Of a stretch of DNA of 64,000 bases, positions 1 to 64,000 are shown one piece after another; position 1 is the stretch's first letter; each line of letters opens with the position of its first letter. Location: positions 480,001 through 544,000 of the forward strand of contig CAXXVZ010000004.1 of NCBI GenBank assembly GCA_963678065.2, written 5' to 3'. Source of the DNA: Treponemataceae bacterium. Lineage in GTDB: Bacteria > Spirochaetota > Spirochaetia > Treponematales > Rectinemataceae. A program made the translations under genes and the position numbers. The notes beneath the pieces are model-generated. The model was not told the origin of the DNA and did no database searches. It was given only the letters and a program-made list of their open reading frames with translations.

Positions 1-35
1 ATGGGTTCAATCGGAGAAGGAACTGTACCCTAGAA

Positions 36-1031
36 TCAGCGCTTGGAACCGATTTCCTTCGTCCAGCGCTCGAGGAGACGGACCTTGTTGGCCGCGTCCC
101 AGTCGAGATTCTGTTTCACGGTCTTCACCTCTTCCATGCTGAAGGCGACGGGATTCTTGGTCGCGATCTTGGAGAGGGGGACGACATACCACTTGGCTAT
201 GATGCTCTGTGCCTTGGCGCCAAGGACCCAGTCGTAGAGCTTCTTGCCGTTGACGGCGTCGGGGCCGTTCTTGACCATGGACATCGAGGCGATCTCGAAT
301 CCGGTGCCCTCGGTCGGGACCGTGATGGTCACGTCGGCGCCTTCGACTCTGAGTTTGACCTGGTCGTGGGCGTAGCCGACAGCGACGGGAATCTCGCCGA
401 TGGCGACGCTCTTTCCGGGCGCGGCGCCCGACTTGGTGTACTGGTCGATGTTGGCGTCGAGCTTGCGCATGTAGTCGAAAGTCTTCTCCTCGTCGCCGCC
501 GAAGACGTAGCGGATGGTGGTCACCATGTTGTACGCGGTCCCCGAAGTGGTCGGGTTGGGCATGCGGATCTTGCCCTTGTACTCCGGCTTGAGGAGGTCG
601 GCCCAGGATTTCGGGGGAACGATACCCTGCTCCTTGGCGATTTTATTGTTGGTGATGAAGGCGAGCGGGCCCATGTAGAGTCCGATCCAGTAGTTCTCGG
701 GATCGCGGTACTGGAGGGGGGTATTCTCCGCCATCTTGGACTTGTAGGGGGCGGTCAGTCCCTTGAGCTTCGCGCTCATGTGGTTGAGGCCTACGCCGCC
801 GACCCAGATCGAGGCCTGGGGATTGGCTTTCTCGGCTTCGAGCCGGGTTTCGGCTTCCCCGCCGGCGAGGCGCTGCCAGTTGACCTGTATCCCTGTATCC
901 TTGGTGAACGTGTCGAAGAGTTCCTTGGCGAGGGGTTCCTCAAGCGTGGTGTAGGCGCCGACTTTCTGCTGGGCGCCAGCGAAACCGGCGAGAACGACGA
1001 GCGCCGCGAAGAGCGCGAGCATCTTTTTCAT
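36..1031 (-). CDS. ABC transporter substrate-binding protein (Fe3+/AfuA-like family)
   Basis: Signal peptide MKKMLALFAALVVLAGFAGA; motifs SWADLLKPEYKG and PNPTTSGTAY typical of this SBP cluster; GGAGG RBS upstream. Confidence 0.85.
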   Translation of the reverse strand: MKKMLALFAALVVLAGFAGAQQKVGAYTTLEEPLAKELFDTFTKDTGIQVNWQRLAGGEAETRLEAEKANPQASIWVGGVGLNHMSAKLKGLTAPYKSKMAENTPLQYRDPENYWIGLYMGPLAFITNNKIAKEQGIVPPKSWADLLKPEYKGKIRMPNPTTSGTAYNMVTTIRYVFGGDEEKTFDYMRKLDANIDQYTKSGAAPGKSVAIGEIPVAVGYAHDQVKLRVEGADVTITVPTEGTGFEIASMSMVKNGPDAVNGKKLYDWVLGAKAQSIIAKWYVVPLSKIATKNPVAFSMEEVKTVKQNLDWDAANKVRLLERWTKEIGSKR

Positions 1032-1148
1032 ACCTTTTCCTCCATGTGTCTGATACGATCCGGCAATTACTAACCAAATCCTGACATAATTCTAACAATC
1101 CCATTCTACGCGCCTTCCGCGAGTTGGGCAAGGATAATTTTGCAGGAC

Positions 1149-2516
1149 TTATCGCAGGTAACCGAGCCACGCCCGCTGTCGGTCCAGCATGACATCGACG
1201 AGCTCGACCACCTGGCGGCAGTTCCCGACGATCGGGTTGACGAGCAGAGCCTGGACGACAAGCTCGCGCTTTCCTTCCAGGATAGCGTCGGCGGTGAGGT
1301 CGTAGACGCCGCAGTAGTTGCGCAAAAGGGCCGCAAAACCCTTCGGGTAGCCGGGGAAGGCTACGCCTTCGAAACCGGAGCGGCCGACTGTGGCCGGAAC
1401 TTCGACGGCAATATTGGAGGGGAGGGAGGGGATCAGCCCCGCGTTCAGTATATTGACCGCGCCCTCCTCGAAGCCTGAATCCTCAAGGATGCCTTCCATT
1501 ATCGGCACGACGCGTTCCCTGACACCCGCTTCTATCTTCGGCCGGACAGAGGCCAGGCTCATCCGGTAAAAATCGTAGAAATCGAGGATTCCCCTGTGGT
1601 CGGCCACATCGTAGGCCCAGGGGATATACTCGCCGATGTGGCTGTCCGAGGTGATGGGCAGAAGCCTGAAGTGTTCGAGAATTTCCTTAAAAAGCCTGCG
1701 GTCGCTCCATTCACGGGCACTTTCGGTCTTCCCGATGAGAGGCCTGTAGGTGGCTCCCTCAGTCTCCGGGATGAGCCCCGTGCGCTGGCTGTACTCCCAG
1801 ACATCGGAGTAGCCGAGTTCACGTTCAAAAAAAGCCGGAGCCCTTTCGAGGATGTCGGGATAGGCGTCCAGGCCCGCCCTTTCGCCTGCGGCATAGGAGG
1901 CCTCGACGAGCACGCTGAAGTGGTTGAGCCCGGCAGCCCTCAGCTTCAGTTCGGCGAAGGGGGTGTCGAGGATCTGCGGCAGATACCGCTCCAGCGAGGC
2001 TAGCTCGTGACAGAGTCCGACAAAGCGCAGGCCGGGGAAGCGGCGGAGGACTGTCGTCGTGATCGCCGTCATGGGGTTGGAATAACAGAATACGAAGGCT
2101 TCGGGGCAGAGCTTCTCGATATCTGCGCATATTTCGAGAATGGGAGGCGTTATCCGCAATGCGTGAAAAAGCCCGCCGGGGCCACCGTTCTCGCCATAGA
2201 CCTGCCTGATGCCGTACTGCAGGGGAATCTTCCAGTCCTGGTCCCATAGTTCGAAGCGATTTCCGACTTCGATGGAGATGATGACGAAATCCGCCCCCGC
2301 GAGAGCCGCTTTCCGGTCGGTGTGGGCCGATATTCTGCATCGAAGGTTGCCCGCGGCCGCATATTCGAGGGCGGCGCCCTGCACCCGGCCCAGGGATTCG
2401 CCGTTTATGTCGACGAGGGCAATCTCGCTGTCGCTAAGGACAGCGCTGGAAAAGATGTCGCCGAGGGTCCCGAGCCCGAACTGTGCGCTTCCCGCGCCGA
2501 TAAGGACTATCTTCAT
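1149..2516 (-). CDS. Family 4 glycoside hydrolase (NAD+/Mn2+-dependent), probably alpha-glucosidase subtype
   Basis: N-terminal KIVLIGAGS Rossmann motif, GENGGPGG, YSNPM, catalytic CHEL, GLNH. Confidence 0.9.
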   Translation of the reverse strand: MKIVLIGAGSAQFGLGTLGDIFSSAVLSDSEIALVDINGESLGRVQGAALEYAAAGNLRCRISAHTDRKAALAGADFVIISIEVGNRFELWDQDWKIPLQYGIRQVYGENGGPGGLFHALRITPPILEICADIEKLCPEAFVFCYSNPMTAITTTVLRRFPGLRFVGLCHELASLERYLPQILDTPFAELKLRAAGLNHFSVLVEASYAAGERAGLDAYPDILERAPAFFERELGYSDVWEYSQRTGLIPETEGATYRPLIGKTESAREWSDRRLFKEILEHFRLLPITSDSHIGEYIPWAYDVADHRGILDFYDFYRMSLASVRPKIEAGVRERVVPIMEGILEDSGFEEGAVNILNAGLIPSLPSNIAVEVPATVGRSGFEGVAFPGYPKGFAALLRNYCGVYDLTADAILEGKRELVVQALLVNPIVGNCRQVVELVDVMLDRQRAWLGYLR

Positions 2517-2565
2517 GACGCACTCCTTTCGGTTAGATGCGCCATTATACCCAGAAAGGCGGGCT

Positions 2566-2582
2566 ATGAAACCGGTTTACAT
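2566..2582. promoter_or_regulatory. LacI-family-like operator upstream of the GH4 gene
   Basis: Near-palindrome ATGAAACCGGTTTACAT with central CG, about 50 bp upstream of the start codon. Confidence 0.5.
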
Positions 2583-2701
2583 CCAGGATGACGAGCCTTT
2601 TTCGCAAAAAATCACGCATCCTTTTGCGAAATCTACCGTGGGCGTCCTTCCCGGCGGAAGGACAAAGAACATCGCGGAGGGAGTCCTTCCGCGCGATGCC
2701 G

Positions 2702-3562
2702 TTAACCCTTGACCGCGCCCGTGGAGACGCCCTTCGTGATCTGCTTGCGGAAGATCGCGTAGAACAGCAGCATGGGCAGCATGCCGATGGTGAGGGCGGC
2801 GAACTGCTTGCCGTAATCGCTCGAGAGCGAGCCTGAAAACCTGAACATTCCGAGCGGCAAGGATTTCAGCTCGGTCTTCGAGACCAGAATGTTGATGAGG
2901 GCGAACTCGTTCCAGACCTTGCTGATGTTGAGAATGGCGAGGGTTGTCGCCACCGGCACGGTCATCGGCAGGATGATGGCGCGGAAGATCCGGAAATAGC
3001 CCGCCCCGTCGATCCTGGCCGACTCCACGAGGGCCGTGGGGATCGCCTTGATGAATTCGGTGGAAAGATACACCCCGATAGGCAGTCCTGCGCCGATGTA
3101 GACGAGGAGGACGGCGAAGCGCGTGTTGTATATCCCGAGAATGGAGACTTCCATGAAAAGCGGGATCATGAGGGATTCGACCGTCAGGAGAATCCCGATG
3201 ACGAAGCTGCCGTAGATCGGTTTTGTCGCCTTCGACTTGATCTTGGAGAAGGCGAATCCGGCCATGACGGACAATAGGATGATGCCGATCGTCGTCCCGG
3301 CGGTGTAGATGAGGGAATTCGGAAAAAGTTTCGAGAACTCTCCGAGCTTCCAGGCGCCCGCGAAATTATCCAGGGTCGGCACCTTCGGGAATCCGAGCCT
3401 GTTCATCTGGAATTCCCTCGTGGGCTTCAGCGAATTGATCATGAGCCAGAGGATCGGGTAGATAGTCATGACCGAGAAGACTCCCATGACGAGGTAGGCG
3501 AGGGCCTTGGCGAGAATGCCCGCTATCCTGGCCGCGGCCGTAGTTTTCAGTTCTTCCGACAT
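2702..3562 (-). CDS. Carbohydrate ABC transporter permease (MalG-like)
   Basis: Only the C-terminal part of the long ORF is coding, starting at MSEELKTT; EAA-type loop ESARIDGAG, WNEF, C-terminal GAVKG. Confidence 0.9.
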   Translation of the reverse strand: MSEELKTTAAARIAGILAKALAYLVMGVFSVMTIYPILWLMINSLKPTREFQMNRLGFPKVPTLDNFAGAWKLGEFSKLFPNSLIYTAGTTIGIILLSVMAGFAFSKIKSKATKPIYGSFVIGILLTVESLMIPLFMEVSILGIYNTRFAVLLVYIGAGLPIGVYLSTEFIKAIPTALVESARIDGAGYFRIFRAIILPMTVPVATTLAILNISKVWNEFALINILVSKTELKSLPLGMFRFSGSLSSDYGKQFAALTIGMLPMLLFYAIFRKQITKGVSTGAVKG

Positions 3563-3567
3563 GGCGC

Positions 3568-4692
3568 TCACTCTCCCTTTCCGCCGAAACGTTTTTCGAT
3601 CCCCTTGGTCAGCGCGATGAGGCTGAAGCTGATGGCCACGGCTATGAGGGCGATGGCGTTGGCGAGGGGAAAGTCGGGCTTGCCGAGGAAGGCGTTGTTG
3701 TACATGTAGATCGAGAGGACTTCGGTGACCCGCGAAGGTCCTCCGCCCGTCATCGCGAAGATGAGGGCGAAGCTCGAGAGCGAGCCGGCTATCGCGAGTA
3801 TCGACGAATTGACGATGGTGCCCGAAAGGGCGGGCAGGATGATGTAGCGCATGACCTGACCCTCGTGCGCCCCGTCGATCCGGGCCGATTCGATGATCTG
3901 GGTGTCGATCTTCTGCATGTTCGCGAGGAACATGATGAGGTACATGCCCGTGTACATCCACAGGATGACGAAGAGGACGGGAATCATGGCCACGCCCCGC
4001 TTCGTGAGGAATTCGGGGCTCCAGGCGGGCGCGAAGAGATTGGTGAGATCGTTCATGACCTGCCCCAGCTGGTCCGGCTTGTAGCTCAGTATGAGTTCCT
4101 TGAGTTCCGGAACCGGGTTCGTGAACATGCCCGCGCCCTTCGCTCCGCCCAGGTCCAGGATTTTCCGCACAAGGTCGTCGGTGACATTGAAGCCGCCCGC
4201 ACCGTTGAAGACGAGCGTCAGCTTCTGATGGAATCCCGAGCGGAGCACTGCGTTGATCGCCTCCGCGAGGGGGCCGTTCGGCGAAAAGATAGTCTGCCAG
4301 AGAATTCCCACCACGATTACCGAGATGATGTTGGGGACATAGAGGATACCCTGCCAGAAGTCGGGTCCCTTCACGATCTTGCGGAAAATGAGGTAGGCGA
4401 AAATGAATCCGAGAGGCAGCTGGCCGAAGACCGAGATGAGGACGATGTAAACGTTGTTCTTTAGCGCGTTCCAGAAGGCGGAGTCTGCGAGAATGCGGGC
4501 GTAGTGTCCAAGACCGACTATGTGCCAGGGTTTTCCGCCGAACATCCTGCCGCCGTTGTAGTCGCTTACTGACAGGATGATCGACAGAACTATCGGGAAG
4601 GCCATCACCAGGAGGTAAATGCTGAAGGATGGCAATACCATGGCCCAATACGCCCTGCGTTCCTCGCTTCCCTTCCGCTTCGAACCTTCCAT
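3568..4692 (-). CDS. Carbohydrate ABC transporter permease (MalF-like) with loop insertion
   Basis: Hydrophobic segments, ESARIDGA, MTGGGP; start MEGSKRK follows a GGAGG RBS. Confidence 0.9.
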   Translation of the reverse strand: MEGSKRKGSEERRAYWAMVLPSFSIYLLVMAFPIVLSIILSVSDYNGGRMFGGKPWHIVGLGHYARILADSAFWNALKNNVYIVLISVFGQLPLGFIFAYLIFRKIVKGPDFWQGILYVPNIISVIVVGILWQTIFSPNGPLAEAINAVLRSGFHQKLTLVFNGAGGFNVTDDLVRKILDLGGAKGAGMFTNPVPELKELILSYKPDQLGQVMNDLTNLFAPAWSPEFLTKRGVAMIPVLFVILWMYTGMYLIMFLANMQKIDTQIIESARIDGAHEGQVMRYIILPALSGTIVNSSILAIAGSLSSFALIFAMTGGGPSRVTEVLSIYMYNNAFLGKPDFPLANAIALIAVAISFSLIALTKGIEKRFGGKGE

Positions 4693-4794
4693 ACAATTCC
4701 TCCGGCTGACTTTGCTGCACGACATCGGCACCAGCCTGACAGGACAGCGCAGGCAGTTCGGAATGCAGCAGTCCCCATGTCTTTATTCTAAGGA

Positions 4795-4820
4795 GAAGCC
4801 CGGGACAGTGCCCGGGCTTC
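4795..4820. other. Intergenic stem-loop between SBP and permease genes
   Basis: GAAGCCCGGG-ACAGTG-CCCGGGCTTC inverted repeat; a typical position for a hairpin that stabilises SBP mRNA (inference). Confidence 0.55.
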
Positions 4821-4852
4821 CGTGAAAATCACACTCGTTTTACCGGAAAATT

Positions 4853-6157
4853 TTACTTTTTGGCACGCCAGGCATCCACGGCCTTCTGCATGTCGGCGGC
4901 AACTACGGCCGGTGTTGTGGTTCCGAGGCCGATGGACTGGAGACCGTCATTCAGAACATTGTAGATGCTCGGATCGAGAACGCCATCGAGGACGTAGCAG
5001 GTCTTGGGGATGGTATCGTAGTAGCCGACGAGCTTGGTGGTGAGAGGCTCGACCTTGGAACTTTTCACGCCCTTGAGGGTCGGGATGTAGGAGCCGGCCT
5101 CGTAGCGGAGGGTCTGGACTTCCTTGGAATACAGGTACTTGACGAGGCGGACGGCGGCCTTCTCCTTGGCGGAGCCGGCGGGCAGGTTCGCAGAGATGCC
5201 GTAGCCGACGCCCGCGATGGCGGAGACGATGCCGGGGTTCTTCTCGCCGGGGATGGCGGGGAAGTTCATGAGGACAAAGTCGGATTCCTGGGCCTTGGGC
5301 GTGATGAGGGCGACGCCGGAAGCCTTGTCCGTGATGTAGGCGCCGACTCTCCAGTCGCCGTCGACGATGATGGCGGCCTTGCCGGAAGCGAAGCTCGCGG
5401 GACCTTCGCCGTAGCCGACCTGGTTTCCTTCTTTCGCGAGGACGCCGTCCTTGTACATAGTCTCGACGAAGGCGAGCGCATCGACGAAGGCCTTGTCGGT
5501 GAACTTGGCCTTGCCGGCCTTCACGTCATCGATGAACTTGTCGCCGACCAGGCGGCCGGAGACGGTGGAGAAGAGGCAGGACTGCATGGGCCACTTGTCG
5601 AGATCGGGGATGGACATAACCTGGATTCCCTTGAGCTTGAGCTTGGGAACCATCTTCTTGAGGTCGGCGTAGGTCTCGGGGAGGTCGAAACCGTTGTCGG
5701 CGAGGAGCTTCTTGTTCACATACATCGTGGTGGTGTAGGTGATGGACTGGGGAAGCTCGGCCACGTAGTTGCCGGCCTGGGCTGCGGGATCGACGGCGGC
5801 AGGTACAAATCCGGCGAGGTAGTCCTTGCCGAGCAGCTTCGTGAGATCCTTGGCGAGCTTGTTCTCGTGGATCAGGGCGGAGCGGCCCGAGGGCCACATG
5901 TAGAAGACGTCGGGGAGGTTGCCGGAGGCGATGTAGGCCTGCATCTTCTGGTGGAAGGGCTCGTTGAAGAGCTCTTCTTTGACCAAGTTGATGTCGGGAT
6001 TGTCCTTGACGAACTTCGCCCAGATTCCCTGATCGACGTCGTAGCCCGCCTGGGTCGCGTCGATGTAATAGAAAACATTGAGAGTCACTTTGTCCTGCGC
6101 CATGAGGCCGGACGCCACGACCGCGAGCATCATGAGCGCGACGAGCAGTTTCTTCAT
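4853..6157 (-). CDS. Sugar ABC transporter substrate-binding protein
   Basis: Start MKKLLVALMMLAVV (signal peptide) after an AAGGAGG RBS; SGNLPDVFY and FASGKAAIIVDGDW family-1 SBP motifs. Confidence 0.9.
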   Translation of the reverse strand: MKKLLVALMMLAVVASGLMAQDKVTLNVFYYIDATQAGYDVDQGIWAKFVKDNPDINLVKEELFNEPFHQKMQAYIASGNLPDVFYMWPSGRSALIHENKLAKDLTKLLGKDYLAGFVPAAVDPAAQAGNYVAELPQSITYTTTMYVNKKLLADNGFDLPETYADLKKMVPKLKLKGIQVMSIPDLDKWPMQSCLFSTVSGRLVGDKFIDDVKAGKAKFTDKAFVDALAFVETMYKDGVLAKEGNQVGYGEGPASFASGKAAIIVDGDWRVGAYITDKASGVALITPKAQESDFVLMNFPAIPGEKNPGIVSAIAGVGYGISANLPAGSAKEKAAVRLVKYLYSKEVQTLRYEAGSYIPTLKGVKSSKVEPLTTKLVGYYDTIPKTCYVLDGVLDPSIYNVLNDGLQSIGLGTTTPAVVAADMQKAVDAWRAKK

Positions 6158-6254
6158 GAAAACCTCCTTGCTGGCTTTTGACGGCCATGTAAAACCCAAT
6201 TCCGATCGGTGCGGTCGGATCGCCCGAGGCGCCCGCCGCCCGATACATCCACAA

Positions 6255-7412
6255 TCACTCGCTTCCGAGTCCCGGCAAACCCTTCTCTCCGAGAAGCCTC
6301 TCGAAAGCCATGCCGGCCGCCCCGCAGGAGACCGCCGCGTCGCCGAAACTCGAATAACCGATGACAACATCCTTGGGGTAGGGATACATCCAGTTCTCCT
6401 CCAGTCTCTTCCTGAGGAGCTCGGGGAAACGGGGACCGAGGATGTCTATGTCCCCGCCGATGAAGATGTGGTTGAAATCCATCGTGTTGACCAGCATGGC
6501 CATGTTCCGGGCGAGTTCGTCCGTCACCCTGGCGTGGGCCTCGCGGTCGGTGTCGATGCGTCCGAGGACTTCCTTGGGCAGGGAGAACTGGAGCTCGCCC
6601 GGGCCATCGCAGAAGGCGGATCTGAACTCGCCCGCGTTCCCGTGCTGCCCGGAATACACTTTTCCGCCGAAAACCGTGCCGAACCCGACTCCGAGCCCTC
6701 CGTACTGTCCGAGGGACATCCTGTCCTTCCGGTACTCGACGAGTGCGAAGAGGAAATCCCTGAGCTTGTTCGAGCGCTGGAATGAAAGCTCGCCCCAGGC
6801 ACAGCAGTTGGCGTCGTTTTCTATGTAGCAGGAAACATCCAGCCTGGAGGCGACGCACTCGGCGAAATCGATCGGAGTCTTGATGGCGAGCGGCACGGAA
6901 TAGTTTATGATCTTTCTGGCCGGGTCGATGAGGCCGCCGGTCCCGATGCCGATGCCGAGGAGCCTGTCGCAGTCGGTCCCGCGTGCGCCTGAGGGCGAAC
7001 CTTCAGGGACGCAGAAGGCCGCCCGGCACTGTCTGATGATGCCGAGAACCGTTTCGGCAAAATCTTCCGCCCTGATGAGGGCTGCGCCGCGGAGCTCGGC
7101 GAGTATGACGCCGGAGAGGTCGACGAGGACGGCGACCCAGCTCTCGACCTGTATCTCGATTCCGATGAGGACTCCGTAGCGGGAGTTGAGGCTGAGGTGG
7201 ATGGGACGCCGTCCGCCGCGGGACGAGGCGTCGCCCTCGGAGACTTCCCGGATGAGACCCATGGCGAGGAGGGCCGAGACTTGATTCGTGATCGTGGATT
7301 TATCGAGTCCGAGTTCCTGGGCGAGGGCAATTCTCGAGATATCCGGGTTCTGCCGGACAGTCTTGATTATGCGTTCCGTAGTCGCCCTGCCGCTCTCTTT
7401 CGCTCGTGCCAC
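6255..7412 (-). CDS. ROK-family transcriptional regulator
   Basis: N-terminal HTH (ISRIALAQELGLDKSTIT), GGRRP, IENDAN, GNAGEF. Confidence 0.9.
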   Translation of the reverse strand: MARAKESGRATTERIIKTVRQNPDISRIALAQELGLDKSTITNQVSALLAMGLIREVSEGDASSRGGRRPIHLSLNSRYGVLIGIEIQVESWVAVLVDLSGVILAELRGAALIRAEDFAETVLGIIRQCRAAFCVPEGSPSGARGTDCDRLLGIGIGTGGLIDPARKIINYSVPLAIKTPIDFAECVASRLDVSCYIENDANCCAWGELSFQRSNKLRDFLFALVEYRKDRMSLGQYGGLGVGFGTVFGGKVYSGQHGNAGEFRSAFCDGPGELQFSLPKEVLGRIDTDREAHARVTDELARNMAMLVNTMDFNHIFIGGDIDILGPRFPELLRKRLEENWMYPYPKDVVIGYSSFGDAAVSCGAAGMAFERLLGEKGLPGLGSE

Positions 7413-7438
7413 GCTCGCCTTTCCTTGTCGTCGTTTTG

Positions 7439-7459
7439 TTGGTTGATTTTATCAACCAA
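7439..7459. promoter_or_regulatory. Palindromic operator, probably for the ROK regulator
   Basis: Perfect 9-3-9 inverted repeat TTGGTTGAT-TTT-ATCAACCAA in the divergent ROK/GH2 intergenic region. Confidence 0.65.
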
Positions 7460-7543
7460 TCGTGGTATACCATGAGTTGTACAAACCGTCAACAATGATT
7501 CGCAATAATTTTTTACGAACCGGTTCTGCCGGCGGGAGGAATA

Positions 7544-10210
7544 ATGGTGAGAATTGATCTCTCGGGGATCTGGTCCCTCACCCGCGTATCCGATGCATCG
7601 GTCCGCCCTATTGTCCTGCCCGGCGACATAATCTCGGCCCTTCTCGCCTCGGGTGAGATTCCCGATCCCTACTCGGGCACGAATGAGCTCGAGTTGCAGT
7701 GGGTCGGGCGCGAGGACTGGCTTCTCGCCCGCGATTTCGAGCTCGACAGGGCGATGGCGGCGATGCCTGAGCTGTTTTTCGAGGCGGAAGTCATCGATAC
7801 GGTCGCAACCGTTTCCGTGAACGGCCGGCAGATCGCGGCCTCGCGAAACATGTTCCGCAGACTCCGCGTCGATCTGTGTGGCGCCGTCGTCCCGGGGAGG
7901 AACAGGATCGAAGTCCGCATAGGCTCGCCCGAAAAGGCCGCGGTCTCAAAGGCGGCCGCCCTGCCCTACCCCGTCCCCTATTCGACCTATCCCGTGAGCT
8001 CCCCGCACCGCAACCTCCTCAGAAAGGAGCAGTGCATGTCGGGCTGGGACTGGGGTCCCTGCCTCATGACGGGCGGCATCTACGATTCGGTCGCCATCGT
8101 CTCCCACACAGGTCCCCGGATCGAGTACGCCCGCCCGCGCTTTTCCCGTTCGGGAACCAGCTGGACAGTGCGCGTCGAGCTGGATCTGTACGCGACACAT
8201 GCCTGTTCGGTCGGGATTTCGGCACTGCTCGCGGATCGGGCGACTGCGACCTTGCGAGAGACTGTGCCCCCTGCGGCCGGTCTCGCCGCCCAAAGAGAGA
8301 GTGCGATCGGGGCGACCGCGACCGAAAACACCGATGTACCGGCCGACACAATCGTGGCGACCGCGACCGAAGTCTTCGAACTGCCTGCCGGTCTCTCGAC
8401 GCGGCACGTCGCGCTCGCGGTCGAGGCACCCCGCCTGTGGTGGCCCGCCGGATACGGAAATCAGGCCCTGTACGGGCTCAGGCTCACTGTGCAGGAGACG
8501 GGCGCGGGCGCCGGGACAGGCTACGCCCTCGACATCGATATCGGCTTCAGGGAACTCGAGATGGTGGCGGAAGAGGACTCGATCGGGCGCTCCATGTATT
8601 TCCGGGTCAACGGCAGGGATATCTTCGCGAAGGGGGCCAACTGGATACCGGCCGATGCCCTGCCTTCGCGCAGGACGAGGGCGCGGCTCGAATCCCTTCT
8701 GGATTCGGCCGTCGCGGCCAACATGAACTGCCTGCGCGTCTGGGGCGGCGGCCGCTACGAGTCCGGGGAATTCTACCGGCTCTGCGACGAGAAGGGCATT
8801 CTCCTCTGGCAGGACTGCATGTTCTCCTGCGCCCTGTACCCAAGCGATGCGGACTTCCTCTCGGAAGTCGACGCGGAGATCCGCCACCAGGTGAGAAGAC
8901 TCCAGCACCATCCCTCGCTCGCACTCTGGTGCGGCAACAACGAAGCCCTGGGCGCCATCGGCTGGTACGAGGAATCGCGCAAGAACCCGGAGCGGTACTA
9001 CATCGACTACGACAGGCTCAACGAGGGTGTGCTCGGCAAAGCCGTCCGCGAACTCGATCCGGACCGGACCTGGTGGCCCTCCTCTCCCTCGGCCGGCCCC
9101 GAGGACTTCAGCGACAACTGGCACGTGGACGGCCGCGGCGACATGCACTACTGGTCGGTCTGGCACGAGGGCAAGCCCTTCTCCGCCTACCTCGACGTGA
9201 AACCACGATTCTGCTCGGAGTTCGGCTTCCAGTCCTTCCCCTCGGCGAGGACGGTCGCCGGCTTTGCGCCCGCCGATCAGCGAAACGTGACGAGCCCCGT
9301 CATGGAGCATCACCAGCGCCATCCGAAGGGCAATTCCCTCATCCTCGACACCATGACGCGCTACTTCAGGATGCCATCGGGCTTCGCGGCGACCCTCTAC
9401 CTCTCCCAGGTTCAGCAGGCCATGGCGATCCGGACCGCCGTGGAATGGTGGCGCTCGCTCCGGCCCGAGTGCATGGGGACACTGTACTGGCAGCTGGGCG
9501 ACGTCTGGCCGGCCGCGAGCTGGTCCAGCCTCGAATACGACGGAAGCTGGAAGCTCCTCCACTATGAAGCCAGACGCTTCTACGCTCCCCTCCACCTTGC
9601 CCTCATCGAGAAGGGCGGTGAAATCCGCGCCGTGGGCATGAACGACACAAAGATTCCGCGGGCGGGCAGGCTCCAGGTGAGGATACTCGGGTTCGACGAC
9701 AGCACGGTCGCTCAGTGGCAGGAGGAGACAGAGATTCCCGCCGATGCCTCGACATGCCTGTGGAGGGCGCGGAAGGAGGCGCTTCCGGGCGATCCAACCC
9801 GCAGCTTCGTCCACGCCGAATGGATACCGGCAGAGTATGACGAGAGGAACACACTCGGGCCGGATTGCCCGGCTTCCGGAGGCGGCAAGGATGGGCAGGA
9901 AAATCCGGAAAGCCTCTCAGCCTGGATGTTCCGGACCGAGCCGAAGCGCTGCAATCTGCCCGACCCGGCCATCTTCCGGGAAGTCAGCCGGCTCTCCGAC
10001 AACTCCTTCAGTATCCGGCTCTCCGCCGAATCCTGCGCCTTCCACGTACAACCTGTTGCCGCGACGATGGGCGGGCATTTTTCGGATGCGGGTTTTGTCC
10101 TCCTGCCCGGAAAGCCCATCCTGATCGGTTTCGAGGCGAACGGGGTTCACACGGCGCAGGAAGTGGAGGAATCCCTGGAACTGTGGCATCTCGCGGCAAG
10201 TTACCGCTGA
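7544..10210 (+). CDS. Beta-mannosidase, GH2
   Basis: GWDWGP, IFAKGANWIP, RVWGGG, WCGNNE (acid/base), RFCSEFG (nucleophile), LYWQL. Confidence 0.92.
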   Translation: MVRIDLSGIWSLTRVSDASVRPIVLPGDIISALLASGEIPDPYSGTNELELQWVGREDWLLARDFELDRAMAAMPELFFEAEVIDTVATVSVNGRQIAASRNMFRRLRVDLCGAVVPGRNRIEVRIGSPEKAAVSKAAALPYPVPYSTYPVSSPHRNLLRKEQCMSGWDWGPCLMTGGIYDSVAIVSHTGPRIEYARPRFSRSGTSWTVRVELDLYATHACSVGISALLADRATATLRETVPPAAGLAAQRESAIGATATENTDVPADTIVATATEVFELPAGLSTRHVALAVEAPRLWWPAGYGNQALYGLRLTVQETGAGAGTGYALDIDIGFRELEMVAEEDSIGRSMYFRVNGRDIFAKGANWIPADALPSRRTRARLESLLDSAVAANMNCLRVWGGGRYESGEFYRLCDEKGILLWQDCMFSCALYPSDADFLSEVDAEIRHQVRRLQHHPSLALWCGNNEALGAIGWYEESRKNPERYYIDYDRLNEGVLGKAVRELDPDRTWWPSSPSAGPEDFSDNWHVDGRGDMHYWSVWHEGKPFSAYLDVKPRFCSEFGFQSFPSARTVAGFAPADQRNVTSPVMEHHQRHPKGNSLILDTMTRYFRMPSGFAATLYLSQVQQAMAIRTAVEWWRSLRPECMGTLYWQLGDVWPAASWSSLEYDGSWKLLHYEARRFYAPLHLALIEKGGEIRAVGMNDTKIPRAGRLQVRILGFDDSTVAQWQEETEIPADASTCLWRARKEALPGDPTRSFVHAEWIPAEYDERNTLGPDCPASGGGKDGQENPESLSAWMFRTEPKRCNLPDPAIFREVSRLSDNSFSIRLSAESCAFHVQPVAATMGGHFSDAGFVLLPGKPILIGFEANGVHTAQEVEESLELWHLAASYR

Positions 10211-10442
10211 TGTTCTTAGCCAGTGTTTCTTATTGAAACATACGATAGTGTCAAAATGAAGCATTCCGTGTTCCAAAGGCACAGCCTGGGCCTGCTCCAG
10301 TGGCGGTCCTGACCCGGGGTATCCTCAAAAATGAGTCCGGGCGCATGAAAATGAGAAAACACCCCGTGCACCGGAATTTCTATTTCATTCAGGTACAAAA
10401 ATTTACTTTTATTGCATAATTTCCCTCACCAAAACACAAAAC

Positions 10443-10459
10443 TTGGCACGCATCATGCT
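10443..10459 (+). promoter_or_regulatory. Sigma54-type -24/-12 promoter upstream of hsp20
   Basis: TTGGCACG-CATC-ATGCT with correct GG-N10-GC spacing; AT-rich region upstream. Confidence 0.6.
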
Positions 10460-10585
10460 TATCTATTTGTGAGCGCCGATAAGGGCTCGGACAGCGAGGA
10501 AGAATGGCAGGCCCGTGAGGCACGCGCTTCCCGCCTATGGTTCCTGAAACGGGAACCGACAGAATGACCCATGGAGGGTATTTGT

Positions 10586-11038
10586 ATGAAAAGCATGAAT
10601 GTTTACGACTTGGCTTTCCCGGCTCTGCGCGGCACCGTGGTCACCGACCCCTTTGCCCTTCTCGACAGTTTCTTCTCGGATGACTTCGTTTTCGGACGCG
10701 AGACCCGCGGCCCTGTGGTCGATGTCCGCGAGGAGAAGGATTCCTACCTGATCGAGGCCGAGCTGCCCGGACTGAGCGAGAAAGATATCAAGCTCGAACT
10801 GAAGGACAATGTCCTCACCATGTCCACGGCGCACGATGAGGAGAAGAACGAAAAGGCTCCGGAGGCCGGATGGATGCGCCGCGAGCGCCGCAGCTTCCGC
10901 TTCAGCCGCAGCTTCGCTCTCCCCGAGGACACCGACCAGGAGTCCGTGAAAGCCACCTTCAAGGATGGCCTTCTCACGGTCGTCGTCGCGAAGAAGCCCG
11001 AGACGGCTCCCAAAGTCGTCCAGGTGAACGTGAACTGA
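10586..11038 (+). CDS. Small heat-shock protein (Hsp20/alpha-crystallin)
   Basis: VDVRE, AELPG, RER..F.RSFALP, ATFKDGLLTV; GGAGG RBS before MKSMN. Confidence 0.93.
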   Translation: MKSMNVYDLAFPALRGTVVTDPFALLDSFFSDDFVFGRETRGPVVDVREEKDSYLIEAELPGLSEKDIKLELKDNVLTMSTAHDEEKNEKAPEAGWMRRERRSFRFSRSFALPEDTDQESVKATFKDGLLTVVVAKKPETAPKVVQVNVN

Positions 11039-11092
11039 TATCCGAAAATCCCTGGGCGGGCGCGGGGATGCACGCCCGCGAAAAAAATGACT

Positions 11093-11127
11093 AAAGGAGC
11101 CGGGAAGCGATTCCCGGCTCCTTTTTT
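11093..11127 (+). terminator. Rho-independent terminator after hsp20
   Basis: AAAGGAGCCGGGAA-GCGA-TTCCCGGCTCCTTTTTT. Confidence 0.85.
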
Positions 11128-11182
11128 CATGGACCACGGTTCGGGGCTGAGCGCGGGCATCTTCCTGGAATTCCGGAAAAAC

Positions 11183-11198
11183 CGTAACTGATGTTACG
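11183..11198. promoter_or_regulatory. Crp/Fnr-family (HcpR-like) palindromic site
   Basis: CGTAAC-TGAT-GTTACG about 90 bp upstream of the ferredoxin-like gene. Confidence 0.5.
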
Positions 11199-11287
11199 AA
11201 TCATCCGGGCGCACTGTGCTAGATTTCCGACATCGCAAAGCTGAATGGCCGGAGATTTTTCCCGGCCGGCTTCCAGAGGAGAGCATT

Positions 11288-11923
11288 GTGGCGACACGGC
11301 AGATAATCGAGATAGACCAGGATAAATGCAACGGCTGCGGGGCCTGCGAGACAGGCTGTCACGAGGGCGCGCTCAGGATCATCAACGGCGTGGCCCGACT
11401 GGTCGGAGAGAACCTCTGCGACGGACTCGGCGCCTGCCTGGGCAATTGCCCATTCGGAGCGATCACCGTGGTCGAACGGGAAGCTGAGGACTACGACGAG
11501 GCCAAGGTCATGGCGGGCAAGCACCCCGCTCCGGCCGCCGTCATTCCCTCGGCACTCTCGCACTGGCCGATCCAGCTCCACCTCGTCAATCCGCGCGCGC
11601 GCCAGTTCGAGAATGCCGATCTCCTCGTCGCAGCCGACTGCACTGCCTTCGCCCTCGGATCCTTCCACGGCGAGCTCCTGGAAGGGCGAAGCCTTGTCAT
11701 CGCCTGCCCCAAGCTCGACTCGGGTCGGGAGCTCTACCTCGAAAAACTGGCTGTCCTTCTGGCCTCCGCCGCGACGGTGACTGTCGCCATCATGGAAGTG
11801 CCCTGCTGCTCAGGCCTCCTCAAGCTTGTGCTCGATGTGCGCGACAGGCTCACCGGGCACAGGCAGGTCAATGCGGTCATCGTGGGAATAGAGGGCGGCT
11901 TCGTGGCGCGAAAGACATTCTAG
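11288..11923 (+). CDS. 4Fe-4S dicluster ferredoxin-like protein (FrdX-like)
   Basis: CNGCGACETGC and CDGLGACLGNCP clusters, plus C-terminal WPIQL, AADC, CPKLD, MEVPCC; GTG start after a GAGGAG RBS. Confidence 0.85.
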   Translation: MATRQIIEIDQDKCNGCGACETGCHEGALRIINGVARLVGENLCDGLGACLGNCPFGAITVVEREAEDYDEAKVMAGKHPAPAAVIPSALSHWPIQLHLVNPRARQFENADLLVAADCTAFALGSFHGELLEGRSLVIACPKLDSGRELYLEKLAVLLASAATVTVAIMEVPCCSGLLKLVLDVRDRLTGHRQVNAVIVGIEGGFVARKTF

Positions 11924-11995
11924 GGCCGCGCCGAAGATTGTCGCGGTGCCGGGCGGTCTGCTGGCGGTCCCGGCACCAGTCAGGTCGAGGTTTTT

Positions 11996-13111
11996 CTACT
12001 TCAGGTTTTCCGGATTGAGGCACTCGAGCTCGGGCAGGACGAAGAGGCCGTCCTTGCGGACGAGACGGCCGTCGAACCGTATCTCGCCGCCGCCCCAGTC
12101 CGGTCTCTGGATGAGGACGAGATCCCAGTGGAGGGCGGAGCGGTTGCCGTTGAAGCAGTCGTCGTAGGCGTTGCCCGGGGTGAAGTGGATGGAGCCCGCT
12201 ATCTTCTCGTCGAAGAGGGTCTCCTTCATGGGCGAGGTGATGAAGGGATTGACGCCGATCGCGAATTCCCCGACGTAGCGCGCGCCCTCGTCGATGTCGA
12301 ATACCCGGTTGATCCGGGCTGTGTCGTTCGAACTCGCGCCGACGATTTTTCCCTTCTCGAAGTCGAGCACGATCTTCTCGTAGGTAAAACCGTCCTTCTC
12401 GCTCGGGGTATTGTACGAAATCCGGCCGTTCACCGAGTCGCGGAGGGGCGCAGTGTACACTTCCCCGTCGGGGATATTCATGCTGCCATCGCACTTGACA
12501 GGAGGCAGTCCTTTGATCGAGAAGGACAGGTCTGTGCCGGGTCCGCGGATCTCGACTCTGTCGGTAGCGGCCATGAGGGCGACGAGCGGGTCCATGGCTC
12601 GGGACATCTTTCCGTAATCCATCGTGCAGACCGAGAAATAGAAGTCCTCGAAGGCTTCCTCGCTCATCGACGCCGCCATGGCCATGGCGGCTGAGGGGTA
12701 GCGCAGGACGACCCAGCGGGTATTCGGGACGCGCTCCTCGATGTGGACTTTTTTCCAGATGTGGCGGTTGTAGAGCTCGAGCTTGTCGGAGGGAATGTCC
12801 GACCAGGCGTACTGGTTGCGCAGGCTCGAGAAGCCGATGAAGACATCCATCTCCTTCATGCGCTCTCGCTCGAAGCGAGCCTGGAGCTCGAAAAACTCTT
12901 CACTCCCCCGCCGGTAGAGGGCGCGCTCGATCGTCCTGTCCCGCAACGCCACGAAGGGGATTCCCCCGGCGTCGTGTACAGCCTCGATCAGGGCTTTCAC
13001 GAACTCGGGTTCCGTGTTGGTGTTCTGGATCAGAACTTTTTCTCCGGCTTGGACCCTGGTGGAAAAATTCACCAGTATGTCGGCGAGTTTCTTCAGTCTC
13101 GGATCGGTCAT
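11996..13111 (-). CDS. Aminopeptidase, M29 (AmpS/PepS family)
   Basis: NIPDGEVYTAP, GEFAIG, LFDEKIAGSIHFTPGNAY, SALHWD. Confidence 0.92.
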   Translation of the reverse strand: MTDPRLKKLADILVNFSTRVQAGEKVLIQNTNTEPEFVKALIEAVHDAGGIPFVALRDRTIERALYRRGSEEFFELQARFERERMKEMDVFIGFSSLRNQYAWSDIPSDKLELYNRHIWKKVHIEERVPNTRWVVLRYPSAAMAMAASMSEEAFEDFYFSVCTMDYGKMSRAMDPLVALMAATDRVEIRGPGTDLSFSIKGLPPVKCDGSMNIPDGEVYTAPLRDSVNGRISYNTPSEKDGFTYEKIVLDFEKGKIVGASSNDTARINRVFDIDEGARYVGEFAIGVNPFITSPMKETLFDEKIAGSIHFTPGNAYDDCFNGNRSALHWDLVLIQRPDWGGGEIRFDGRLVRKDGLFVLPELECLNPENLK

Positions 13112-13167
13112 TCCCGCGCTCCTTGGTCGATTATGTCACTCTCGGGGAGGTCTCAGGTCCCGTCGCT

Positions 13168-16100
13168 TCATGGCTTCTGCGCCCAGGCCTTCTTGATTAT
13201 GTAATAGCTTTCCTTGTACCGCTCGATATAGGGCGGAGGAAGCTCCCATCCCTTCCAGAAGAAGGGGCTCTCCGGATCGCCGTCGAGCCTGCCGACAACC
13301 TTTTTCCCGACATTGTCCCACCACATGACCGAGGCGACGACGCCTTCGGTCTTCTCCGCCTTGAGCTGGTCCTGGACGGGAATGAAGATATCCCAGCGCA
13401 GGTCGTGGAGGACGTGGAGTGAAGAAGGGTCGGTGAAGTTGATCCTCTGCCAGGGGATGCGGAAGCGGAACTTCGTCCCCTCGACCTTCCAGAGATTGGT
13501 CTGCCGGTCAAAATCCCCGCGGTAGAGCGTGCTCTGGTCGAAGTACTTCGCGGGGATCCGGCGGCCGTCCCTGGTCGTCACAGCAGCGTTCACGAGGGGC
13601 ACGATGCGCTCGAAGACGCCGTCCCAGAGGGGTTTTGAGTCGTAGCGGCCGAGGAACTTGTTGTAGGTCGTGATGACCTTGAGCTCAGCTTTGTCCTGCG
13701 AGGAAATCGTGATGAGGAATTCATTCCCCGACAGGAATGGGACGCCGCCGACGGGATAGCGCATCTGTCCGAGATCCCTGCGGTATGTATCGAGTCCGAT
13801 GAAGAGCGTCTGCTTCCCGAAATCGGGCATGTGGTCCAGGGTCACATCGATGTAGAAATAGGCGGGATCGTGGGCGAGCTCAAGCTTCGTGATCGGACCA
13901 TTGTTGTCGATCGCCGTCCATTCGGGCTTTTCCGGCGGCATGGGAGTCATGGCGAGGAGGCCGTAATTCTGCTCGGGATCGTCCACGTTGTGCCAGTAGA
14001 TGTGGCGCTCGTAGGGTATCATGAATGGCTCGTTGGTCCAGGTCTTCTTGACCCACTCGTCCATCCACTCGAACACGAGGCCTCCTGCGTAGCCCTCGGT
14101 CTTGATCGCCTCGAGCATGCGCAGTATCCCCTCTCCCTGCTCTTTTTCCTGGATCGCCCCGTGGTTGTAGCCGTCCGGATTGAAGTGAGCCACCGATGAA
14201 CCGTTTGCGAGGCCGAACTCGGCCACCAGAGCCGGATACTTGGAGTGCCCGCTCATGAACTCGCGGAGGTATCCGCCGTACATGAATCGTCCGGCGGCAT
14301 CGCGGTAGTATCCGAATTCCTTCTCGTCGTTCATGAAGTCAGGATAATTCGGGTATATATGGTAGGCGCCGAAGATGCCCGCTTCCATTTCCGGGAGGGT
14401 GTCGATGCTGTTGATGTCTATGGAGGCGTTGTCGTTGAAGCGACGGGCTTTTCCCGTTCCGGTATCCCACTCGTAATCGTGGCTCCGGGGGTCGAGAGTG
14501 GGCCAGCTGACCATGCCCACGGGATGCATTTTCCCGTACATGCGCATTTCCTGCTTGACGACCTCATCCATGCTCTCGGCGAGCCACACCTCGGTGGGAG
14601 AGGCTCCCGATCCCGATGTCACATAGCTTCCCTTGTAGCTGACGCCGGGGTTGAGCGAATTGGTGGCGATGACCTCCGGGGACTCGAGTTCCCGCCCCGC
14701 TATCCACCCAAGGAGCCAGCGCGAGACATCGGCGGTGTACACTCCCCAGGCCCTGCCCTTTCGCTCCGTTATGTTCGCGCGACCGTAGACAGCGTCCACC
14801 GCGTACTCGATTTCCTTGAGGAAGTTCTTCTGGTAGCCGGGCGCGAGATAGTTGTTGCCCGGGGGCTGCTCCTCGGGCCAGATGCCCTGAAGGAGATAGA
14901 GCGGTTTGTCGGGATGGAGACGATTGTAGGTGTCGAGGGCCTGGTAGAACTGCGGCGAGGGCAGAGTGTAGATGCGGACCACGTTGGCGTTCATCTCCCC
15001 CATGCCCTCCATCCAGCGCCTGAGAGTCGCCGCGTCGTCCGGAAACTCCGTGTGGTAGGTTCCCGGCATGGCCATTCCGAAGTTCACCCCCCGGACGAAG
15101 AAATCCTTCCACGAGCCATCGTACTGCCTCAGCTGGAAATACTTGCCCTTCGCCTTGACCCGGTACTGGATCGGGTCTTCCTCCTTCACATTGACGGTCT
15201 TCCATTCCTCGCGCCTCTGCTTCGTGGTCTTGAGGATGTAGCGGAACATCGGGACATAGGCTCGCCAGTAGAAATAGTCATTCGAGTCGACCGAGTCGTC
15301 CACGAGGACCTTGTTGAGCCTGTCTATGCCTTGGGCGCCGAAGGGTGTGTTCTTGAATTCGATGTCGGCGAAGTCCCCCGCGAAGTACCAGCCGTTGAAC
15401 TGGGGATTGACCGTGTGGAGAACAGCCGGAAAGCGCGTGGGAAGGCCCAGGCGTTTCAGGTGTGCCTTGCCCGCGTCGGTAAGGTCCCAGTCGTAGTCGG
15501 CGACGACCTCGACGGAGACGTCGGGCAAGGTCCACTCGAACCAGAATTTGAAGGAGACCGGATCGGGAATATTCAGTTTCTTGGCCCACGCGTCGCGGTA
15601 GATGATCTTGAGCATATCGGCGCCGACTTCCTTGCCGGCGGGAAAGACCTCGATGAGGTCGTCGTCGCGGATGAGGACAAAGCCCCGGCCGAAGTATTCC
15701 CAGGGTTTCTTCTTCTGGGCTTCGTAGTTCCTGACGACCCACTCGGGAACCTCGTTGTCCCGCGTCATGTCTTCGTAGAGCCGGCCGATCCAGCCCCGCC
15801 ACCCCATATTGAGGAGGGTTCCGAGGGCCTTGCGGTCGAATTCGTTGGTCGGCGAGGCTGCGGTGTTGAACTCGGCGATGAGGGTGTTGCCCTCGCCTAA
15901 GTGGGTGCGCAGGGAGAGAAGGTCCGAATCGGTGAGACCTCCGTACATCTTCTTGGAGAAGTCTCCCGAGAGCCTGCGCTGCATGTAGTCCTCGGTGTAG
16001 ACGCCGTATGTGTCCGCGAGGTAGATCATGTCCGGACGTGTCGTGGAAACGGGCATCTGCCGTGTTTTCCAGTTCTTGGTCCCGGTCGGGTAGAATCCGT

Positions 16101-16362
16101 AGTAGTCTGTCTTCCGTTCGTAGAGCTTTTTCTGGCCCGGCTTCGTGAGCTTCTCATAGTTGAGGACCCAGAACAGGCCGGTATGCTCGCGGTAGTTCGG
16201 GTAGGGGACGGTCTTGTCGACCACCCAGACATCGAGGTTGGAGAAGGGTTTGAGCTGCCAGATGATGAAGGGGGCGATGAGGAACCCGAGAATCACGACA
16301 GTCACGATGATGGCGAAAAAAATTGCCGCCGTCCATCTCCGCTTGTTTCCACGTTTTTTCAT
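13168..16362 (-). CDS. Large membrane-anchored exported protein: uncharacterised N-terminal domain plus glycoside-hydrolase-like (clan GH-A-like) barrel
   Basis: Single N-terminal TM; C-terminal half has FFVRGVNFG, NANVVRIYT, GRELE, HIYPNYP, AEFG, FEWMDEW. Confidence 0.7.
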   Translation of the reverse strand: MKKRGNKRRWTAAIFFAIIVTVVILGFLIAPFIIWQLKPFSNLDVWVVDKTVPYPNYREHTGLFWVLNYEKLTKPGQKKLYERKTDYYGFYPTGTKNWKTRQMPVSTTRPDMIYLADTYGVYTEDYMQRRLSGDFSKKMYGGLTDSDLLSLRTHLGEGNTLIAEFNTAASPTNEFDRKALGTLLNMGWRGWIGRLYEDMTRDNEVPEWVVRNYEAQKKKPWEYFGRGFVLIRDDDLIEVFPAGKEVGADMLKIIYRDAWAKKLNIPDPVSFKFWFEWTLPDVSVEVVADYDWDLTDAGKAHLKRLGLPTRFPAVLHTVNPQFNGWYFAGDFADIEFKNTPFGAQGIDRLNKVLVDDSVDSNDYFYWRAYVPMFRYILKTTKQRREEWKTVNVKEEDPIQYRVKAKGKYFQLRQYDGSWKDFFVRGVNFGMAMPGTYHTEFPDDAATLRRWMEGMGEMNANVVRIYTLPSPQFYQALDTYNRLHPDKPLYLLQGIWPEEQPPGNNYLAPGYQKNFLKEIEYAVDAVYGRANITERKGRAWGVYTADVSRWLLGWIAGRELESPEVIATNSLNPGVSYKGSYVTSGSGASPTEVWLAESMDEVVKQEMRMYGKMHPVGMVSWPTLDPRSHDYEWDTGTGKARRFNDNASIDINSIDTLPEMEAGIFGAYHIYPNYPDFMNDEKEFGYYRDAAGRFMYGGYLREFMSGHSKYPALVAEFGLANGSSVAHFNPDGYNHGAIQEKEQGEGILRMLEAIKTEGYAGGLVFEWMDEWVKKTWTNEPFMIPYERHIYWHNVDDPEQNYGLLAMTPMPPEKPEWTAIDNNGPITKLELAHDPAYFYIDVTLDHMPDFGKQTLFIGLDTYRRDLGQMRYPVGGVPFLSGNEFLITISSQDKAELKVITTYNKFLGRYDSKPLWDGVFERIVPLVNAAVTTRDGRRIPAKYFDQSTLYRGDFDRQTNLWKVEGTKFRFRIPWQRINFTDPSSLHVLHDLRWDIFIPVQDQLKAEKTEGVVASVMWWDNVGKKVVGRLDGDPESPFFWKGWELPPPYIERYKESYYIIKKAWAQKP

Positions 16363-16375
16363 ATGAGAAGACTCC

Positions 16376-19300
16376 TCATGCCGGTGGCTTGGCTCCGCCG
16401 AACCCCTTCCGATCCGCCTTTCCCCAGCCGGTCGGCTTTTTCATGGCATTGAAATAGCCGAGTACCCGCCAGAAACTGAAGAATTCCCTTGGGCCGAAGC
16501 TCTCGGCGAAGGCCGTCACCAGCAATCGCAGGTTATCCCTGTAGCTGAAATATATAATATTGCGCTCCGCAATGAGAACCGATGCCATGGAGATGAAGAT
16601 GCCGAACATGATCGTCGCGAGGAAGAGGAGAATGGCCATTTTCGTGGAGAGGAGACCGAAGAGCGCGGCGAGGAACACCATGACATAACCCTGAATCTCG
16701 AAGAGCGGCCCGACCATCTCGAAGAGGAAATAGTAGGGCATGGCGACCATCCCCATCCGGCCGTAGCGCGGATTGAAGAGGGTCCTGCGGTGGAAGAAGA
16801 GAATGTCGATGAGTCCCCGGTGCCAGCGGTCGCGCTGCCGCTTGAGGCTCTTGATGTCCTCGGGGACCTCTGTCCAGCAGTTCGCGTTGTAGGCGTATCC
16901 GATGCGGTACTTTATCTTGTTCTCGCGCATGTAGCGACTTATGCGCACGACGAGTTCCATGTCCTCGCCCACGGTGTCCTTGCGGTAGACCTCCGAGCTC
17001 GTGAGGTAGCCGCCGATGCTGACGACGCGGTCCTTGCGGAAGAGTCCGAAGGCGCCCGAGATGATGAGGAGGCTGTTGAGCTGCGCCCAGCCGAGGCGGC
17101 CGCACATGAAGGCGCGCATGTACTCGATGGTCTGGAGCCGGGCGAGTCCGTTCGCGGGGATTCCGATCTCCGTGAGCATGCCCCGGTCGACCACGCAGCC
17201 GTTGACGGGGAAGACATTGCCGCCCATGGCCGGCGTCTCGATGCCGTCGTCCAGGGTCAGGGAGGCTATCTTCAGCATGGCGTCCGAGTCGAGGAGGGAG
17301 TCCGCGTCGATTCCGCAGATATACTCGTTTTCGGCTATGTTGATGCCCGCGTTGATGGAATCGGCCTTGCCTCCGTTCTCCTTGTCCACGACGATGAGCT
17401 TGGGCATGAGAGGATTCACGTAGATTCCGCGGATCGGGTGGCACTTGAGTTTGGATGTGTACTGGAAGTCGACTCGCTGGAGATTGAAGTACTTGATGAG
17501 AGTCGCGAGCGTGGCATCTCTCGAGCCGTCGTTGACGACGACGAGTTCGTAGTCGGGATACTTCAGGTTGAGGAGGCTGTTCGCGCTCTCTATTATGGAC
17601 TTCTCCTCGTTGAAGGCCGGGGCGATGATGGACACGGAGGGCAGCATGCGCGGCTTGAAGAGCATGCTCCGCTTCTTGAGGTTCCACAGGCGTTCGAGGT
17701 TGCCGACCTTCATCCTCGAGAGGAGGAGGAGGAAGGAGTAGACGACGTTGACGATGATGGAGTAGTAGGCGAAATCGTAGTTGAACTCGACGATGAAGAT
17801 CTTGAGCTGGTGAAGGAATGGAACGACGAAGAGGTAGTCGAAGTGCCGCATGATGTACAGGAAGGGGAAGAAGGCTATCGCGAAGGCGAGGATGGCGTAC
17901 ATGGTGAGGACCATCTTCCTGTCCTGGACCTCCTCGCGTTTCTTCACCGGCAAAAGGACGCGGGCGAGTCCGCACTTGTCGAGGACGCGGTCGGGCAGAT
18001 AGATGCCGAATTCCCGCTCGAGCTCTTCGTTTCCGGGGACGACCTCGCGGATGATGGCGACGAGCGCATCCTCGAGGAGCATGTTCTCGTTGCGCTTCAG
18101 GAATTCGACGATTTCGCTCACCCGCCCGAGGCGGATGATCTCGCGGATGACGGTCTCCGATTGGGCTTTCTCCCTGCCGTCCAGCCTGTTGATGAAATAC
18201 TCGACGCGCCCCGCGAGAACTTCCGCTATGCGCTCGCGGCGGTACCCCGTCGATTCCACGAATTGTCCGACGAGGACCGGCGTGAGGCGCGGATGTCGCT
18301 CGAGAAGCCTCGCGAGGCTCCTCTTGGCGACGTCGGATGTATCCGGGGAATCGAGGAAGCCGACTATCTTGACGATATTGGCGGCGTCCATGCCCCTGCC
18401 CAGGGCGCTGATGGCCACGGCCTGGAGTTCCGGATCGCCGCAGTGCAGGTAGCGATCGTCGTCGAGCACCTTGAAATAGTGTTTTTCCAGGGTGCCCGCC
18501 GCCCTGATCATGAGCTTGCGGTAGTTGTCGCCCGGGTTGATGCTGACAGGAAGGATGGTGAAGTGCCGGCAGATGTCGGCCGCGTCCATGACGCCATTGT
18601 AGGGGCAGTCGCGCCTGTTGTTCTCGAGTACGGATCGGCCGTGAATGCAGTGGGCGCAGCTGCGGCGCGGGCAGCCCTTCACGGTCGAATCGAGGCGCGC
18701 CGCCTCGCGCTCCCTGTCGTCGATGAGCTGGAGGATCCAGTCCCGCAGGTCGCCCGAAACGGAGACACCGGCGAAATCGACCATGAGCTCGCGCACCTCG
18801 ACCTCGTCGCGCATGAAGAGCTTTGGCAGGTATTCCTTCAGGTCCTCCCCGAAGCCGGAGATGAGCATATTGACCTTGTCCCTGTACCAGCGGTGTGAGC
18901 CGAGGAGGCTCGACACCAAGGCGGGAATGGAACGCTTGTCGCCGATATCGGAGAGCGCGTTGGCTATGAACACCTTTACCGGGTAGACCTTTTCACGGGC
19001 GAGAGCGCGTTCCAGCTCGCGCCGGGCCGTCGGAGTGGCGATCACGCCGAGGGCCGAGGCGGCCTCCATCCTGCGGATGCGATCGCGCGAATTGAGGTGC
19101 CGCTCGAAGACCGGCTCGATATGCTTCGCGCGCGCGAGGTCGAGAATGGCGGTCCGCATTTCGGGAGGCAGGTCTATGGAGTCGTGGAGCTTGGCGTAGT
19201 TGGTGAACAGCCGCCTGACCTGCGCGTTGTTCCTGATCCGGCCGCGCTCGAAAAGCCTGACGAGGGCGGCGAGTTCCCTTGACCGTTTCTCCTGCTGGAG

Positions 19301-19402
19301 GATCCATTTTGCCTTGTTCGTGAGGGTCAGCACGACGAGAATGAGGTCGACCCAGATGAACAGGAGCAGGACGGCGAAGAGGAACTCTACATCGATGCTC
19401 AT
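16376..19402 (-). CDS. HEAT-repeat plus processive GT2 glycosyltransferase fusion (PgaC/IcaA-like synthase)
   Basis: N-terminal TM and HEAT-like repeats (RMEAASALG, IANALSDIG, AISALG); PAFNEE, NDGSRD, GGKADS, DADS, GEDME, QRDRW; flanking TM helices. Confidence 0.88.
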   Translation of the reverse strand: MSIDVEFLFAVLLLFIWVDLILVVLTLTNKAKWILQQEKRSRELAALVRLFERGRIRNNAQVRRLFTNYAKLHDSIDLPPEMRTAILDLARAKHIEPVFERHLNSRDRIRRMEAASALGVIATPTARRELERALAREKVYPVKVFIANALSDIGDKRSIPALVSSLLGSHRWYRDKVNMLISGFGEDLKEYLPKLFMRDEVEVRELMVDFAGVSVSGDLRDWILQLIDDREREAARLDSTVKGCPRRSCAHCIHGRSVLENNRRDCPYNGVMDAADICRHFTILPVSINPGDNYRKLMIRAAGTLEKHYFKVLDDDRYLHCGDPELQAVAISALGRGMDAANIVKIVGFLDSPDTSDVAKRSLARLLERHPRLTPVLVGQFVESTGYRRERIAEVLAGRVEYFINRLDGREKAQSETVIREIIRLGRVSEIVEFLKRNENMLLEDALVAIIREVVPGNEELEREFGIYLPDRVLDKCGLARVLLPVKKREEVQDRKMVLTMYAILAFAIAFFPFLYIMRHFDYLFVVPFLHQLKIFIVEFNYDFAYYSIIVNVVYSFLLLLSRMKVGNLERLWNLKKRSMLFKPRMLPSVSIIAPAFNEEKSIIESANSLLNLKYPDYELVVVNDGSRDATLATLIKYFNLQRVDFQYTSKLKCHPIRGIYVNPLMPKLIVVDKENGGKADSINAGINIAENEYICGIDADSLLDSDAMLKIASLTLDDGIETPAMGGNVFPVNGCVVDRGMLTEIGIPANGLARLQTIEYMRAFMCGRLGWAQLNSLLIISGAFGLFRKDRVVSIGGYLTSSEVYRKDTVGEDMELVVRISRYMRENKIKYRIGYAYNANCWTEVPEDIKSLKRQRDRWHRGLIDILFFHRRTLFNPRYGRMGMVAMPYYFLFEMVGPLFEIQGYVMVFLAALFGLLSTKMAILLFLATIMFGIFISMASVLIAERNIIYFSYRDNLRLLVTAFAESFGPREFFSFWRVLGYFNAMKKPTGWGKADRKGFGGAKPPA

Positions 19403-21444
19403 TTGACCGCCCTTTTCTTGAGCAGGTTTCCGACGACACCAAGCACCTCCGACATCATGTAGGGTTTCTTGATGTAGTAGTCGATGCCGAGGCCGCAGGC
19501 CCTGATGACCGTGTGCTCGTCCTTCAGGTGCGAGAGTATGATAAACGGAATCTCCTTGGTCGCGGAACTCGTCGCCATGTTCTCTTTCAGGACGAAGGCA
19601 TCCATCTTGGGGACCATGATCTCGGCGATCACGAGGTCGGGGCCCTCCTTCTCGACGAGCCGCAGGGCTTCGGCCCCATCCGAGGCGGCGATGACGCGGT
19701 AATCCGAGTTTTCAAGGAAGGACCTGAGGACGTCGACGTTGACCCTGTCGTCGTCGACGATGAGGATGTGTCCGCGGGACTGGACTTCTACCTCGATCTC
19801 CGAAGTCGTGACGACCAGGTTCCCTCCCTTTTTCTTGGCCGACCGGAGCCGCCTGATGCCGATGTCGTAGAGCGCGGGGCCCGCTTCGGAAGGCGCGTTG
19901 ATCCCTGCCCGTATCTCGGAGAGGGCGATGACGCCCGCGGAGACCGTGACCCGCTCGATGAAGGAGCCCGAGCCTTCGACCAGGGTCCTGATGTTTTCAG
20001 CGAGCTGCGCTGCGGAGCGTACGCCGAGCCCCGGCAGCCACAGACCGAAGGTCGCCCCGTGAAGACGGAAAGCGGGATACTGCCGCTCCCGAACATTGTT
20101 GAGGATCTTCGCGATCCCGCGGAGGATCTCCTCGACTTCGCGGGGGCCGTACTGGTATTCGATCCTCGCCATACCTTCGTCGACGCCGATGAGAACGAGG
20201 GTGTTGTCCTCGACCGGCTCGTCCCTTGAGGCCTGGGCTATCTTGAGCGAGGCCTCCTCGTCGATGTAGCTCCTGAAGAAGGATTCATTGTAGAGACCCG
20301 TCACGGGGCAGGTCATCATGTGCTGCTGGGTCCTCTCGATCGTCTCGTTCAGCTCGTTCGTGAGCTTGGTCAGACGGCCCACTTCGTCGGTCAGGATGAC
20401 GGTCTCCTTCTGGGTCTCGAGGAGGGAGGAGCGGTAGATCTCGGGCTGGCGGATCGAGAACTCGGTGCATATTTTGCGCATGAGGGGGTCGAGGACGCCG
20501 AGGGCGGCGATGCCTTTCTCGAGGTAGATGGCCTCGAAGACCCTCTGCCAGAGGCGCTCGCCCTGGTGGCCATAGTCGAGGACGGTATTCGTGACGGGAT
20601 CCAGCTTCATGGAGAGGCGGTAGGCGACGGCCTTGAACGCATCGATGCCGAAGAGAATGGTGAATCGCCTGAGTATCTCGTCGACTATGACCGTGTAGCC
20701 GCCGATCTGGGCGAGATCCCGCCGTATGGAGTGCATGAGGACGCCGCACTCGAGATCGCGCAGGGCCACGATGTAGTCGGATATGTTGCCCCGGATGATC
20801 GAGCCGTGCTGGGGCGCGATGATCGTGATGTTCATCCTGAGGAAAAGTTCCATGACCGGCCTGAGGATTTCGTTGGAGGGCATGTAGTGCTCGTGGAAAG
20901 CCTTCATCCTCTCGATGTAGTCGGGGCCGGCGTAGAGGCTCCAGCCCGAACCGAAGGCGCCGAAGAGGTCGCTCGAGACGAGGATGCCGCTCGTTTTGTC
21001 GTAGGAGACGATGGAACCCGCAAAGTGGAGGTACGGTGTATGGATGAAACGGATGCTGCGCCCGGTGGCGAGGCAAAGGCTGTAGCCATGCTCGTCGACG
21101 AGATAGTAGGGCGACCTGATTCCGTAGAAGCGGACGAGGCCCCAGGTGCGCCAGTGTGTGACGATCGTGAAATTCATGCCCCTTTTCTCCATGAGGGGCA
21201 CCGCGGAGGCGAGGTCGGGGTCCTGGTGGGAGAGCACGACGTATTTCACTTTGTGGAGCGGGATGAGGCTCTCCACGTTGGCGATGACCCGTTCGTAATC
21301 CAGGACGGAGCCTGGATCGAAGAGGACGCCCTCGTCGCCCTCGATGAGGAGATAGGGATTGCATTGCAGGTTGTCGGAGGCTTCGGCGGTGCCGACCCAG
21401 AAGAACCCGTTGCCCAGAAACTCAATTTTTCGGCTGTCCCGCAT
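19399..21444 (-). CDS. MBL-fold ODP-type di-iron sensor plus degenerate GGDEF plus pseudo-receiver domain
   Basis: SHQDPD, YLHF, SSDLFG, APQHG; CPVTGLYN and RLHGATF in place of GGDEF; REC with VDDD and KPY but Glu at the phospho-acceptor position (LVIAEIMVP). Confidence 0.82.
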   Translation of the reverse strand: MRDSRKIEFLGNGFFWVGTAEASDNLQCNPYLLIEGDEGVLFDPGSVLDYERVIANVESLIPLHKVKYVVLSHQDPDLASAVPLMEKRGMNFTIVTHWRTWGLVRFYGIRSPYYLVDEHGYSLCLATGRSIRFIHTPYLHFAGSIVSYDKTSGILVSSDLFGAFGSGWSLYAGPDYIERMKAFHEHYMPSNEILRPVMELFLRMNITIIAPQHGSIIRGNISDYIVALRDLECGVLMHSIRRDLAQIGGYTVIVDEILRRFTILFGIDAFKAVAYRLSMKLDPVTNTVLDYGHQGERLWQRVFEAIYLEKGIAALGVLDPLMRKICTEFSIRQPEIYRSSLLETQKETVILTDEVGRLTKLTNELNETIERTQQHMMTCPVTGLYNESFFRSYIDEEASLKIAQASRDEPVEDNTLVLIGVDEGMARIEYQYGPREVEEILRGIAKILNNVRERQYPAFRLHGATFGLWLPGLGVRSAAQLAENIRTLVEGSGSFIERVTVSAGVIALSEIRAGINAPSEAGPALYDIGIRRLRSAKKKGGNLVVTTSEIEVEVQSRGHILIVDDDRVNVDVLRSFLENSDYRVIAASDGAEALRLVEKEGPDLVIAEIMVPKMDAFVLKENMATSSATKEIPFIILSHLKDEHTVIRACGLGIDYYIKKPYMMSEVLGVVGNLLKKRAVK

Positions 21445-21511
21445 CCGCCACCTCTTCCGAACGTCTTCTTACGCTCTTTAGTATCGGCAGGACGGATGAC
21501 AGGCATGAATC

Positions 21512-22477
21512 CTATGTGGTCGGGGAGTTGACCGGGTTCAGGGCTTTATCTCCTTTCAGGACGCGGACAACCTCGTGGGCGGCCCGCCGTTTCAGCTCGA
21601 CGATGGATTTCTCGGAATACCAGGCCGCGTGAGGCGTCAGAATGACGGAATCGAGGCCGAGGAGGGGATTGTCCGGGCGAAGAGGCTCGGTCTCGAGCAC
21701 GTCGAGTCCCGCTCCCGCGATCCTTCCGGCCCGGAGGGCGCCGACGAGGGCCGACTCCTCCACGAGAGGGCCGCGCGCGGTATTCACGAGGAAAGTTCCG
21801 GGCCTCATCATGGCGAACTGCCTCTCGCCGAGGAGGCCGCGGCTACGCGCGTCGAGGAGGCAGTGCAGGCTGATAACCTCAGCCTGGGCGCAGAGCGTCT
21901 CGAGCTCGACCTTCTCGACGCCCAGCCGTCCCATGGCCTGTGCGTCGACATTCGGATCGGTGCCGATGAGCCTGAATCCGATGGGAGCCAGTTTGCGCGC
22001 GAGGCTCGAGCCGATCCTTCCGAGGCCGATGATGCCCGCCACCGTGTCCCGGGAATTGCGGATCGGCGCCGCGCGGGGATAATTGAAGTCGTCATCGCCT
22101 TTCGCCCTGTCGTAGCGGACGATTCCGCGCGTGAGGGCGAGGATGAGCGCCAGGGCGTGGTCGGACACTTCGTCGACGCAGTAATCCGGCACATTGCAGC
22201 AGAGGATGCCCTTTCGGGCCGCGTATTCCGTGTCGAGATTGTCGTAGCCGACGCCGTAGCGGACAATGATCCGGCAGCGCCTCATCGCGTCGATCACGCG
22301 GGGTCCGACCTTGTTGTGCTGGACAATGAGGGCGTCGGCATCGGCGACGAGGCCGGATATGTCATCCTCGGTCGGTACCCTGTGCGCGAGGACCTCGAAG
22401 CCCGCGGCCTCGAGGATTTCCCTCTCCTGGTCCACTCGGGGATGCTCGTAATGGCAGATCACGACTTTGGCATTCAT
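21512..22477 (-). CDS. D-isomer-specific 2-hydroxyacid dehydrogenase (CtBP-like)
   Basis: RYGVGYDN, GIIGLGRIG, NTARG, LDVLETEP, TPHAAW; start set at MNAKVV. Confidence 0.9.
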   Translation of the reverse strand: MNAKVVICHYEHPRVDQEREILEAAGFEVLAHRVPTEDDISGLVADADALIVQHNKVGPRVIDAMRRCRIIVRYGVGYDNLDTEYAARKGILCCNVPDYCVDEVSDHALALILALTRGIVRYDRAKGDDDFNYPRAAPIRNSRDTVAGIIGLGRIGSSLARKLAPIGFRLIGTDPNVDAQAMGRLGVEKVELETLCAQAEVISLHCLLDARSRGLLGERQFAMMRPGTFLVNTARGPLVEESALVGALRAGRIAGAGLDVLETEPLRPDNPLLGLDSVILTPHAAWYSEKSIVELKRRAAHEVVRVLKGDKALNPVNSPTT

Positions 22478-22728
22478 GGTTTTACTCCCGTTTTTTGTTC
22501 CCGCCCCCGTTCGCGCCCGCGGTGCCGTCACGCGCTGTGTCTGGCATGCATGCGCCGCGAAGGGCTCGCGATAGAAGTTGTAGCATCGACGACTTGTGTG
22601 TTCAAAAACAAAAGGCGCACCGTGCCGCGCGCCTTTCTGTCCAGTGGGGATTTGAACATGCACATTGTAGATCTATCATATTCACGAGCTTATTTCTACG
22701 GCATCCTTCATCAACGCTTCAGCGGTCA

Positions 22729-24132
22729 TCAGGCATTTTCATGTACCGGTATGCCATAGGGGCCGTCGGGAAGCCACGCGACGCGGGGTGCGGGAAGGCC
22801 GGCGCTCTGTCTGCGCTGGATCTCCAGTTCCACGGCCCGCTCGATGACCCGCGCCGCATCCTCGAGCGTCAGGTCCTTGCGCGGCTTTCCGTCCAGGAAG
22901 GCAATGCCGTCGAGGCCGGGAATGAGTTTCCAGTCTCCGTCGGAAAGCTGGGGGGCGAAGTAGACGAATCGCGCGAAAGGCAGCCTGCAAAAGAGCTTGC
23001 ACCACATCTGCACCTGCCACTGCTCCAGCACGAAAGGCCAGTCCGGACTCATGAGAAGCCGCTCGAAGGCCCCGACGCCCACCTGCTTCAGGAGGCCCAG
23101 CACCGTCCTGTAAGACGCCCCTCCGACAGGATCGGCGTCATGGTTGTCGGCGACCAGGATGCACAGGGCGCCTCCGGCCAGCATCGGCGCGATCGCGGTG
23201 CCGGTTTTCGCCGCCTGGTAGTGGTTGCGGCCCACGAACCCCGCGTGCGATACGACGATGTCGTATTCGCCGCTGAAGGGAATGCCCACGTAGGAGCGCA
23301 CCTTGGCTACCGCCGCCTCGTGGGCCGCCTCGAGCGCGCCTGCGAAGACGCCCGTGAGCCTGAACGAGTGATCCAGCGTCACGTTGACGATGAAATCGAC
23401 GCCGGCCATCCTGGCCGCGAACAGCGACTCTTCGTGGCAGGGATTTCCGGCCAGGTAAAGATCGCGCGTGCCGGGGTGGGCCATCATGGCCGCGCCATGG
23501 AAGACATAGGTGCTTTTTTTACCCACGATGCCGGGACAGACACTCTTGCGGCCGCCCGAGGCGCCGGCCATGAAGTGGCTCTCCACCAGTCCCGTCAGAA
23601 TCCGGAAATCCGCCTCCATGTACGCGCGGTTGACGAATACTTCGTTGCCCCGCTCCGTGCGCCCCAGGCGCACGAGATTTTCCTCATCTTCGCAGTCGTG
23701 GTTCAGCACCCGTATTCCGTTTTCGAAGACTTCCGGGTCGAGCATCGCGCGGAGTTCAGCCTCCGACATCGCGCGGTGCGTGCCTGTGCCCACCAGAACG
23801 GTGATGTCGCCGCGCGCGAATCCAGAATCCTCCAAGGCCCGTATGATGGGCATGAGGATGCCGGATTCGCCCCTGTACGGCACCGGGCGGGTGTTGTCGG
23901 AGACGACGACGACAGCGGTCGGCCGTTTTCCCGCGGCCGCCTGCCGCGCGGCGGTTTCCGCGGCCAGCGCGGCAAGAGGTCTGGATGCGATCGGCGCTTC
24001 GAGGGCGGCCGCAATCGCCGGGCCGGGATTGTCGAGCGCCCGGGGCGCCTTCATGGAGAGTACGTCTACTGGGCAGGAAAGCCGCGCGGTGACGGTGCGG
24101 CCGCCGGAAAAGGGAATCCGCAGTTCCGTCAC
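22729..24132 (-). CDS. LarA-family nickel-pincer-dependent 2-hydroxyacid racemase/epimerase
   Basis: SDNTRP, GTGTHR, ESHFMAGASGGRKS, VFH and YQAAK match the LarA Asp/Arg/His/His/Lys/His/Lys residue set. Confidence 0.85.
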   Translation of the reverse strand: MTELRIPFSGGRTVTARLSCPVDVLSMKAPRALDNPGPAIAAALEAPIASRPLAALAAETAARQAAAGKRPTAVVVVSDNTRPVPYRGESGILMPIIRALEDSGFARGDITVLVGTGTHRAMSEAELRAMLDPEVFENGIRVLNHDCEDEENLVRLGRTERGNEVFVNRAYMEADFRILTGLVESHFMAGASGGRKSVCPGIVGKKSTYVFHGAAMMAHPGTRDLYLAGNPCHEESLFAARMAGVDFIVNVTLDHSFRLTGVFAGALEAAHEAAVAKVRSYVGIPFSGEYDIVVSHAGFVGRNHYQAAKTGTAIAPMLAGGALCILVADNHDADPVGGASYRTVLGLLKQVGVGAFERLLMSPDWPFVLEQWQVQMWCKLFCRLPFARFVYFAPQLSDGDWKLIPGLDGIAFLDGKPRKDLTLEDAARVIERAVELEIQRRQSAGLPAPRVAWLPDGPYGIPVHENA

Positions 24133-25412
24133 GACAGGTTCCGGATTCCGGAGAAATCGCCGGAGGCGGCCGCCCTGAGGATGGGCTCCATGTATTCGTC
24201 GACCAGCGCGGCGGTCAGGGGCACCGGCATGTTTTTCAGCTTCATTTCGAGCTGTGGATCCTTGGCGGCGGCGAGCGCCTTCGCGATGTGCGCCTGCGTG
24301 AATCCGGGGAAGTCGGTGAGCTTCGTGGGCGCGCCGATGGCCTTCGCGAAGGCCACCATGCCGCGGGCTACGGCCTCTCCCAGCGCCCTTCCGGCCAGGG
24401 CTTCCCAGCCCGCGGCCATGTAGCCGTACTGGCTGAGAATCTCGCCCATCACGCGGGCCTGCCGCTCGATCCTGGGCGCGAAGAACACCAGGTAATAAGG
24501 ATTCATGACGCCGCAGGCCGTACCGTGCCCCGCGACATCGACGAGGGAAAAACTCGTCAGGTGCGCGCCCGAGGTTCCGCCCACCATGATCGCGTAGCCG
24601 CCCAGGTCGGTGGCCATGCCGATCGCTTCCCTGGCTTCCATGTCCGCGGGATCGGCGATGACACGGATGGCGTACTTCACCGCCAGCTCGACCGAGGCCC
24701 GGGCAATCCGCTCGGCCTTGTCCAAGGCGCTGCCCGAGACAGAGCAGAACACTTCGAAGGAGTGGGCGATGGCATCCAGGGCTCCGTCGATGGTGACGGC
24801 GCGAGGCATGGAGACCGTCACATCGTAGTCAAAGAGCGCCCGTGAGGGAACGATCGCCTCGTCGACGATGAGCTTCTTCTGTCCTGCGACCGGATCGGTG
24901 ATATTGGAATATTTGGTCAGATGCGCCCCCGAGCTGGCGCTGGTCTGCACGGCGATCATAGGAATCAACGCGGCGCCGGTCTCCCCGAGCGCCGCGCCCA
25001 CGAGTCCCGTGCCGAAATAGCTGTCAATTTCGCACGATTTCCGGCCCAGAGTCGCGAGCACATTCGCCGCCTTCACCGCGTCGATAGTCGAGCCGCCGCC
25101 GACCGCGACAATACAGTCCGGCTTGTGGTGCAGGAGGTATCCTTGCAGCCGGTACACATCCGCGCGCGGGGCGTTGGGACCCGCGTCGGGAGCGATCCTG
25201 CCGCCAGCGAGCGACACTCCGGCGGCCGAGAGCGAGGCGACTACCGCATCGGCCAGAGGTTTCATGTAGGTGGTATTGCAGACCACAAGCGCAGTCTTTC
25301 CGTACGCGGCGGCGATCGGCCCGATGCGCCCGAGGACGCCGCGGCCGAAGATATAGCGGTCGCCCTTCCACTCGGTGAGCAGGGTGCGGGATTCGTCAAA
25401 CAGTCTGTCCAT
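24129..25412 (-). CDS. Iron-containing alcohol dehydrogenase family protein
   Basis: AVGGGSTIDAVK, DAIAHSFE, AHLTSF..GHG metal ligands. Confidence 0.85.
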   Translation of the reverse strand: MDRLFDESRTLLTEWKGDRYIFGRGVLGRIGPIAAAYGKTALVVCNTTYMKPLADAVVASLSAAGVSLAGGRIAPDAGPNAPRADVYRLQGYLLHHKPDCIVAVGGGSTIDAVKAANVLATLGRKSCEIDSYFGTGLVGAALGETGAALIPMIAVQTSASSGAHLTKYSNITDPVAGQKKLIVDEAIVPSRALFDYDVTVSMPRAVTIDGALDAIAHSFEVFCSVSGSALDKAERIARASVELAVKYAIRVIADPADMEAREAIGMATDLGGYAIMVGGTSGAHLTSFSLVDVAGHGTACGVMNPYYLVFFAPRIERQARVMGEILSQYGYMAAGWEALAGRALGEAVARGMVAFAKAIGAPTKLTDFPGFTQAHIAKALAAAKDPQLEMKLKNMPVPLTAALVDEYMEPILRAAASGDFSGIRNLS

Positions 25413-25433
25413 CGTCGTTTCCTCGTTTATTTT

Positions 25434-26387
25434 TTATTGTCGCGCAAGCGCACGGCCTGCGGCGGATATAGCTTTCGCACTGATCCCGTACTTGTCAAGC
25501 AGGGCCTTGTAGGGCCCCGACTCGGTGAAGGTGTCGTGCAAACCGATGGCCGCCGCCTTCCACGCGCGGCTTGTTCCCGCGAAGCCGGATGCGGAGAGCC
25601 CTGTGAGGGCTTCGGCGCAGGCCGCGGCGAGGCCACCGGTGATGCTGCCTTCCTCCGCGGTGACGAGCCGTCCTGTCCTGGCCACCGAAGCGCCCAGAGT
25701 CGCCGCATCCAGCGGCTTCACGCTCGCCATGTCGAGCACCTCGGCGCCGATTCCCTCGGATGCGAGAATCTCCGCCGCCTCGAGCGCCTGGGCCACGCAG
25801 ATGCCGCAGGCGGCTATCGTCAGGTCATCGCCTGAACGGAAAATCCTGGCCTTGCCGAACTCGACCGGCTCCGGAGAAGGCACCGCGGGCAGCTCATTGC
25901 GGTTCAGACGGATGTACACCGGCCCGTCTGCCACGAGGGCGAGTTCCAGAGCCCGTTCGGCCGCGGCGTTGTCCGCAGGCACCAGCACGCGCATGGACGG
26001 CAGCGAGCGCATGATCGCCAGGTCGGCGATCGAGTGGTGGCTCGCGCCGTCGAAGGAATCGGAGAGGCCACCGTACGCGCCGGCGAGCACAACCGGAATC
26101 TCATTGTAACAAAGCACGTTGCGGATCTGGTCCGTCGCCTTCAGCGCGAGAAAGATCGCGAAGCTGTTCGCCACGGGCCTGTAGCCGCCCAGGGCCAATC
26201 CCGCCGCGACGTCGACCATGTTGGCCTCCGCCACGCCCACATTGAAAAACCGTTCGGGGAAGGCCTGCGCGAAATACGAAGATTTCGTGCTCGAGGAGAC
26301 ATCCGCGTCGAGGACGACGATCTTCGGATCGGCGTAGCCCATCGCCGCAAGTTTCTTCCCGAAAGCGTCGCGCATCGTCATGCCCAT
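25434..26387 (-). CDS. Transketolase-like protein, C-terminal (pyrimidine-binding) subunit
   Basis: MRDAFG, LDADV, FNVGVAEANMV, DGASHH, GPVYIRL, SVKPLD. Confidence 0.9.
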   Translation of the reverse strand: MGMTMRDAFGKKLAAMGYADPKIVVLDADVSSSTKSSYFAQAFPERFFNVGVAEANMVDVAAGLALGGYRPVANSFAIFLALKATDQIRNVLCYNEIPVVLAGAYGGLSDSFDGASHHSIADLAIMRSLPSMRVLVPADNAAAERALELALVADGPVYIRLNRNELPAVPSPEPVEFGKARIFRSGDDLTIAACGICVAQALEAAEILASEGIGAEVLDMASVKPLDAATLGASVARTGRLVTAEEGSITGGLAAACAEALTGLSASGFAGTSRAWKAAAIGLHDTFTESGPYKALLDKYGISAKAISAAGRALARQ

Positions 26388-26388
26388 A

Positions 26389-27306
26389 TCAGGCCCCCTT
26401 CCCGGCGGCGGCGAGCGCGGATTCATACGCGGCCCAGAGCTCGGGGCGCGCGCGCCGCCACGCCTCATCATCGATCGGAGCGCCGTGCCAGACATTCTTC
26501 CCTTCCATGAACGATACACCCTTTCCCTTGACCGTATCGTAGACTACGGCGCGCGGCCATGCGCCGGGGCCGTCCATCCACTCGAAGGAAGCGGCGATAT
26601 CGTCGACATCGTGCCCGTCATAACGGCGCGGCGCCACGTTCCAGCCGAAGGCGGAGAGCTTTGCCAGCAGAAAGCCGAGCGGCATGATCTGTTCCGCCGT
26701 GCCGTCGAGCTGCACGCCGTTGTTGTCCACCATGAGCACGAGGCGATCCGGCCTGAACTTGGCCGCCGCCATCAGCGCTTCCCACGACTGGCCCTCGTCG
26801 AGGCAGCCCTCCCCCACCATGACATAGGTCCAGGCGCCGGAGCCGGAAAGCCGAAAGGCCAGGGACATACCCAGCCCCACCGAAATCCCGTGCCCGAGGG
26901 CGCCCGTGGAAAGATCCACGCCCGGGGTCTTGTTCATGGCCGGGTGCCCCTGGAGCCGCGAATCGATATCGCGGAAGGTATCGAGCCATTCGAGGTCGAA
27001 GAAACCCCGGCTCGCCAGCACCGAATACAGCATGGGCGAGGCGTGGCCTTTGCTCAGGATGAAGCGGTCCCTGCCCGGCGCGCAGGGTTCGGCCGGATCG
27101 ATGTGCATCCTGTAGAAATAGAGCATCGATACAAGGTCAGCCGCAGACGAGGATCCGCCCCAGTGCCCCGTGCCCTTCGCGTGGAGCAGATCGATGATCC
27201 TGACTCTGATCCGCGCGGAAAGTGCCGCTATCAGGCGCCGTTTTCTCGCAGGATCCTTCTCGCCAAGCGCTTCGCTGGCGATCGATTTCATCTCATCCAT
27301 ACTCAT
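26389..27306 (-). CDS. Transketolase-like protein, N-terminal (ThDP-binding) subunit
   Basis: GHWGGS, DRFILSKGHA, LQGHP, STGALGHG, GEG..EG..WEA...DNN, TVKGKG, WHG; start overlaps the upstream stop (ATGA). Confidence 0.9.
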   Translation of the reverse strand: MSMDEMKSIASEALGEKDPARKRRLIAALSARIRVRIIDLLHAKGTGHWGGSSSAADLVSMLYFYRMHIDPAEPCAPGRDRFILSKGHASPMLYSVLASRGFFDLEWLDTFRDIDSRLQGHPAMNKTPGVDLSTGALGHGISVGLGMSLAFRLSGSGAWTYVMVGEGCLDEGQSWEALMAAAKFRPDRLVLMVDNNGVQLDGTAEQIMPLGFLLAKLSAFGWNVAPRRYDGHDVDDIAASFEWMDGPGAWPRAVVYDTVKGKGVSFMEGKNVWHGAPIDDEAWRRARPELWAAYESALAAAGKGA

Positions 27307-28181
27307 CCCCGATGGACCGCGCCGTCCCTCCCCATCGGGGGGAACGGTGATCCGAAGCATTCGTCCAACAGCATACGCACATGCCGAGCGCCGGAACGTG
27401 CGGCGGTGTCGGCGTCTGGACGCGGGAAAATCTCGAGGGTGATCCATCCGGAAAAGGCGGTATCCCTGAGCGCGGCGAGCGGCGAGCGGAAATCCATGTG
27501 CCCGCTCCCGGGGGCGTTGCGGTTCGAATCCGCGAAATGCAGGTATTTGATGCGCGACGCGTGGCGCCTCAAAGAATCGGTCGGATCCGCATCCTCGATA
27601 TTCATGTGGAACAGATCGGGCATGAGCCCCAAGGCGGAGAGCGCATGACGGTCGAGGAATTCCGCGGCCTCGTCGGTGGAGTTCAGGAAATCAGTCTCAT
27701 AGCGGTTGACCGGTTCGAGAAGAACCATGACGCCGAGTTCGCTTCCCCGCGCCGACAGCCTGCCGAGGATTTCCGCCACTCTCGCTTCCACTTCGGGGCG
27801 GGAGCCATTGGCCTCGACCGTTCCCCTGATCCTTCCCACGTTGATGAAGGCGCCGAATTCCGCGGCCACTTCGATCAAGCCCGCGAATCGCCGCTCCGCC
27901 TTGGCTCTCACTTCGGGGTCGGTCGATGCGAAGGAATCTCCCGCTTCGGCGAAAACCTGGCCCGTGGAGATCATCGGAACTTCGAGGCCTGTTTCAGAAA
28001 GAAGGCGCTTCAGATCGGCCATGTCGACTTGGGAACGATCGAGAAGGGCAAGCTCCACTCCGTCGTAGCCGAAATCGGCCGCCTTGCGCAGCGAGGAGGA
28101 GAAAGGCTCGCGGAAAACCACGAAGGCGCTGGGAAGCGCACGCTCCGGAGCCACGGCCAGCGCAATTCTCGGTGTTTTCAT
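27303..28181 (-). CDS. Sugar isomerase/epimerase, xylose-isomerase-like TIM barrel (IolO / tagatose-3-epimerase-like)
   Basis: GYDGVEL, LEPVNRYE, DLFHMNIE, HFADSNR, PGSGH, LE. Confidence 0.87.
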   Translation of the reverse strand: MKTPRIALAVAPERALPSAFVVFREPFSSSLRKAADFGYDGVELALLDRSQVDMADLKRLLSETGLEVPMISTGQVFAEAGDSFASTDPEVRAKAERRFAGLIEVAAEFGAFINVGRIRGTVEANGSRPEVEARVAEILGRLSARGSELGVMVLLEPVNRYETDFLNSTDEAAEFLDRHALSALGLMPDLFHMNIEDADPTDSLRRHASRIKYLHFADSNRNAPGSGHMDFRSPLAALRDTAFSGWITLEIFPRPDADTAARSGARHVRMLLDECFGSPFPPMGRDGAVHRG

Positions 28182-28345
28182 GCCTCTTCCTCCTTTGCGG
28201 CTATGGCGGCATGTGGCGCCAGCATGAGACCGGCCTCAAGGGCGAGCGAACTCGCCGGGCCCACACTCGCGATATCGGATGCCGTGCTGTGCGCACAGGT
28301 TGCGGTGGGCACCGAGAGGCCGAGCGGAACTACGATATATCGCAT
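28178..28345 (-). CDS. Possible 55-aa first ORF of the operon, function unknown
   Basis: AGAGGTGG RBS and ATG just after the predicted promoter; stop overlaps the epimerase start (ATGA); no recognisable domain. Confidence 0.3.
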   Translation of the reverse strand: MRYIVVPLGLSVPTATCAHSTASDIASVGPASSLALEAGLMLAPHAAIAAKEEEA

Positions 28346-28358
28346 GACCACCTCTATT

Positions 28359-28404
28359 GTATACAGTATACCATAACTATCCCATGAGATTCTCACTCTG
28401 TCAA
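28359..28404 (-). promoter_or_regulatory. Sigma70 promoter plus GntR/FadR-type operator of the epimerase-transketolase-larA operon
   Basis: Minus strand TTGACA-17 bp-GATAGT followed by GTATACTGTATAC (28359-28371). Confidence 0.7.
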
Positions 28405-28540
28405 CTTTTTCTGCAGCGCTCTCAGGCCGGAAGCGCAAAATGATAAAAGCTTCTGCTTCTATCAAATGGACAAATTGCCGAAGAAAACGGTGCGATTGCG
28501 GAGATTTTTTCATGAAAACGGTGGCGTGCTCTGCCGTTTA

Positions 28541-28550
28541 TTGTATACAA
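28541..28550. promoter_or_regulatory. GntR autoregulatory site
   Basis: Perfect palindrome TTGTATACAA 13 bp upstream of the gntR start. Confidence 0.6.
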
Positions 28551-28563
28551 TAATTGCACGACC

Positions 28564-29202
28564 ATGAAAAACCTACACATGACCATTGAACAGTCAAGTC
28601 TCTCCGACCAGGTATACGACGGGTTGAAAGGCCTCATCCTCTCAGGCTCCCTGGGGGGAGGGGAACATGTCCCCGAAGAGCAGCTCGCGGCACAATTCGG
28701 CGTCTCGCGCACACCCATACGCGAAGCGCTCAAGCGGCTTGCGGAATATGGCCTCATCGTCATCAAACCGCGCAGCAAGGTCACCGTCGCGGCCATCTCC
28801 AAGGACGAGGCCGTCCATATCGGCAGGGTTCGCCAGGCACTTGAGACACTGGCCTTTGAACTGCTGGCAGAGAAAGGGGATACTGAGACCTTCGCCGAAC
28901 TCGAGCGCGTTGCCGGAGCGTGCCAGGACGCGATGACCCGAGGCGATCGCGCGAAGGCCTTCGAGCTGGATACGGCCTTTCACCAGAAAATGATGGACCT
29001 CAGCGGCAATCCCACCCTCGCGGACATCTACAAACGCCTCGACAGCCGCATTCAGCTGCTGCGTCTACGCCAACACCTGACGCCCCAGGAGCTCCTTCCG
29101 TATATGGTGCATCATATACATCTCATCCGCTTCATGCGCACCGGAGATATCGAGAAGGCCAAGGACATAATCAGCCAGCACATATTCCACGATATCGACT
29201 GA
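28564..29202 (+). CDS. GntR-family (FadR/FCD) transcriptional regulator
   Basis: EEQLAAQFGVSRTPIREAL wHTH; FCD motifs D.AFH, GNPTL, HH. Confidence 0.93.
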   Translation: MKNLHMTIEQSSLSDQVYDGLKGLILSGSLGGGEHVPEEQLAAQFGVSRTPIREALKRLAEYGLIVIKPRSKVTVAAISKDEAVHIGRVRQALETLAFELLAEKGDTETFAELERVAGACQDAMTRGDRAKAFELDTAFHQKMMDLSGNPTLADIYKRLDSRIQLLRLRQHLTPQELLPYMVHHIHLIRFMRTGDIEKAKDIISQHIFHDID

Positions 29203-29212
29203 CCGGAGACTT

Positions 29213-30220
29213 TCAGTCGGGTCTGTACCCGGACATGTCCTGCACCCACTGTTCCACGAGCTGAAGGCCTTCGACAGAGTGCGCGAAATACGCATTCGGC
29301 TTTCGGCCCCAGAGCCCAATGTAGTCCACGATTGTCTCGCCCCTCGTGTATCTTCCGGAGGTTTCCACATCCATCGCCGCATGGATCGTACCGAACCACG
29401 AGGGATCGATGAGATAGGCTGTAGCGGTGAGATCATTGAGGCCGATCCCGCCCTTGCGTGTTGTTACCTGATCCCCAGCCTTGATGCTGCCTACTATGTT
29501 CCCTTTGGCGTCTTTTATGAGTTTGACGGCCTTCGTTCTGCGGAAATCCAGAATCTTGATAAGGAAATCGGTAACCTCGGTCTTTGACGCCCCGATCCTG
29601 TCCAGGTCCGCGACTGTCTGGGTAACGAGGTTGCACACATCCAAGCCAATCTGGACGACGGGAATGCCGGAATTGAATACGACATGCGCAGCCTCCGGAT
29701 CTACCGCCGCGTTGAAGCTTGCGCGAGGCGACTCGTTTCCGCTGACTTTGACCGCGCCGCCCATGAAAATGACTTGTGCGACATGGGACGCGAATTCCTT
29801 GTCCAGAAGCACGGCGAGGGCTACATTCGTAAGCGGCCCGAGGGCGAGAATGGTGACAGGCTCTTCGGATTCCTTCGCGATGCGGGCCATCTCCGCGGGA
29901 GCGTAGCCTTTCGCCTTTTTTGTCGTGGGCAAGGGTATGTCCGTATCGCCCAATCCATCCGCGCCGTGTATCCACTCGGCCTCTATGGGCTCCTTCACCA
30001 GGGGTCGGTACGCGCCGGCATAAACAGGGATGTCGGTGCGTCTGGCGACTTCGAGGACGCGCAGGGCGTTGATGACGCATTTGTCCACACCGACGTTGCC
30101 GTTGCTGATGGTCAGGGCTTTTATATCGAATTTGCCGGAAGCGATCGCCCAGAGGATCGACGCGGCGTCGTCGTCGCCGGGGTCCGTATCGATAATTACC
30201 GCTTTCTTGTGCATGTCCAC
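29213..30220 (-). CDS. Nucleoside hydrolase (IU-NH/Rih family), atypical active site
   Basis: DTDPGDDD Ca-binding motif, GN, IHGADG, LGPLTN, MGG; ASFN instead of AEFN and LND instead of LHD. Confidence 0.9.
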   Translation of the reverse strand: MDMHKKAVIIDTDPGDDDAASILWAIASGKFDIKALTISNGNVGVDKCVINALRVLEVARRTDIPVYAGAYRPLVKEPIEAEWIHGADGLGDTDIPLPTTKKAKGYAPAEMARIAKESEEPVTILALGPLTNVALAVLLDKEFASHVAQVIFMGGAVKVSGNESPRASFNAAVDPEAAHVVFNSGIPVVQIGLDVCNLVTQTVADLDRIGASKTEVTDFLIKILDFRRTKAVKLIKDAKGNIVGSIKAGDQVTTRKGGIGLNDLTATAYLIDPSWFGTIHAAMDVETSGRYTRGETIVDYIGLWGRKPNAYFAHSVEGLQLVEQWVQDMSGYRPD

Positions 30221-30222
30221 TC

Positions 30223-30711
30223 CTACTGAATTTCGCTCAGGGGCTTAAGCCACCGTTTCCCGGACAGATTGGTCTGTTCTATTTCGTTCAGCAGACCGAG
30301 GGAGATATCGTGTCTGCCGCCTTCGTAGGGCGTATCCAGCCAATTGGAGAGTATGTCCTGTGCTTCGAACAAACCTATGCAGCGTCCTCCGAAACACAGG
30401 ATATTCGACGCGTTGTGGGCCGATGTCATTTTTCCTTGATAGGACGTGGAGCAGAGCGCGGCCCGTACACCCGGATACTTGTTGGCGACTATGGACATCC
30501 CTATGCCGGTTGAACAGATGAGAATTCCGCGCTCGAAGGATGCTTCGGAAACGGCGGAAGCGACCATGGCCGCGTAATAGGGATAACGGACGATACTTTC
30601 GGAGTGGCAGCCGACATCCTCGACCTCATAGCCGCGCTTAAGCAGGAATTCTTTGAGGCCGGTCTTCAGACCAAAACCGCCGTGGTCGCAGCCGATTATG
30701 ATTTTCTTCAC
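30223..30711 (-). CDS. rpiB: Ribose-5-phosphate isomerase B family protein
   Basis: GCDHGG, ICSTGIGMSIVANK, HN, GGRH. Confidence 0.88.
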   Translation of the reverse strand: MKKIIIGCDHGGFGLKTGLKEFLLKRGYEVEDVGCHSESIVRYPYYAAMVASAVSEASFERGILICSTGIGMSIVANKYPGVRAALCSTSYQGKMTSAHNASNILCFGGRCIGLFEAQDILSNWLDTPYEGGRHDISLGLLNEIEQTNLSGKRWLKPLSEIQ

Positions 30712-30783
30712 GATCTCTCCTGAACCGCAACCTTCCTGACCGGCAGCACGGAGCTATGCCGGCCAAGAAGAGTGAGCTACCGC

Positions 30784-31836
30784 TTACCTCTTGAGCTGAT
30801 TCGCCTTGGTCCATTCGTCCAGATCCCTGGGATCCTTCGGCAGGACGATCTTGCCGGCGACAACGTCCTTGCGGACGGCGCTGACTATGTCCAGGATATC
30901 CTGCGGATACTTGATTTTGATCCCTTCGAGACTGACATCGCAGGCGCCGTCCTTGATTCCTTTCCGGACCGCGCCACCCTTCCAGGTGCCTTTGACCAAG
31001 GCTTCGATCTCCTGATACACGAAAACATCCGTCTTTTTCACCGAGGTGCAGAGGCTGAAGTTGGGGTCGGTCGTGCTCGGGCTGGTCGAGATGAAGTAGG
31101 CTTTCTGCTCTTTCGCGGCTTCGAGAAGGCCCAGGGCGCCGGCTCCGCAGTTGCCGGTTACGATATCGGCGCCGCGTTTGAAACCGGTAAGGGCGATTTC
31201 CTTGGCGGCGACCGGGTTCGAATAGGAACCGACAATCGTGTAGATGATCTGGACTGTCGGGTTGACATAGCGGGCACCGGCCATGAAGCCGGCGGCGCCG
31301 GCGCGGGAGGTCGGCGAATCCATTCCGCCGGCGTAGACGAGCACATTGGCGTCGTTGGACATCGGGAATATGGCCTTGTGTTTTCCCTGGGTCACGATGC
31401 CGGAGATGACGCCCGAGAGGAAGGCCTGTTCAGGGTCGATGGCCGCAACAGATGAAACGTTCTTTATGCCGCTCAGGGTCGTATCGACTATGGAGAAATT
31501 CTGGTCCGGGTAATCCTTCGCGAGATCTTCGACCGCATCGTTTGAATTGGAGCCCACATACATGACCAGGTCATATTTGTTGGCCTCGGTGTAGCTGCGC
31601 AGAGCCGATGCGACAGCGGCAAGATCCGAGGTATTGACCTGCGCATTGTCTACCTTGACGTTCAGCTCCTTGATCGCCTTCTTTACGCCGGAGAAGGCCT
31701 CGTCGTTGAAGCCATTGTCTCCGAGAAAACCTGTCACGACCGCGACATTGAAAGTCTTTGCGGCGGGCGCGGCAAAAACCGGGGCAAAGGAAATGACCGC
31801 GAGCGCACACGCGATGGAAACGACCATCCTTTTCAT
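30784..31836 (-). CDS. BMP/PnrA-family nucleoside-binding protein
   Basis: Signal peptide; LGDNGFND, GFMAGARYVNP, GADIV, TSVKK. Confidence 0.88.
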   Translation of the reverse strand: MKRMVVSIACALAVISFAPVFAAPAAKTFNVAVVTGFLGDNGFNDEAFSGVKKAIKELNVKVDNAQVNTSDLAAVASALRSYTEANKYDLVMYVGSNSNDAVEDLAKDYPDQNFSIVDTTLSGIKNVSSVAAIDPEQAFLSGVISGIVTQGKHKAIFPMSNDANVLVYAGGMDSPTSRAGAAGFMAGARYVNPTVQIIYTIVGSYSNPVAAKEIALTGFKRGADIVTGNCGAGALGLLEAAKEQKAYFISTSPSTTDPNFSLCTSVKKTDVFVYQEIEALVKGTWKGGAVRKGIKDGACDVSLEGIKIKYPQDILDIVSAVRKDVVAGKIVLPKDPRDLDEWTKANQLKR

Positions 31837-31923
31837 CTTGTCCTCCTGATTGTGTAGCGGGCTATAAGGTCCGCAAGGGTACCCGTAATCTCTGACGGAA
31901 CCGGCTATCTGCCGGCCCTGACT

Positions 31924-32733
31924 TTAGTCCAATTCCCCGATCTTCTGCATGAATTGCCTGACGGTTTCCGCGTCTACCGGATCGTTCATGTTGCCGCTCG
32001 GCTTTGTGCCGTAGCCAAAAATGCTGCCATCCGCGTCAGCGACGCAATCGACTGTTTTCAGGCTGATGCCGCTTCCCAGAATAACCGGTGTTTCGGGAAC
32101 AGCCTGGCGCACATGGCGAATCCTGTCGCGGTCCGGCGCCACGGCCGATTCAGCCCCGGACACGATGATGACATCAGCCATACCCCGTTCCACCATCTCG
32201 TGTGCAACCGTCGCCATGTCGCGTTGAACCAGGGGGCCGCCGTGCTTGCTGTAGATGTCAGAAAATATCAGGACACGCTCGGCCTGGATCATCCTGCGAT
32301 AGCGCATGGCCAGATGGGCCTCTCCATTGATCAAGCCCTGATCGGTAACCATGGTATCCGTGAGAATATTGAGGCGGATGAATTGGGCGTCCACTATCAT
32401 GGCGACGGCCAACGCGGCTTTCCATGAATTGCGCAGGATATTTATTCCAAGCGGCACGGAATATCGGCGCCGTATCTCCAGCGCAACCTGCGTCATGGCG
32501 GCGACTGTCTCCGGTTCGCAGGTAAAGGGATAGTAGGGGTAATCGCCGAGGTTTTCGACAATCAGGGCATTTATCCCGTTTTGAACCAGCGTCTGTGCAT
32601 CGATCAGGGCATGCTCTATGACCGCCGTCATACTGCCCCCATAATTTGGTGCCCCCGGAAGCGGAGGCAGATGAATCATGCCCAGGATAGGCCGTTTGGC
32701 AGCAAATATGTTCCGGAACTCATCTCTTTTCAT
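31924..32733 (-). CDS. BtpA/SgcQ family protein
   Basis: GMIHLPPLPGAP, VENLGDYP, GINILRN, DIYSKH, LGSG. Confidence 0.9.
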   Translation of the reverse strand: MKRDEFRNIFAAKRPILGMIHLPPLPGAPNYGGSMTAVIEHALIDAQTLVQNGINALIVENLGDYPYYPFTCEPETVAAMTQVALEIRRRYSVPLGINILRNSWKAALAVAMIVDAQFIRLNILTDTMVTDQGLINGEAHLAMRYRRMIQAERVLIFSDIYSKHGGPLVQRDMATVAHEMVERGMADVIIVSGAESAVAPDRDRIRHVRQAVPETPVILGSGISLKTVDCVADADGSIFGYGTKPSGNMNDPVDAETVRQFMQKIGELD

Positions 32734-33733
32734 TCTCTCTTTCCTCCTTGTATGAAACGATATCCTTGACCCACGTTTCCATCGCAGCCCTGGAGTCCAC
32801 CTCATACGCCCAGGCGGCATTCGGCTTGCGGCCCCACAAGCCCTTGAAATCGGCCACTGTCTGGCCGGGGCAAAGGCCGGTCGTATCGATATCTATATAC
32901 AAGTGCCGGACTTTGAACCAATCCGGATTGATGAGATACGCGGTCGCGGTCAGGTCGTTCAACCCGATCTCGCCGGGCTTGTCCGAGGCTTTCTGTTCGC
33001 CGATGATGTCGCCGCCTGCGTCGCGAATGGTCCTGACTGACTTTTCCCGGATATGCCTGAGCATACGGATGATGAAATCGGAGACGGGAGTGCCCGCCTG
33101 TCTGATTCTCTCCAGGTCCTCATCGGTCTGACGGACGCGATCGCAGACATCAAGCCCCAGCTGAACCACCGGAATCCCCGAGTTGTAGACAATCTTCGCG
33201 GCCTCGGGATCGATCGCCGGATTGAAGCTGGCAACCGGCGATTCATTGCCCGGCACCCGCACGGCGCCGCCCATGAAGAGAATGCGCTTCACATGGTTTT
33301 TGAGCTTTGCATCGAGCAGAATAGCGAGCGCGACATTCGTCAATGGCGCCAGCGCGAGGATGGTTATCGGTTCAGGAGATTCTTTCGCGATCCGGACAAT
33401 CTCCGCCGGCGCGAAGCCAGGCTGACACCGGATGCCCGGATCGGGGAATCCTGCGTCGCCGAGTCCATCCCGGCCGTGCACCCAGGCGGCATCCATGGGT
33501 TTCCGCAGGAAAGGCCGGAATCCTCCTTTGTAGACGGGGATGTCGGTCCTCTTGCAGGCGTCGAGAATTTTGAGGGCGTTGAGGGCGCACAGGTCGAGTC
33601 CGACATTGCCGTTGGCGATGGTGATGGCCTTGATGTCGAACCTTCCGTTTGTGATGACCCAAAAAAGGGATGCCGCGTCATCTACCCCGGGATCGGTATC
33701 GATGACGACCGCTTCTTTCATGATTTCATTCAT
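32720..33733 (-). CDS. Nucleoside hydrolase (IU-NH/Rih family), second paralogue, atypical active site
   Basis: DTDPGVDD, VHGRDG, LAPLTN; ASFN and LND substitutions; clearly similar to 29213-30220. Confidence 0.9.
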   Translation of the reverse strand: MNEIMKEAVVIDTDPGVDDAASLFWVITNGRFDIKAITIANGNVGLDLCALNALKILDACKRTDIPVYKGGFRPFLRKPMDAAWVHGRDGLGDAGFPDPGIRCQPGFAPAEIVRIAKESPEPITILALAPLTNVALAILLDAKLKNHVKRILFMGGAVRVPGNESPVASFNPAIDPEAAKIVYNSGIPVVQLGLDVCDRVRQTDEDLERIRQAGTPVSDFIIRMLRHIREKSVRTIRDAGGDIIGEQKASDKPGEIGLNDLTATAYLINPDWFKVRHLYIDIDTTGLCPGQTVADFKGLWGRKPNAAWAYEVDSRAAMETWVKDIVSYKEERENEKR

Positions 33734-33749
33734 GTGCAATTCCTGACCT

Positions 33750-34661
33750 TCAATCGTCGAAATGTTTGCCGACACCCGCCGGACCACGGACACCCTTGTA
33801 GTTCAGCATGGCGACAATCAAGGTAAATATGTACGGAACCATCATCAGGATCTGGCTCGGTGTGCCGATTCCCTGGAAGAGTGTCTGCAGGCTGTCGAAA
33901 AAGCCGAAGAACAGGCTCGAAATCGCCGCATAAAGCGGATTGCTGCGGCCGAGATCGGTTACGACCATGGCGACGTAGCCGCGGCCGGCTGTCATCTCGG
34001 TGATGAAGCGGTTCATGCGCACCAGGGAGAGGTATGCGCCTCCCATACCGCTGAACGCGCCACAGAGCAGTATCCCGATATATTTATACGCGACCGTATC
34101 GATTCCGACCGTATTGGCCGCTACCGGATTTTCACCCACCATGCGCATGCGCAGGCCGAAAACCGTGCGGTAGAGTATCAACCAACTGAGGAGCACGAGC
34201 GCGATGGCGATGTAGAAAAACAGGTTCTGCTCTGCGAGGATGGGCCCGATGAAAGGAATCCTGGCGAGCCATTCCGGATTACTCTTCGGCAGGGAGGGAA
34301 CTTCGGGAGAATAACCCGCCATCTTCCAGACGACTTTCAGGACAAGCGATCCCATCGCCAAGCCGAGCAGGTTGACGCACACGCTGCTCAATGTCCCGTT
34401 AACCCGGTGCGTTACGTGCAGGTAGGCATGAAGCAAGGAAATCAGCATCCCGCCAAGGACGGAACAGGCCACGCCGAACCACACATTCCCGGAGTAGTAG
34501 GAGCCGAGAGCGCCGCAGAATGCGCCGGTAATCATCATGCCTTCACAGCCGAAGGCCACTACCCCGCTCCGCACGGAGAAGCTCGCGCCAGTAGAGGCCA
34601 GCATGACGGGAACCGTCACGCGAAGCGTCGTCGATACGATCAGCGATATGGAAATATCCAT
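33750..34661 (-). CDS. Nucleoside (CUT2-type) ABC transporter permease
   Basis: EGMM, GLRMRMVGENP..A, AGRGY.A, PYIFT. Confidence 0.9.
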   Translation of the reverse strand: MDISISLIVSTTLRVTVPVMLASTGASFSVRSGVVAFGCEGMMITGAFCGALGSYYSGNVWFGVACSVLGGMLISLLHAYLHVTHRVNGTLSSVCVNLLGLAMGSLVLKVVWKMAGYSPEVPSLPKSNPEWLARIPFIGPILAEQNLFFYIAIALVLLSWLILYRTVFGLRMRMVGENPVAANTVGIDTVAYKYIGILLCGAFSGMGGAYLSLVRMNRFITEMTAGRGYVAMVVTDLGRSNPLYAAISSLFFGFFDSLQTLFQGIGTPSQILMMVPYIFTLIVAMLNYKGVRGPAGVGKHFDD

Positions 34662-34673
34662 GACTGAACCCTC

Positions 34674-35783
34674 CTATTCCGATTCGGTCATGCGCCCGGG
34701 TTCGGTGATTTTCCGGGCTTGACGCTTCTTCCCGATCCAGTCAGGCAGGAACATCACTATGCGTGGGGCGGTGATGGCGACTACGACCATAACCTGAATT
34801 ACTTTGACAAACTCAAACGGAATGGATGTTGTCCTGTTGACCTGCATGGCTCCGGCCTTGAGGATGCCGAACAGCAGTGAAGATAGAATAATTCCGACCG
34901 GGTTATAGGCCGCGAGGGCGGCCACGGAGATGCCTTCGAAGCCGTACCCGCTCGAGATGGGGTCCACATTGCGACCCAGGACGCCCAAGGTAATGTCCGC
35001 GCCGCCGATTCCGGCAATTGCGCCGCTGAGGAAAAAAGTCGCAAGGTATATCCAGGAAGAATTGATGCCGGCGACCTCGCCTGCCCGGCGATTCATGCCG
35101 GTAACCTTCATCTTGTATCCAAAAACAGTCCGCCTCTGGACAAAATAGACGATCACCGCGATCACGATGGCGATAATCAGCCCGTAGGTCAGCTGGGTCT
35201 TGGGAACGATCTTGGCAAGACGAGCGGTTTCAAGGATCCGCTTGGTCTGGGCGCTTGAGGCGTTTTCCGGCTTCAGCGGTCCGTTGCAGAGAAAGTTTAT
35301 GAAAAGTCCGATAATGCTATTGAGCATGATGCAGGTGATGGCCTCATGCGCGTTGAAACTGACCTTGAGAAAACCTGTCAGAAGGCCGACGAGGCCTCCT
35401 GCGATCGCGCCGGCCAGAATGGCTACCGCCAGGTGCGATATTCCCGGAAGGAAATTGACATAGGCGCCGACCAGGGCCGCGACAAGGCCACCAAGGAGGA
35501 GCTGCCCCTCGGCCCCGATGTTTATGATTCCAACCTTGAAGGTGATGGCGAAAGCCAGGCCGGTGAACAGCAGGGGAGTCGCTTCGCGCAGAGCAAGATA
35601 GAAGCCGTTCGGAGAACCCAGAGCTCCCTGGAAAATCAATCGATAGGTCTCAAGCGGCGAATAGCCGCTGATCGCGATGACAACGCCGCCGACAAAAAGG
35701 GAGAACAGCAGGGCGACGAGGGCCTGGACGATGGACTTCGTCATTTTCCTGAAACCGGTATTCACTTCATCACGCTTTTTCAT
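34674..35783 (-). CDS. Nucleoside (CUT2-type) ABC transporter permease
   Basis: TPLLFTGL, NIGAEGQ, IMLN, GYGFEGI.VAAL. Confidence 0.9.
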   Translation of the reverse strand: MKKRDEVNTGFRKMTKSIVQALVALLFSLFVGGVVIAISGYSPLETYRLIFQGALGSPNGFYLALREATPLLFTGLAFAITFKVGIINIGAEGQLLLGGLVAALVGAYVNFLPGISHLAVAILAGAIAGGLVGLLTGFLKVSFNAHEAITCIMLNSIIGLFINFLCNGPLKPENASSAQTKRILETARLAKIVPKTQLTYGLIIAIVIAVIVYFVQRRTVFGYKMKVTGMNRRAGEVAGINSSWIYLATFFLSGAIAGIGGADITLGVLGRNVDPISSGYGFEGISVAALAAYNPVGIILSSLLFGILKAGAMQVNRTTSIPFEFVKVIQVMVVVAITAPRIVMFLPDWIGKKRQARKITEPGRMTESE

Positions 35784-37305
35784 TGAGATGCCCCTTCGCG
35801 ACCGATACCGGATTCCCGGTCATCAAGAGTCCCAGTTCCGTTTTGGAGTAGGTATCCGGCAGGCACTCTGCCACGATGCGTCCTTCGAACATCACGATCA
35901 TCCGGTCGCTCAGGGTGCAGACCTCGTCGAGGTCGGCGGAGACCAACAGAACGGCCTTCCCTTGGTCGCGGAATTTCAGGATTTCCTGGTGGATGTACTC
36001 GATGGCGCTGACATCCAGTCCCCGGGTCGGGTGTGCAACGATCAAAACCTCAAGGTCCCGGCTCAAGGCCCGGGCCATCACTATTTTCTGCTGATTGCCT
36101 CCCGACAGGGACTTTGTCGCCGTGTCCCTGCCCGGTGCCTTTATATTGAACGCGCTTATGCAGCGATCGGCGTATTGATCGATATTCTTGCGCCTGAGCA
36201 GGCCATGACCGGAGATATCCGCGCTCTCATGATAGCCGAGAAACAGATTGTCCTTGACGCTCATCGGCAGCACCAAACCCATGGTTATGCGATCCTCAGG
36301 CACATGGCCGATTTTTTTCTTCAGGAAATCGTGCGCGTCTCCGCGCAAGGGTTCGCCGTCCAGACTCAGGTCCATCGAAGACGGTTTGACCAGGCCGGTA
36401 AGAGCCTCGAGCAGTTGAGTCTGCCCGTTGCCTTCCACGCCGGCAACGCCGAGGATCTCGCCGCGGCGTATCTCGAAGGCGATGTTTTTCAGCTTCTCGA
36501 TACCATGTTCTTTCATGCTGAGATTTTGCACGGCAAAGAGGGGTTCACCGATATTCTTCGAAGGACATCGCTTGTCCAGGTTGACGGAGCGCCCGACCAT
36601 GAGCGAGGAAAGTTCGTTCGTCGTTGAATGAGCCGGTGTGATGTCATCGCCGGTCACCCGGCCATTGCGCAAAACAACGACACGGTCTGCGATGGACATG
36701 GTCTCCCGGAGTTTGTGCGTTATGATGACAATGCTGGTCCCCTGCCCCTTCAGAACACGCAAGGTATCGAAGAGATCGCTCACTTCCTTGGGAGTCAGAA
36801 CCGCGGAAGGTTCGTCGAGTATGAGCACTTTGGCTTGCCGATAAAGGGCTTTGAGCACCTCGACCCTCTGGAGCTCGCCCACCGACAAGTTCCCGACAAG
36901 TGTGTTGGGGTCCAGGTTGAAGCGATAATGCTCTATCATGCGCCGGACATCGCCGGCAGCCTTCCGGCGGTCGACGAAAGGTCCTCTGTGCGGTTCGATA
37001 CCGACTATGATGTTATCGATGATGGAAAAAGCCGGCACCAGCATGAAATGCTGGTGTACCATGCAGATGCCAAGTTTTATCGCATCTTTCGGATCATGAA
37101 TCTGAACCGGCTTTTCATTATAGAAGATTTCTCCCTCGTCCGGATTGTACATGCCGTAAAGGATCTTCATCAGCGTTGTCTTTCCGGCTCCGTTTTCCCC
37201 GAGCAGGGAGAGGATCTCTCCCTGTCTGAGGTGAAAGCTGACATCATCGAGAGCCTTGATGCCGGGAAATGATTTGCTGATATGGGTCATCCTTACTACA
37301 TCCAT
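35770..37305 (-). CDS. Nucleoside/sugar ABC transporter ATP-binding protein (two NBDs)
   Basis: GENGAGKTT, MVHQHFMLV, LDEP, LSGGNQQK, PTRGLD. Confidence 0.95.
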   Translation of the reverse strand: MDVVRMTHISKSFPGIKALDDVSFHLRQGEILSLLGENGAGKTTLMKILYGMYNPDEGEIFYNEKPVQIHDPKDAIKLGICMVHQHFMLVPAFSIIDNIIVGIEPHRGPFVDRRKAAGDVRRMIEHYRFNLDPNTLVGNLSVGELQRVEVLKALYRQAKVLILDEPSAVLTPKEVSDLFDTLRVLKGQGTSIVIITHKLRETMSIADRVVVLRNGRVTGDDITPAHSTTNELSSLMVGRSVNLDKRCPSKNIGEPLFAVQNLSMKEHGIEKLKNIAFEIRRGEILGVAGVEGNGQTQLLEALTGLVKPSSMDLSLDGEPLRGDAHDFLKKKIGHVPEDRITMGLVLPMSVKDNLFLGYHESADISGHGLLRRKNIDQYADRCISAFNIKAPGRDTATKSLSGGNQQKIVMARALSRDLEVLIVAHPTRGLDVSAIEYIHQEILKFRDQGKAVLLVSADLDEVCTLSDRMIVMFEGRIVAECLPDTYSKTELGLLMTGNPVSVAKGHLNEKA

Positions 37306-37509
37306 CCGGAAACTCCTCGACCATGGCTATAGAGTGGCGATCAATCAAATCAAGCATGCCCGCTCAACAGGACACCTGGATCTTTCCTTAAAAACAGCAG
37401 TTGCCTTTCATCTGGTCGACGCGATCGATCCTTTGCTTCAGGCACACCCGGGATATGCGCAGGTCTTGTCCGCCTTGATACCTGTCATGACTTCAGGTCG
37501 ATTCGCGTC

Positions 37510-37549
37510 TTGTATACTGTATACTAAGATGGTTTTCCGGCCCTGTCAA
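37510..37549 (-). promoter_or_regulatory. Sigma70 promoter plus GntR-type operator of the nucleoside transporter operon
   Basis: Minus strand TTGACA-17 bp-TAGTAT overlapping GTATACAGTATAC (37512-37524). Confidence 0.75.
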
Positions 37550-37707
37550 TGAAAACATGACACGAATGCGCGACAGTTCAAAACCGTGAACTCGAGGAAT
37601 GGAGGAAGCAAAAGCCGGGGCGCTTCGGCAGAACTGTACGAAAAGAGAGGAAAGGCATTCATCGGACCTGACACAAACCACAAGGACTTTTGGGTGTATT
37701 TTTCCAA

Positions 37708-37734
37708 CAAAAAAGGCTCCCTTTCGGGAGCCTT
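37708..37734 (-). terminator. Rho-independent terminator downstream of the tRNA
   Basis: Minus strand AAGGCTCCC-GAAA-GGGAGCC-TTTTTTT. Confidence 0.85.
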
Positions 37735-37740
37735 AAATTA

Positions 37741-37824
37741 TGCCCAGAGGGGGACTTGAACCCCCAAGCCTGTGACGGCACTGGTACCTGAAACCAGCGT
37801 GTCTGCCAATTCCACCATCTGGGC
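37741..37824 (-). tRNA. tRNA-Leu (CAG)
   Basis: Reverse complement GCCCAGATGGTGGAATTGGCAGACACGCTGGT-TTCAGGT-ACCAGTGCC...GGTTCAAGTCCCCCTCTGGGCA: acceptor stem, CAG anticodon, long variable arm, T-loop; CCA not encoded. Confidence 0.95.
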
Positions 37825-38051
37825 TTATGCGTGGACAAAACTATACCGGGCGGCGCGGGGTTGTCAAGCCGGAAGATGCGGTTTCAGCGCGGTGCGGATA
37901 AAGCCGCTTTTATCGAAGTGGGCCAAAGCGACCGGAGTCTGGATAGGCAGCACCATTTCAAATATTGGGTAAATCGTTTCATATCTTGCGAATTCCGGCA
38001 AACGGGAGTACTATTTTCGGTACTTCGTATCAGATCCAGCAAGGAGCATGC

Positions 38052-39404
38052 ATGCAGCTATCAGCGTTTACGGGCGACATGTCGTCGATAGACTATGTCA
38101 GCTTCCTCGTCGTCGATATTAACGGCCAGCTCCATTCGGTGGCACTTCCACGGAGTTACGCGACTGAAAAGATCCTGAAGAACGGCATCGGATTCGACGC
38201 ATCCAACTTCGGCTACGCCAAAGTACACGCGAGCGACATGGTTGCCATACCGGATATGTCGACGGCCTTCGTCGAGACCAAGGACGGGTTCACTACCCTC
38301 CACGCCTTCTGCGAGGTCATGACTACGGAGGGCGCCGGATTCGACCAGTACCCGCGGACGATAGCCCGCAAGGCCGTCGAAAGGATGCGCGCGGCGGGTG
38401 TCGGCGAAGAGGCGAAGATGCTCATAGAACTCGAGTTCTACGTTTTCGACGATGCGAAATACTCCACCGAGATCGGCCATTCCTACTATTATGTTTCGAG
38501 CGCGGAGGGGATCGGCGAGGAATTCAGCGATTCTCCCAGGCTCGGACTCTCCAAGGGTTATCACCGCATGCCGCCCGAAGATCGCTACCTCCTGCTCAGA
38601 AACAAGGCGGTCCAGGCCATGCAGGACGCCGGTATCCCCGTCAAGTACCACCACCACGAGGTGGGCGCCGCCCAGCTCGAGATAGAACTCAACTTCCTCT
38701 CGCTGGAAAAAGCGGGCGATGCCGTCGTCCTCGGCAAGTGGATCATCCGCTGCGTGGCCGAAGAGCTGGGCCTCTACGTCACCTTCATGCCCAAGCCGAT
38801 GTACAGGATCGCGGGCTCGGGCATGCACGTCCACCAGTTCATCGAAAAGGGCGGAAAGAGCATCTTCCCGGGGGAGGAGATCTGCGGCCTCTCCCAGAAG
38901 GGACTCGCCTACACTGCCGGCATCCTCGAGCACGCCCTTTCGGGCTCCCTGCTCGCCTGGTCCAATCCGAGCACCAACTCCTACCGCCGCCTGGTGCCGG
39001 GCTACGAGGCCCCGGTCAGCGCGACCTTCGCTCAAGGGTCCCGCGCGGCCGCGGTGCGAATCCCCGGCTACCTCAAGAAGGGAGAGGCCAGGATCGAGTT
39101 CCGCACGGGCGACGCGACCGCCAATGTCTACTATTTCCTCGCGGCCATGCTTCTGGCCGGGATGGACGGAATTGCGCGCGAGCTCGACCCGGTGGCCTTG
39201 GGGTTCAGTGTTTCCAGGGAAACGAAGAAGAACACCTTCCCGACCGGTCTCTACCACGTGTTGCGCGGACTTGCGCGGGACAGAGACTACCTCGCGCCCG
39301 TCTTCCCGCCCGCCCTCATCGAGAGTTGGATCGCGCTCAAGGAGAAGGAAGCCGAGTACGTGTATAATGCCCCCGTTCCCCAGGAGTACGAGCTGTATTT
39401 CTGA
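38052..39404 (+). CDS. glnA: Glutamine synthetase, type I family
   Basis: GFDAS, ELEFY, HHHEV, QLEI, FMPKP, GSGMHVH, NSYRRLVPGYEAP, RIEFR; AAGGAG RBS. Confidence 0.85.
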   Translation: MQLSAFTGDMSSIDYVSFLVVDINGQLHSVALPRSYATEKILKNGIGFDASNFGYAKVHASDMVAIPDMSTAFVETKDGFTTLHAFCEVMTTEGAGFDQYPRTIARKAVERMRAAGVGEEAKMLIELEFYVFDDAKYSTEIGHSYYYVSSAEGIGEEFSDSPRLGLSKGYHRMPPEDRYLLLRNKAVQAMQDAGIPVKYHHHEVGAAQLEIELNFLSLEKAGDAVVLGKWIIRCVAEELGLYVTFMPKPMYRIAGSGMHVHQFIEKGGKSIFPGEEICGLSQKGLAYTAGILEHALSGSLLAWSNPSTNSYRRLVPGYEAPVSATFAQGSRAAAVRIPGYLKKGEARIEFRTGDATANVYYFLAAMLLAGMDGIARELDPVALGFSVSRETKKNTFPTGLYHVLRGLARDRDYLAPVFPPALIESWIALKEKEAEYVYNAPVPQEYELYF

Positions 39405-39420
39405 AGCCGCGACCATACAG

Positions 39421-39460
39421 AAGGACCGGCAGCCGAGACGGCCGCCGGTCCTTTTTATTT
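39421..39460 (+). terminator. Terminator between convergent glnA and ADH genes
   Basis: AAGGACCGGC...GCCGGTCCTTTTTATTT. Confidence 0.7.
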
Positions 39461-39482
39461 GTCAGGCGAGTGCCCGGAGCCG

Positions 39483-40655
39483 TCAGACGGCGGCCAGGCG
39501 AAGGATGGCCTCGACGTCGGCGCGGCGCAGGGTCTGGAAGCGTCCGACTGTGGCAGTGTCGCCGCGCGTGCACTTGTCGGCCATCTCCGGAATCCTGTCG
39601 GCGGGGATGCCCGCGTCTGCCAGACTCACCGGCATGCCGATGGAACGGTTGAATGCCTTGAGCCTCGCGATTCCATCCAGCGCGGCGCGCTCGGGATCGT
39701 CGAAGGCGCCCTTCACTCCCCAGACCTCGCTCGCGTAGCGCGCGAACCGGTTCACGTCGCGTTTGTAGTTGTAGAGCATCCAGGCGGGGAAGACGATGGC
39801 GAGCCCCGCGCCGTGGGCGAGGTCATAGATGGCCGAGATTTCATGCTCGATATCGTGTGTCGCCCAATCCCCGACGCGTCCGGTGCCGAGCATGTCGTTG
39901 TGCGCGAGCGTCCCCGACCACATGATCTCGGCGCGGGCAACGTAGTTTTCTGGCTCGGCGATGGCTATGGGGCCATTGCGGATGATTGTCCTGAGGAGGG
40001 CCTCCGCCATTCCGTCGGTGACTTCGACATTCCGGACGGTCGTGAAATAGCGCTCCATGATGTGGGCGGCCATGTCGACAACACCGCAGGCCGTCTGGTA
40101 AGGCGGAAGGGTGTAGGTGAGCTCCGGGTCGAGAAGGGAAAAGACGGGACGCATGATCACAGAGTCGCAGGCGCGCTTCAGCGCCTGCTCCTCGTCCGTG
40201 ATCACCGAGCCGGTGCTGGCCTCCGATCCGGCCGCGGGGATGGTCAGGACGGTCCCGACCCCGAGAGCCTTCGCCGGACTGGCTTTCCCGTCGTAGAAGT
40301 CCCAGACGTCGCCGTCGTAGAGCACTCCGACCGCGATGGCCTTGGCCGAATCGATGACGGAGCCGCCGCCGACGGCCAGTATGAAATCGAGCCCCTGAGA
40401 GCGGCAGAGGGCAATGCCCTCGCGCACGAGGGAGAGCCGGGGATTCGGTTTTACCCCGGATAATTCGACAAAGCTGACGCCGGCCTCTCTGAGACTCTCG
40501 AGAACGCGCGAAAGGAGTCCCGAACGTACGACTGAACCTCCCGCGTGGTGGACCAGAATGCGCTTCGAGCACTTTGCGGTTTCCAACCCGACCTGATCTT
40601 CGACCCCTCGTCCGAAAATTATCTTTGTCTTATTGCTGAACACGAAATTTTCCAT
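39483..40655 (-). CDS. Iron-containing alcohol dehydrogenase (BdhA/YqhD-like butanol dehydrogenase)
   Basis: TKIIFGRG, GVKPNP, AVGGGSVID, GDWATHDIEHE, HGAGLA. Confidence 0.92.
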   Translation of the reverse strand: MENFVFSNKTKIIFGRGVEDQVGLETAKCSKRILVHHAGGSVVRSGLLSRVLESLREAGVSFVELSGVKPNPRLSLVREGIALCRSQGLDFILAVGGGSVIDSAKAIAVGVLYDGDVWDFYDGKASPAKALGVGTVLTIPAAGSEASTGSVITDEEQALKRACDSVIMRPVFSLLDPELTYTLPPYQTACGVVDMAAHIMERYFTTVRNVEVTDGMAEALLRTIIRNGPIAIAEPENYVARAEIMWSGTLAHNDMLGTGRVGDWATHDIEHEISAIYDLAHGAGLAIVFPAWMLYNYKRDVNRFARYASEVWGVKGAFDDPERAALDGIARLKAFNRSIGMPVSLADAGIPADRIPEMADKCTRGDTATVGRFQTLRRADVEAILRLAAV

Positions 40656-40808
40656 TTTTTCTCCCTTCACTCAACGTTTACTGTCGATAGGCAGCCATCG
40701 CACCCTCTACGGAAGCGGCTTCCCACTGCGAATATACCGCCTGAGGCGACAGGCAGGCAACCTTGGGGGACTTTCACCCGCAAGTTGGTGCGCCCTGCCG
40801 GGCGCACC

Positions 40809-40837
40809 AAAAAAACCGCCCGGGGTGACCCGGGCGG
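40809..40837 (-). terminator. Terminator after the 5'-nucleotidase gene
   Basis: Minus strand CCGCCCGGG-loop-CCCGGGCGG-TTTTTTT. Confidence 0.8.
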
Positions 40838-40861
40838 CATCGCATCGCGTAGAACCTGCGC

Positions 40862-42382
40862 TTACTTCGTGTAGACGAGATTGTCGTTCGTGACCACGCC
40901 GAGATACTTGACGTAGGCCATGAGGACTTCGGCGTCGCTCGGGAAGTCGTTGTAGGCCCTTCCGGCGAGCATGGTGTAGCCGTCGCCACCGTTCATGTCG
41001 AAGTTGGGCGCCGCGAAGACATAGGTCTTACCCGGATCGACGGGTTTGCCGCCGATCATGATGTCGGATACGCGATCGCCGACGGGCTTCGTCGCGTCGA
41101 GCTTGTAGGTCATGCCCGCGAAGTGGGGGAAACGGCCGTCGAGTGCGGGGAGCTTGCCCACGCCGACTTCGATGATGGCGTCGAAGTCGGAGCCCTTGAG
41201 CTTGGTGGTCTGGTAGTAGTTGCCGAAGGGAAGCACCGTGAAGATGTGCCTCTTGGTGATGTCACCAGCAGGGATGGAGTCGCGGATTCCGCCGCCGCCG
41301 ATCATGGATACATCGGCGCCAGTCACGTAGATGATGCTGTTGGCGATAAGAGTTCCGAGATTGGATGCCGACATCCGGACGATCTCGCGCTTGCCCTCGA
41401 GGGGGACTGCTGTCTTGCCGACAACCTGGGCGAGGATGGGATCCTGGTCTTTGGTCACCGATTTGATGAGGGCGGCGACTCCCGGATCGGAGGGGAGGTT
41501 CGGGGTCGAGGCAGGAATGGAAGATGCTGTCTTGGAAACGAGCTTGCGGTCGGTCCCGACGACGAGATCGACGACGCCCATGGAGATGCCGTTGGCATCC
41601 GAGCTGGTGATCAGGGTCTTGGTGGTGTTGATCGCCATCTCCTGCTTCAGGCTGGAATGGCTGTGTCCGTCGAGGATCACGTCGATCTCGGGGACGGCTT
41701 TGGCGATATCGTCGGCGATGATGTCGGTCGAGCCATCGATTCCGATGTGGGCGAGGCAGACGAGGACGTCGTACTTGCCTGCGAGCTCATAGGCGACAGC
41801 CTCGGCCTCGGTGGCGGGGTTCGTGAACACGACGCCCTCTATGCCCTTGGGATCGGTCTTGTAGGCCGTCTCCGGGGTCGCGAGGCCGAATATGGCGACG
41901 CGCACGCCGCCGACATTCTCGATGGCCCAGGGGGTGAAGAGGCGTTTCCCGTCCCTGTAGACATTGGCGGCGAGGATCTTGAATTTCTTCGCCTGCTTCT
42001 CAAGTTCGAGAAGGCGGCCGATGCCGTAGTTGTAGTCGTGGTTGCCGGTCGTCATGTAGCTATAGCCGGCCGCGTCCATGAGCTTCACGATGCTGGCGCC
42101 CTGCTCGAGATTGGCTATGGGAAGACCGTGCAGGGTATCGCCCACGTCGAGAAGGAGAACATTGGGATTGGTCGCCTTGAGCATGTTGACGTAGCCTGAG
42201 ATCCTGTTGTAGCCGAGTTCGGTCTTGCTCTCGACCGCCCGGGAGTGCATGTCGTTGGTGTGGACGATGGTGATCTTCACTTCGGCGGGAAGCGGGGCCA
42301 GGTCGGCCGCGGAAACGGCCATGACGCCGGCGACGAGGAAGGCCACCATCAGAAGGAAGATGGCACGCGGATTCTTGCGCAT
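40862..42382 (-). CDS. Exported 5'-nucleotidase / UDP-sugar hydrolase family protein
   Basis: Signal peptide; HTNDMH, DVGD, GNHD, HIG, GHSH, GGIR, PFGN, GGDGY. Confidence 0.9.
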   Translation of the reverse strand: MRKNPRAIFLLMVAFLVAGVMAVSAADLAPLPAEVKITIVHTNDMHSRAVESKTELGYNRISGYVNMLKATNPNVLLLDVGDTLHGLPIANLEQGASIVKLMDAAGYSYMTTGNHDYNYGIGRLLELEKQAKKFKILAANVYRDGKRLFTPWAIENVGGVRVAIFGLATPETAYKTDPKGIEGVVFTNPATEAEAVAYELAGKYDVLVCLAHIGIDGSTDIIADDIAKAVPEIDVILDGHSHSSLKQEMAINTTKTLITSSDANGISMGVVDLVVGTDRKLVSKTASSIPASTPNLPSDPGVAALIKSVTKDQDPILAQVVGKTAVPLEGKREIVRMSASNLGTLIANSIIYVTGADVSMIGGGGIRDSIPAGDITKRHIFTVLPFGNYYQTTKLKGSDFDAIIEVGVGKLPALDGRFPHFAGMTYKLDATKPVGDRVSDIMIGGKPVDPGKTYVFAAPNFDMNGGDGYTMLAGRAYNDFPSDAEVLMAYVKYLGVVTNDNLVYTK

Positions 42383-42623
42383 TCTGGAACCTCCTTGAGA
42401 ACAATTGGGCTTTTGAATCGACAATTACATACTATAGACCCGCATCAGTTCCGGGACAAGCGAAAAACAGGTCCCTGACGGAAATTCAACAATCGACATA
42501 TCCCGCAGCGGGACGCGGGCATGAAATCCGCCCGCAGGTCGCGCTGTTGGTTTTCTGTATCCATCCACCCTCTATCCGTCGCCCATCCGCCGCCCCATGC
42601 ACTCCGTTTTTTCGCAACATCCC

Positions 42624-42644
42624 ATGACTAAACCGGTTAAGCAT
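42624..42644. promoter_or_regulatory. LacI-family-like operator upstream of malQ
   Basis: ATGACTAAACCGGTTAAGCAT next to TGCTATAAT (extended -10). Confidence 0.5.
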
Positions 42645-42695
42645 GCTATAATGATCAATATTTGGTAACGATCAGACCCAGCACAGGGGGCAGTC

Positions 42696-44309
42696 ATGGA
42701 CATGCAGCGCGTTTCGGGGATACTCCTCCACCCCGCATCGATACCGGGGCCGGCCGGTATGGGCGACCTCGGTCCGTCGACGCATGATTTCCTCCGGAGC
42801 CTCGCGCAGGCCGGCCAGAGGCTCTGGCAAATCCTGCCTCTCGGTCCGACCGGCTACGGCGATTCGCCCTACGCGCCTTTCTCCTCCTTCGCGGGCAACG
42901 AGCTGCTCGTCAGCCTCGAACTGCTCGCGGCCGAGGGTCTCCTCGGCGCAGCGGAGATCAGAAATCCGGGTTTCCCGGAGGACAGGATAGACTATGGCGC
43001 GGTGATCGCCTGGAAACGCCCCCTCCTCGAGGCGGCGGCTGCGGCCTTCATGCGCGTGGCCGCCCCCTTCCGGAAAGTCGCCCTGCAGGGCTTCCTGGCC
43101 AGGGAGGCTTTCTGGCTCGAGGATTACGCGCTCTTCAGGGCGATCAAGGACGGGTACGACGCCAAGGCCGCGATGGAAGGCCGCGATGGAGCCATGTGGA
43201 ACAGCTACTGGCCGAAGGAGCTGGTGCTGCGCGGGAGCGCCGCCCTCGAGGCAGAAAGGCAGAGACGTTCCGCCGCCATCATGACCTACAAGATCCTGCA
43301 GTTCTTCTTCGCCGAACAGTGGAAGGCGACAAAGACGGTCGCAAAAGGACTTGGCATCTCGATAGTAGGCGACCTGCCCATCTTCGTCGCGGCCGATTCG
43401 GCCGACTTGTGGTCGCATCCGGAGCTCTTCGTGCTCGACGCCGACCGCCGACTCGTCGAGGTCGCGGGCGTCCCCCCAGACTATTTCGCCAAGGACGGGC
43501 AGCTCTGGGGCAACCCCCTCTACGACTGGGAGGCCAACCGGAAGGAAGGATATGCCTGGTGGATCAGCCGGATCGAGGCCGGTCTGCGGCGCCACGACAT
43601 CCTCAGGATAGACCATTTCCGCGGTTTCGAGGCCTATTTCGCCGTCCCCGCCGGAGCCCGCGACGCGAGGGGCGGAACCTGGCGCTCGGGTCCCGGACGC
43701 GAGCTCTTCGATGCGCTTGTCCGCGCTCACTCAGGCGAAGGCGCGGCGGCCAGCCTCCCCATCATCGCGGAAGACCTCGGTTTCATCACAGCCGGCGTGA
43801 GGGAACTCCGCGACGGGCTCGGATTCCCGGGGATGCGGATACTCCAGTTCGCCTTTGACGCCCACGAGAGCAGCGTCGCCTTCGACCCCGGGAACGGATT
43901 TCTCCCCCACAACTACCCGGAACATGCGGTCGTATACACCGGAACCCACGACAACAACACCGTGCGCGGCTGGTGGGAAGGTGCGTCGCGCGAGGAGCGG
44001 GACTACACGCGCAGGTACATGGGTGTATCCGTGGACGAAAGGTCGCAGGTCGGCCCCGACGCCTCCAGGATCATGCCATCCACGCATCCCGTCTCGGAGG
44101 CCTTCATCAGGGAAGCCATGAAATCCGTGGCATCCTGGGCCGTGATACCCATGCAGGATATCCTCGGTCTCGGCTCCGAGGCCAGGATAAACACGCCATC
44201 CACGCTCGGAGGAAACTGGACCTGGCGCATGGCACCGGGCAGTTTCGATGGGGTTCGGGCCGCCGAACTGAGGGAGATGACCCGGCTGTACGGCCGACTG
44301 CGGGCCTGA
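42696..44309 (+). CDS. malQ: 4-alpha-glucanotransferase (amylomaltase, GH77)
   Basis: GILLHP, WQILPLGP, GDLPIFV, GVPPDYF, WGNP, RIDHFRG, AEDLG, GTHDN, NW.WR. Confidence 0.95.
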   Translation: MDMQRVSGILLHPASIPGPAGMGDLGPSTHDFLRSLAQAGQRLWQILPLGPTGYGDSPYAPFSSFAGNELLVSLELLAAEGLLGAAEIRNPGFPEDRIDYGAVIAWKRPLLEAAAAAFMRVAAPFRKVALQGFLAREAFWLEDYALFRAIKDGYDAKAAMEGRDGAMWNSYWPKELVLRGSAALEAERQRRSAAIMTYKILQFFFAEQWKATKTVAKGLGISIVGDLPIFVAADSADLWSHPELFVLDADRRLVEVAGVPPDYFAKDGQLWGNPLYDWEANRKEGYAWWISRIEAGLRRHDILRIDHFRGFEAYFAVPAGARDARGGTWRSGPGRELFDALVRAHSGEGAAASLPIIAEDLGFITAGVRELRDGLGFPGMRILQFAFDAHESSVAFDPGNGFLPHNYPEHAVVYTGTHDNNTVRGWWEGASREERDYTRRYMGVSVDERSQVGPDASRIMPSTHPVSEAFIREAMKSVASWAVIPMQDILGLGSEARINTPSTLGGNWTWRMAPGSFDGVRAAELREMTRLYGRLRA

Positions 44310-44391
44310 ATCCGCGACAAGACGGGCCTCCGTCTTGCGGGAGCGGAACCCCGATGTTCAAGTCCGCGATTCCTGCTATCATCGCTCCGAA

Positions 44392-46524
44392 ATGAGTCAT
44401 TCCACCCACCTCCGACCCTACCTCGCGGCGGTTTCTGCCTGTCTGTGCCTGCTCGCCGGGTTCTTTCTGATTCCTCGCCCGCTCCAGGCGGGCGATGGCG
44501 CCGGCACATCCGCGGCGTCTCCCCGCACGGCTGTTTCGCGCGACTCCGAGCCGCTCCCATCTATTCTGGCCGGATTCGACACCGGACTGTACCGGATTGC
44601 AGGGGAAGGGCGGCAGGTCGAGGCTCTCTGGACGGGCGGTGAGGTCCGCAAGATCGTTCCGATCTCCGGAGGGGGGTATTTTCTCGCATCCTCGGGAATC
44701 TTCCGTTACTTCACCGACGGCAGCGTCGAAGAGAGATCGGGAGGACTGCCGATCCACAGCTTCAAGTCCCTCAGCGGAGGGGTGAAATCGATGGAGAAAC
44801 GGAGGATCGAACTGAGGGATCTGGCCGTGGATCCGGCCGATCCACTGTCCCTCGCGACGGCCACCTCGAACGGAATCTTCCTTTCTAAAGACGGCGGTAT
44901 CAGCTGGACCTCTTTCGGATTTCCCGCCTCTTCGCCCGGAGCCAAGGCCCTCGCCTTTGCCCCCTTCCCGGGCTCGAGGGAAAAGGCTCTCTGGTTCTCT
45001 CAGCCGATAAAAGGCGTCTTCGTCAGGAAAATCCTGGCCGGCTCGGCCTGGACAGCCTGCAATCAGGGGTTGCCGCGTCTCTCCGCCACGACAATGGATG
45101 AAATCTCCGGATTTGTGGCGGGACCGGATGCGCTCTACGCTGCGACAACTTTCTCCGGAAAAATTTTCCGTTTCGACGACCGGACAATGAGCTTCGGGCC
45201 CGTCTTCGACGCCCGGGACGAGTACTGCATCATCGAATCTCCCGTGACGGCCGGAGATGGCGCGATCCGCTATCTGAGCGCGGATGGAATCCATATCCTC
45301 GTCCCCGGCCGCAGTTCCTCCGGGGCTCCCGCGGCCTCAGCGCTGGACGGTCCTGTCGTGACACTCGTCCGGGAGGCCTTGGACGCCCTGCCCGAAGCCT
45401 CGCTCAACTGCGTGTCTTTCATGCAAGGAGAAAAGAATATCGCGCTTTCAGAACTCTGGATGCTTCATCAGCCGGCTTTCAAGCCGCACAGGCAGGAGGC
45501 GGAGAAGCGCGACGGCCTGTACCTCCAGACAGGATTCGTCCTGTCGCCGAAGGATCGCGCGGCGCGATTCGACACGCTGAAGGCCAAAGGCCTCGGAGCC
45601 CTCGTCGTCGACGCGAAGGACGATTCCGGAAAACTCAGGTTCAAACCCAGGGCAGCTTCGCTTCAGAGCGCCGGCTCGGTCGCCGATCCTTTCGACTTGG
45701 AAGAGTTCACAAAGGAAGCGCGCGCGCGCGGCCTGTATCTCATCGCGAGGATCGTCGTATTCAAAGACGAGGCCCTCTGGCGTAAGTCGAACGGCCGCTA
45801 CTCCATCCGCGACGCTGCTTCAGGCGCGGCCTGGCAAGGATACAGGACGGTACGCAAGGATGCACAGTCCGCACCGGAGCGCAAGGCCATCGGCGAGTAC
45901 TGGGTCGATCCCTACTCCGAGGAAGTCTGGAAATACAATGTCGATATCGCCGACGAAATGATCTCGCGCGGTTTCGACGAGATCCAGTTCGACTACATCC
46001 GCTTCCCCACGGACGGCGAGAATCTCGACAAGGCCGTCTACAGTTGGGCCGATCCCGGCATGGACGCCGAGAGCGCCCTCATCTCCTTCCTCGCCTACGC
46101 CCGGGAGAATATAGACGCGCCCATCAGCGTCGATATATACGGCTCGAATGGCTGGTACCGCTCGGGCATCAAGACCGGCCAGGACGTCGAACTGTTCTCC
46201 CGCTACGTCGACGCGATCTGTCCCATGTTCTACCCCTCGCACTTCGAGCAGGGATTCCAGGCCGATCCGCCGGCCGCAGACCGACCCTACCGTATCTACC
46301 GCATGGGTTCCCTCCGGAACCGCCATTTTGCCCGCGGTGCCGCGATCATCCGGCCCTGGGTACAGTCCTTCTATCTGGATGTCTCCTACGACCGCGAGTA
46401 CTACAACACGGAGTATGTCCGGAAAGAAGTTCTCGGTATCAGGGACTCGACCGCAGACGGCATGACGTTCTGGAACAATGTCGGCAGGTACGACGAAGTG
46501 CCCGCCGGCTTGCCCTCGCACTGA
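44392..46524 (+). CDS. Exported putative glycoside hydrolase (DUF4015-like C-terminal domain) with an N-terminal beta-propeller-like region
   Basis: Signal-like N-terminus; SKDGGISW Asp-box; VDAKDD.G, ARIVVFKD, WVDP, GFDEIQFDYIRFP, PMFYPSH, RPWVQ. Confidence 0.75.
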   Translation: MSHSTHLRPYLAAVSACLCLLAGFFLIPRPLQAGDGAGTSAASPRTAVSRDSEPLPSILAGFDTGLYRIAGEGRQVEALWTGGEVRKIVPISGGGYFLASSGIFRYFTDGSVEERSGGLPIHSFKSLSGGVKSMEKRRIELRDLAVDPADPLSLATATSNGIFLSKDGGISWTSFGFPASSPGAKALAFAPFPGSREKALWFSQPIKGVFVRKILAGSAWTACNQGLPRLSATTMDEISGFVAGPDALYAATTFSGKIFRFDDRTMSFGPVFDARDEYCIIESPVTAGDGAIRYLSADGIHILVPGRSSSGAPAASALDGPVVTLVREALDALPEASLNCVSFMQGEKNIALSELWMLHQPAFKPHRQEAEKRDGLYLQTGFVLSPKDRAARFDTLKAKGLGALVVDAKDDSGKLRFKPRAASLQSAGSVADPFDLEEFTKEARARGLYLIARIVVFKDEALWRKSNGRYSIRDAASGAAWQGYRTVRKDAQSAPERKAIGEYWVDPYSEEVWKYNVDIADEMISRGFDEIQFDYIRFPTDGENLDKAVYSWADPGMDAESALISFLAYARENIDAPISVDIYGSNGWYRSGIKTGQDVELFSRYVDAICPMFYPSHFEQGFQADPPAADRPYRIYRMGSLRNRHFARGAAIIRPWVQSFYLDVSYDREYYNTEYVRKEVLGIRDSTADGMTFWNNVGRYDEVPAGLPSH

Positions 46525-46595
46525 GAGGCGGCTATGCTGTCGGTTTGAGGCTCCGCGGACCGGAAAAATGACCGGACCGCTCCAGGGGGAACGCG

Positions 46596-47879
46596 ATGAC
46601 GAAAAAAAACAGGAATTCGCTGGTGCTATCGGGACTGGCCGCCGTCGTCTTCATCGGCATGGTCCTCTACCTCCTCGGCCTCCAGGGCATGAAGGGGCTC
46701 TTCACCTGGTATATCCGGATTCCGCTCGTTCCCGTGGCCGTCGCAGTCGCCCTTCCAGTGCTGCTCGCCCTCGCCGAACTCCTGTTGCGCGACGGATCAG
46801 GCATCGCGGCGAAGATCCTCCGCTGGCTCTCCCGCATCGGCGCCATCCTTGTCATGCTCGTCGCCTGCGGAGTCTTCGGATACCTGTATTTCACGCCCCG
46901 TTCCGGGCGGATCGATCCTGCGAGGCTCAACCTGATCGAGCCGGCTTCCGGCATCGCGCCGAAAAGCGCGGCCGCCGCTCCGGGTGGCGCCGCCACAGGC
47001 AATGCCGCTTCGGTCAGCGCCGGTACAAGCGGCACAGCCGCCGGCGCCGTGGCTTCCGTCATCCGCATATCCCTCAGTTCCGACGCCCACTGGGGCAAGG
47101 CGAACGCGAACGCGGCCGCCCGCGAATCGATCCTGAAGGGGATCGCCTCCGCCAGCCCCGCGCGCGACGCATTTTTCCTCCTCGGCGACAATGTCGAGCT
47201 CGGCATGGAGACAGTTCAGTGGAAGTCCGAAATCGCCGATCTCGAGCGTCTGATTCCCACCCTGCCCTTCCGTCCCCTCCTCGGGAACCACGACGCCATC
47301 GCGGGCGGAGAGTACAACTTCAGGCGGGCATTCTTTCCCGCGGGCATGAAGAGCGATTCGGGATCTCCTTACTATTATTCGGTCAAAGTCGGCGAAGCGA
47401 CATTCGTCGTGCTGAATCTTCCCTGGGGAACCGAGAATTACGACAGCCGCCAGGCAGCCTGGCTCGAAAAGACTCTGGCCGCCATCCCTCAGGAAAAGCC
47501 TGTCATCGTCCTCTCGCACAGCTACTTCTACGCATCGGGCTACAATGATCCAAGAACCGGGGTGCCGTGGTTCGACCATCCCGAAAACATTCCCGCCATC
47601 AGCCCCATCCTCGAGAAGTACAAAGTCGACCTCGTCGTCTCCGGGCACAACCATTATATGGAGCTTCTCGCCAAAAACGGCGTGGCCTACGCGGTGATCG
47701 GCTCCATGGGCGGTATCCCCGACCCGGTGCCGTCGTACACATCGCCCGCTTCGCTCTGGTTCAGACAGGGCGGCTTCGGCTGGCTCGACCTCGACATCGA
47801 CGCCACCTCCATCAAGCTCACATTCCGGGACGAACATGGGACCGAACTGAAAACGGCGACCCTCCCCACGGCGCGCTGA
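46596..47879 (+). CDS. Membrane-anchored calcineurin-like metallophosphoesterase
   Basis: Three N-terminal hydrophobic helices, Ala/Gly linker; SDAH, GD, GNHD, SH, SGHNH. Confidence 0.85.
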   Translation: MTKKNRNSLVLSGLAAVVFIGMVLYLLGLQGMKGLFTWYIRIPLVPVAVAVALPVLLALAELLLRDGSGIAAKILRWLSRIGAILVMLVACGVFGYLYFTPRSGRIDPARLNLIEPASGIAPKSAAAAPGGAATGNAASVSAGTSGTAAGAVASVIRISLSSDAHWGKANANAAARESILKGIASASPARDAFFLLGDNVELGMETVQWKSEIADLERLIPTLPFRPLLGNHDAIAGGEYNFRRAFFPAGMKSDSGSPYYYSVKVGEATFVVLNLPWGTENYDSRQAAWLEKTLAAIPQEKPVIVLSHSYFYASGYNDPRTGVPWFDHPENIPAISPILEKYKVDLVVSGHNHYMELLAKNGVAYAVIGSMGGIPDPVPSYTSPASLWFRQGGFGWLDLDIDATSIKLTFRDEHGTELKTATLPTAR

Positions 47880-48071
47880 CCGCACCGCACTCTTCGCCCA
47901 GTCATCGTTTCCGGCAGAATGCCGGAGGCGGCCATCGGACAGCTCCGAGCCTCCCCATCCGTGATCTCGTGGTTTGTCCATGGCCTGTCCGCTTTCGACA
48001 GGCCTCGATTTACTCGATCGCGCGGGATTAAAAGCGCGGGGTTAAAAAGAGCGAATCCGGAAAGAAAAAAT

Positions 48072-48127
48072 TTGACAAACCGAAAATGTCATGTATTAAT
48101 ACTACATGTTGTGTTTTATTACTACAT
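48072..48127 (+). promoter_or_regulatory. Promoter with RpiR/HexR-like operators upstream of the TRAP operon
   Basis: TTGACA at 48072; ATGTATTAATACTACAT (48091-48107) and a second TGTTTTATTACTACA (48112-48126). Confidence 0.6.
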
Positions 48128-48142
48128 TTTATGGAGGTTGTC

Positions 48143-49129
48143 ATGAATAGGAGATCCATAGCAGCGCTCGTCCTCGGGCTGGCGGCCACGTCCTTCGCAT
48201 TCGCCCAGAGCGGCAAGATCGTCATCAAGGTCGGATACGGTACGGCCGGGGGCCCCATCCACGAAGCGGCAGTCGAGTTCGAAAAGCGCGTCGAAAAGGC
48301 GAATCCCGCCATCGATGTCCAGATTTTCCCGGGCGGACAGCTCGGCTCCGAGGGAGAGATCATCGGCCAGCTCCAGACCGGCATGACCGACATGCTCCCC
48401 ACCACGACCGGCGCCCTCGGGCAGCAGAACCCGATCTACTTCGTCCTCGAGACGCCCTTCGTCTTCCTCGACGAAGAGCAGGCGGACAAGGTCCTCGACG
48501 GCCCCGTCGGCATGAAGTTCCTGAAAGGCTTGGAGTCCAAGGGACTCATCGGCCTCGCATTCTGGGAGAACGGCTTCCGCGAGATGTCGAACAATGTCCG
48601 TCCCATCAAGGCACCCGCCGACCTCAAGGGACTCAAGATGCGCACCCAGCAGAATCGCCTGCACATCAAGTATTTCACCGACCTCGGCTCGAGCCCTACG
48701 CCGATGGCCTTCACCGAGATCTACAACGCCCTCGCGACCAAAGTCGTGGATGGCCAGGAGAACCCCTACTCCCTCATCGCGACGAACAAATTCTACGAGC
48801 AACAGAAGTATGTCTCCCAGACTGACCACGTCTACTCCGCCGTTCCCGTCTTCTTCTCGAAGGCCAGATGGGACAAGCTCCCCGCCGACGTCCAGAAACT
48901 CGTCAGAGACACCGTCTACGACCTCCGCCTCTGGGAGCGCCAGCGCGGACGCGACATGCAGAAAGACTACATCGCCGAAATTTCCAAAAAGTCACAGGTC
49001 GGCATCCTGACGACCGCCGAAAAAGCCGCGTTCCAGAGAGCGGCCGCACCGGCCTACGCCTGGGCCAAAAAAGAATACGGCGCGGTCTACGAAAACCTCC
49101 TCGACGAAGTCCTCGAAGCCGCAAAATAA
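48143..49129 (+). CDS. dctP: TRAP transporter substrate-binding protein
   Basis: Signal peptide; GQLG.E, WENGFR, DLKGLKMR, DGQENP. Confidence 0.93.
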   Translation: MNRRSIAALVLGLAATSFAFAQSGKIVIKVGYGTAGGPIHEAAVEFEKRVEKANPAIDVQIFPGGQLGSEGEIIGQLQTGMTDMLPTTTGALGQQNPIYFVLETPFVFLDEEQADKVLDGPVGMKFLKGLESKGLIGLAFWENGFREMSNNVRPIKAPADLKGLKMRTQQNRLHIKYFTDLGSSPTPMAFTEIYNALATKVVDGQENPYSLIATNKFYEQQKYVSQTDHVYSAVPVFFSKARWDKLPADVQKLVRDTVYDLRLWERQRGRDMQKDYIAEISKKSQVGILTTAEKAAFQRAAAPAYAWAKKEYGAVYENLLDEVLEAAK

Positions 49130-49210
49130 CCTGATTCCCCTTATTCCCGGCATGGCGCCGGCCCCGACACATGTCGGGCACCGGCGCCCGCCGCAACTCA
49201 GGAGCTTTCC

Positions 49211-49702
49211 ATGTCAGAAAATCCGGAACCCCGGATCGCGTGGCCCAAGAAAATCGAATATGCTGTCCTCACCATCCTCGGCGTAGCCGCCACCCTCATC
49301 ATGTTCGGCAACGCGGTTTCCCGCTACGTCTTCGGAAAGACCTACGTCTGGGCCGAGGAAGTCATCCGCATGATCTTCGTCTGCGGCATGTTCATCGCCA
49401 TAACCACGGCTTTCTTCCGCAACGAGCACATCGGCTTCGACAACTTCTCCAAGAAAAAAAGTCCCCTCAACCTTGTCTACCGCCTCACCTACTCCCTGTG
49501 CCTGATCGCTGTCGGCGGAATCCTCGCCGTCTACGGCTACCGCTACAACGCGCTCACCGGTTCGGTCCCTTTGGCCGCGACCAACCTGCCGGCCGCCATC
49601 TTTATGTGGCCCGGCATCATCGCCGGAGCCACCTGGGCCCTCCTCGGCATCTGGCGCCTCATCAGGATCTTCATCGGTCGGTCAGAAGGAAAGGTAACAT
49701 GA
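49211..49702 (+). CDS. dctQ: TRAP transporter small permease
   Basis: Four TMs; RYVF...WAEE, HI. Confidence 0.88.
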   Translation: MSENPEPRIAWPKKIEYAVLTILGVAATLIMFGNAVSRYVFGKTYVWAEEVIRMIFVCGMFIAITTAFFRNEHIGFDNFSKKKSPLNLVYRLTYSLCLIAVGGILAVYGYRYNALTGSVPLAATNLPAAIFMWPGIIAGATWALLGIWRLIRIFIGRSEGKVT

Positions 49703-50982
49703 GCACACTCATCCTCTATCTCGTTCTCTTCGGCATCCTCTTCACCGTCGGGGCGCCCGTCGTGCTCTCCCTCGCGGCGGCCGCTGTCGTCATGCTCCTC
49801 ATAAACGGCCTCGACCTCATGATATTCGCCCAGAAGTTCATGGTCTCGATGGACAACTTCGGCCTCACGGCCATGCTCTTCTTCATCCTCGCCGGCGAAA
49901 TCATGAATGGCGGCGGCATGACGAGGCGCATCGTGGCGGCGGTCTCCCGCCTCGTCAAAGGCATACCCGGCGGACTCGCCATCATCACCCTGGTGTCCTG
50001 CGCCCTCTTCGCGGCCATCAACGGCTCGGCCATCGCAACGGCCCTCGCCATCGGCGCCATCATGTACCCGGCCATGGTCAAGCAGGGCTACTCTCCGGCG
50101 TTCTCGGCCGCGACCATAGCGGCTGGCGGCATCATCGGTCCCATCATTCCACCCTCCATCCCCATGATCGTCTACGGATCGACCACAGGTGACTCCGTCG
50201 CAGCCCTGTTCACGGGCGGATTCATCATCGGCATCATCATGACGCTCGGCGAGGTCATCGTCGCCTATTTCGTGTCGAAAAAACGCGGCTACGGCGTCAA
50301 TGTTCCCGAGATCGATTTCGGCAACACGAAGGGAATAGCCTGGGCACTCGTATTTCCCGTTCTCATAATGGTCTTCATAACGGCGGGCATCATGACGCCC
50401 ACCGAAACCTCCGCCATGGCCGTCGTCTACGCCTGGTTCGTGGGTACCTTCATCTACAAGGAGTTCAAGATGAAGGAGTTGCCGGTCATGATGGTCCGGG
50501 CCATGAAAAGTTCTGGCGCGGTCATGGCGATCGTCGGCGCAGCCTCGGCGGTGGCCTGGATTCTCACCTACGCCCGCGTTCCCCAGCAAGTCACGGAAGT
50601 CATGGTCTCGACCATCAGATCTCCCGTCGTGTTCATGAGCGTGACATTCGGCATCCTTTTCGTGGTGGGCACGATAATGGACCTCACTCCGGCCATCCTC
50701 ATACTGACGCCCATATTCGTGGGTCCGGTCGCGGCCTTCCACGTCGATCCCATCTACTTCGGCGTCTTCTTCTGCGCGACGCTGACTGCCGGCCTCATCA
50801 CGCCGCCCGTCGGGACCCTCATCTACCTCGGATGCTCCATGTCGAACAGCTCACTCGGCGAGGTCGTGAAAGAGCTCCTGCCCTTCATCGTGGCAGTCTA
50901 CGCCGCCCTCTTCCTGTCGGTGATATTCCCGGACATCGTCACCTTCCTGCCCAAAACGGTGTTCCACCTGTACGGTGGCTGA
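49699..50982 (+). CDS. dctM: TRAP transporter large permease
   Basis: FFILAGEIM, GSAIA, IIPPSIP, TPTE, ITPPVG; start overlaps the dctQ stop (ATGA). Confidence 0.93.
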   Translation: MSTLILYLVLFGILFTVGAPVVLSLAAAAVVMLLINGLDLMIFAQKFMVSMDNFGLTAMLFFILAGEIMNGGGMTRRIVAAVSRLVKGIPGGLAIITLVSCALFAAINGSAIATALAIGAIMYPAMVKQGYSPAFSAATIAAGGIIGPIIPPSIPMIVYGSTTGDSVAALFTGGFIIGIIMTLGEVIVAYFVSKKRGYGVNVPEIDFGNTKGIAWALVFPVLIMVFITAGIMTPTETSAMAVVYAWFVGTFIYKEFKMKELPVMMVRAMKSSGAVMAIVGAASAVAWILTYARVPQQVTEVMVSTIRSPVVFMSVTFGILFVVGTIMDLTPAILILTPIFVGPVAAFHVDPIYFGVFFCATLTAGLITPPVGTLIYLGCSMSNSSLGEVVKELLPFIVAVYAALFLSVIFPDIVTFLPKTVFHLYGG

Positions 50983-51004
50983 TCCGCCTTTAGGAGAACG
51001 GACC

Positions 51005-52522
51005 ATGAATTTTGAAACAAGGCTCGTCCTCGCCGTGGACATCGGAACTTCGTCGGTGCGGGCGCTGGCCTTCGACGCGGAAGGGGCGATCCACGCACGA
51101 CGGCAGATACAATACCCGGCCATCCGTCCAAGGCCCTATTGCGAGGAACAGAATCCTGTGCTCGTGCGGAACGAAGTCTGCCGGGCTATCGCGGAGCTGC
51201 TCGCGTCGGGAGAAATCGATCCCGCCTCCGTCGGAGCCATCGCTTTCTCTTCGCAGATGTACGGCATATTCGCCCTGGACGGCGAAGACAGGCCCCTGAC
51301 GAACAACATCCTGTGGTCGGACGGCCGCGCGGAGGCCCAGGCCGAGGCCATGAAGGCGGAACAAGGAGAGCTCTGGCTCTATCCCGCGACAGGCTGTCCC
51401 ATGAACTCGATATACCCCCTGGCAAAGATCGCATGGCTCCGGGAAATGGAGCCGGCAACCTTCGCAGCTTCCCGCAGGTTCGTTTCGATAAAGGAATATG
51501 TCGCCTGGCCTTTCGTCGGGGAGTGGGTCATCGATTACTCCATGGCTTCGGCCACAGGCATGCTCGATATCCGCTCCCACGCCTGGCATCCTGAGGCCCT
51601 CGCGGCCGCGGGTCTTTCGCCGGGGCAGCTCTCGCGCCCGGTCTCCGGGTTGGAGCGCTTCGCCCTGCGCGCCGATTCTCCTCTCTCGGGCCTCGGATTG
51701 CCGGAGCATGTCGCGATATTCATGGGCGGCGGCGACGGTCCGCTCGCGAACCTCGGCTCAGGCGCCTCAGGAATAGGTGCGATCAATATCGACTTGGGGA
51801 CATCGGGAGCCGCCCGCTGCATAGCCGACGCGGCGACCGTGGACGAGAGCGCGAGCCTCTGGTGCTTCTGTCTCACAAAGGAACTCTGGGCCTACGGCGG
51901 CATCGTCACCAATGTCGGCAACGCCTACCAGTGGCTCGGCTCCAACGTGGCCGGCGCCGCCGGTCTCTCCTCCGACGAAGCTTACGCCCTCCTCAATCGC
52001 CTCGCCGCCGAGACCGCGCCCGGAGCCGGAGGGCTTTTCTTCCTTCCTTACCTGCGCAAGGCGCGTTCACCCTACTGGGATGGAAAGCTCAAAGGCACGA
52101 TGTACGGGCTCACCGCCGACCACGGTCTCGGCCACATGGCGCGTGCCCTTCTCGAGGCGATAGCCTACGACCTCAGGACTATCATCGCCCTCATGGACAG
52201 GCGAATCGCGACGCTGCCACACATCGTCCTGACAGGCGGGCTGTCGCGCTCGCCCGTGATTCCCCAGCTCCTTTCGGATGTGCTCGGAAGGGAAATACGG
52301 ACGCCCCGGGATGGCGAGGGATCGGTCGCGGGTGCGGCCATCCTCGCCCTGCGAGGCATCGGGGCCATCGACGGCCTCGCCTTCAGGGAGAGCGCCCGGC
52401 CTTACACCACCTTCATGCCCGATCCGGATAATGCGGCGGTCTACGAGGCCTCCTACCGATCCTACACGCGCCTCGTCGAGGCACTGCGCCGGATCGATCT
52501 TCCCGAAGGAGAAGTGCGATGA
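51005..52522 (+). CDS. FGGY-family carbohydrate kinase (gluconokinase-like)
   Basis: VDIGTSS, WSDGRA, SIKEY, SMASATG, DGPLANLG, GTSGA.R, TGG. Confidence 0.88.
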   Translation: MNFETRLVLAVDIGTSSVRALAFDAEGAIHARRQIQYPAIRPRPYCEEQNPVLVRNEVCRAIAELLASGEIDPASVGAIAFSSQMYGIFALDGEDRPLTNNILWSDGRAEAQAEAMKAEQGELWLYPATGCPMNSIYPLAKIAWLREMEPATFAASRRFVSIKEYVAWPFVGEWVIDYSMASATGMLDIRSHAWHPEALAAAGLSPGQLSRPVSGLERFALRADSPLSGLGLPEHVAIFMGGGDGPLANLGSGASGIGAINIDLGTSGAARCIADAATVDESASLWCFCLTKELWAYGGIVTNVGNAYQWLGSNVAGAAGLSSDEAYALLNRLAAETAPGAGGLFFLPYLRKARSPYWDGKLKGTMYGLTADHGLGHMARALLEAIAYDLRTIIALMDRRIATLPHIVLTGGLSRSPVIPQLLSDVLGREIRTPRDGEGSVAGAAILALRGIGAIDGLAFRESARPYTTFMPDPDNAAVYEASYRSYTRLVEALRRIDLPEGEVR

Positions 52523-53493
52523 GGGTCCTCGTCACATCCAAATCCTTCGGCAGCTGCGCCCCCGAGGCCGTCCGCCACCTGTGCGACAACGGAATCGAGG
52601 TCGTCAGAGGATCGAAGCCCTCGATGACGGCGGCAGAAATAGCCGCAGAACTGCCGGGCTTCGACGCCCTCATCGTCGGAAACGATCCGGTCGACGCTCA
52701 GGTGCTCGACGCGGGCGACAGGCTCAGACTCGTCCACATGCACGGGACGGGCCTCGACGCCATCGACGTCGGATACGCCACGAAGAAAGGCATCCTCGTC
52801 GCCAACGCGCCAGGGGCGAACCGCAACGCCGTCGCGGAACTCACTGTCGCCCTCCTCCTCATCTCCGCGCGGGCGATAGACCGCCACATCGCCATCCTCG
52901 GCGAAGGGAGGTGGGAGCGGCGCGCCGGAACCGAGGTCTCCGGGAAGACGATCGGCATGCTCGGCCTCGGGAATATCGGCAGACGCATCGTCGAACTCCT
53001 TTCCGGCTTCGGCGTGCGCGTAGTCGCCTTCGACCCCGCTCCGGACAGGGACTGGGCGGAAGATCACGGCGTCTGCCTCGCCCCGGAAGTCGACAGCGTG
53101 TTTGCGCAGGCCGACTTCCTCGTCCTCGCCCTTCCTCTCACACAGGCGACACAGCGCATCGTCGACGCGCGCAGGATAGGCCTCATGAAAACGGGCGCCT
53201 ACATCGTGAACACAGCCAGGGGAGGATTGGTCGACGAGGAAGCCCTGTGCGAGGCTGTTCTCGGGAAGCGGATCGCGGGGGCTGCGATCGACGCGTTCTC
53301 CGAAGAACCTCTTCCTCAGGACTCTCCCCTCAGAGGCGCGGGTATCACGCTCACGCCGCACCTCGCGGCCACCTCGCTCGAAGCCGCCGCCAATGTCTCC
53401 ACCATCGTCGCGCGCAATGTCGTCGACGTTCTCGTCCACGGAAAAACGGATTGCGCGGTCAACCCTCGCGCCGTATCGGCGAAGATGAATTGA
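52519..53493 (+). CDS. D-isomer-specific 2-hydroxyacid dehydrogenase (SerA-like)
   Basis: AVAE, GLGNIG, NTARG, DAFSEEP, TPHLA. Confidence 0.9.
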   Translation: MRVLVTSKSFGSCAPEAVRHLCDNGIEVVRGSKPSMTAAEIAAELPGFDALIVGNDPVDAQVLDAGDRLRLVHMHGTGLDAIDVGYATKKGILVANAPGANRNAVAELTVALLLISARAIDRHIAILGEGRWERRAGTEVSGKTIGMLGLGNIGRRIVELLSGFGVRVVAFDPAPDRDWAEDHGVCLAPEVDSVFAQADFLVLALPLTQATQRIVDARRIGLMKTGAYIVNTARGGLVDEEALCEAVLGKRIAGAAIDAFSEEPLPQDSPLRGAGITLTPHLAATSLEAAANVSTIVARNVVDVLVHGKTDCAVNPRAVSAKMN

Positions 53494-53506
53494 CGTCATC
53501 AGATTT

Positions 53507-53523
53507 ATGTAGTAAAATTACAT
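53507..53523. promoter_or_regulatory. RpiR/HexR-like operator upstream of the aldolase gene
   Basis: ATGTAGTAAAATTACAT near-palindrome in an AT-rich intergenic gap; same pattern as 48091-48107. Confidence 0.65.
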
Positions 53524-53554
53524 AAATCAATATCACTACTACAAGGATGATCAC

Positions 53555-54502
53555 ATGGCAATGCAAGGTTCCCTCGTCCCCAATATCACTATGTTCGACC
53601 GTGACGGAAAAATCGACGAATCGCGGACGGCCTGGCACATGGACTGGATGTTCGCCCACGGCGTCGATGGGCTCTTTCTCACCGGTTCCTATGGAGCCGG
53701 CCCCCTCATGTCCACGGAAGAGCGGATCTCGATCTACCGCCTCGCGAAAAAGGTCGCCGACCGCTACCAGGGAAAAATCCTCCTGCCCCATGTCGGCTGC
53801 ATCGACACGGACAACGCCGTCGCGCTCGCCAGGGCCGCGGAGGAGATCGGCGCGGACGCGGTGGGAGCGGTGCCTCCCTTCTATTACAAGCACACCGACG
53901 AGGCGGTGATCGAGTACTACCGCGCCATCATCCAGGCCGTGAAGATTCCCGTCTACGCCTACAACAATCCGGAGACCTCGCGCTACACCTTCAACCTGAA
54001 GACTGTCCAGAAGCTGCAGGAAATCGGACTCGCAGGCATGAAAGACAGTCCTCTCTCCCTCGGCTTCATCACGCAGGTCGCCTACATGGCCCAGGAAGCG
54101 GCGGCGCGAGGCGGAAAAGAGTTCCAGCTCATCACCGGAACCTCCACAGGCTGGCTCCCTCTCTACTACATGGGGGTCAGGGCGACGATAGCCGGCATGA
54201 ACAACTGGGCTCCGGAGATCATGACCGAACTCGTCCGCGCCACCTTCGCGGGCGAGACCGACCGGGCCAGAAAGGCCTACCTCGTCATGATGGACCTTTC
54301 GGCCAAGCTCCACTTCGGCGATTCGACCATCGCCTCTCACATGGCCCTCTACGCGCGGGGCATCGACGCAGGATTCCCGCGCAAACCCATGATTCTCCCG
54401 CGCTTCGGCGACACGAAGTACGCGGAAATCCGAGGCTGGCTCGAAAAGGGATTCGGCGAACTCGGACTTCCCTTCGAGGCAGGAAACTTCAGGCCCGAAT
54501 GA
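53555..54502 (+). CDS. DHDPS/NAL-family aldolase or dehydratase
   Basis: GSYG, PPFYY, YNNP, Schiff-base lysine in GMKDS. Confidence 0.88.
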   Translation: MAMQGSLVPNITMFDRDGKIDESRTAWHMDWMFAHGVDGLFLTGSYGAGPLMSTEERISIYRLAKKVADRYQGKILLPHVGCIDTDNAVALARAAEEIGADAVGAVPPFYYKHTDEAVIEYYRAIIQAVKIPVYAYNNPETSRYTFNLKTVQKLQEIGLAGMKDSPLSLGFITQVAYMAQEAAARGGKEFQLITGTSTGWLPLYYMGVRATIAGMNNWAPEIMTELVRATFAGETDRARKAYLVMMDLSAKLHFGDSTIASHMALYARGIDAGFPRKPMILPRFGDTKYAEIRGWLEKGFGELGLPFEAGNFRPE

Positions 54503-54644
54503 GCGGGGCAGCCTGCCCGTGCCCAGGCGGGTGCCATGGGATTCCGGGTCGACGGCCGGAGGAACTTCGCCAGCTTCCAACCGGCCGCCGGCCGGGGGCC
54601 GGCGTGATTGCGGCCGGCGCAGCGCGCAGGGTATACTTTACAGG

Positions 54645-55487
54645 ATGATCGAAAAAATGAGGTTCATTACCGACAACTACGGCAGTCTCCGCAAGTCCGA
54701 GACAAAGGTCGCCGATTTCATTCTCGAACACCCCCAGGATGTGATCCACTTCTCCGTCAGCGAACTCGCGGACCAGGCTTCGGTGAGCGAGCCAACGGTC
54801 ATCCGATTCTGCCGGGGGCTGGGTTTCAAGGGTTTCCAGGACTTCAAGATCCACCTTGCCCAGAGCATCATCCCCGAGGTGCGCAGCATCCACGAGTCGG
54901 TCAACCGGGGCGAGGACGTGCCCGAGCTCGTCCGCAAGGTCTTCGACGCCAATGTCGACGCGGTGCACAGCACCCTCGGGACCCTCGATTTCGCCGAAGT
55001 CCAGACAACGATAGATACCCTGTCAAAGGCAGGCAAGATCATCTTTTACGGACTCGGCGGATCGGCCGTGGTCGCCATGGACGCCTACCACAAGTTTTTC
55101 CGTATCGGCATCCCCTGCGGCTGGTTCAACGACAGCCACATGGCCCTCATGGCCGCCTCGATGATGAAGCCCGGAGAGGTTTTCGTCGCCATCTCTCACT
55201 CTGGTTCCAGCGTGGACGTGGTGGAGGCCATCGAGGCCGCGGTCAATTCCGGAGCCTCCACGGTCGCCATCGTCAGCCACCACAAGTCCCCCGTATCCAA
55301 GATCGCGCAGAGGACACTCTGCGTCGCGTCCACGGAAACCGGCTACCGCTTCGAGCCCATGGCCTCGCGCATCGCCCAGCTCTGCGTCATCGACGTGCTG
55401 TCGGTCGGCGTCTCAATGCTGCGCAGCGATGAGGTCGTAGCCAACCTCACCAAATCGAGGAAGGCGCTGGCCCGCAAGCGGTACTGA
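54645..55487 (+). CDS. RpiR/MurR-family transcriptional regulator
   Basis: SE.KVADFIL, VSEPTVIRFC..LGF.GF, SIS domain GLGGS, ISHSG; start uncertain. Confidence 0.9.
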   Translation: MIEKMRFITDNYGSLRKSETKVADFILEHPQDVIHFSVSELADQASVSEPTVIRFCRGLGFKGFQDFKIHLAQSIIPEVRSIHESVNRGEDVPELVRKVFDANVDAVHSTLGTLDFAEVQTTIDTLSKAGKIIFYGLGGSAVVAMDAYHKFFRIGIPCGWFNDSHMALMAASMMKPGEVFVAISHSGSSVDVVEAIEAAVNSGASTVAIVSHHKSPVSKIAQRTLCVASTETGYRFEPMASRIAQLCVIDVLSVGVSMLRSDEVVANLTKSRKALARKRY

Positions 55488-55557
55488 GGGCGACCGCGCC
55501 GGGCGAGGCCATACAGATTCAGCCGCCGGCGTTGAGAATTGAGAAGCTCCGCCCGCC

Positions 55558-56442
55558 TCAATACCGCCTCGACGACAAGGCCGCGCGCGACTTCCCCAGA
55601 TTGGCCACGACGATGGATTCGCGTCGCAGCGCCACGGCCACGCTCAGCATGTCGAGAACCGCGAGCTGGCAGATCCTGGCAGCCATCGGCTCCGGACGGA
55701 ACGCAAGCTCGCGGGCGGTTACGAGGAGCGATACGTCGCAGGCCGACGTGATGGGCGAGCCGGGACTGCTGGTGATGCAGATCGTCGTGGCCCCGGATTT
55801 TCCCGCCGTGGTCATCGCGTCGATTATGTCTTTGGTGCTGCCGGAGTGCGAGATCCCGACGGCCACATCGCCCGGGCCGAGAAGCGCCGCCGACATGAGC
55901 TGCATGTGATTGTCGCTGTAGGCGATGCAGGGTATGCCGAGCCTGAAGAACTTGTGATGAGCATCGGCCGCCACCGCTCCGGATCCTCCGAGACCGTAGA
56001 ACTCTATCCTCGACGCTCCGGACAGGATTTCGGCCGCCTTCGCGACGGATTCAGAATCCATATTCGACAAAGTATCCTGCAGCGCCTGGATATCCGCAAG
56101 AAACACCTTCCGCGCGAGATTGCCTATCAGATCGCCTTCTTCGGCTTCCTCATGGATCGACTTCACCGGCTCTATGAGGGATCTGGATAGTTCCACCTTG
56201 AGCTGCTGGTATCCGATATAGCCCAAAGCCTTGCACAGCCGTATCACGGAAGCGACGGAAACCCCCGAGCCCTGCCCTATCTGATTGATGTTCAGAGCCA
56301 GAATCCTCCTCGGGTCTTCAAGGATGAAGTCGGCCACCTTCCTCTCGGAATCGCGCAGTCTGCCGTATTCGGAACGGATGTGTACGAGTGTGTCGACAGG
56401 ATCTGTCCCCGGCGAGCCAGTACTCCGTGCTTTTATCGCCAT
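55558..56442 (-). CDS. RpiR/MurR-family transcriptional regulator (paralogue of the adjacent gene)
   Basis: SERKVADFIL, VIRLCKALG, GLGGS, HKFFRLGIPC, ISHSG. Confidence 0.9.
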   Translation of the reverse strand: MAIKARSTGSPGTDPVDTLVHIRSEYGRLRDSERKVADFILEDPRRILALNINQIGQGSGVSVASVIRLCKALGYIGYQQLKVELSRSLIEPVKSIHEEAEEGDLIGNLARKVFLADIQALQDTLSNMDSESVAKAAEILSGASRIEFYGLGGSGAVAADAHHKFFRLGIPCIAYSDNHMQLMSAALLGPGDVAVGISHSGSTKDIIDAMTTAGKSGATTICITSSPGSPITSACDVSLLVTARELAFRPEPMAARICQLAVLDMLSVAVALRRESIVVANLGKSRAALSSRRY

Positions 56443-56544
56443 GTGCTCTCCCGCGGATATGAATGAAGCGGGGGAAGCGCAGGCATCCCCGCCTCATTCA
56501 AGTATCCAGGCCGCAGAAAACCCTGTCAACCGGGAGAAGAGTCT

Positions 56545-57768
56545 TCAGGGTGCGCTCAGGTAGGAAGAGATCTCTTCGCCGACGCGCGCTCTCCAGATCA
56601 CCAGGTTCCCCTTGTCCTTCCAGTTGAGCTCTCCGCCGAAGAGCTCGTGGAGCCTGTTGTTGTTGAAATAGATGTTGCCCTTGCCGTCGAACTGGAGGCC
56701 GTCGACCCAAACCATCTTCGGGTCGGAAATGTACGGAACCATTTTCCCGGACCACGGTTCGAAGTAGCCGATTCCCATGCCCTCGAGCATGGTGAACCAG
56801 ATGCGTCCCTGGTTGTCCGCGGACATCCCGTCGGTATTCGTTCCCTTGGAGCCGAAATCCCGCACATGTTCCCTGATTTCCCGCTCTCCCTTGCTCCAGT
56901 CGCGAAGGTATGCCGTCGATATGCCATAAAGGTTTCTGGAAGTCAGCGGGCACCAGTACAGCATCTCGCGGTCCGCGGACAGCGCGATGCCGTCAGCCCC
57001 CGTGCGCATAGGACTCGCGGCGTTCACTTTTTTCCCATTGATGGAGAACCAGTATCCCGCGAGATCCTGGGTGGACAGATGCTGGTGCAGGACTCTGCGC
57101 AGCAGTTTGCGGTTCATGTCATAGACGACTATCCCGCCCTGGAGGGGATCGGAGAAAATGCCCGAGTCGGCTATGTAGGCGAATCCGTTCTTGGTATCGA
57201 GAACGATGTCGTTCAGGAAGGAAGCCTGGTAGGAGGCGATCGAGTCGGGAATCTTTACCACATCGACAAGCTTGTCGGCTCTGAGATCCCAGATGACGAT
57301 TTTCTGCGATCCATCGAGGGAGGGAGCCCCGTCGACATGGCCCTGGTCGAGGATCCACATGCGCTGCTGGTCGTCGATCTCATACCCGAGGACCGACTGG
57401 AGCGCGGCCGGATTCCCCTCCTTGTTCATCTCCCAGCTGGGGAAGGGTTCGAGAAGCGCCTCTCCGCCCTTGAACACAACGCGATTCAGGGTGGCGGGAA
57501 TGCCGGGAGCCCAGCGCGGAACCGAGAGGTACAGATTCCCGGCCGCGTCCGCCTTGAACCCGGCCGGCATGGCCCCAGTCCAATATTCTGCGCCATCTCT
57601 CCCCTTGTAGAGGGCCTTCGTCGCGGCATCGGGGAAATTCCACTCGAGGTGTGCCCATGAAATGAAGGGCTCATACGTGGCAGCGGGCATCGGCGGCGCG
57701 GCCGGCGAAGCAAAAACGCCGTACAGCGCCAGAGCAGCGAGAACGAAAACCATCAGAAACTTGCGCAT
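56545..57768 (-). CDS. Secreted yellow/major royal jelly protein family beta-propeller
   Basis: Signal peptide; LSVPRW..G.PATL, PFPSWEMN, MWILDQG, FLNDIV, AYIADS, DGIALS, WVDG. Confidence 0.85.
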   Translation of the reverse strand: MRKFLMVFVLAALALYGVFASPAAPPMPAATYEPFISWAHLEWNFPDAATKALYKGRDGAEYWTGAMPAGFKADAAGNLYLSVPRWAPGIPATLNRVVFKGGEALLEPFPSWEMNKEGNPAALQSVLGYEIDDQQRMWILDQGHVDGAPSLDGSQKIVIWDLRADKLVDVVKIPDSIASYQASFLNDIVLDTKNGFAYIADSGIFSDPLQGGIVVYDMNRKLLRRVLHQHLSTQDLAGYWFSINGKKVNAASPMRTGADGIALSADREMLYWCPLTSRNLYGISTAYLRDWSKGEREIREHVRDFGSKGTNTDGMSADNQGRIWFTMLEGMGIGYFEPWSGKMVPYISDPKMVWVDGLQFDGKGNIYFNNNRLHELFGGELNWKDKGNLVIWRARVGEEISSYLSAP

Positions 57769-57805
57769 CTTTCCTCCTGCGATCCCCTGAGGACCGTCTG
57801 GAAGA

Positions 57806-57834
57806 ATGGTAAGTCCACTTCACATATATGTCAA
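57806..57834 (-). promoter_or_regulatory. Sigma70 promoter of the yellow/MRJP gene
   Basis: Minus strand TTGACA-17 bp-TACCAT; ACATATATGT palindrome overlaps the -35. Confidence 0.65.
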
Positions 57835-57959
57835 GATATTTTTTTACATCATATATATGTTTTTGTTTTACATTTACATATCACGCGTAAATGAAACAGC
57901 CGACCGTCTCCGGATCTGGATCTGGATCTGGAGACGGTCGGCTGACAAAACTGCACCGT

Positions 57960-58601
57960 TCAGTATCCGAGGGCCTCGCCCACGACGATGACGGTGAAAT
58001 CGGACATCGCGGGTCTGCGCTTCAGTATCTGGTAGATGCGGCAGCTGCGCATGGGGCCATCGCAGTCCATGCACTGACCCGTCTTGGTGCAGGGATTTGG
58101 CCTGTCCAATCGCTTGTTGTTGAGGGGGCCGGCGGTCGTCTCGAGGCGGCTGAAGGCTTCGTCGAGATCGCGCACGATCTTGTTGGCGCCCGCGACAACG
58201 ACAACTTTACGGGGACCGAAACAGAGCGCTCCCACGCGGTTTCCGTTGGCGTCGACATTCAGAAGCTCGCCGTCCAGAGTGAGAGCGTTCGTCCCGGAAA
58301 CGAAGAGGTCGCAGGTGAGTTGGGCGCGCAGAATCTCCATCTTGCGCTCCTGACCGAGCCCGGGTGCGCCGTGGTCCAGGACTTCGGCCCCGGCGGCGGC
58401 CACAGCGGCCTGGGTGCCAAGGCCTTTGACGCTCATGGACCCGCCGAAGCCGACCTTCATGCCCGGCTTGACATATTCCATGAGCTTCGCGAGGGCTTCG
58501 GCGCCCGTCGCCACGTATACTGCGTCGAAACCGTTGTGCCTGAGGGCTTCGCATGCGTTCTTGCCATTCGTCTCGTGATGCCAGCTTTCAATGGGATTCA
58601 T
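57960..58601 (-). CDS. LUD-domain (LutC/YkgG-like) protein with C-terminal Cys cluster
   Basis: GFGGS, SGTNALT.DG, DANGNR, GANKIV, PC...G.C.DC....RSC; start MNPIES after a GGAGG RBS. Confidence 0.85.
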   Translation of the reverse strand: MNPIESWHHETNGKNACEALRHNGFDAVYVATGAEALAKLMEYVKPGMKVGFGGSMSVKGLGTQAAVAAAGAEVLDHGAPGLGQERKMEILRAQLTCDLFVSGTNALTLDGELLNVDANGNRVGALCFGPRKVVVVAGANKIVRDLDEAFSRLETTAGPLNNKRLDRPNPCTKTGQCMDCDGPMRSCRIYQILKRRPAMSDFTVIVVGEALGY

Positions 58602-58746
58602 CTCGATGTCCTCCGGATTGTTCAAGATCTGCGTGAACGATACATCAGGGATCTGCGACATGTCGAGGCACAGGGTTGCAGTCATGATGCACGCCATGGC
58701 AGATTTGTATTTTTATGCAATGCCAATGCAATTCAGATTATTCTCG

Positions 58747-58767
58747 ATATTGCTTAATAAGCAATAT
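58747..58767. promoter_or_regulatory. Perfect palindromic operator upstream of the sugar ABC operon
   Basis: ATATTGCTTA-A-TAAGCAATAT immediately upstream of TTGACA (58773). Confidence 0.6.
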
Positions 58768-58925
58768 TTTGCTTGACAAGAACAATACGCGGGTTTAATC
58801 TTTCCTCCTGATGAGTGCGGATGCAGGGAACATCCTTATGTTCAGTCCTGGAAGAGATCCGATTTGCGCTGGATATCCATGCGCCATGAAGGCGCATTAT
58901 TTCTGGAAGCGTAAGGAGGCATACG

Positions 58926-60197
58926 ATGAAAAAGAAGCTTGGAATGACCATGGCTCTGGGCGTATTGGCTTTGCTGGTCGCTGGTCAGTCCCTTGCGGCC
59001 GACCAGCCCAAAAAGGTGACACTGCACCTGTTGAGCCATCGGTACGCCGCGCTGGAATTCTACGCCGATGCGCTTGTGAAAGAGGCGCCGGAAAATGTCA
59101 AGGTAGAGGCCGATCTCACCACCTACGCCGACTGGCAGCAGAAGATGACCATCAATCTGTCCTCGCATTCCTCGGCGTTTGACATCACCTACATCTATCC
59201 CACGGATCTCGCGCAGTTCGCCTCAAAGGGATGGCTGATGCCGCTTGACGACCTGATCAAGAAATACGATGCCGAGTTCCACTTCTCCGATATCCCCGAC
59301 TATGTGTGGGAGGTCTACCGCTACAAAGGGAAGATTTACGGAATACCTCACCATCAGTGGGCGACTTTTCTGTTCTACCGCAAGGATGTTTTCAAGAAAA
59401 ACAATATCGCGATTCCGCAGACCTTGGATGAATACGTCTCGACCGCAGCAAAACTCACGAACAAAGATCAGTATGGTGCCCTTATGTGGCTCAAACCCGC
59501 GGACTTCCTGTCAAATCAATTCCAGATTTTCCTGACTGCCTGCGGGGGATGGTGGTTCGACAAAAACAATAAGCCCGCCGTCAACAGCCCCGAAGCGATG
59601 CTCGCCATCGAGTATATCAAAAAGCTCCTCCCGTATAGCCCGCCCGGCGTCATGAATTTCGGTACGGATGAAGGCACTGTCGCCCTGGCGCAGGGACAAT
59701 CCGCGATGGGAATCCACTGGGGCACCCGCGCCAGCACCATGGACAATCCCGAGCAGTCCAAGGTCGTCGGTCTCATCGGTTTTGCCCCCTCTCCATCCCT
59801 TAAGCGAGGAGGGAATCCTGCGAGCATGTTCGCCACCGCAGGCTACGCCATCTCCGCCTTTTCAAAGAACGATCCTGACCTGATTTTCCAGACGATAGCG
59901 CGAGCCACCGATTCGGAAACACAGAAGCGAGGAGCGGTGGCAGGCATGCCCGTGCGCCTTTCTGCCATTACCCCCGAGTTGCTTAAAGAAAGACCAGATT
60001 ATGATGCGACCATCCAGGCGCTCAAGTCAGGAGCCCGGATGAGGCCGACGTTCCCTGAGTTCAATGAAATCCAGGAAATTACGATGCGCTATCTGGCTAA
60101 GGCGCTCGCTGGACAGATGGACACACAGGCTGCGATGGACGCGGCCGCGAAGGAATCGACTGTCATCATGGAACACGCTGGGTACTACAAGAAATAG
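58926..60197 (+). CDS. Sugar ABC transporter substrate-binding protein
   Basis: Signal peptide; LMPLDDLI, GKIYGIP, LFYRKD, PQTLDE; AAGGAGG RBS. Confidence 0.9.
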   Translation: MKKKLGMTMALGVLALLVAGQSLAADQPKKVTLHLLSHRYAALEFYADALVKEAPENVKVEADLTTYADWQQKMTINLSSHSSAFDITYIYPTDLAQFASKGWLMPLDDLIKKYDAEFHFSDIPDYVWEVYRYKGKIYGIPHHQWATFLFYRKDVFKKNNIAIPQTLDEYVSTAAKLTNKDQYGALMWLKPADFLSNQFQIFLTACGGWWFDKNNKPAVNSPEAMLAIEYIKKLLPYSPPGVMNFGTDEGTVALAQGQSAMGIHWGTRASTMDNPEQSKVVGLIGFAPSPSLKRGGNPASMFATAGYAISAFSKNDPDLIFQTIARATDSETQKRGAVAGMPVRLSAITPELLKERPDYDATIQALKSGARMRPTFPEFNEIQEITMRYLAKALAGQMDTQAAMDAAAKESTVIMEHAGYYKK

Positions 60198-60300
60198 AGT
60201 AGGTGCGGCGGTGAGCCGTTGTGGCCAACACGCCGCCTGCAGGAACGCGGCCGCCCGCATGCGGGCGGCCGCGGACCACTCTGTCATCATAGAGGCTGCC

Positions 60301-61161
60301 ATGAAGAGAACGAAATACCTGTTATTCGCAACACCGAGCCTGCTGCTCATGTGCGTCGTCATGCTCTACCCTCTCTGTTACGCCTTCTGGCACAGCCTCT
60401 TCTCTTACAATTTGGGCGACACTCCCCGTTTCGTCGGGCTCGGGAATTACATCAAGGTTTTCAGCGATCCGGATTTTCTTCACTCGGTGCAGGTGAGCCT
60501 GGTCTTCTCCGTGGTGACGGTGAGCGCCGAATTCATCCTCGGGCTCTCGGTGGCTCTTCTCCTGGACCGGATCACTCTGGGGAAACGACTGCTCACTGTG
60601 CTGATTTACCTTCCATTTGTAGTGACCCCATCGGCTACCGGCGTGATATTCAAATGGCTCTTCATGCCACAATGGGGGATTCTGAATCAGTTCCTGAAAG
60701 GATTGTCGATTGTCCCCCCGAGCTGGTTCGACAACTCGTTCTGGGCAATGGTCGCCGTGATCGTCGCCGAGATCTGGCAGAACACGCCCTTCGTCGTGAT
60801 CGTGCTGTATTCCGGCCTTCAATCCATCCCGGTGGAATGCATCGAAGCGGCGGAGATGGACGGCGCCTCGCAGGGCAGGATGCTCAGAAGCATCGTGCTG
60901 CCCCTCCTGCGACCATTGGTTCTGGTCATCATCATGATGAGGACCATGGACACCTGGAGGTTATTCGACCGCATTTATGTCATGACAGCGGGCGGACCGG
61001 GAAGCGCTACGGAAACAATGACACTCTACAATTTCCGCATATCCTTCAAAATGCTGAGGGTCGGAGAGGGATTGGCTGTAGGGATTTGGACCTTGGTTTT
61101 CCTCGCGATTCCCATAATAACGTACCTCCGTTCGATGAAGTCCAAGGAGGTCGAGCAATGA
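60301..61161 (+). CDS. Sugar ABC transporter permease
   Basis: FVGLGNY, WQNTPF, EAAEMDGAS, TAGGPG. Confidence 0.92.
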   Translation: MKRTKYLLFATPSLLLMCVVMLYPLCYAFWHSLFSYNLGDTPRFVGLGNYIKVFSDPDFLHSVQVSLVFSVVTVSAEFILGLSVALLLDRITLGKRLLTVLIYLPFVVTPSATGVIFKWLFMPQWGILNQFLKGLSIVPPSWFDNSFWAMVAVIVAEIWQNTPFVVIVLYSGLQSIPVECIEAAEMDGASQGRMLRSIVLPLLRPLVLVIIMMRTMDTWRLFDRIYVMTAGGPGSATETMTLYNFRISFKMLRVGEGLAVGIWTLVFLAIPIITYLRSMKSKEVEQ

Positions 61162-61982
61162 GGAAGATTTCTCCCGCCAGAAAGGCAGCGGCCTATATCC
61201 TGCTCACTGCATTTGCCGCATTCTGTGTATTCCCCCTGGTTTATACGCTCCTTATCTCCCTCAAGACCCCGGCGGACGCATTCTCTATTCCTTTCAAATG
61301 GAAATTCAAACCCACGTTCAAGTACCACAAGTTCTTGTGGATCGAAAAAGGGTTTTTGAAATACCTCGTCAACAGCCTGTTGACCGCGCTAGGGACCGTC
61401 TGCATCTCGGTTCCCGCCGCCACCTTCGCTGCGTACGGATTGGTGCGATATGGCGGGAAGCTCGAATCGCGGATCCTCCAGTCAGTGCTGTCGGTGCGCA
61501 TGTTCCCTCAAATGCTGCTCGTGATGCCCTATTTCATCATCGGCAGCACACTCTCTCTCATCGATACCAGGATCATCCTCATATTGATCGTAGTGGCGGC
61601 GAACCAACCTTACTCCATCTGGCTGATGCGCGGTTTTATCATGACGATTCCCAAGGAACTGGACGAGGCCGCGACAATTGACGGATGCGGTCCGCTCGCC
61701 GTGGTGGGCCGCATCATACTTCCCGTCTGCATGCCGGGAATCGCGACAGCGTCGATATTCAGTTTCCTTATGTCGTACAATGAATACCTTTTCGCGCTCG
61801 TACTGACAGGGACGAATGCGAAGACATTGCCGGTAGCTATCGGCTCTTACGCCGCAGAGGATCTGGCCTACTGGTCGGTCTCCGCGGCGGGCGTGGTAGG
61901 GATCATAATCCCGGTAATCCTAATAATGTTGTTCCTTCAGAAGTACTTCGTGAAGGGACTCACGGCAGGCGCTATCAAATAA
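61158..61982 (+). CDS. Sugar ABC transporter permease
   Basis: Start MRKISP after AAGGAGG; IPKELDEAATIDG, YNEYLFA, GLTAGAIK. Confidence 0.92.
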   Translation: MRKISPARKAAAYILLTAFAAFCVFPLVYTLLISLKTPADAFSIPFKWKFKPTFKYHKFLWIEKGFLKYLVNSLLTALGTVCISVPAATFAAYGLVRYGGKLESRILQSVLSVRMFPQMLLVMPYFIIGSTLSLIDTRIILILIVVAANQPYSIWLMRGFIMTIPKELDEAATIDGCGPLAVVGRIILPVCMPGIATASIFSFLMSYNEYLFALVLTGTNAKTLPVAIGSYAAEDLAYWSVSAAGVVGIIIPVILIMLFLQKYFVKGLTAGAIK

Positions 61983-62106
61983 ATATCGAACAGCCTGCGC
62001 GCGTATCGCTGGTTCCGTGCATAATCATTGCTCTCTTGAGTCGTTTATACGACGGAGGGTGGGATGTACGTAACCATGATGTATGCAGCAAATACTTCAG
62101 GAGGGC

Positions 62107-64000
62107 ATGATGGTCGCGCATACGACAAATTCAAAAAACGACGCGAAAAAGGCGGCACAGAATCCGCGCTGCGAATATGAGACCGATCCACTCGGCATCG
62201 ATACACCGATACCACGGTTTTCATGGACAATCGACGGAGGTACCCGCGGTGAACGACAGTCGGCATACAGACTTATCGTCTCGTCGTCGGAGGCGGACCT
62301 TGAATCCAGGATCGGGGATCTATGGGATAGCGGAGTAGTCGCATCATCGCAGACGGTCAATATTGAGTATAAAGGCGCGAAGCTTGTATCCCGCACAAAA
62401 TACTATTGGTCCGTCATGTATCATTCCGGCGATGGGGAAAAGAGCCCTTGGTCCGGGACGGCTGTTTTCGAAACGGGTTTTCTGGATAGCTCCGAGTGGG
62501 AGGCCTCATGGATAAGGGGAAAGAACCTTTTCCGGAAAGAGTTTTTCCTGGATGAACCGATCGCGAGTGCCCGGGTATATGTGAGCGGTCTCGGATATTA
62601 CGAACTCAGGATCAACGGAAAGAAAATCGGTGAGCGCGTACTTGATCCGGCCTGGACAGATTTCAGCAAAAAAGTCTTTTACTCTACCTACGACGTGGAA
62701 GAAAATCTCGTTCAAGGCGCCAATGCGTTTGCAGTGATGCTGGGAAACGGCCGGTACAGTCCCTACGATTCCACGTGCGGGAAAAGCTGGCATCCATTGA
62801 GAAAATTCGGCGAGTCTCCCGTCCTGATATTGCAGGCGCATGTAAAATATGTCGACGGCCGCGAAGCGGTGATAGTCAGCGACAGCTCGTGGAAGACGAC
62901 TTCAGGCCCTCTCACCATGGACGATCTTTACGATGGCGAAACCTACGATGCCCGTCTTGAACGCGATGGATGGGATCGCCCCGGCTTCGATGGCTCTTTG
63001 TGGAGCGAGGCTGTTCTGGTCGCGGAAGCGATGGGACGGTTGGTATCCCAGACAGGGTTCCCACCAATAAAAGTCATTCGCACAATGCAGTCCGTGGGAG
63101 TAAAGAATGTCGCCCCAAATGTGTATGTCTATGATTTCGGGCAGAATTTTTCAGGCTGGGTGAGGTTGCGGGTCGAGGGTCCTGAAGGAACCGAAGTAAA
63201 ACTCCGCTTCGCAGAACTCTCGAACGAGGACGGCTCGCTCGACCCATCGACAAACCGCAATGCAAAAGCCACTGACCGCTACATATTGAAAGGCTCGGGC
63301 ATCGAAGAATACGAACCCCGGTTCACATATCATGGCTTCCGCTTCGTCGAAATGACGGGGTTCCCCGGGACACCCTCGCTGGACAGCATCGAAGCGAAAG
63401 TCGTCCATACCGCGGTGGAGATAACAGGCGGCTTCTCGTGTTCGCACCCGCTCATCAACAGAATCCATTCCAATTACCTCTGGACCCAGCTTTCGAACTT
63501 CATGAGTGTTCCTACCGATTGCTCCCAGCGCGATGAGCGGATGGGCTGGGTCGGCGATGCGCAGCTGTCGTCTGAAGCGGCAGCCTACAACTTCGATGTC
63601 GCGTCCTTCTACACCAAATTCATGGACGACATCGCATCATCGCAGAAGCAGAGCGGAAGTGTCGCCGGCGTTTCGCCGCCCTACTGGGAGTGCTATCCGG
63701 CCGATCCGACCTACGCCACGGCCTGTGTGGAATTTCCGTGGATCGTGAGCAGATACTACGACGATCGCCGGATCCTCGAAAAGAATTTCGACACGATGTG
63801 CAGGTGGGTGGCCTTCCTCGGGACGCAGGCCAAGGACGACATAGTCTCCTTCGGCCTTTTCGGAGACTGGTGTCCGCCGATGCATGCCAACCCAGTAGAG
63901 ACACCCTTTGAGATCACCTCCACCTGGTTCTACGCCCATGACACTCTCCTCGTGGCGAGGATGGCGGAACGGTTGGGCAAAATGGACAAGGCAGGCGAAT
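62107..64000 (+). CDS. Alpha-L-rhamnosidase-like GH78 protein, truncated by the window end (absent from the ORF track)
   Basis: Hand translation in frame 1: CEYETDPLGIDTPIPRFSW, SGLGYYE, LDPAWTD, YDGE.YDAR, DFGQN.SG, FTYHGFR, PTDCSQRDERMGWVGD, FGDWCPP. Confidence 0.9.
   Translation, partial: MMVAHTTNSKNDAKKAAQNPRCEYETDPLGIDTPIPRFSWTIDGGTRGERQSAYRLIVSSSEADLESRIGDLWDSGVVASSQTVNIEYKGAKLVSRTKYYWSVMYHSGDGEKSPWSGTAVFETGFLDSSEWEASWIRGKNLFRKEFFLDEPIASARVYVSGLGYYELRINGKKIGERVLDPAWTDFSKKVFYSTYDVEENLVQGANAFAVMLGNGRYSPYDSTCGKSWHPLRKFGESPVLILQAHVKYVDGREAVIVSDSSWKTTSGPLTMDDLYDGETYDARLERDGWDRPGFDGSLWSEAVLVAEAMGRLVSQTGFPPIKVIRTMQSVGVKNVAPNVYVYDFGQNFSGWVRLRVEGPEGTEVKLRFAELSNEDGSLDPSTNRNAKATDRYILKGSGIEEYEPRFTYHGFRFVEMTGFPGTPSLDSIEAKVVHTAVEITGGFSCSHPLINRIHSNYLWTQLSNFMSVPTDCSQRDERMGWVGDAQLSSEAAAYNFDVASFYTKFMDDIASSQKQSGSVAGVSPPYWECYPADPTYATACVEFPWIVSRYYDDRRILEKNFDTMCRWVAFLGTQAKDDIVSFGLFGDWCPPMHANPVETPFEITSTWFYAHDTLLVARMAERLGKMDKAGE

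Follow-up and report, generated by a model that had tools for sequence, protein, structure and literature searches.

A two-operon, kinase-free gene cluster with a common operator, predicted to act on nucleoside 5'-carboxylates

The window, a 64,000-nucleotide stretch of a Treponemataceae genome (G000, 5.27 Mb, 99.9% complete), contains a locus in which a nucleoside importer and nucleoside hydrolases lie beside a split transketolase (TK), raising the question of which substrate these genes degrade. The original prediction was that these genes form a co-regulated route without a kinase, acting on a nucleoside that cannot be phosphorylated at C5', a core idea now supported by the common operator and the co-occurrence described below. 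All 15 predicted genes were intact and in the predicted order, as two co-directional operons around a GntR gene, and neither a kinase (ribokinase included) nor a phosphorylase or phosphomutase was present among them, again as predicted. The first operon (minus strand) encodes a two-domain sugar/nucleoside-type ABC ATPase (35770..37305), two nucleoside-type BPD_transp_2 permeases (PF02653; 34674..35783 and 33750..34661), nucleoside hydrolase NH1 (32720..33733), a BtpA/SgcQ-family barrel (31924..32733) whose last-strand loop is GYG rather than GT/GS, a BMP/PnrA-family binding protein (30784..31836), an RpiB variant (30223..30711) and a second hydrolase, NH2 (29213..30214). The BMP protein lacks the GVD aspartate that three of four G000 paralogues have, and carries SRAG. 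The GntR/FCD gene (28564..29202, plus strand) points towards NH2 and away from the second block (minus strand), which encodes an AP_endonuc_2 TIM barrel, the two TK subunits, an Fe-containing alcohol dehydrogenase (Fe-ADH), a LarA-family protein and a D-2-hydroxyacid dehydrogenase. Because a 25.6-kb contig from another public run covers 20500-37767 (172 differing letters and 4 gaps), linkage of the locus is not the product of an assembly join.

A search of the genome for the 14-bp operator TGTATAC(A/T)GTATAC revealed exactly two copies, against 0.02 expected from base composition, one at each operon promoter as predicted and none elsewhere. The copy at 28358..28371 comes shortly after a promoter-like site, TTGACA-17-GATAGT (28404-28376, minus strand); that at 37511..37524 overlaps the -10 box of a TTGACA-17-TAGTAT site (37549-37521, minus strand). 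A TTGTATACAA palindrome 5' of gntR (28541..28550) likely reflects gntR autoregulation. The regulator is an orthologue (41-51% identity) of the TK-module regulator found elsewhere.

NH1 and NH2 are 57% identical and belong to a Ser166/Asn241 subfamily. Relative to E. coli RihA, both carry Glu166→Ser and His241→Asn (ASFN for AEFN, LND for xHD), and the Ser bears out the expected loss of the 5'-OH-binding Glu. The fold resembles that of group I nucleoside hydrolases (E. coli RihA/YbeK, RihB and RihC; C. fasciculata IU-NH), with TM 0.86 to 3G5I, and DxDxxxDD, Asn39, His82, Asn160, Asn168 and Asp242 are kept; besides the two substitutions, the subfamily differs in GLDVC and in a long insert ahead of the Asp242 motif, and scores under all NCBIfam Rih cut-offs. 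His241→Asn, present in 119 of 120 homologues, would take away the usual leaving-group acid, and may be compatible with a non-nucleoside aglycone too. In the hydrolase's 5' pocket, no unique invariant basic residue was identified. Many hydrolase loci carry at least two paralogues, as expected for different bases.

In contrast to ordinary nucleoside hydrolases, the Ser/Thr-type hydrolases never adjoined PfkB in the loci counted: PfkB lay within 5 kb in none of 13 core loci and none of 25 more distant Ser/Thr loci (0/38), versus 23/75 Glu-type loci (Fisher p 3e-5, with related loci that are not independent). The three ordinary hydrolases of G000 likewise have no adjoining PfkB.

RpiB (VRYP, CSTG, GRHxxS) has Ser in place of Arg137, the last Arg of GGRHxxR in C. 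thermocellum RpiB, which agrees with the phosphate-binding Arg predicted to be missing; it also has one new Arg. The loss was seen in 118 and the gain in 119 of 120 homologues. The TIM barrel (27303..28181) had NF041099 as top NCBIfam match (227.7 bits, below the cut-off of 300) and TM0416 as top PDB match (E 1e-42). Its closest known counterparts are the 5-keto-L-gluconate 4-epimerases IolO/TM0416 and LguG, an activity outlined in PMC12632266, which invert the carbon adjoining the ketone of a keto-aldonate. However, the window barrel falls below the IolO cut-off, has no inositol or L-gluconate genes around it, and is followed by TK, not tagaturonate reductase. The ThDP-binding N-terminal TK subunit (26389..27306; PF00456) overlaps the barrel stop by 4 bp. 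The C-terminal subunit (25434..26387) has Tyr at the phosphate-site His position; this change is not specific, since that His is also absent from 9 of 11 other G000 TK-C paralogues.

Fe-ADH (24129..25412; PF00465) belongs to an uncharacterised clade (top PDB match only E 1e-28). LarA (22729..24132; PF09861) keeps the DxTRP, HR, HF..RK and HG motifs of its type and matched NF033504 at 252.7 bits, below the cut-off of 460; some LarA homologues racemise glycerate (PMC11770544). LarB, LarC and LarE gave no match above cut-off in G000, and LarE was not found in five other genomes with a LarA module; a racemase step would thus be without a visible cofactor source. The D-2-hydroxyacid dehydrogenase (21512..22477; PF00389/PF02826) follows LarA co-directionally as predicted. 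Its membership of the operon is doubtful, because it starts 251 bp behind larA, beyond a terminator-like hairpin (22610..22637; 11-pair stem and T-run), and has no operator ahead of it; it is probably transcribed separately.

From the genes, residue changes, operator and co-occurrence we infer the substrate and every reaction. The substrate is very probably a ribosyl compound blocked at C5', and the blocking group is probably a carboxylate. As a whole, we judge it somewhat more probable than otherwise that the locus is a kinase-free cluster for nucleoside 5'-carboxylates (riburonosyl-bases, e.g. 9-riburonosyladenine). Uptake of the nucleoside acid would fall to the BMP-ABC system, the two hydrolases would free the base and D-riburonate, and the RpiB variant would isomerise D-riburonate to D-ribuluronate. 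The IolO-like barrel, as a keto-uronate C3-epimerase, would invert C3 to give D-xyluluronate, whose D-threo configuration is the one required by TK. TK would then transfer the C2 unit onto an aldose phosphate, and the remaining tartronate semialdehyde would be reduced by Fe-ADH. Stereochemical bookkeeping predicts L-glycerate as the product; we therefore propose that LarA turns it into D-glycerate, the substrate of a glycerate kinase whose gene lies in another part of the genome. The scheme gives BtpA no step. G000 carries a DUF4147 glycerate-kinase-family gene, and in G449 and G963 the TK module is followed by a glycerate kinase. An untargeted metabolome of colostrum lists 9-riburonosyladenine (PMC11765268), and our literature searches found no description of a catabolic route for riburonate nucleosides. 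If the proposal is true, anaerobic bacteria could feed on nucleosides whose 5' carbon has been oxidised to an acid.

Co-occurrence in other genomes was assessed in 13 core-hydrolase loci of at least 10 kb each, the window included. The altered RpiB lay beside the hydrolase in all 13, and the TIM barrel and split TK were within the locus in 7; four further genomes (G449, G963, G1008, G1058) had TK-FeADH-LarA-TIM elsewhere. Thus the two modules share an operator in the window and also recur together, where the original prediction would have failed had they done neither. The TK module is, however, a widespread sugar-acid unit usually found without nucleoside genes. In the spirochaete family of G449, the Fe-ADH orthologue occurred in 78/201 genomes and the hydrolase in 5/201, which implies that the module acts mostly on a different sugar acid. 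Of 21 TK-module loci, only 8 include LarA. PdxA genes among the module's neighbours would be as compatible with a C4 product, derived from a 5-keto-hexonate, as with a C3 product.

Several loci carried variant gene sets. In G1029 the TK module is followed directly by a ComB phosphatase, a DeoC variant, the same BMP-ABC system, an MTAP-like phosphorylase and an MtnA-family isomerase, suggestive of a 1-phosphate route for 5-substituted ribose with a phosphatase in the mutase's place. MTAP-like and DeoC-variant genes adjoin the hydrolase in G448 and G874, with ComB too in G448. These gene sets speak for a blocked C5. Against the proposal, the uridine-phosphorylase-like gene of G448 retains its N-terminal His, and in G954 the DeoC variant stands without partners. 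The DeoC variant has GGxA and SxRE where GGxR and GxSS are usual, whereas the housekeeping DeoC of G000 is intact. The MtnA-like protein has RGxG and CHS as in ribose-1,5-bisphosphate isomerase, where they contact the 5-phosphate (PMC5789824), not the RGAP/CNAG of MtnA, and appears from its sequence to lack the Lys240 equivalent. TRAP importers with the KxRV Arg kept were found in 5/13 core loci, an enolase-superfamily enzyme in four variant loci, and a 2-hydroxyacid dehydrogenase after TK in four. Other variants carried a DUF1537 kinase that scored over the 3-oxo-tetronate kinase cut-off, a class II aldolase and Hyi-/GarR-like enzymes. The kinase-free logic is therefore not universal, a more distant branch of the hydrolase clade adjoining a DUF1537 acid-sugar kinase. 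The TRAP importers, the keto-uronate-epimerase-like barrel and the acid-sugar enzymes of the variants, together with the remodelled anion pockets of RpiB, DeoC and the MtnA-like isomerase, favour an anionic C5, with a carboxylate as the likeliest group.

A different C5' oxyanion on the same route is unlikely, yet the best surviving alternative: sulfonate or sulfate, yielding sulfolactaldehyde, DHPS or sulfolactate by analogy with sulfoglycolysis, or phosphate, where NMP salvage would give ribose-5-phosphate directly. Enolase-family, DUF1537 and glycerate-kinase partners indicate a carboxylate by established family chemistry, and no TauE/SqwE exporter, SQ hydrolase or sulfonate-specific enzyme was present in any scanned cluster, even though isethionate is also bound by TRAP DctP (8t9t among the matches), ComB belongs to the 2-phosphosulfolactate phosphatase family and the MtnA-like pocket reproduces a 5-phosphate site. 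NMPs could be handled by ordinary RpiB, Rpe, TK and DeoC, yet the variants have lost phosphate ligands. The Sulfo-TK pathway of Clostridium sp. MSTE9 (SqvD, SqwGH, SqwI, SqwF, SqwE), as outlined in PMC12890257, likewise cleaves a terminally anionic sugar without a kinase, by a two-gene TK; an isomerase takes part, and a metal-dependent ADH acts on the aldehyde product. This likeness counts in favour of the sulfonate reading. The window differs in entry through a nucleoside importer and hydrolases rather than SQ, in its C3-epimerase and LarA, in having no sulfonate exporter, and in a predicted single TK round on a pentose.

Slightly less likely still, the hydrolases may act on O-riburonosides or a sugar-acid lactone (ribono-/erythrono-1,4-lactone) in pentonate or tetronate catabolism. 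This would suit the near-invariant His241→Asn, the near-complete oxo-tetronate set beside Actinobacterial and Bacillales relatives, the lack of pathway neighbours around most of the distant SAR202 homologues, and the rhizobial exopolysaccharide reviews among the 'riburon' literature matches listed; the nucleoside BMP-type importer, the linked MTAP-, UDP- and DeoD-like phosphorylases, DeoC variant and deaminase-like amidohydrolase, and the multiple paralogues argue for N-nucleosides. An OtnK-like kinase and OtnC-like enzyme, as in DUF1537 tetronate pathways, adjoin distant hydrolase relatives. Those pathways and the apiose AptAB pathway, which has a split TK and an RpiB-family isomerase, are kinase-dependent and lack a nucleoside entry step, unlike the window.

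A neutral blocked C5' (5'-deoxyadenosine, MTA or another thioether), yielding lactaldehyde or alkylthio-lactaldehyde, is improbable. Such by-products are abundant, the 5'-OH-binding Glu is gone and variants carry MTAP- and MtnA-family genes; against this, RpiB and DeoC gain Arg, the MtnA pocket is polar rather than hydrophobic, TRAP importers and acid-specific partners occur, and the locus has no aldehyde dehydrogenase to give lactate for LarA. Within the substrate list first proposed, the 5'-carboxylate is accordingly favoured and the 5'-deoxy and thioether members are disfavoured. The DHAP shunt for 5'-deoxyadenosine/MTA (MTAP or Pfs+MtnK, MtnA, class II aldolase) also breaks down 5'-blocked nucleosides, and its MTAP-/MtnA-family enzymes recur in G1029 and its kinase and class II aldolase in actinobacterial variants; the locus in the window encodes neither a kinase or phosphorylase nor an MtnA or aldolase, and cleavage is predicted by TK on an unphosphorylated ketose.

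Least probable is chance proximity of ordinary ribonucleoside salvage, with ribokinase elsewhere (24 PfkB matches in G000), to a separate sugar-acid TK operon, as the module's usual independence of nucleoside genes and the unlike GC content of the two halves (0.54-0.58 vs 0.62-0.66) might suggest, against which stand the operator confined to the two promoters, the substitutions kept throughout the hydrolase and RpiB subfamilies, and the Lachnospiraceae-type loci, which hold the genes as single operons and whose TKs group with the window TK in a single clade (96/90 support).

The locus comprised 15 intact genes at 21512-37305 of the window, as determined by ORF listing and family scans. The nucleoside operon (minus strand; intergenic gaps of -14 to 87 bp) encodes an ATPase, two permeases, nucleoside hydrolase NH1, BtpA, a BMP binding protein, RpiB, and nucleoside hydrolase NH2. 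The TK operon, also on the minus strand (gaps of -4 to 21 bp), encodes a TIM barrel, TK-N, TK-C, Fe-ADH, and LarA; by family scan, the adjacent TK-N and TK-C genes encode a two-subunit transketolase. A GntR-FCD gene lies between the two operons on the plus strand. The original prediction stated that the locus has no ribokinase, phosphorylase, or phosphomutase, and family scans detected no kinase, phosphorylase, or mutase among the 15 genes. It also placed a D-2-hydroxyacid dehydrogenase after LarA. The gene is present, but it follows larA after a gap of 251 bp that contains a terminator-like hairpin and no operator, and we therefore treated it as loosely attached. A 25.6-kb contig from a separate public run, representing a near-identical strain, spanned 20500-37767 unbroken. 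GC content was lower in the nucleoside operon (0.54-0.58) than in the TK operon (0.62-0.66). tRNA-Leu(CAG) is located at 37741-37824, directly upstream of the nucleoside operon; a duplicated 3′ end of this tRNA was looked for and not found, giving no sign of an integrated island.

The sequence TGTATAC(A/T)GTATAC occurred twice in the 5.27-Mb genome (0.02 copies expected), with one copy of this putative operator at a TTGACA promoter-like site of each operon. Both operons had been predicted to carry the same operator; judged by sequence matching, the 14-bp motif is confined genome-wide to these two promoters. Of 21 orthologous module loci, 20 had a TGTATACA-type core at the gntR-tkt interval position. 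Four other hydrolase loci with a GntR-FCD gene (L002, L172, L173, L175) had such a core upstream of the importer. The window and other loci thus have the conserved TGTATACA predicted operators at target promoters that characterize an FCD-type GntR regulon.

NH1 and NH2 belong to IU-NH family PF01156 (258 and 274 bits; cut-off 34) and keep the Ca-binding aspartates; the structural model predicted an ordinary group I fold (pLDDT 88.5, TM 0.86). They are not Rih-type: both scored under the NCBIfam Rih cut-offs and lack the Glu166 and His241 of group I ribonucleoside hydrolases (RihA/B/C). Among the best 120 of 2462 homologues (E ≤ 1e-40; positions taken from a RihA alignment), Glu166 was replaced by Ser in 120/120 and His241 by Asn in 119/120, GLDxC was present in 119/120, and calcium and ribose-diol ligands were retained. 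From IU-NH work, we take Glu166 to be the 5′-OH ligand and His241 the leaving-group residue. The predicted loss of the 5′-OH-binding Glu in NH1 and NH2 is a property of all 120 best listed homologues. Replacement of His241 by Asn is also compatible with a non-nucleoside aglycone. A carboxylate-binding residue was sought in the hydrolase, and none could be placed.

The Ser166/Asn241 subfamily ("core hydrolase") was present in Enterocloster bolteae and E. aldenensis, human-gut species that are in culture, and a wider Ser/Thr clade (~40% identity) in Bacillales, Actinomycetota, and Chloroflexota. Searches for the core hydrolase were negative in 400 genomes from the window's phylum, in 60 relatives, and in 400 and 150 genomes of the families of two other genomes (G450 and G451, respectively); some of these surveys scored 5-10 candidates per genome. 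Among the matches listed in plasmid searches, none was close to the hydrolase or RpiB subfamily: all had <60% identity, and the best were annotated RihA or RpiB. Many SAR202/Dehalococcoidia genomes carried a solitary Ser/Thr-Asn hydrolase with ASAN or ATAN (loci L005-L030, L049, L085, L086); in L086, it adjoins a queuosine-salvage-family gene and an ABC permease.

Genome-neighbourhood analysis, proposed as a check together with the original prediction, showed that the association recurs. The core set consisted of 13 different loci, each ≥10 kb long and with a core hydrolase; the sources were the window itself, two collection scans, and genome searches (37 and 201 genomes). The collection scans covered 4 of 64 parts with over-broad patterns and gave a core hydrolase in 7 of 160 loci. 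An RpiB variant (VRYP, GRHxxS) adjoined the core hydrolase in 13/13 loci. Barrel and split transketolase lay inside the locus in 7/13, and TK-TK-FeADH-LarA-barrel was located elsewhere in the genome in four more; queries with barrel and Fe-ADH in G968 (0.7 Mb) and with TK-N in G451 (1.9 Mb) did not reveal the module. Importers were TRAP (5 loci), nucleoside-type ABC (4), and SBP1-ABC (4). In a profile search with overlapping duplicates removed, PfkB was found within 5 kb in 23/75 Glu-type loci but in none of the 13 core loci or the 25 distant Ser/Thr loci; related loci in these counts are not independent, and the contrast is weakened by the three ordinary hydrolases of the window's genome, which likewise have no adjacent PfkB. 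This search superseded a pattern-based kinase screen (0/31 vs. 5/75). TK-C proteins of Lachnospiraceae-type hydrolase operons, the spirochaete module, and the window formed one clade (support 96/90).

RpiB of the window matched TIGR01120 (171.9 bits; cut-off 138.65), with Cys66 and His99 invariant. The Arg pair of GGRHxxR and the DYP motif, which we take to be the phosphate-binding site, were replaced by GRHxxS and VRYP in the window and 11/11 aligned cluster copies, in agreement with the predicted loss of one phosphate-binding Arg; another copy in the same genome (C4:90820) keeps both motifs. The variant was not found in 250 genomes of the window's phylum. VRYP RpiB was common in Bacteroidota, Cytophagales included: Runella, Spirosoma, Larkinella, and Salmonirosea by source names (P0216, P0231, P0236, P0254, P0291). 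A DeoC variant had GGxA and SxRE in place of GGxR and GxSS, unlike the housekeeping DeoC of the window's genome. All 8 linked BtpA copies had G(Y/F)G, vs. GT, GT, GS, and GQ in four controls. TRAP binding proteins retained the KxRV arginine, to which we assign an acid-binding role. The pocket changes may reflect a partly dismantled phosphate site, fitting a smaller monoanion.

In a phosphorolytic variant locus (G1029, L210:2140-10997), the TK module is directly followed by genes for ComB, the DeoC variant, a BMP-ABC importer 47-54% identical to that of the window, an MTAP-like phosphorylase, an MtnA-family isomerase, and DeoD; the Ser/Asn hydrolase is absent from this locus. The set corresponds to 1-phosphate chemistry of a 5-substituted ribose. 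Because a mutase alone would suffice for ordinary ribose-1-phosphate, this argues that C5 is blocked. ComB phosphatase would free C1 for transketolase. MTAP-like and DeoC-variant genes were joined to the hydrolase operon in two genomes (G448 and G874), the former also having ComB and a uridine-phosphorylase-like gene. In the MtnA-like protein, the RGAP and HCNAG of MtnA are replaced by RGSG and HCHSG. The corresponding backbone amides and Ser of ribose-1,5-bisphosphate isomerase bind the 5-phosphate jointly with Lys240 (PMC5789824, excerpt); the MtnA-like protein appears to lack an equivalent of Lys240. We consider it highly probable that the substrate is a C5′-blocked ribosyl compound, and more likely than not that the block is a carboxylate.

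For such a nucleoside 5′-carboxylate, the RpiB variant would convert riburonate to ribuluronate, the barrel would convert ribuluronate to xyluluronate, and transketolase would yield a C2 unit and tartronate semialdehyde. By our Fischer bookkeeping, reduction of tartronate semialdehyde would give L-glycerate, a product that would explain the presence of a racemase. The DeoC variant would cleave 2-deoxyriburonate into acetaldehyde and, once more, tartronate semialdehyde. Glycerate racemisation is known for some LarA homologues (PMC11770544, excerpt). Glycerate kinase followed the module in 2 of 25 fetched loci, both in hydrolase-bearing genomes; the window's genome has a DUF4147 gene. Acid-processing partner enzymes also point to a carboxylate block. 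The barrel was closest to IolO: NF041099 scored 227.7 bits, below its cut-off of 300, yet was the best-matching family, one with 5-keto-L-gluconate epimerase activity (PMC12632266, excerpt). Four loci add an enolase-superfamily enzyme, and four a second barrel (TIM2) and a 2-hydroxyacid dehydrogenase after TK. TIM2 had no match in NCBIfam or the PDB and fell into no informative atlas cluster, so a role as hydroxypyruvate-isomerase analogue is a guess. The neighbours of distant Bacillales and Actinomycetota relatives are class II aldolase, Hyi- or GarR-like enzymes, and a DUF1537 kinase that scores above the OtnK cut-off, a set that could produce DHAP and glyoxylate from the same keto acid. Distant Ser/Thr hydrolases lay beside DUF1537 kinase and class II aldolase in L037, L056, L125, L006, and L007; the actinobacterial loci among these had a second, very divergent hydrolase without the GN..E motif and a ModA-like binding protein, and BtpA was duplicated in tandem in L007. 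9-Riburonosyladenine, a candidate natural substrate, is formed by nucleoside oxidases. It is named in an untargeted metabolome (PMC11765268, excerpt).

An Fe-ADH orthologue was present in 78/201 (~39%) genomes of one spirochaete family, vs. 5/201 for the hydrolase; with Fe-ADH as marker, the TK module represents an orphan sugar-acid pathway. We fetched 25 Fe-ADH loci, five from hydrolase-bearing genomes and 20 as long-contig picks from at least 87 places; gntR and TK were present in 21, barrel in 19, and LarA in 8. The module order gntR, tktN-tktC-FeADH-[larA]-iolO-like was seen in 21/25 loci (L185-L208), mostly without nucleoside genes. Neighbours included TctABC, GntP, PdxA, DUF362, an aldo-keto reductase, and an Asp/Glu-racemase-like gene. 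The abundance of Fe-ADH relative to the hydrolase, together with such neighbours, indicates that the module is a general sugar-acid unit, with the nucleoside operon as optional feeder; its usual substrate is possibly a six-carbon keto acid. TK-C had a His-to-Tyr replacement in 25/25, which is weak evidence because 9/11 other paralogues in the window's genome also lack this His. That genome also has 24 PfkB matches and no fewer than 11 additional split-transketolase C-subunits, whose substrate-site motifs are diverse, which points to many unassigned sugar pathways. LarA active-site motifs DxTRP, HR, HF..RK, and HG were present. LarB, LarC, and LarE make the LarA cofactor, NPN (PMC11770544, excerpt). 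None had a match over cut-off in the window's genome despite its five LarA-family genes, and LarE was missing in 5/5 other module genomes (G449, G963, G1008, G1058, G1029), which suggests that these spirochaete LarA proteins scavenge the cofactor or use a different one.

Among known systems, the sulfo-TK pathway works alike; its second isomerase SqwI presumably belongs to the RpiB family. It uses a two-subunit transketolase, as the locus does (PMC12890257, excerpt). At family level, the RpiB-family isomerase and Fe-ADH of the window may be counterparts of SqwI and the metal-dependent ADH SqwF. The kinase-free sulfo-TK logic noted in the original prediction is shared, yet the locus is not a member: measured against the features in that excerpt, SqvD/sulfoquinovosidase and the sulfonate exporter SqwE (or SqwD/KL) are not among its 15 genes. 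The system is a variant of transketolase-on-blocked-sugar logic. The DHAP shunt and apiose route depend on a kinase or phosphorylase together with an aldolase or FGGY kinase; the locus is neither, and the kinase/phosphorylase, MtnA, and class II aldolase of the DHAP shunt are all absent from it.

The catabolic system is real and recurrent, and apparently undescribed so far. Open-access PMC/bioRxiv literature gave no description of the route (hydrolase, transketolase, and RpiB; riburonic nucleosides; tartronate semialdehyde from TK), although subscription papers or supplements might hold one. Judged by title or abstract start, no riburon- paper concerned catabolism; oxidation to the carboxylic acid by nucleoside oxidase was mentioned in a reference list only, and the sole match for BtpA with SgcQ was unrelated by title. 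We tentatively propose, with slightly less than even confidence, a family of undescribed pathways that recycle ribo- and 2′-deoxyribo-nucleoside 5′-carboxylates in hydrolytic, phosphorolytic (MTAP-like, MtnA-like, ComB), deoxy (DeoC variant), and kinase/aldolase versions, all feeding a widespread, unrecognised keto-uronate TK module of spirochaetes and gut Lachnospiraceae, and giving a function to the hydrolase, RpiB, and DeoC subfamilies. If true, this would define a fate for damaged or oxidised nucleosides that have no catabolic route in the literature searched, provide three mis-annotated subfamilies (Ser/Asn hydrolase, VRYP RpiB, SxRE DeoC) with functions open to testing, and take transketolase action on unphosphorylated anionic sugars beyond sulfoquinovose. 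Because cultured gut species carry the hydrolase, the proposal can be tested now. Speculatively, it may bear on microbial turnover of 5′-carboxylate metabolites of nucleoside drugs.

Beyond the tRNA, 37965-42424 of the window encodes glutamine synthetase, a second Fe-ADH, and, by eye, a 5′-nucleotidase-like lipoprotein; no 14-bp operator ties these genes to the two operons. On the other side, 16376-21444, unrelated to the finding, encodes an ODP/MBL-GGDEF-receiver protein (family scan) followed by a 1008-aa protein whose sequence, by eye, resembles a fusion of a repeat domain with a GT2 glycosyltransferase.
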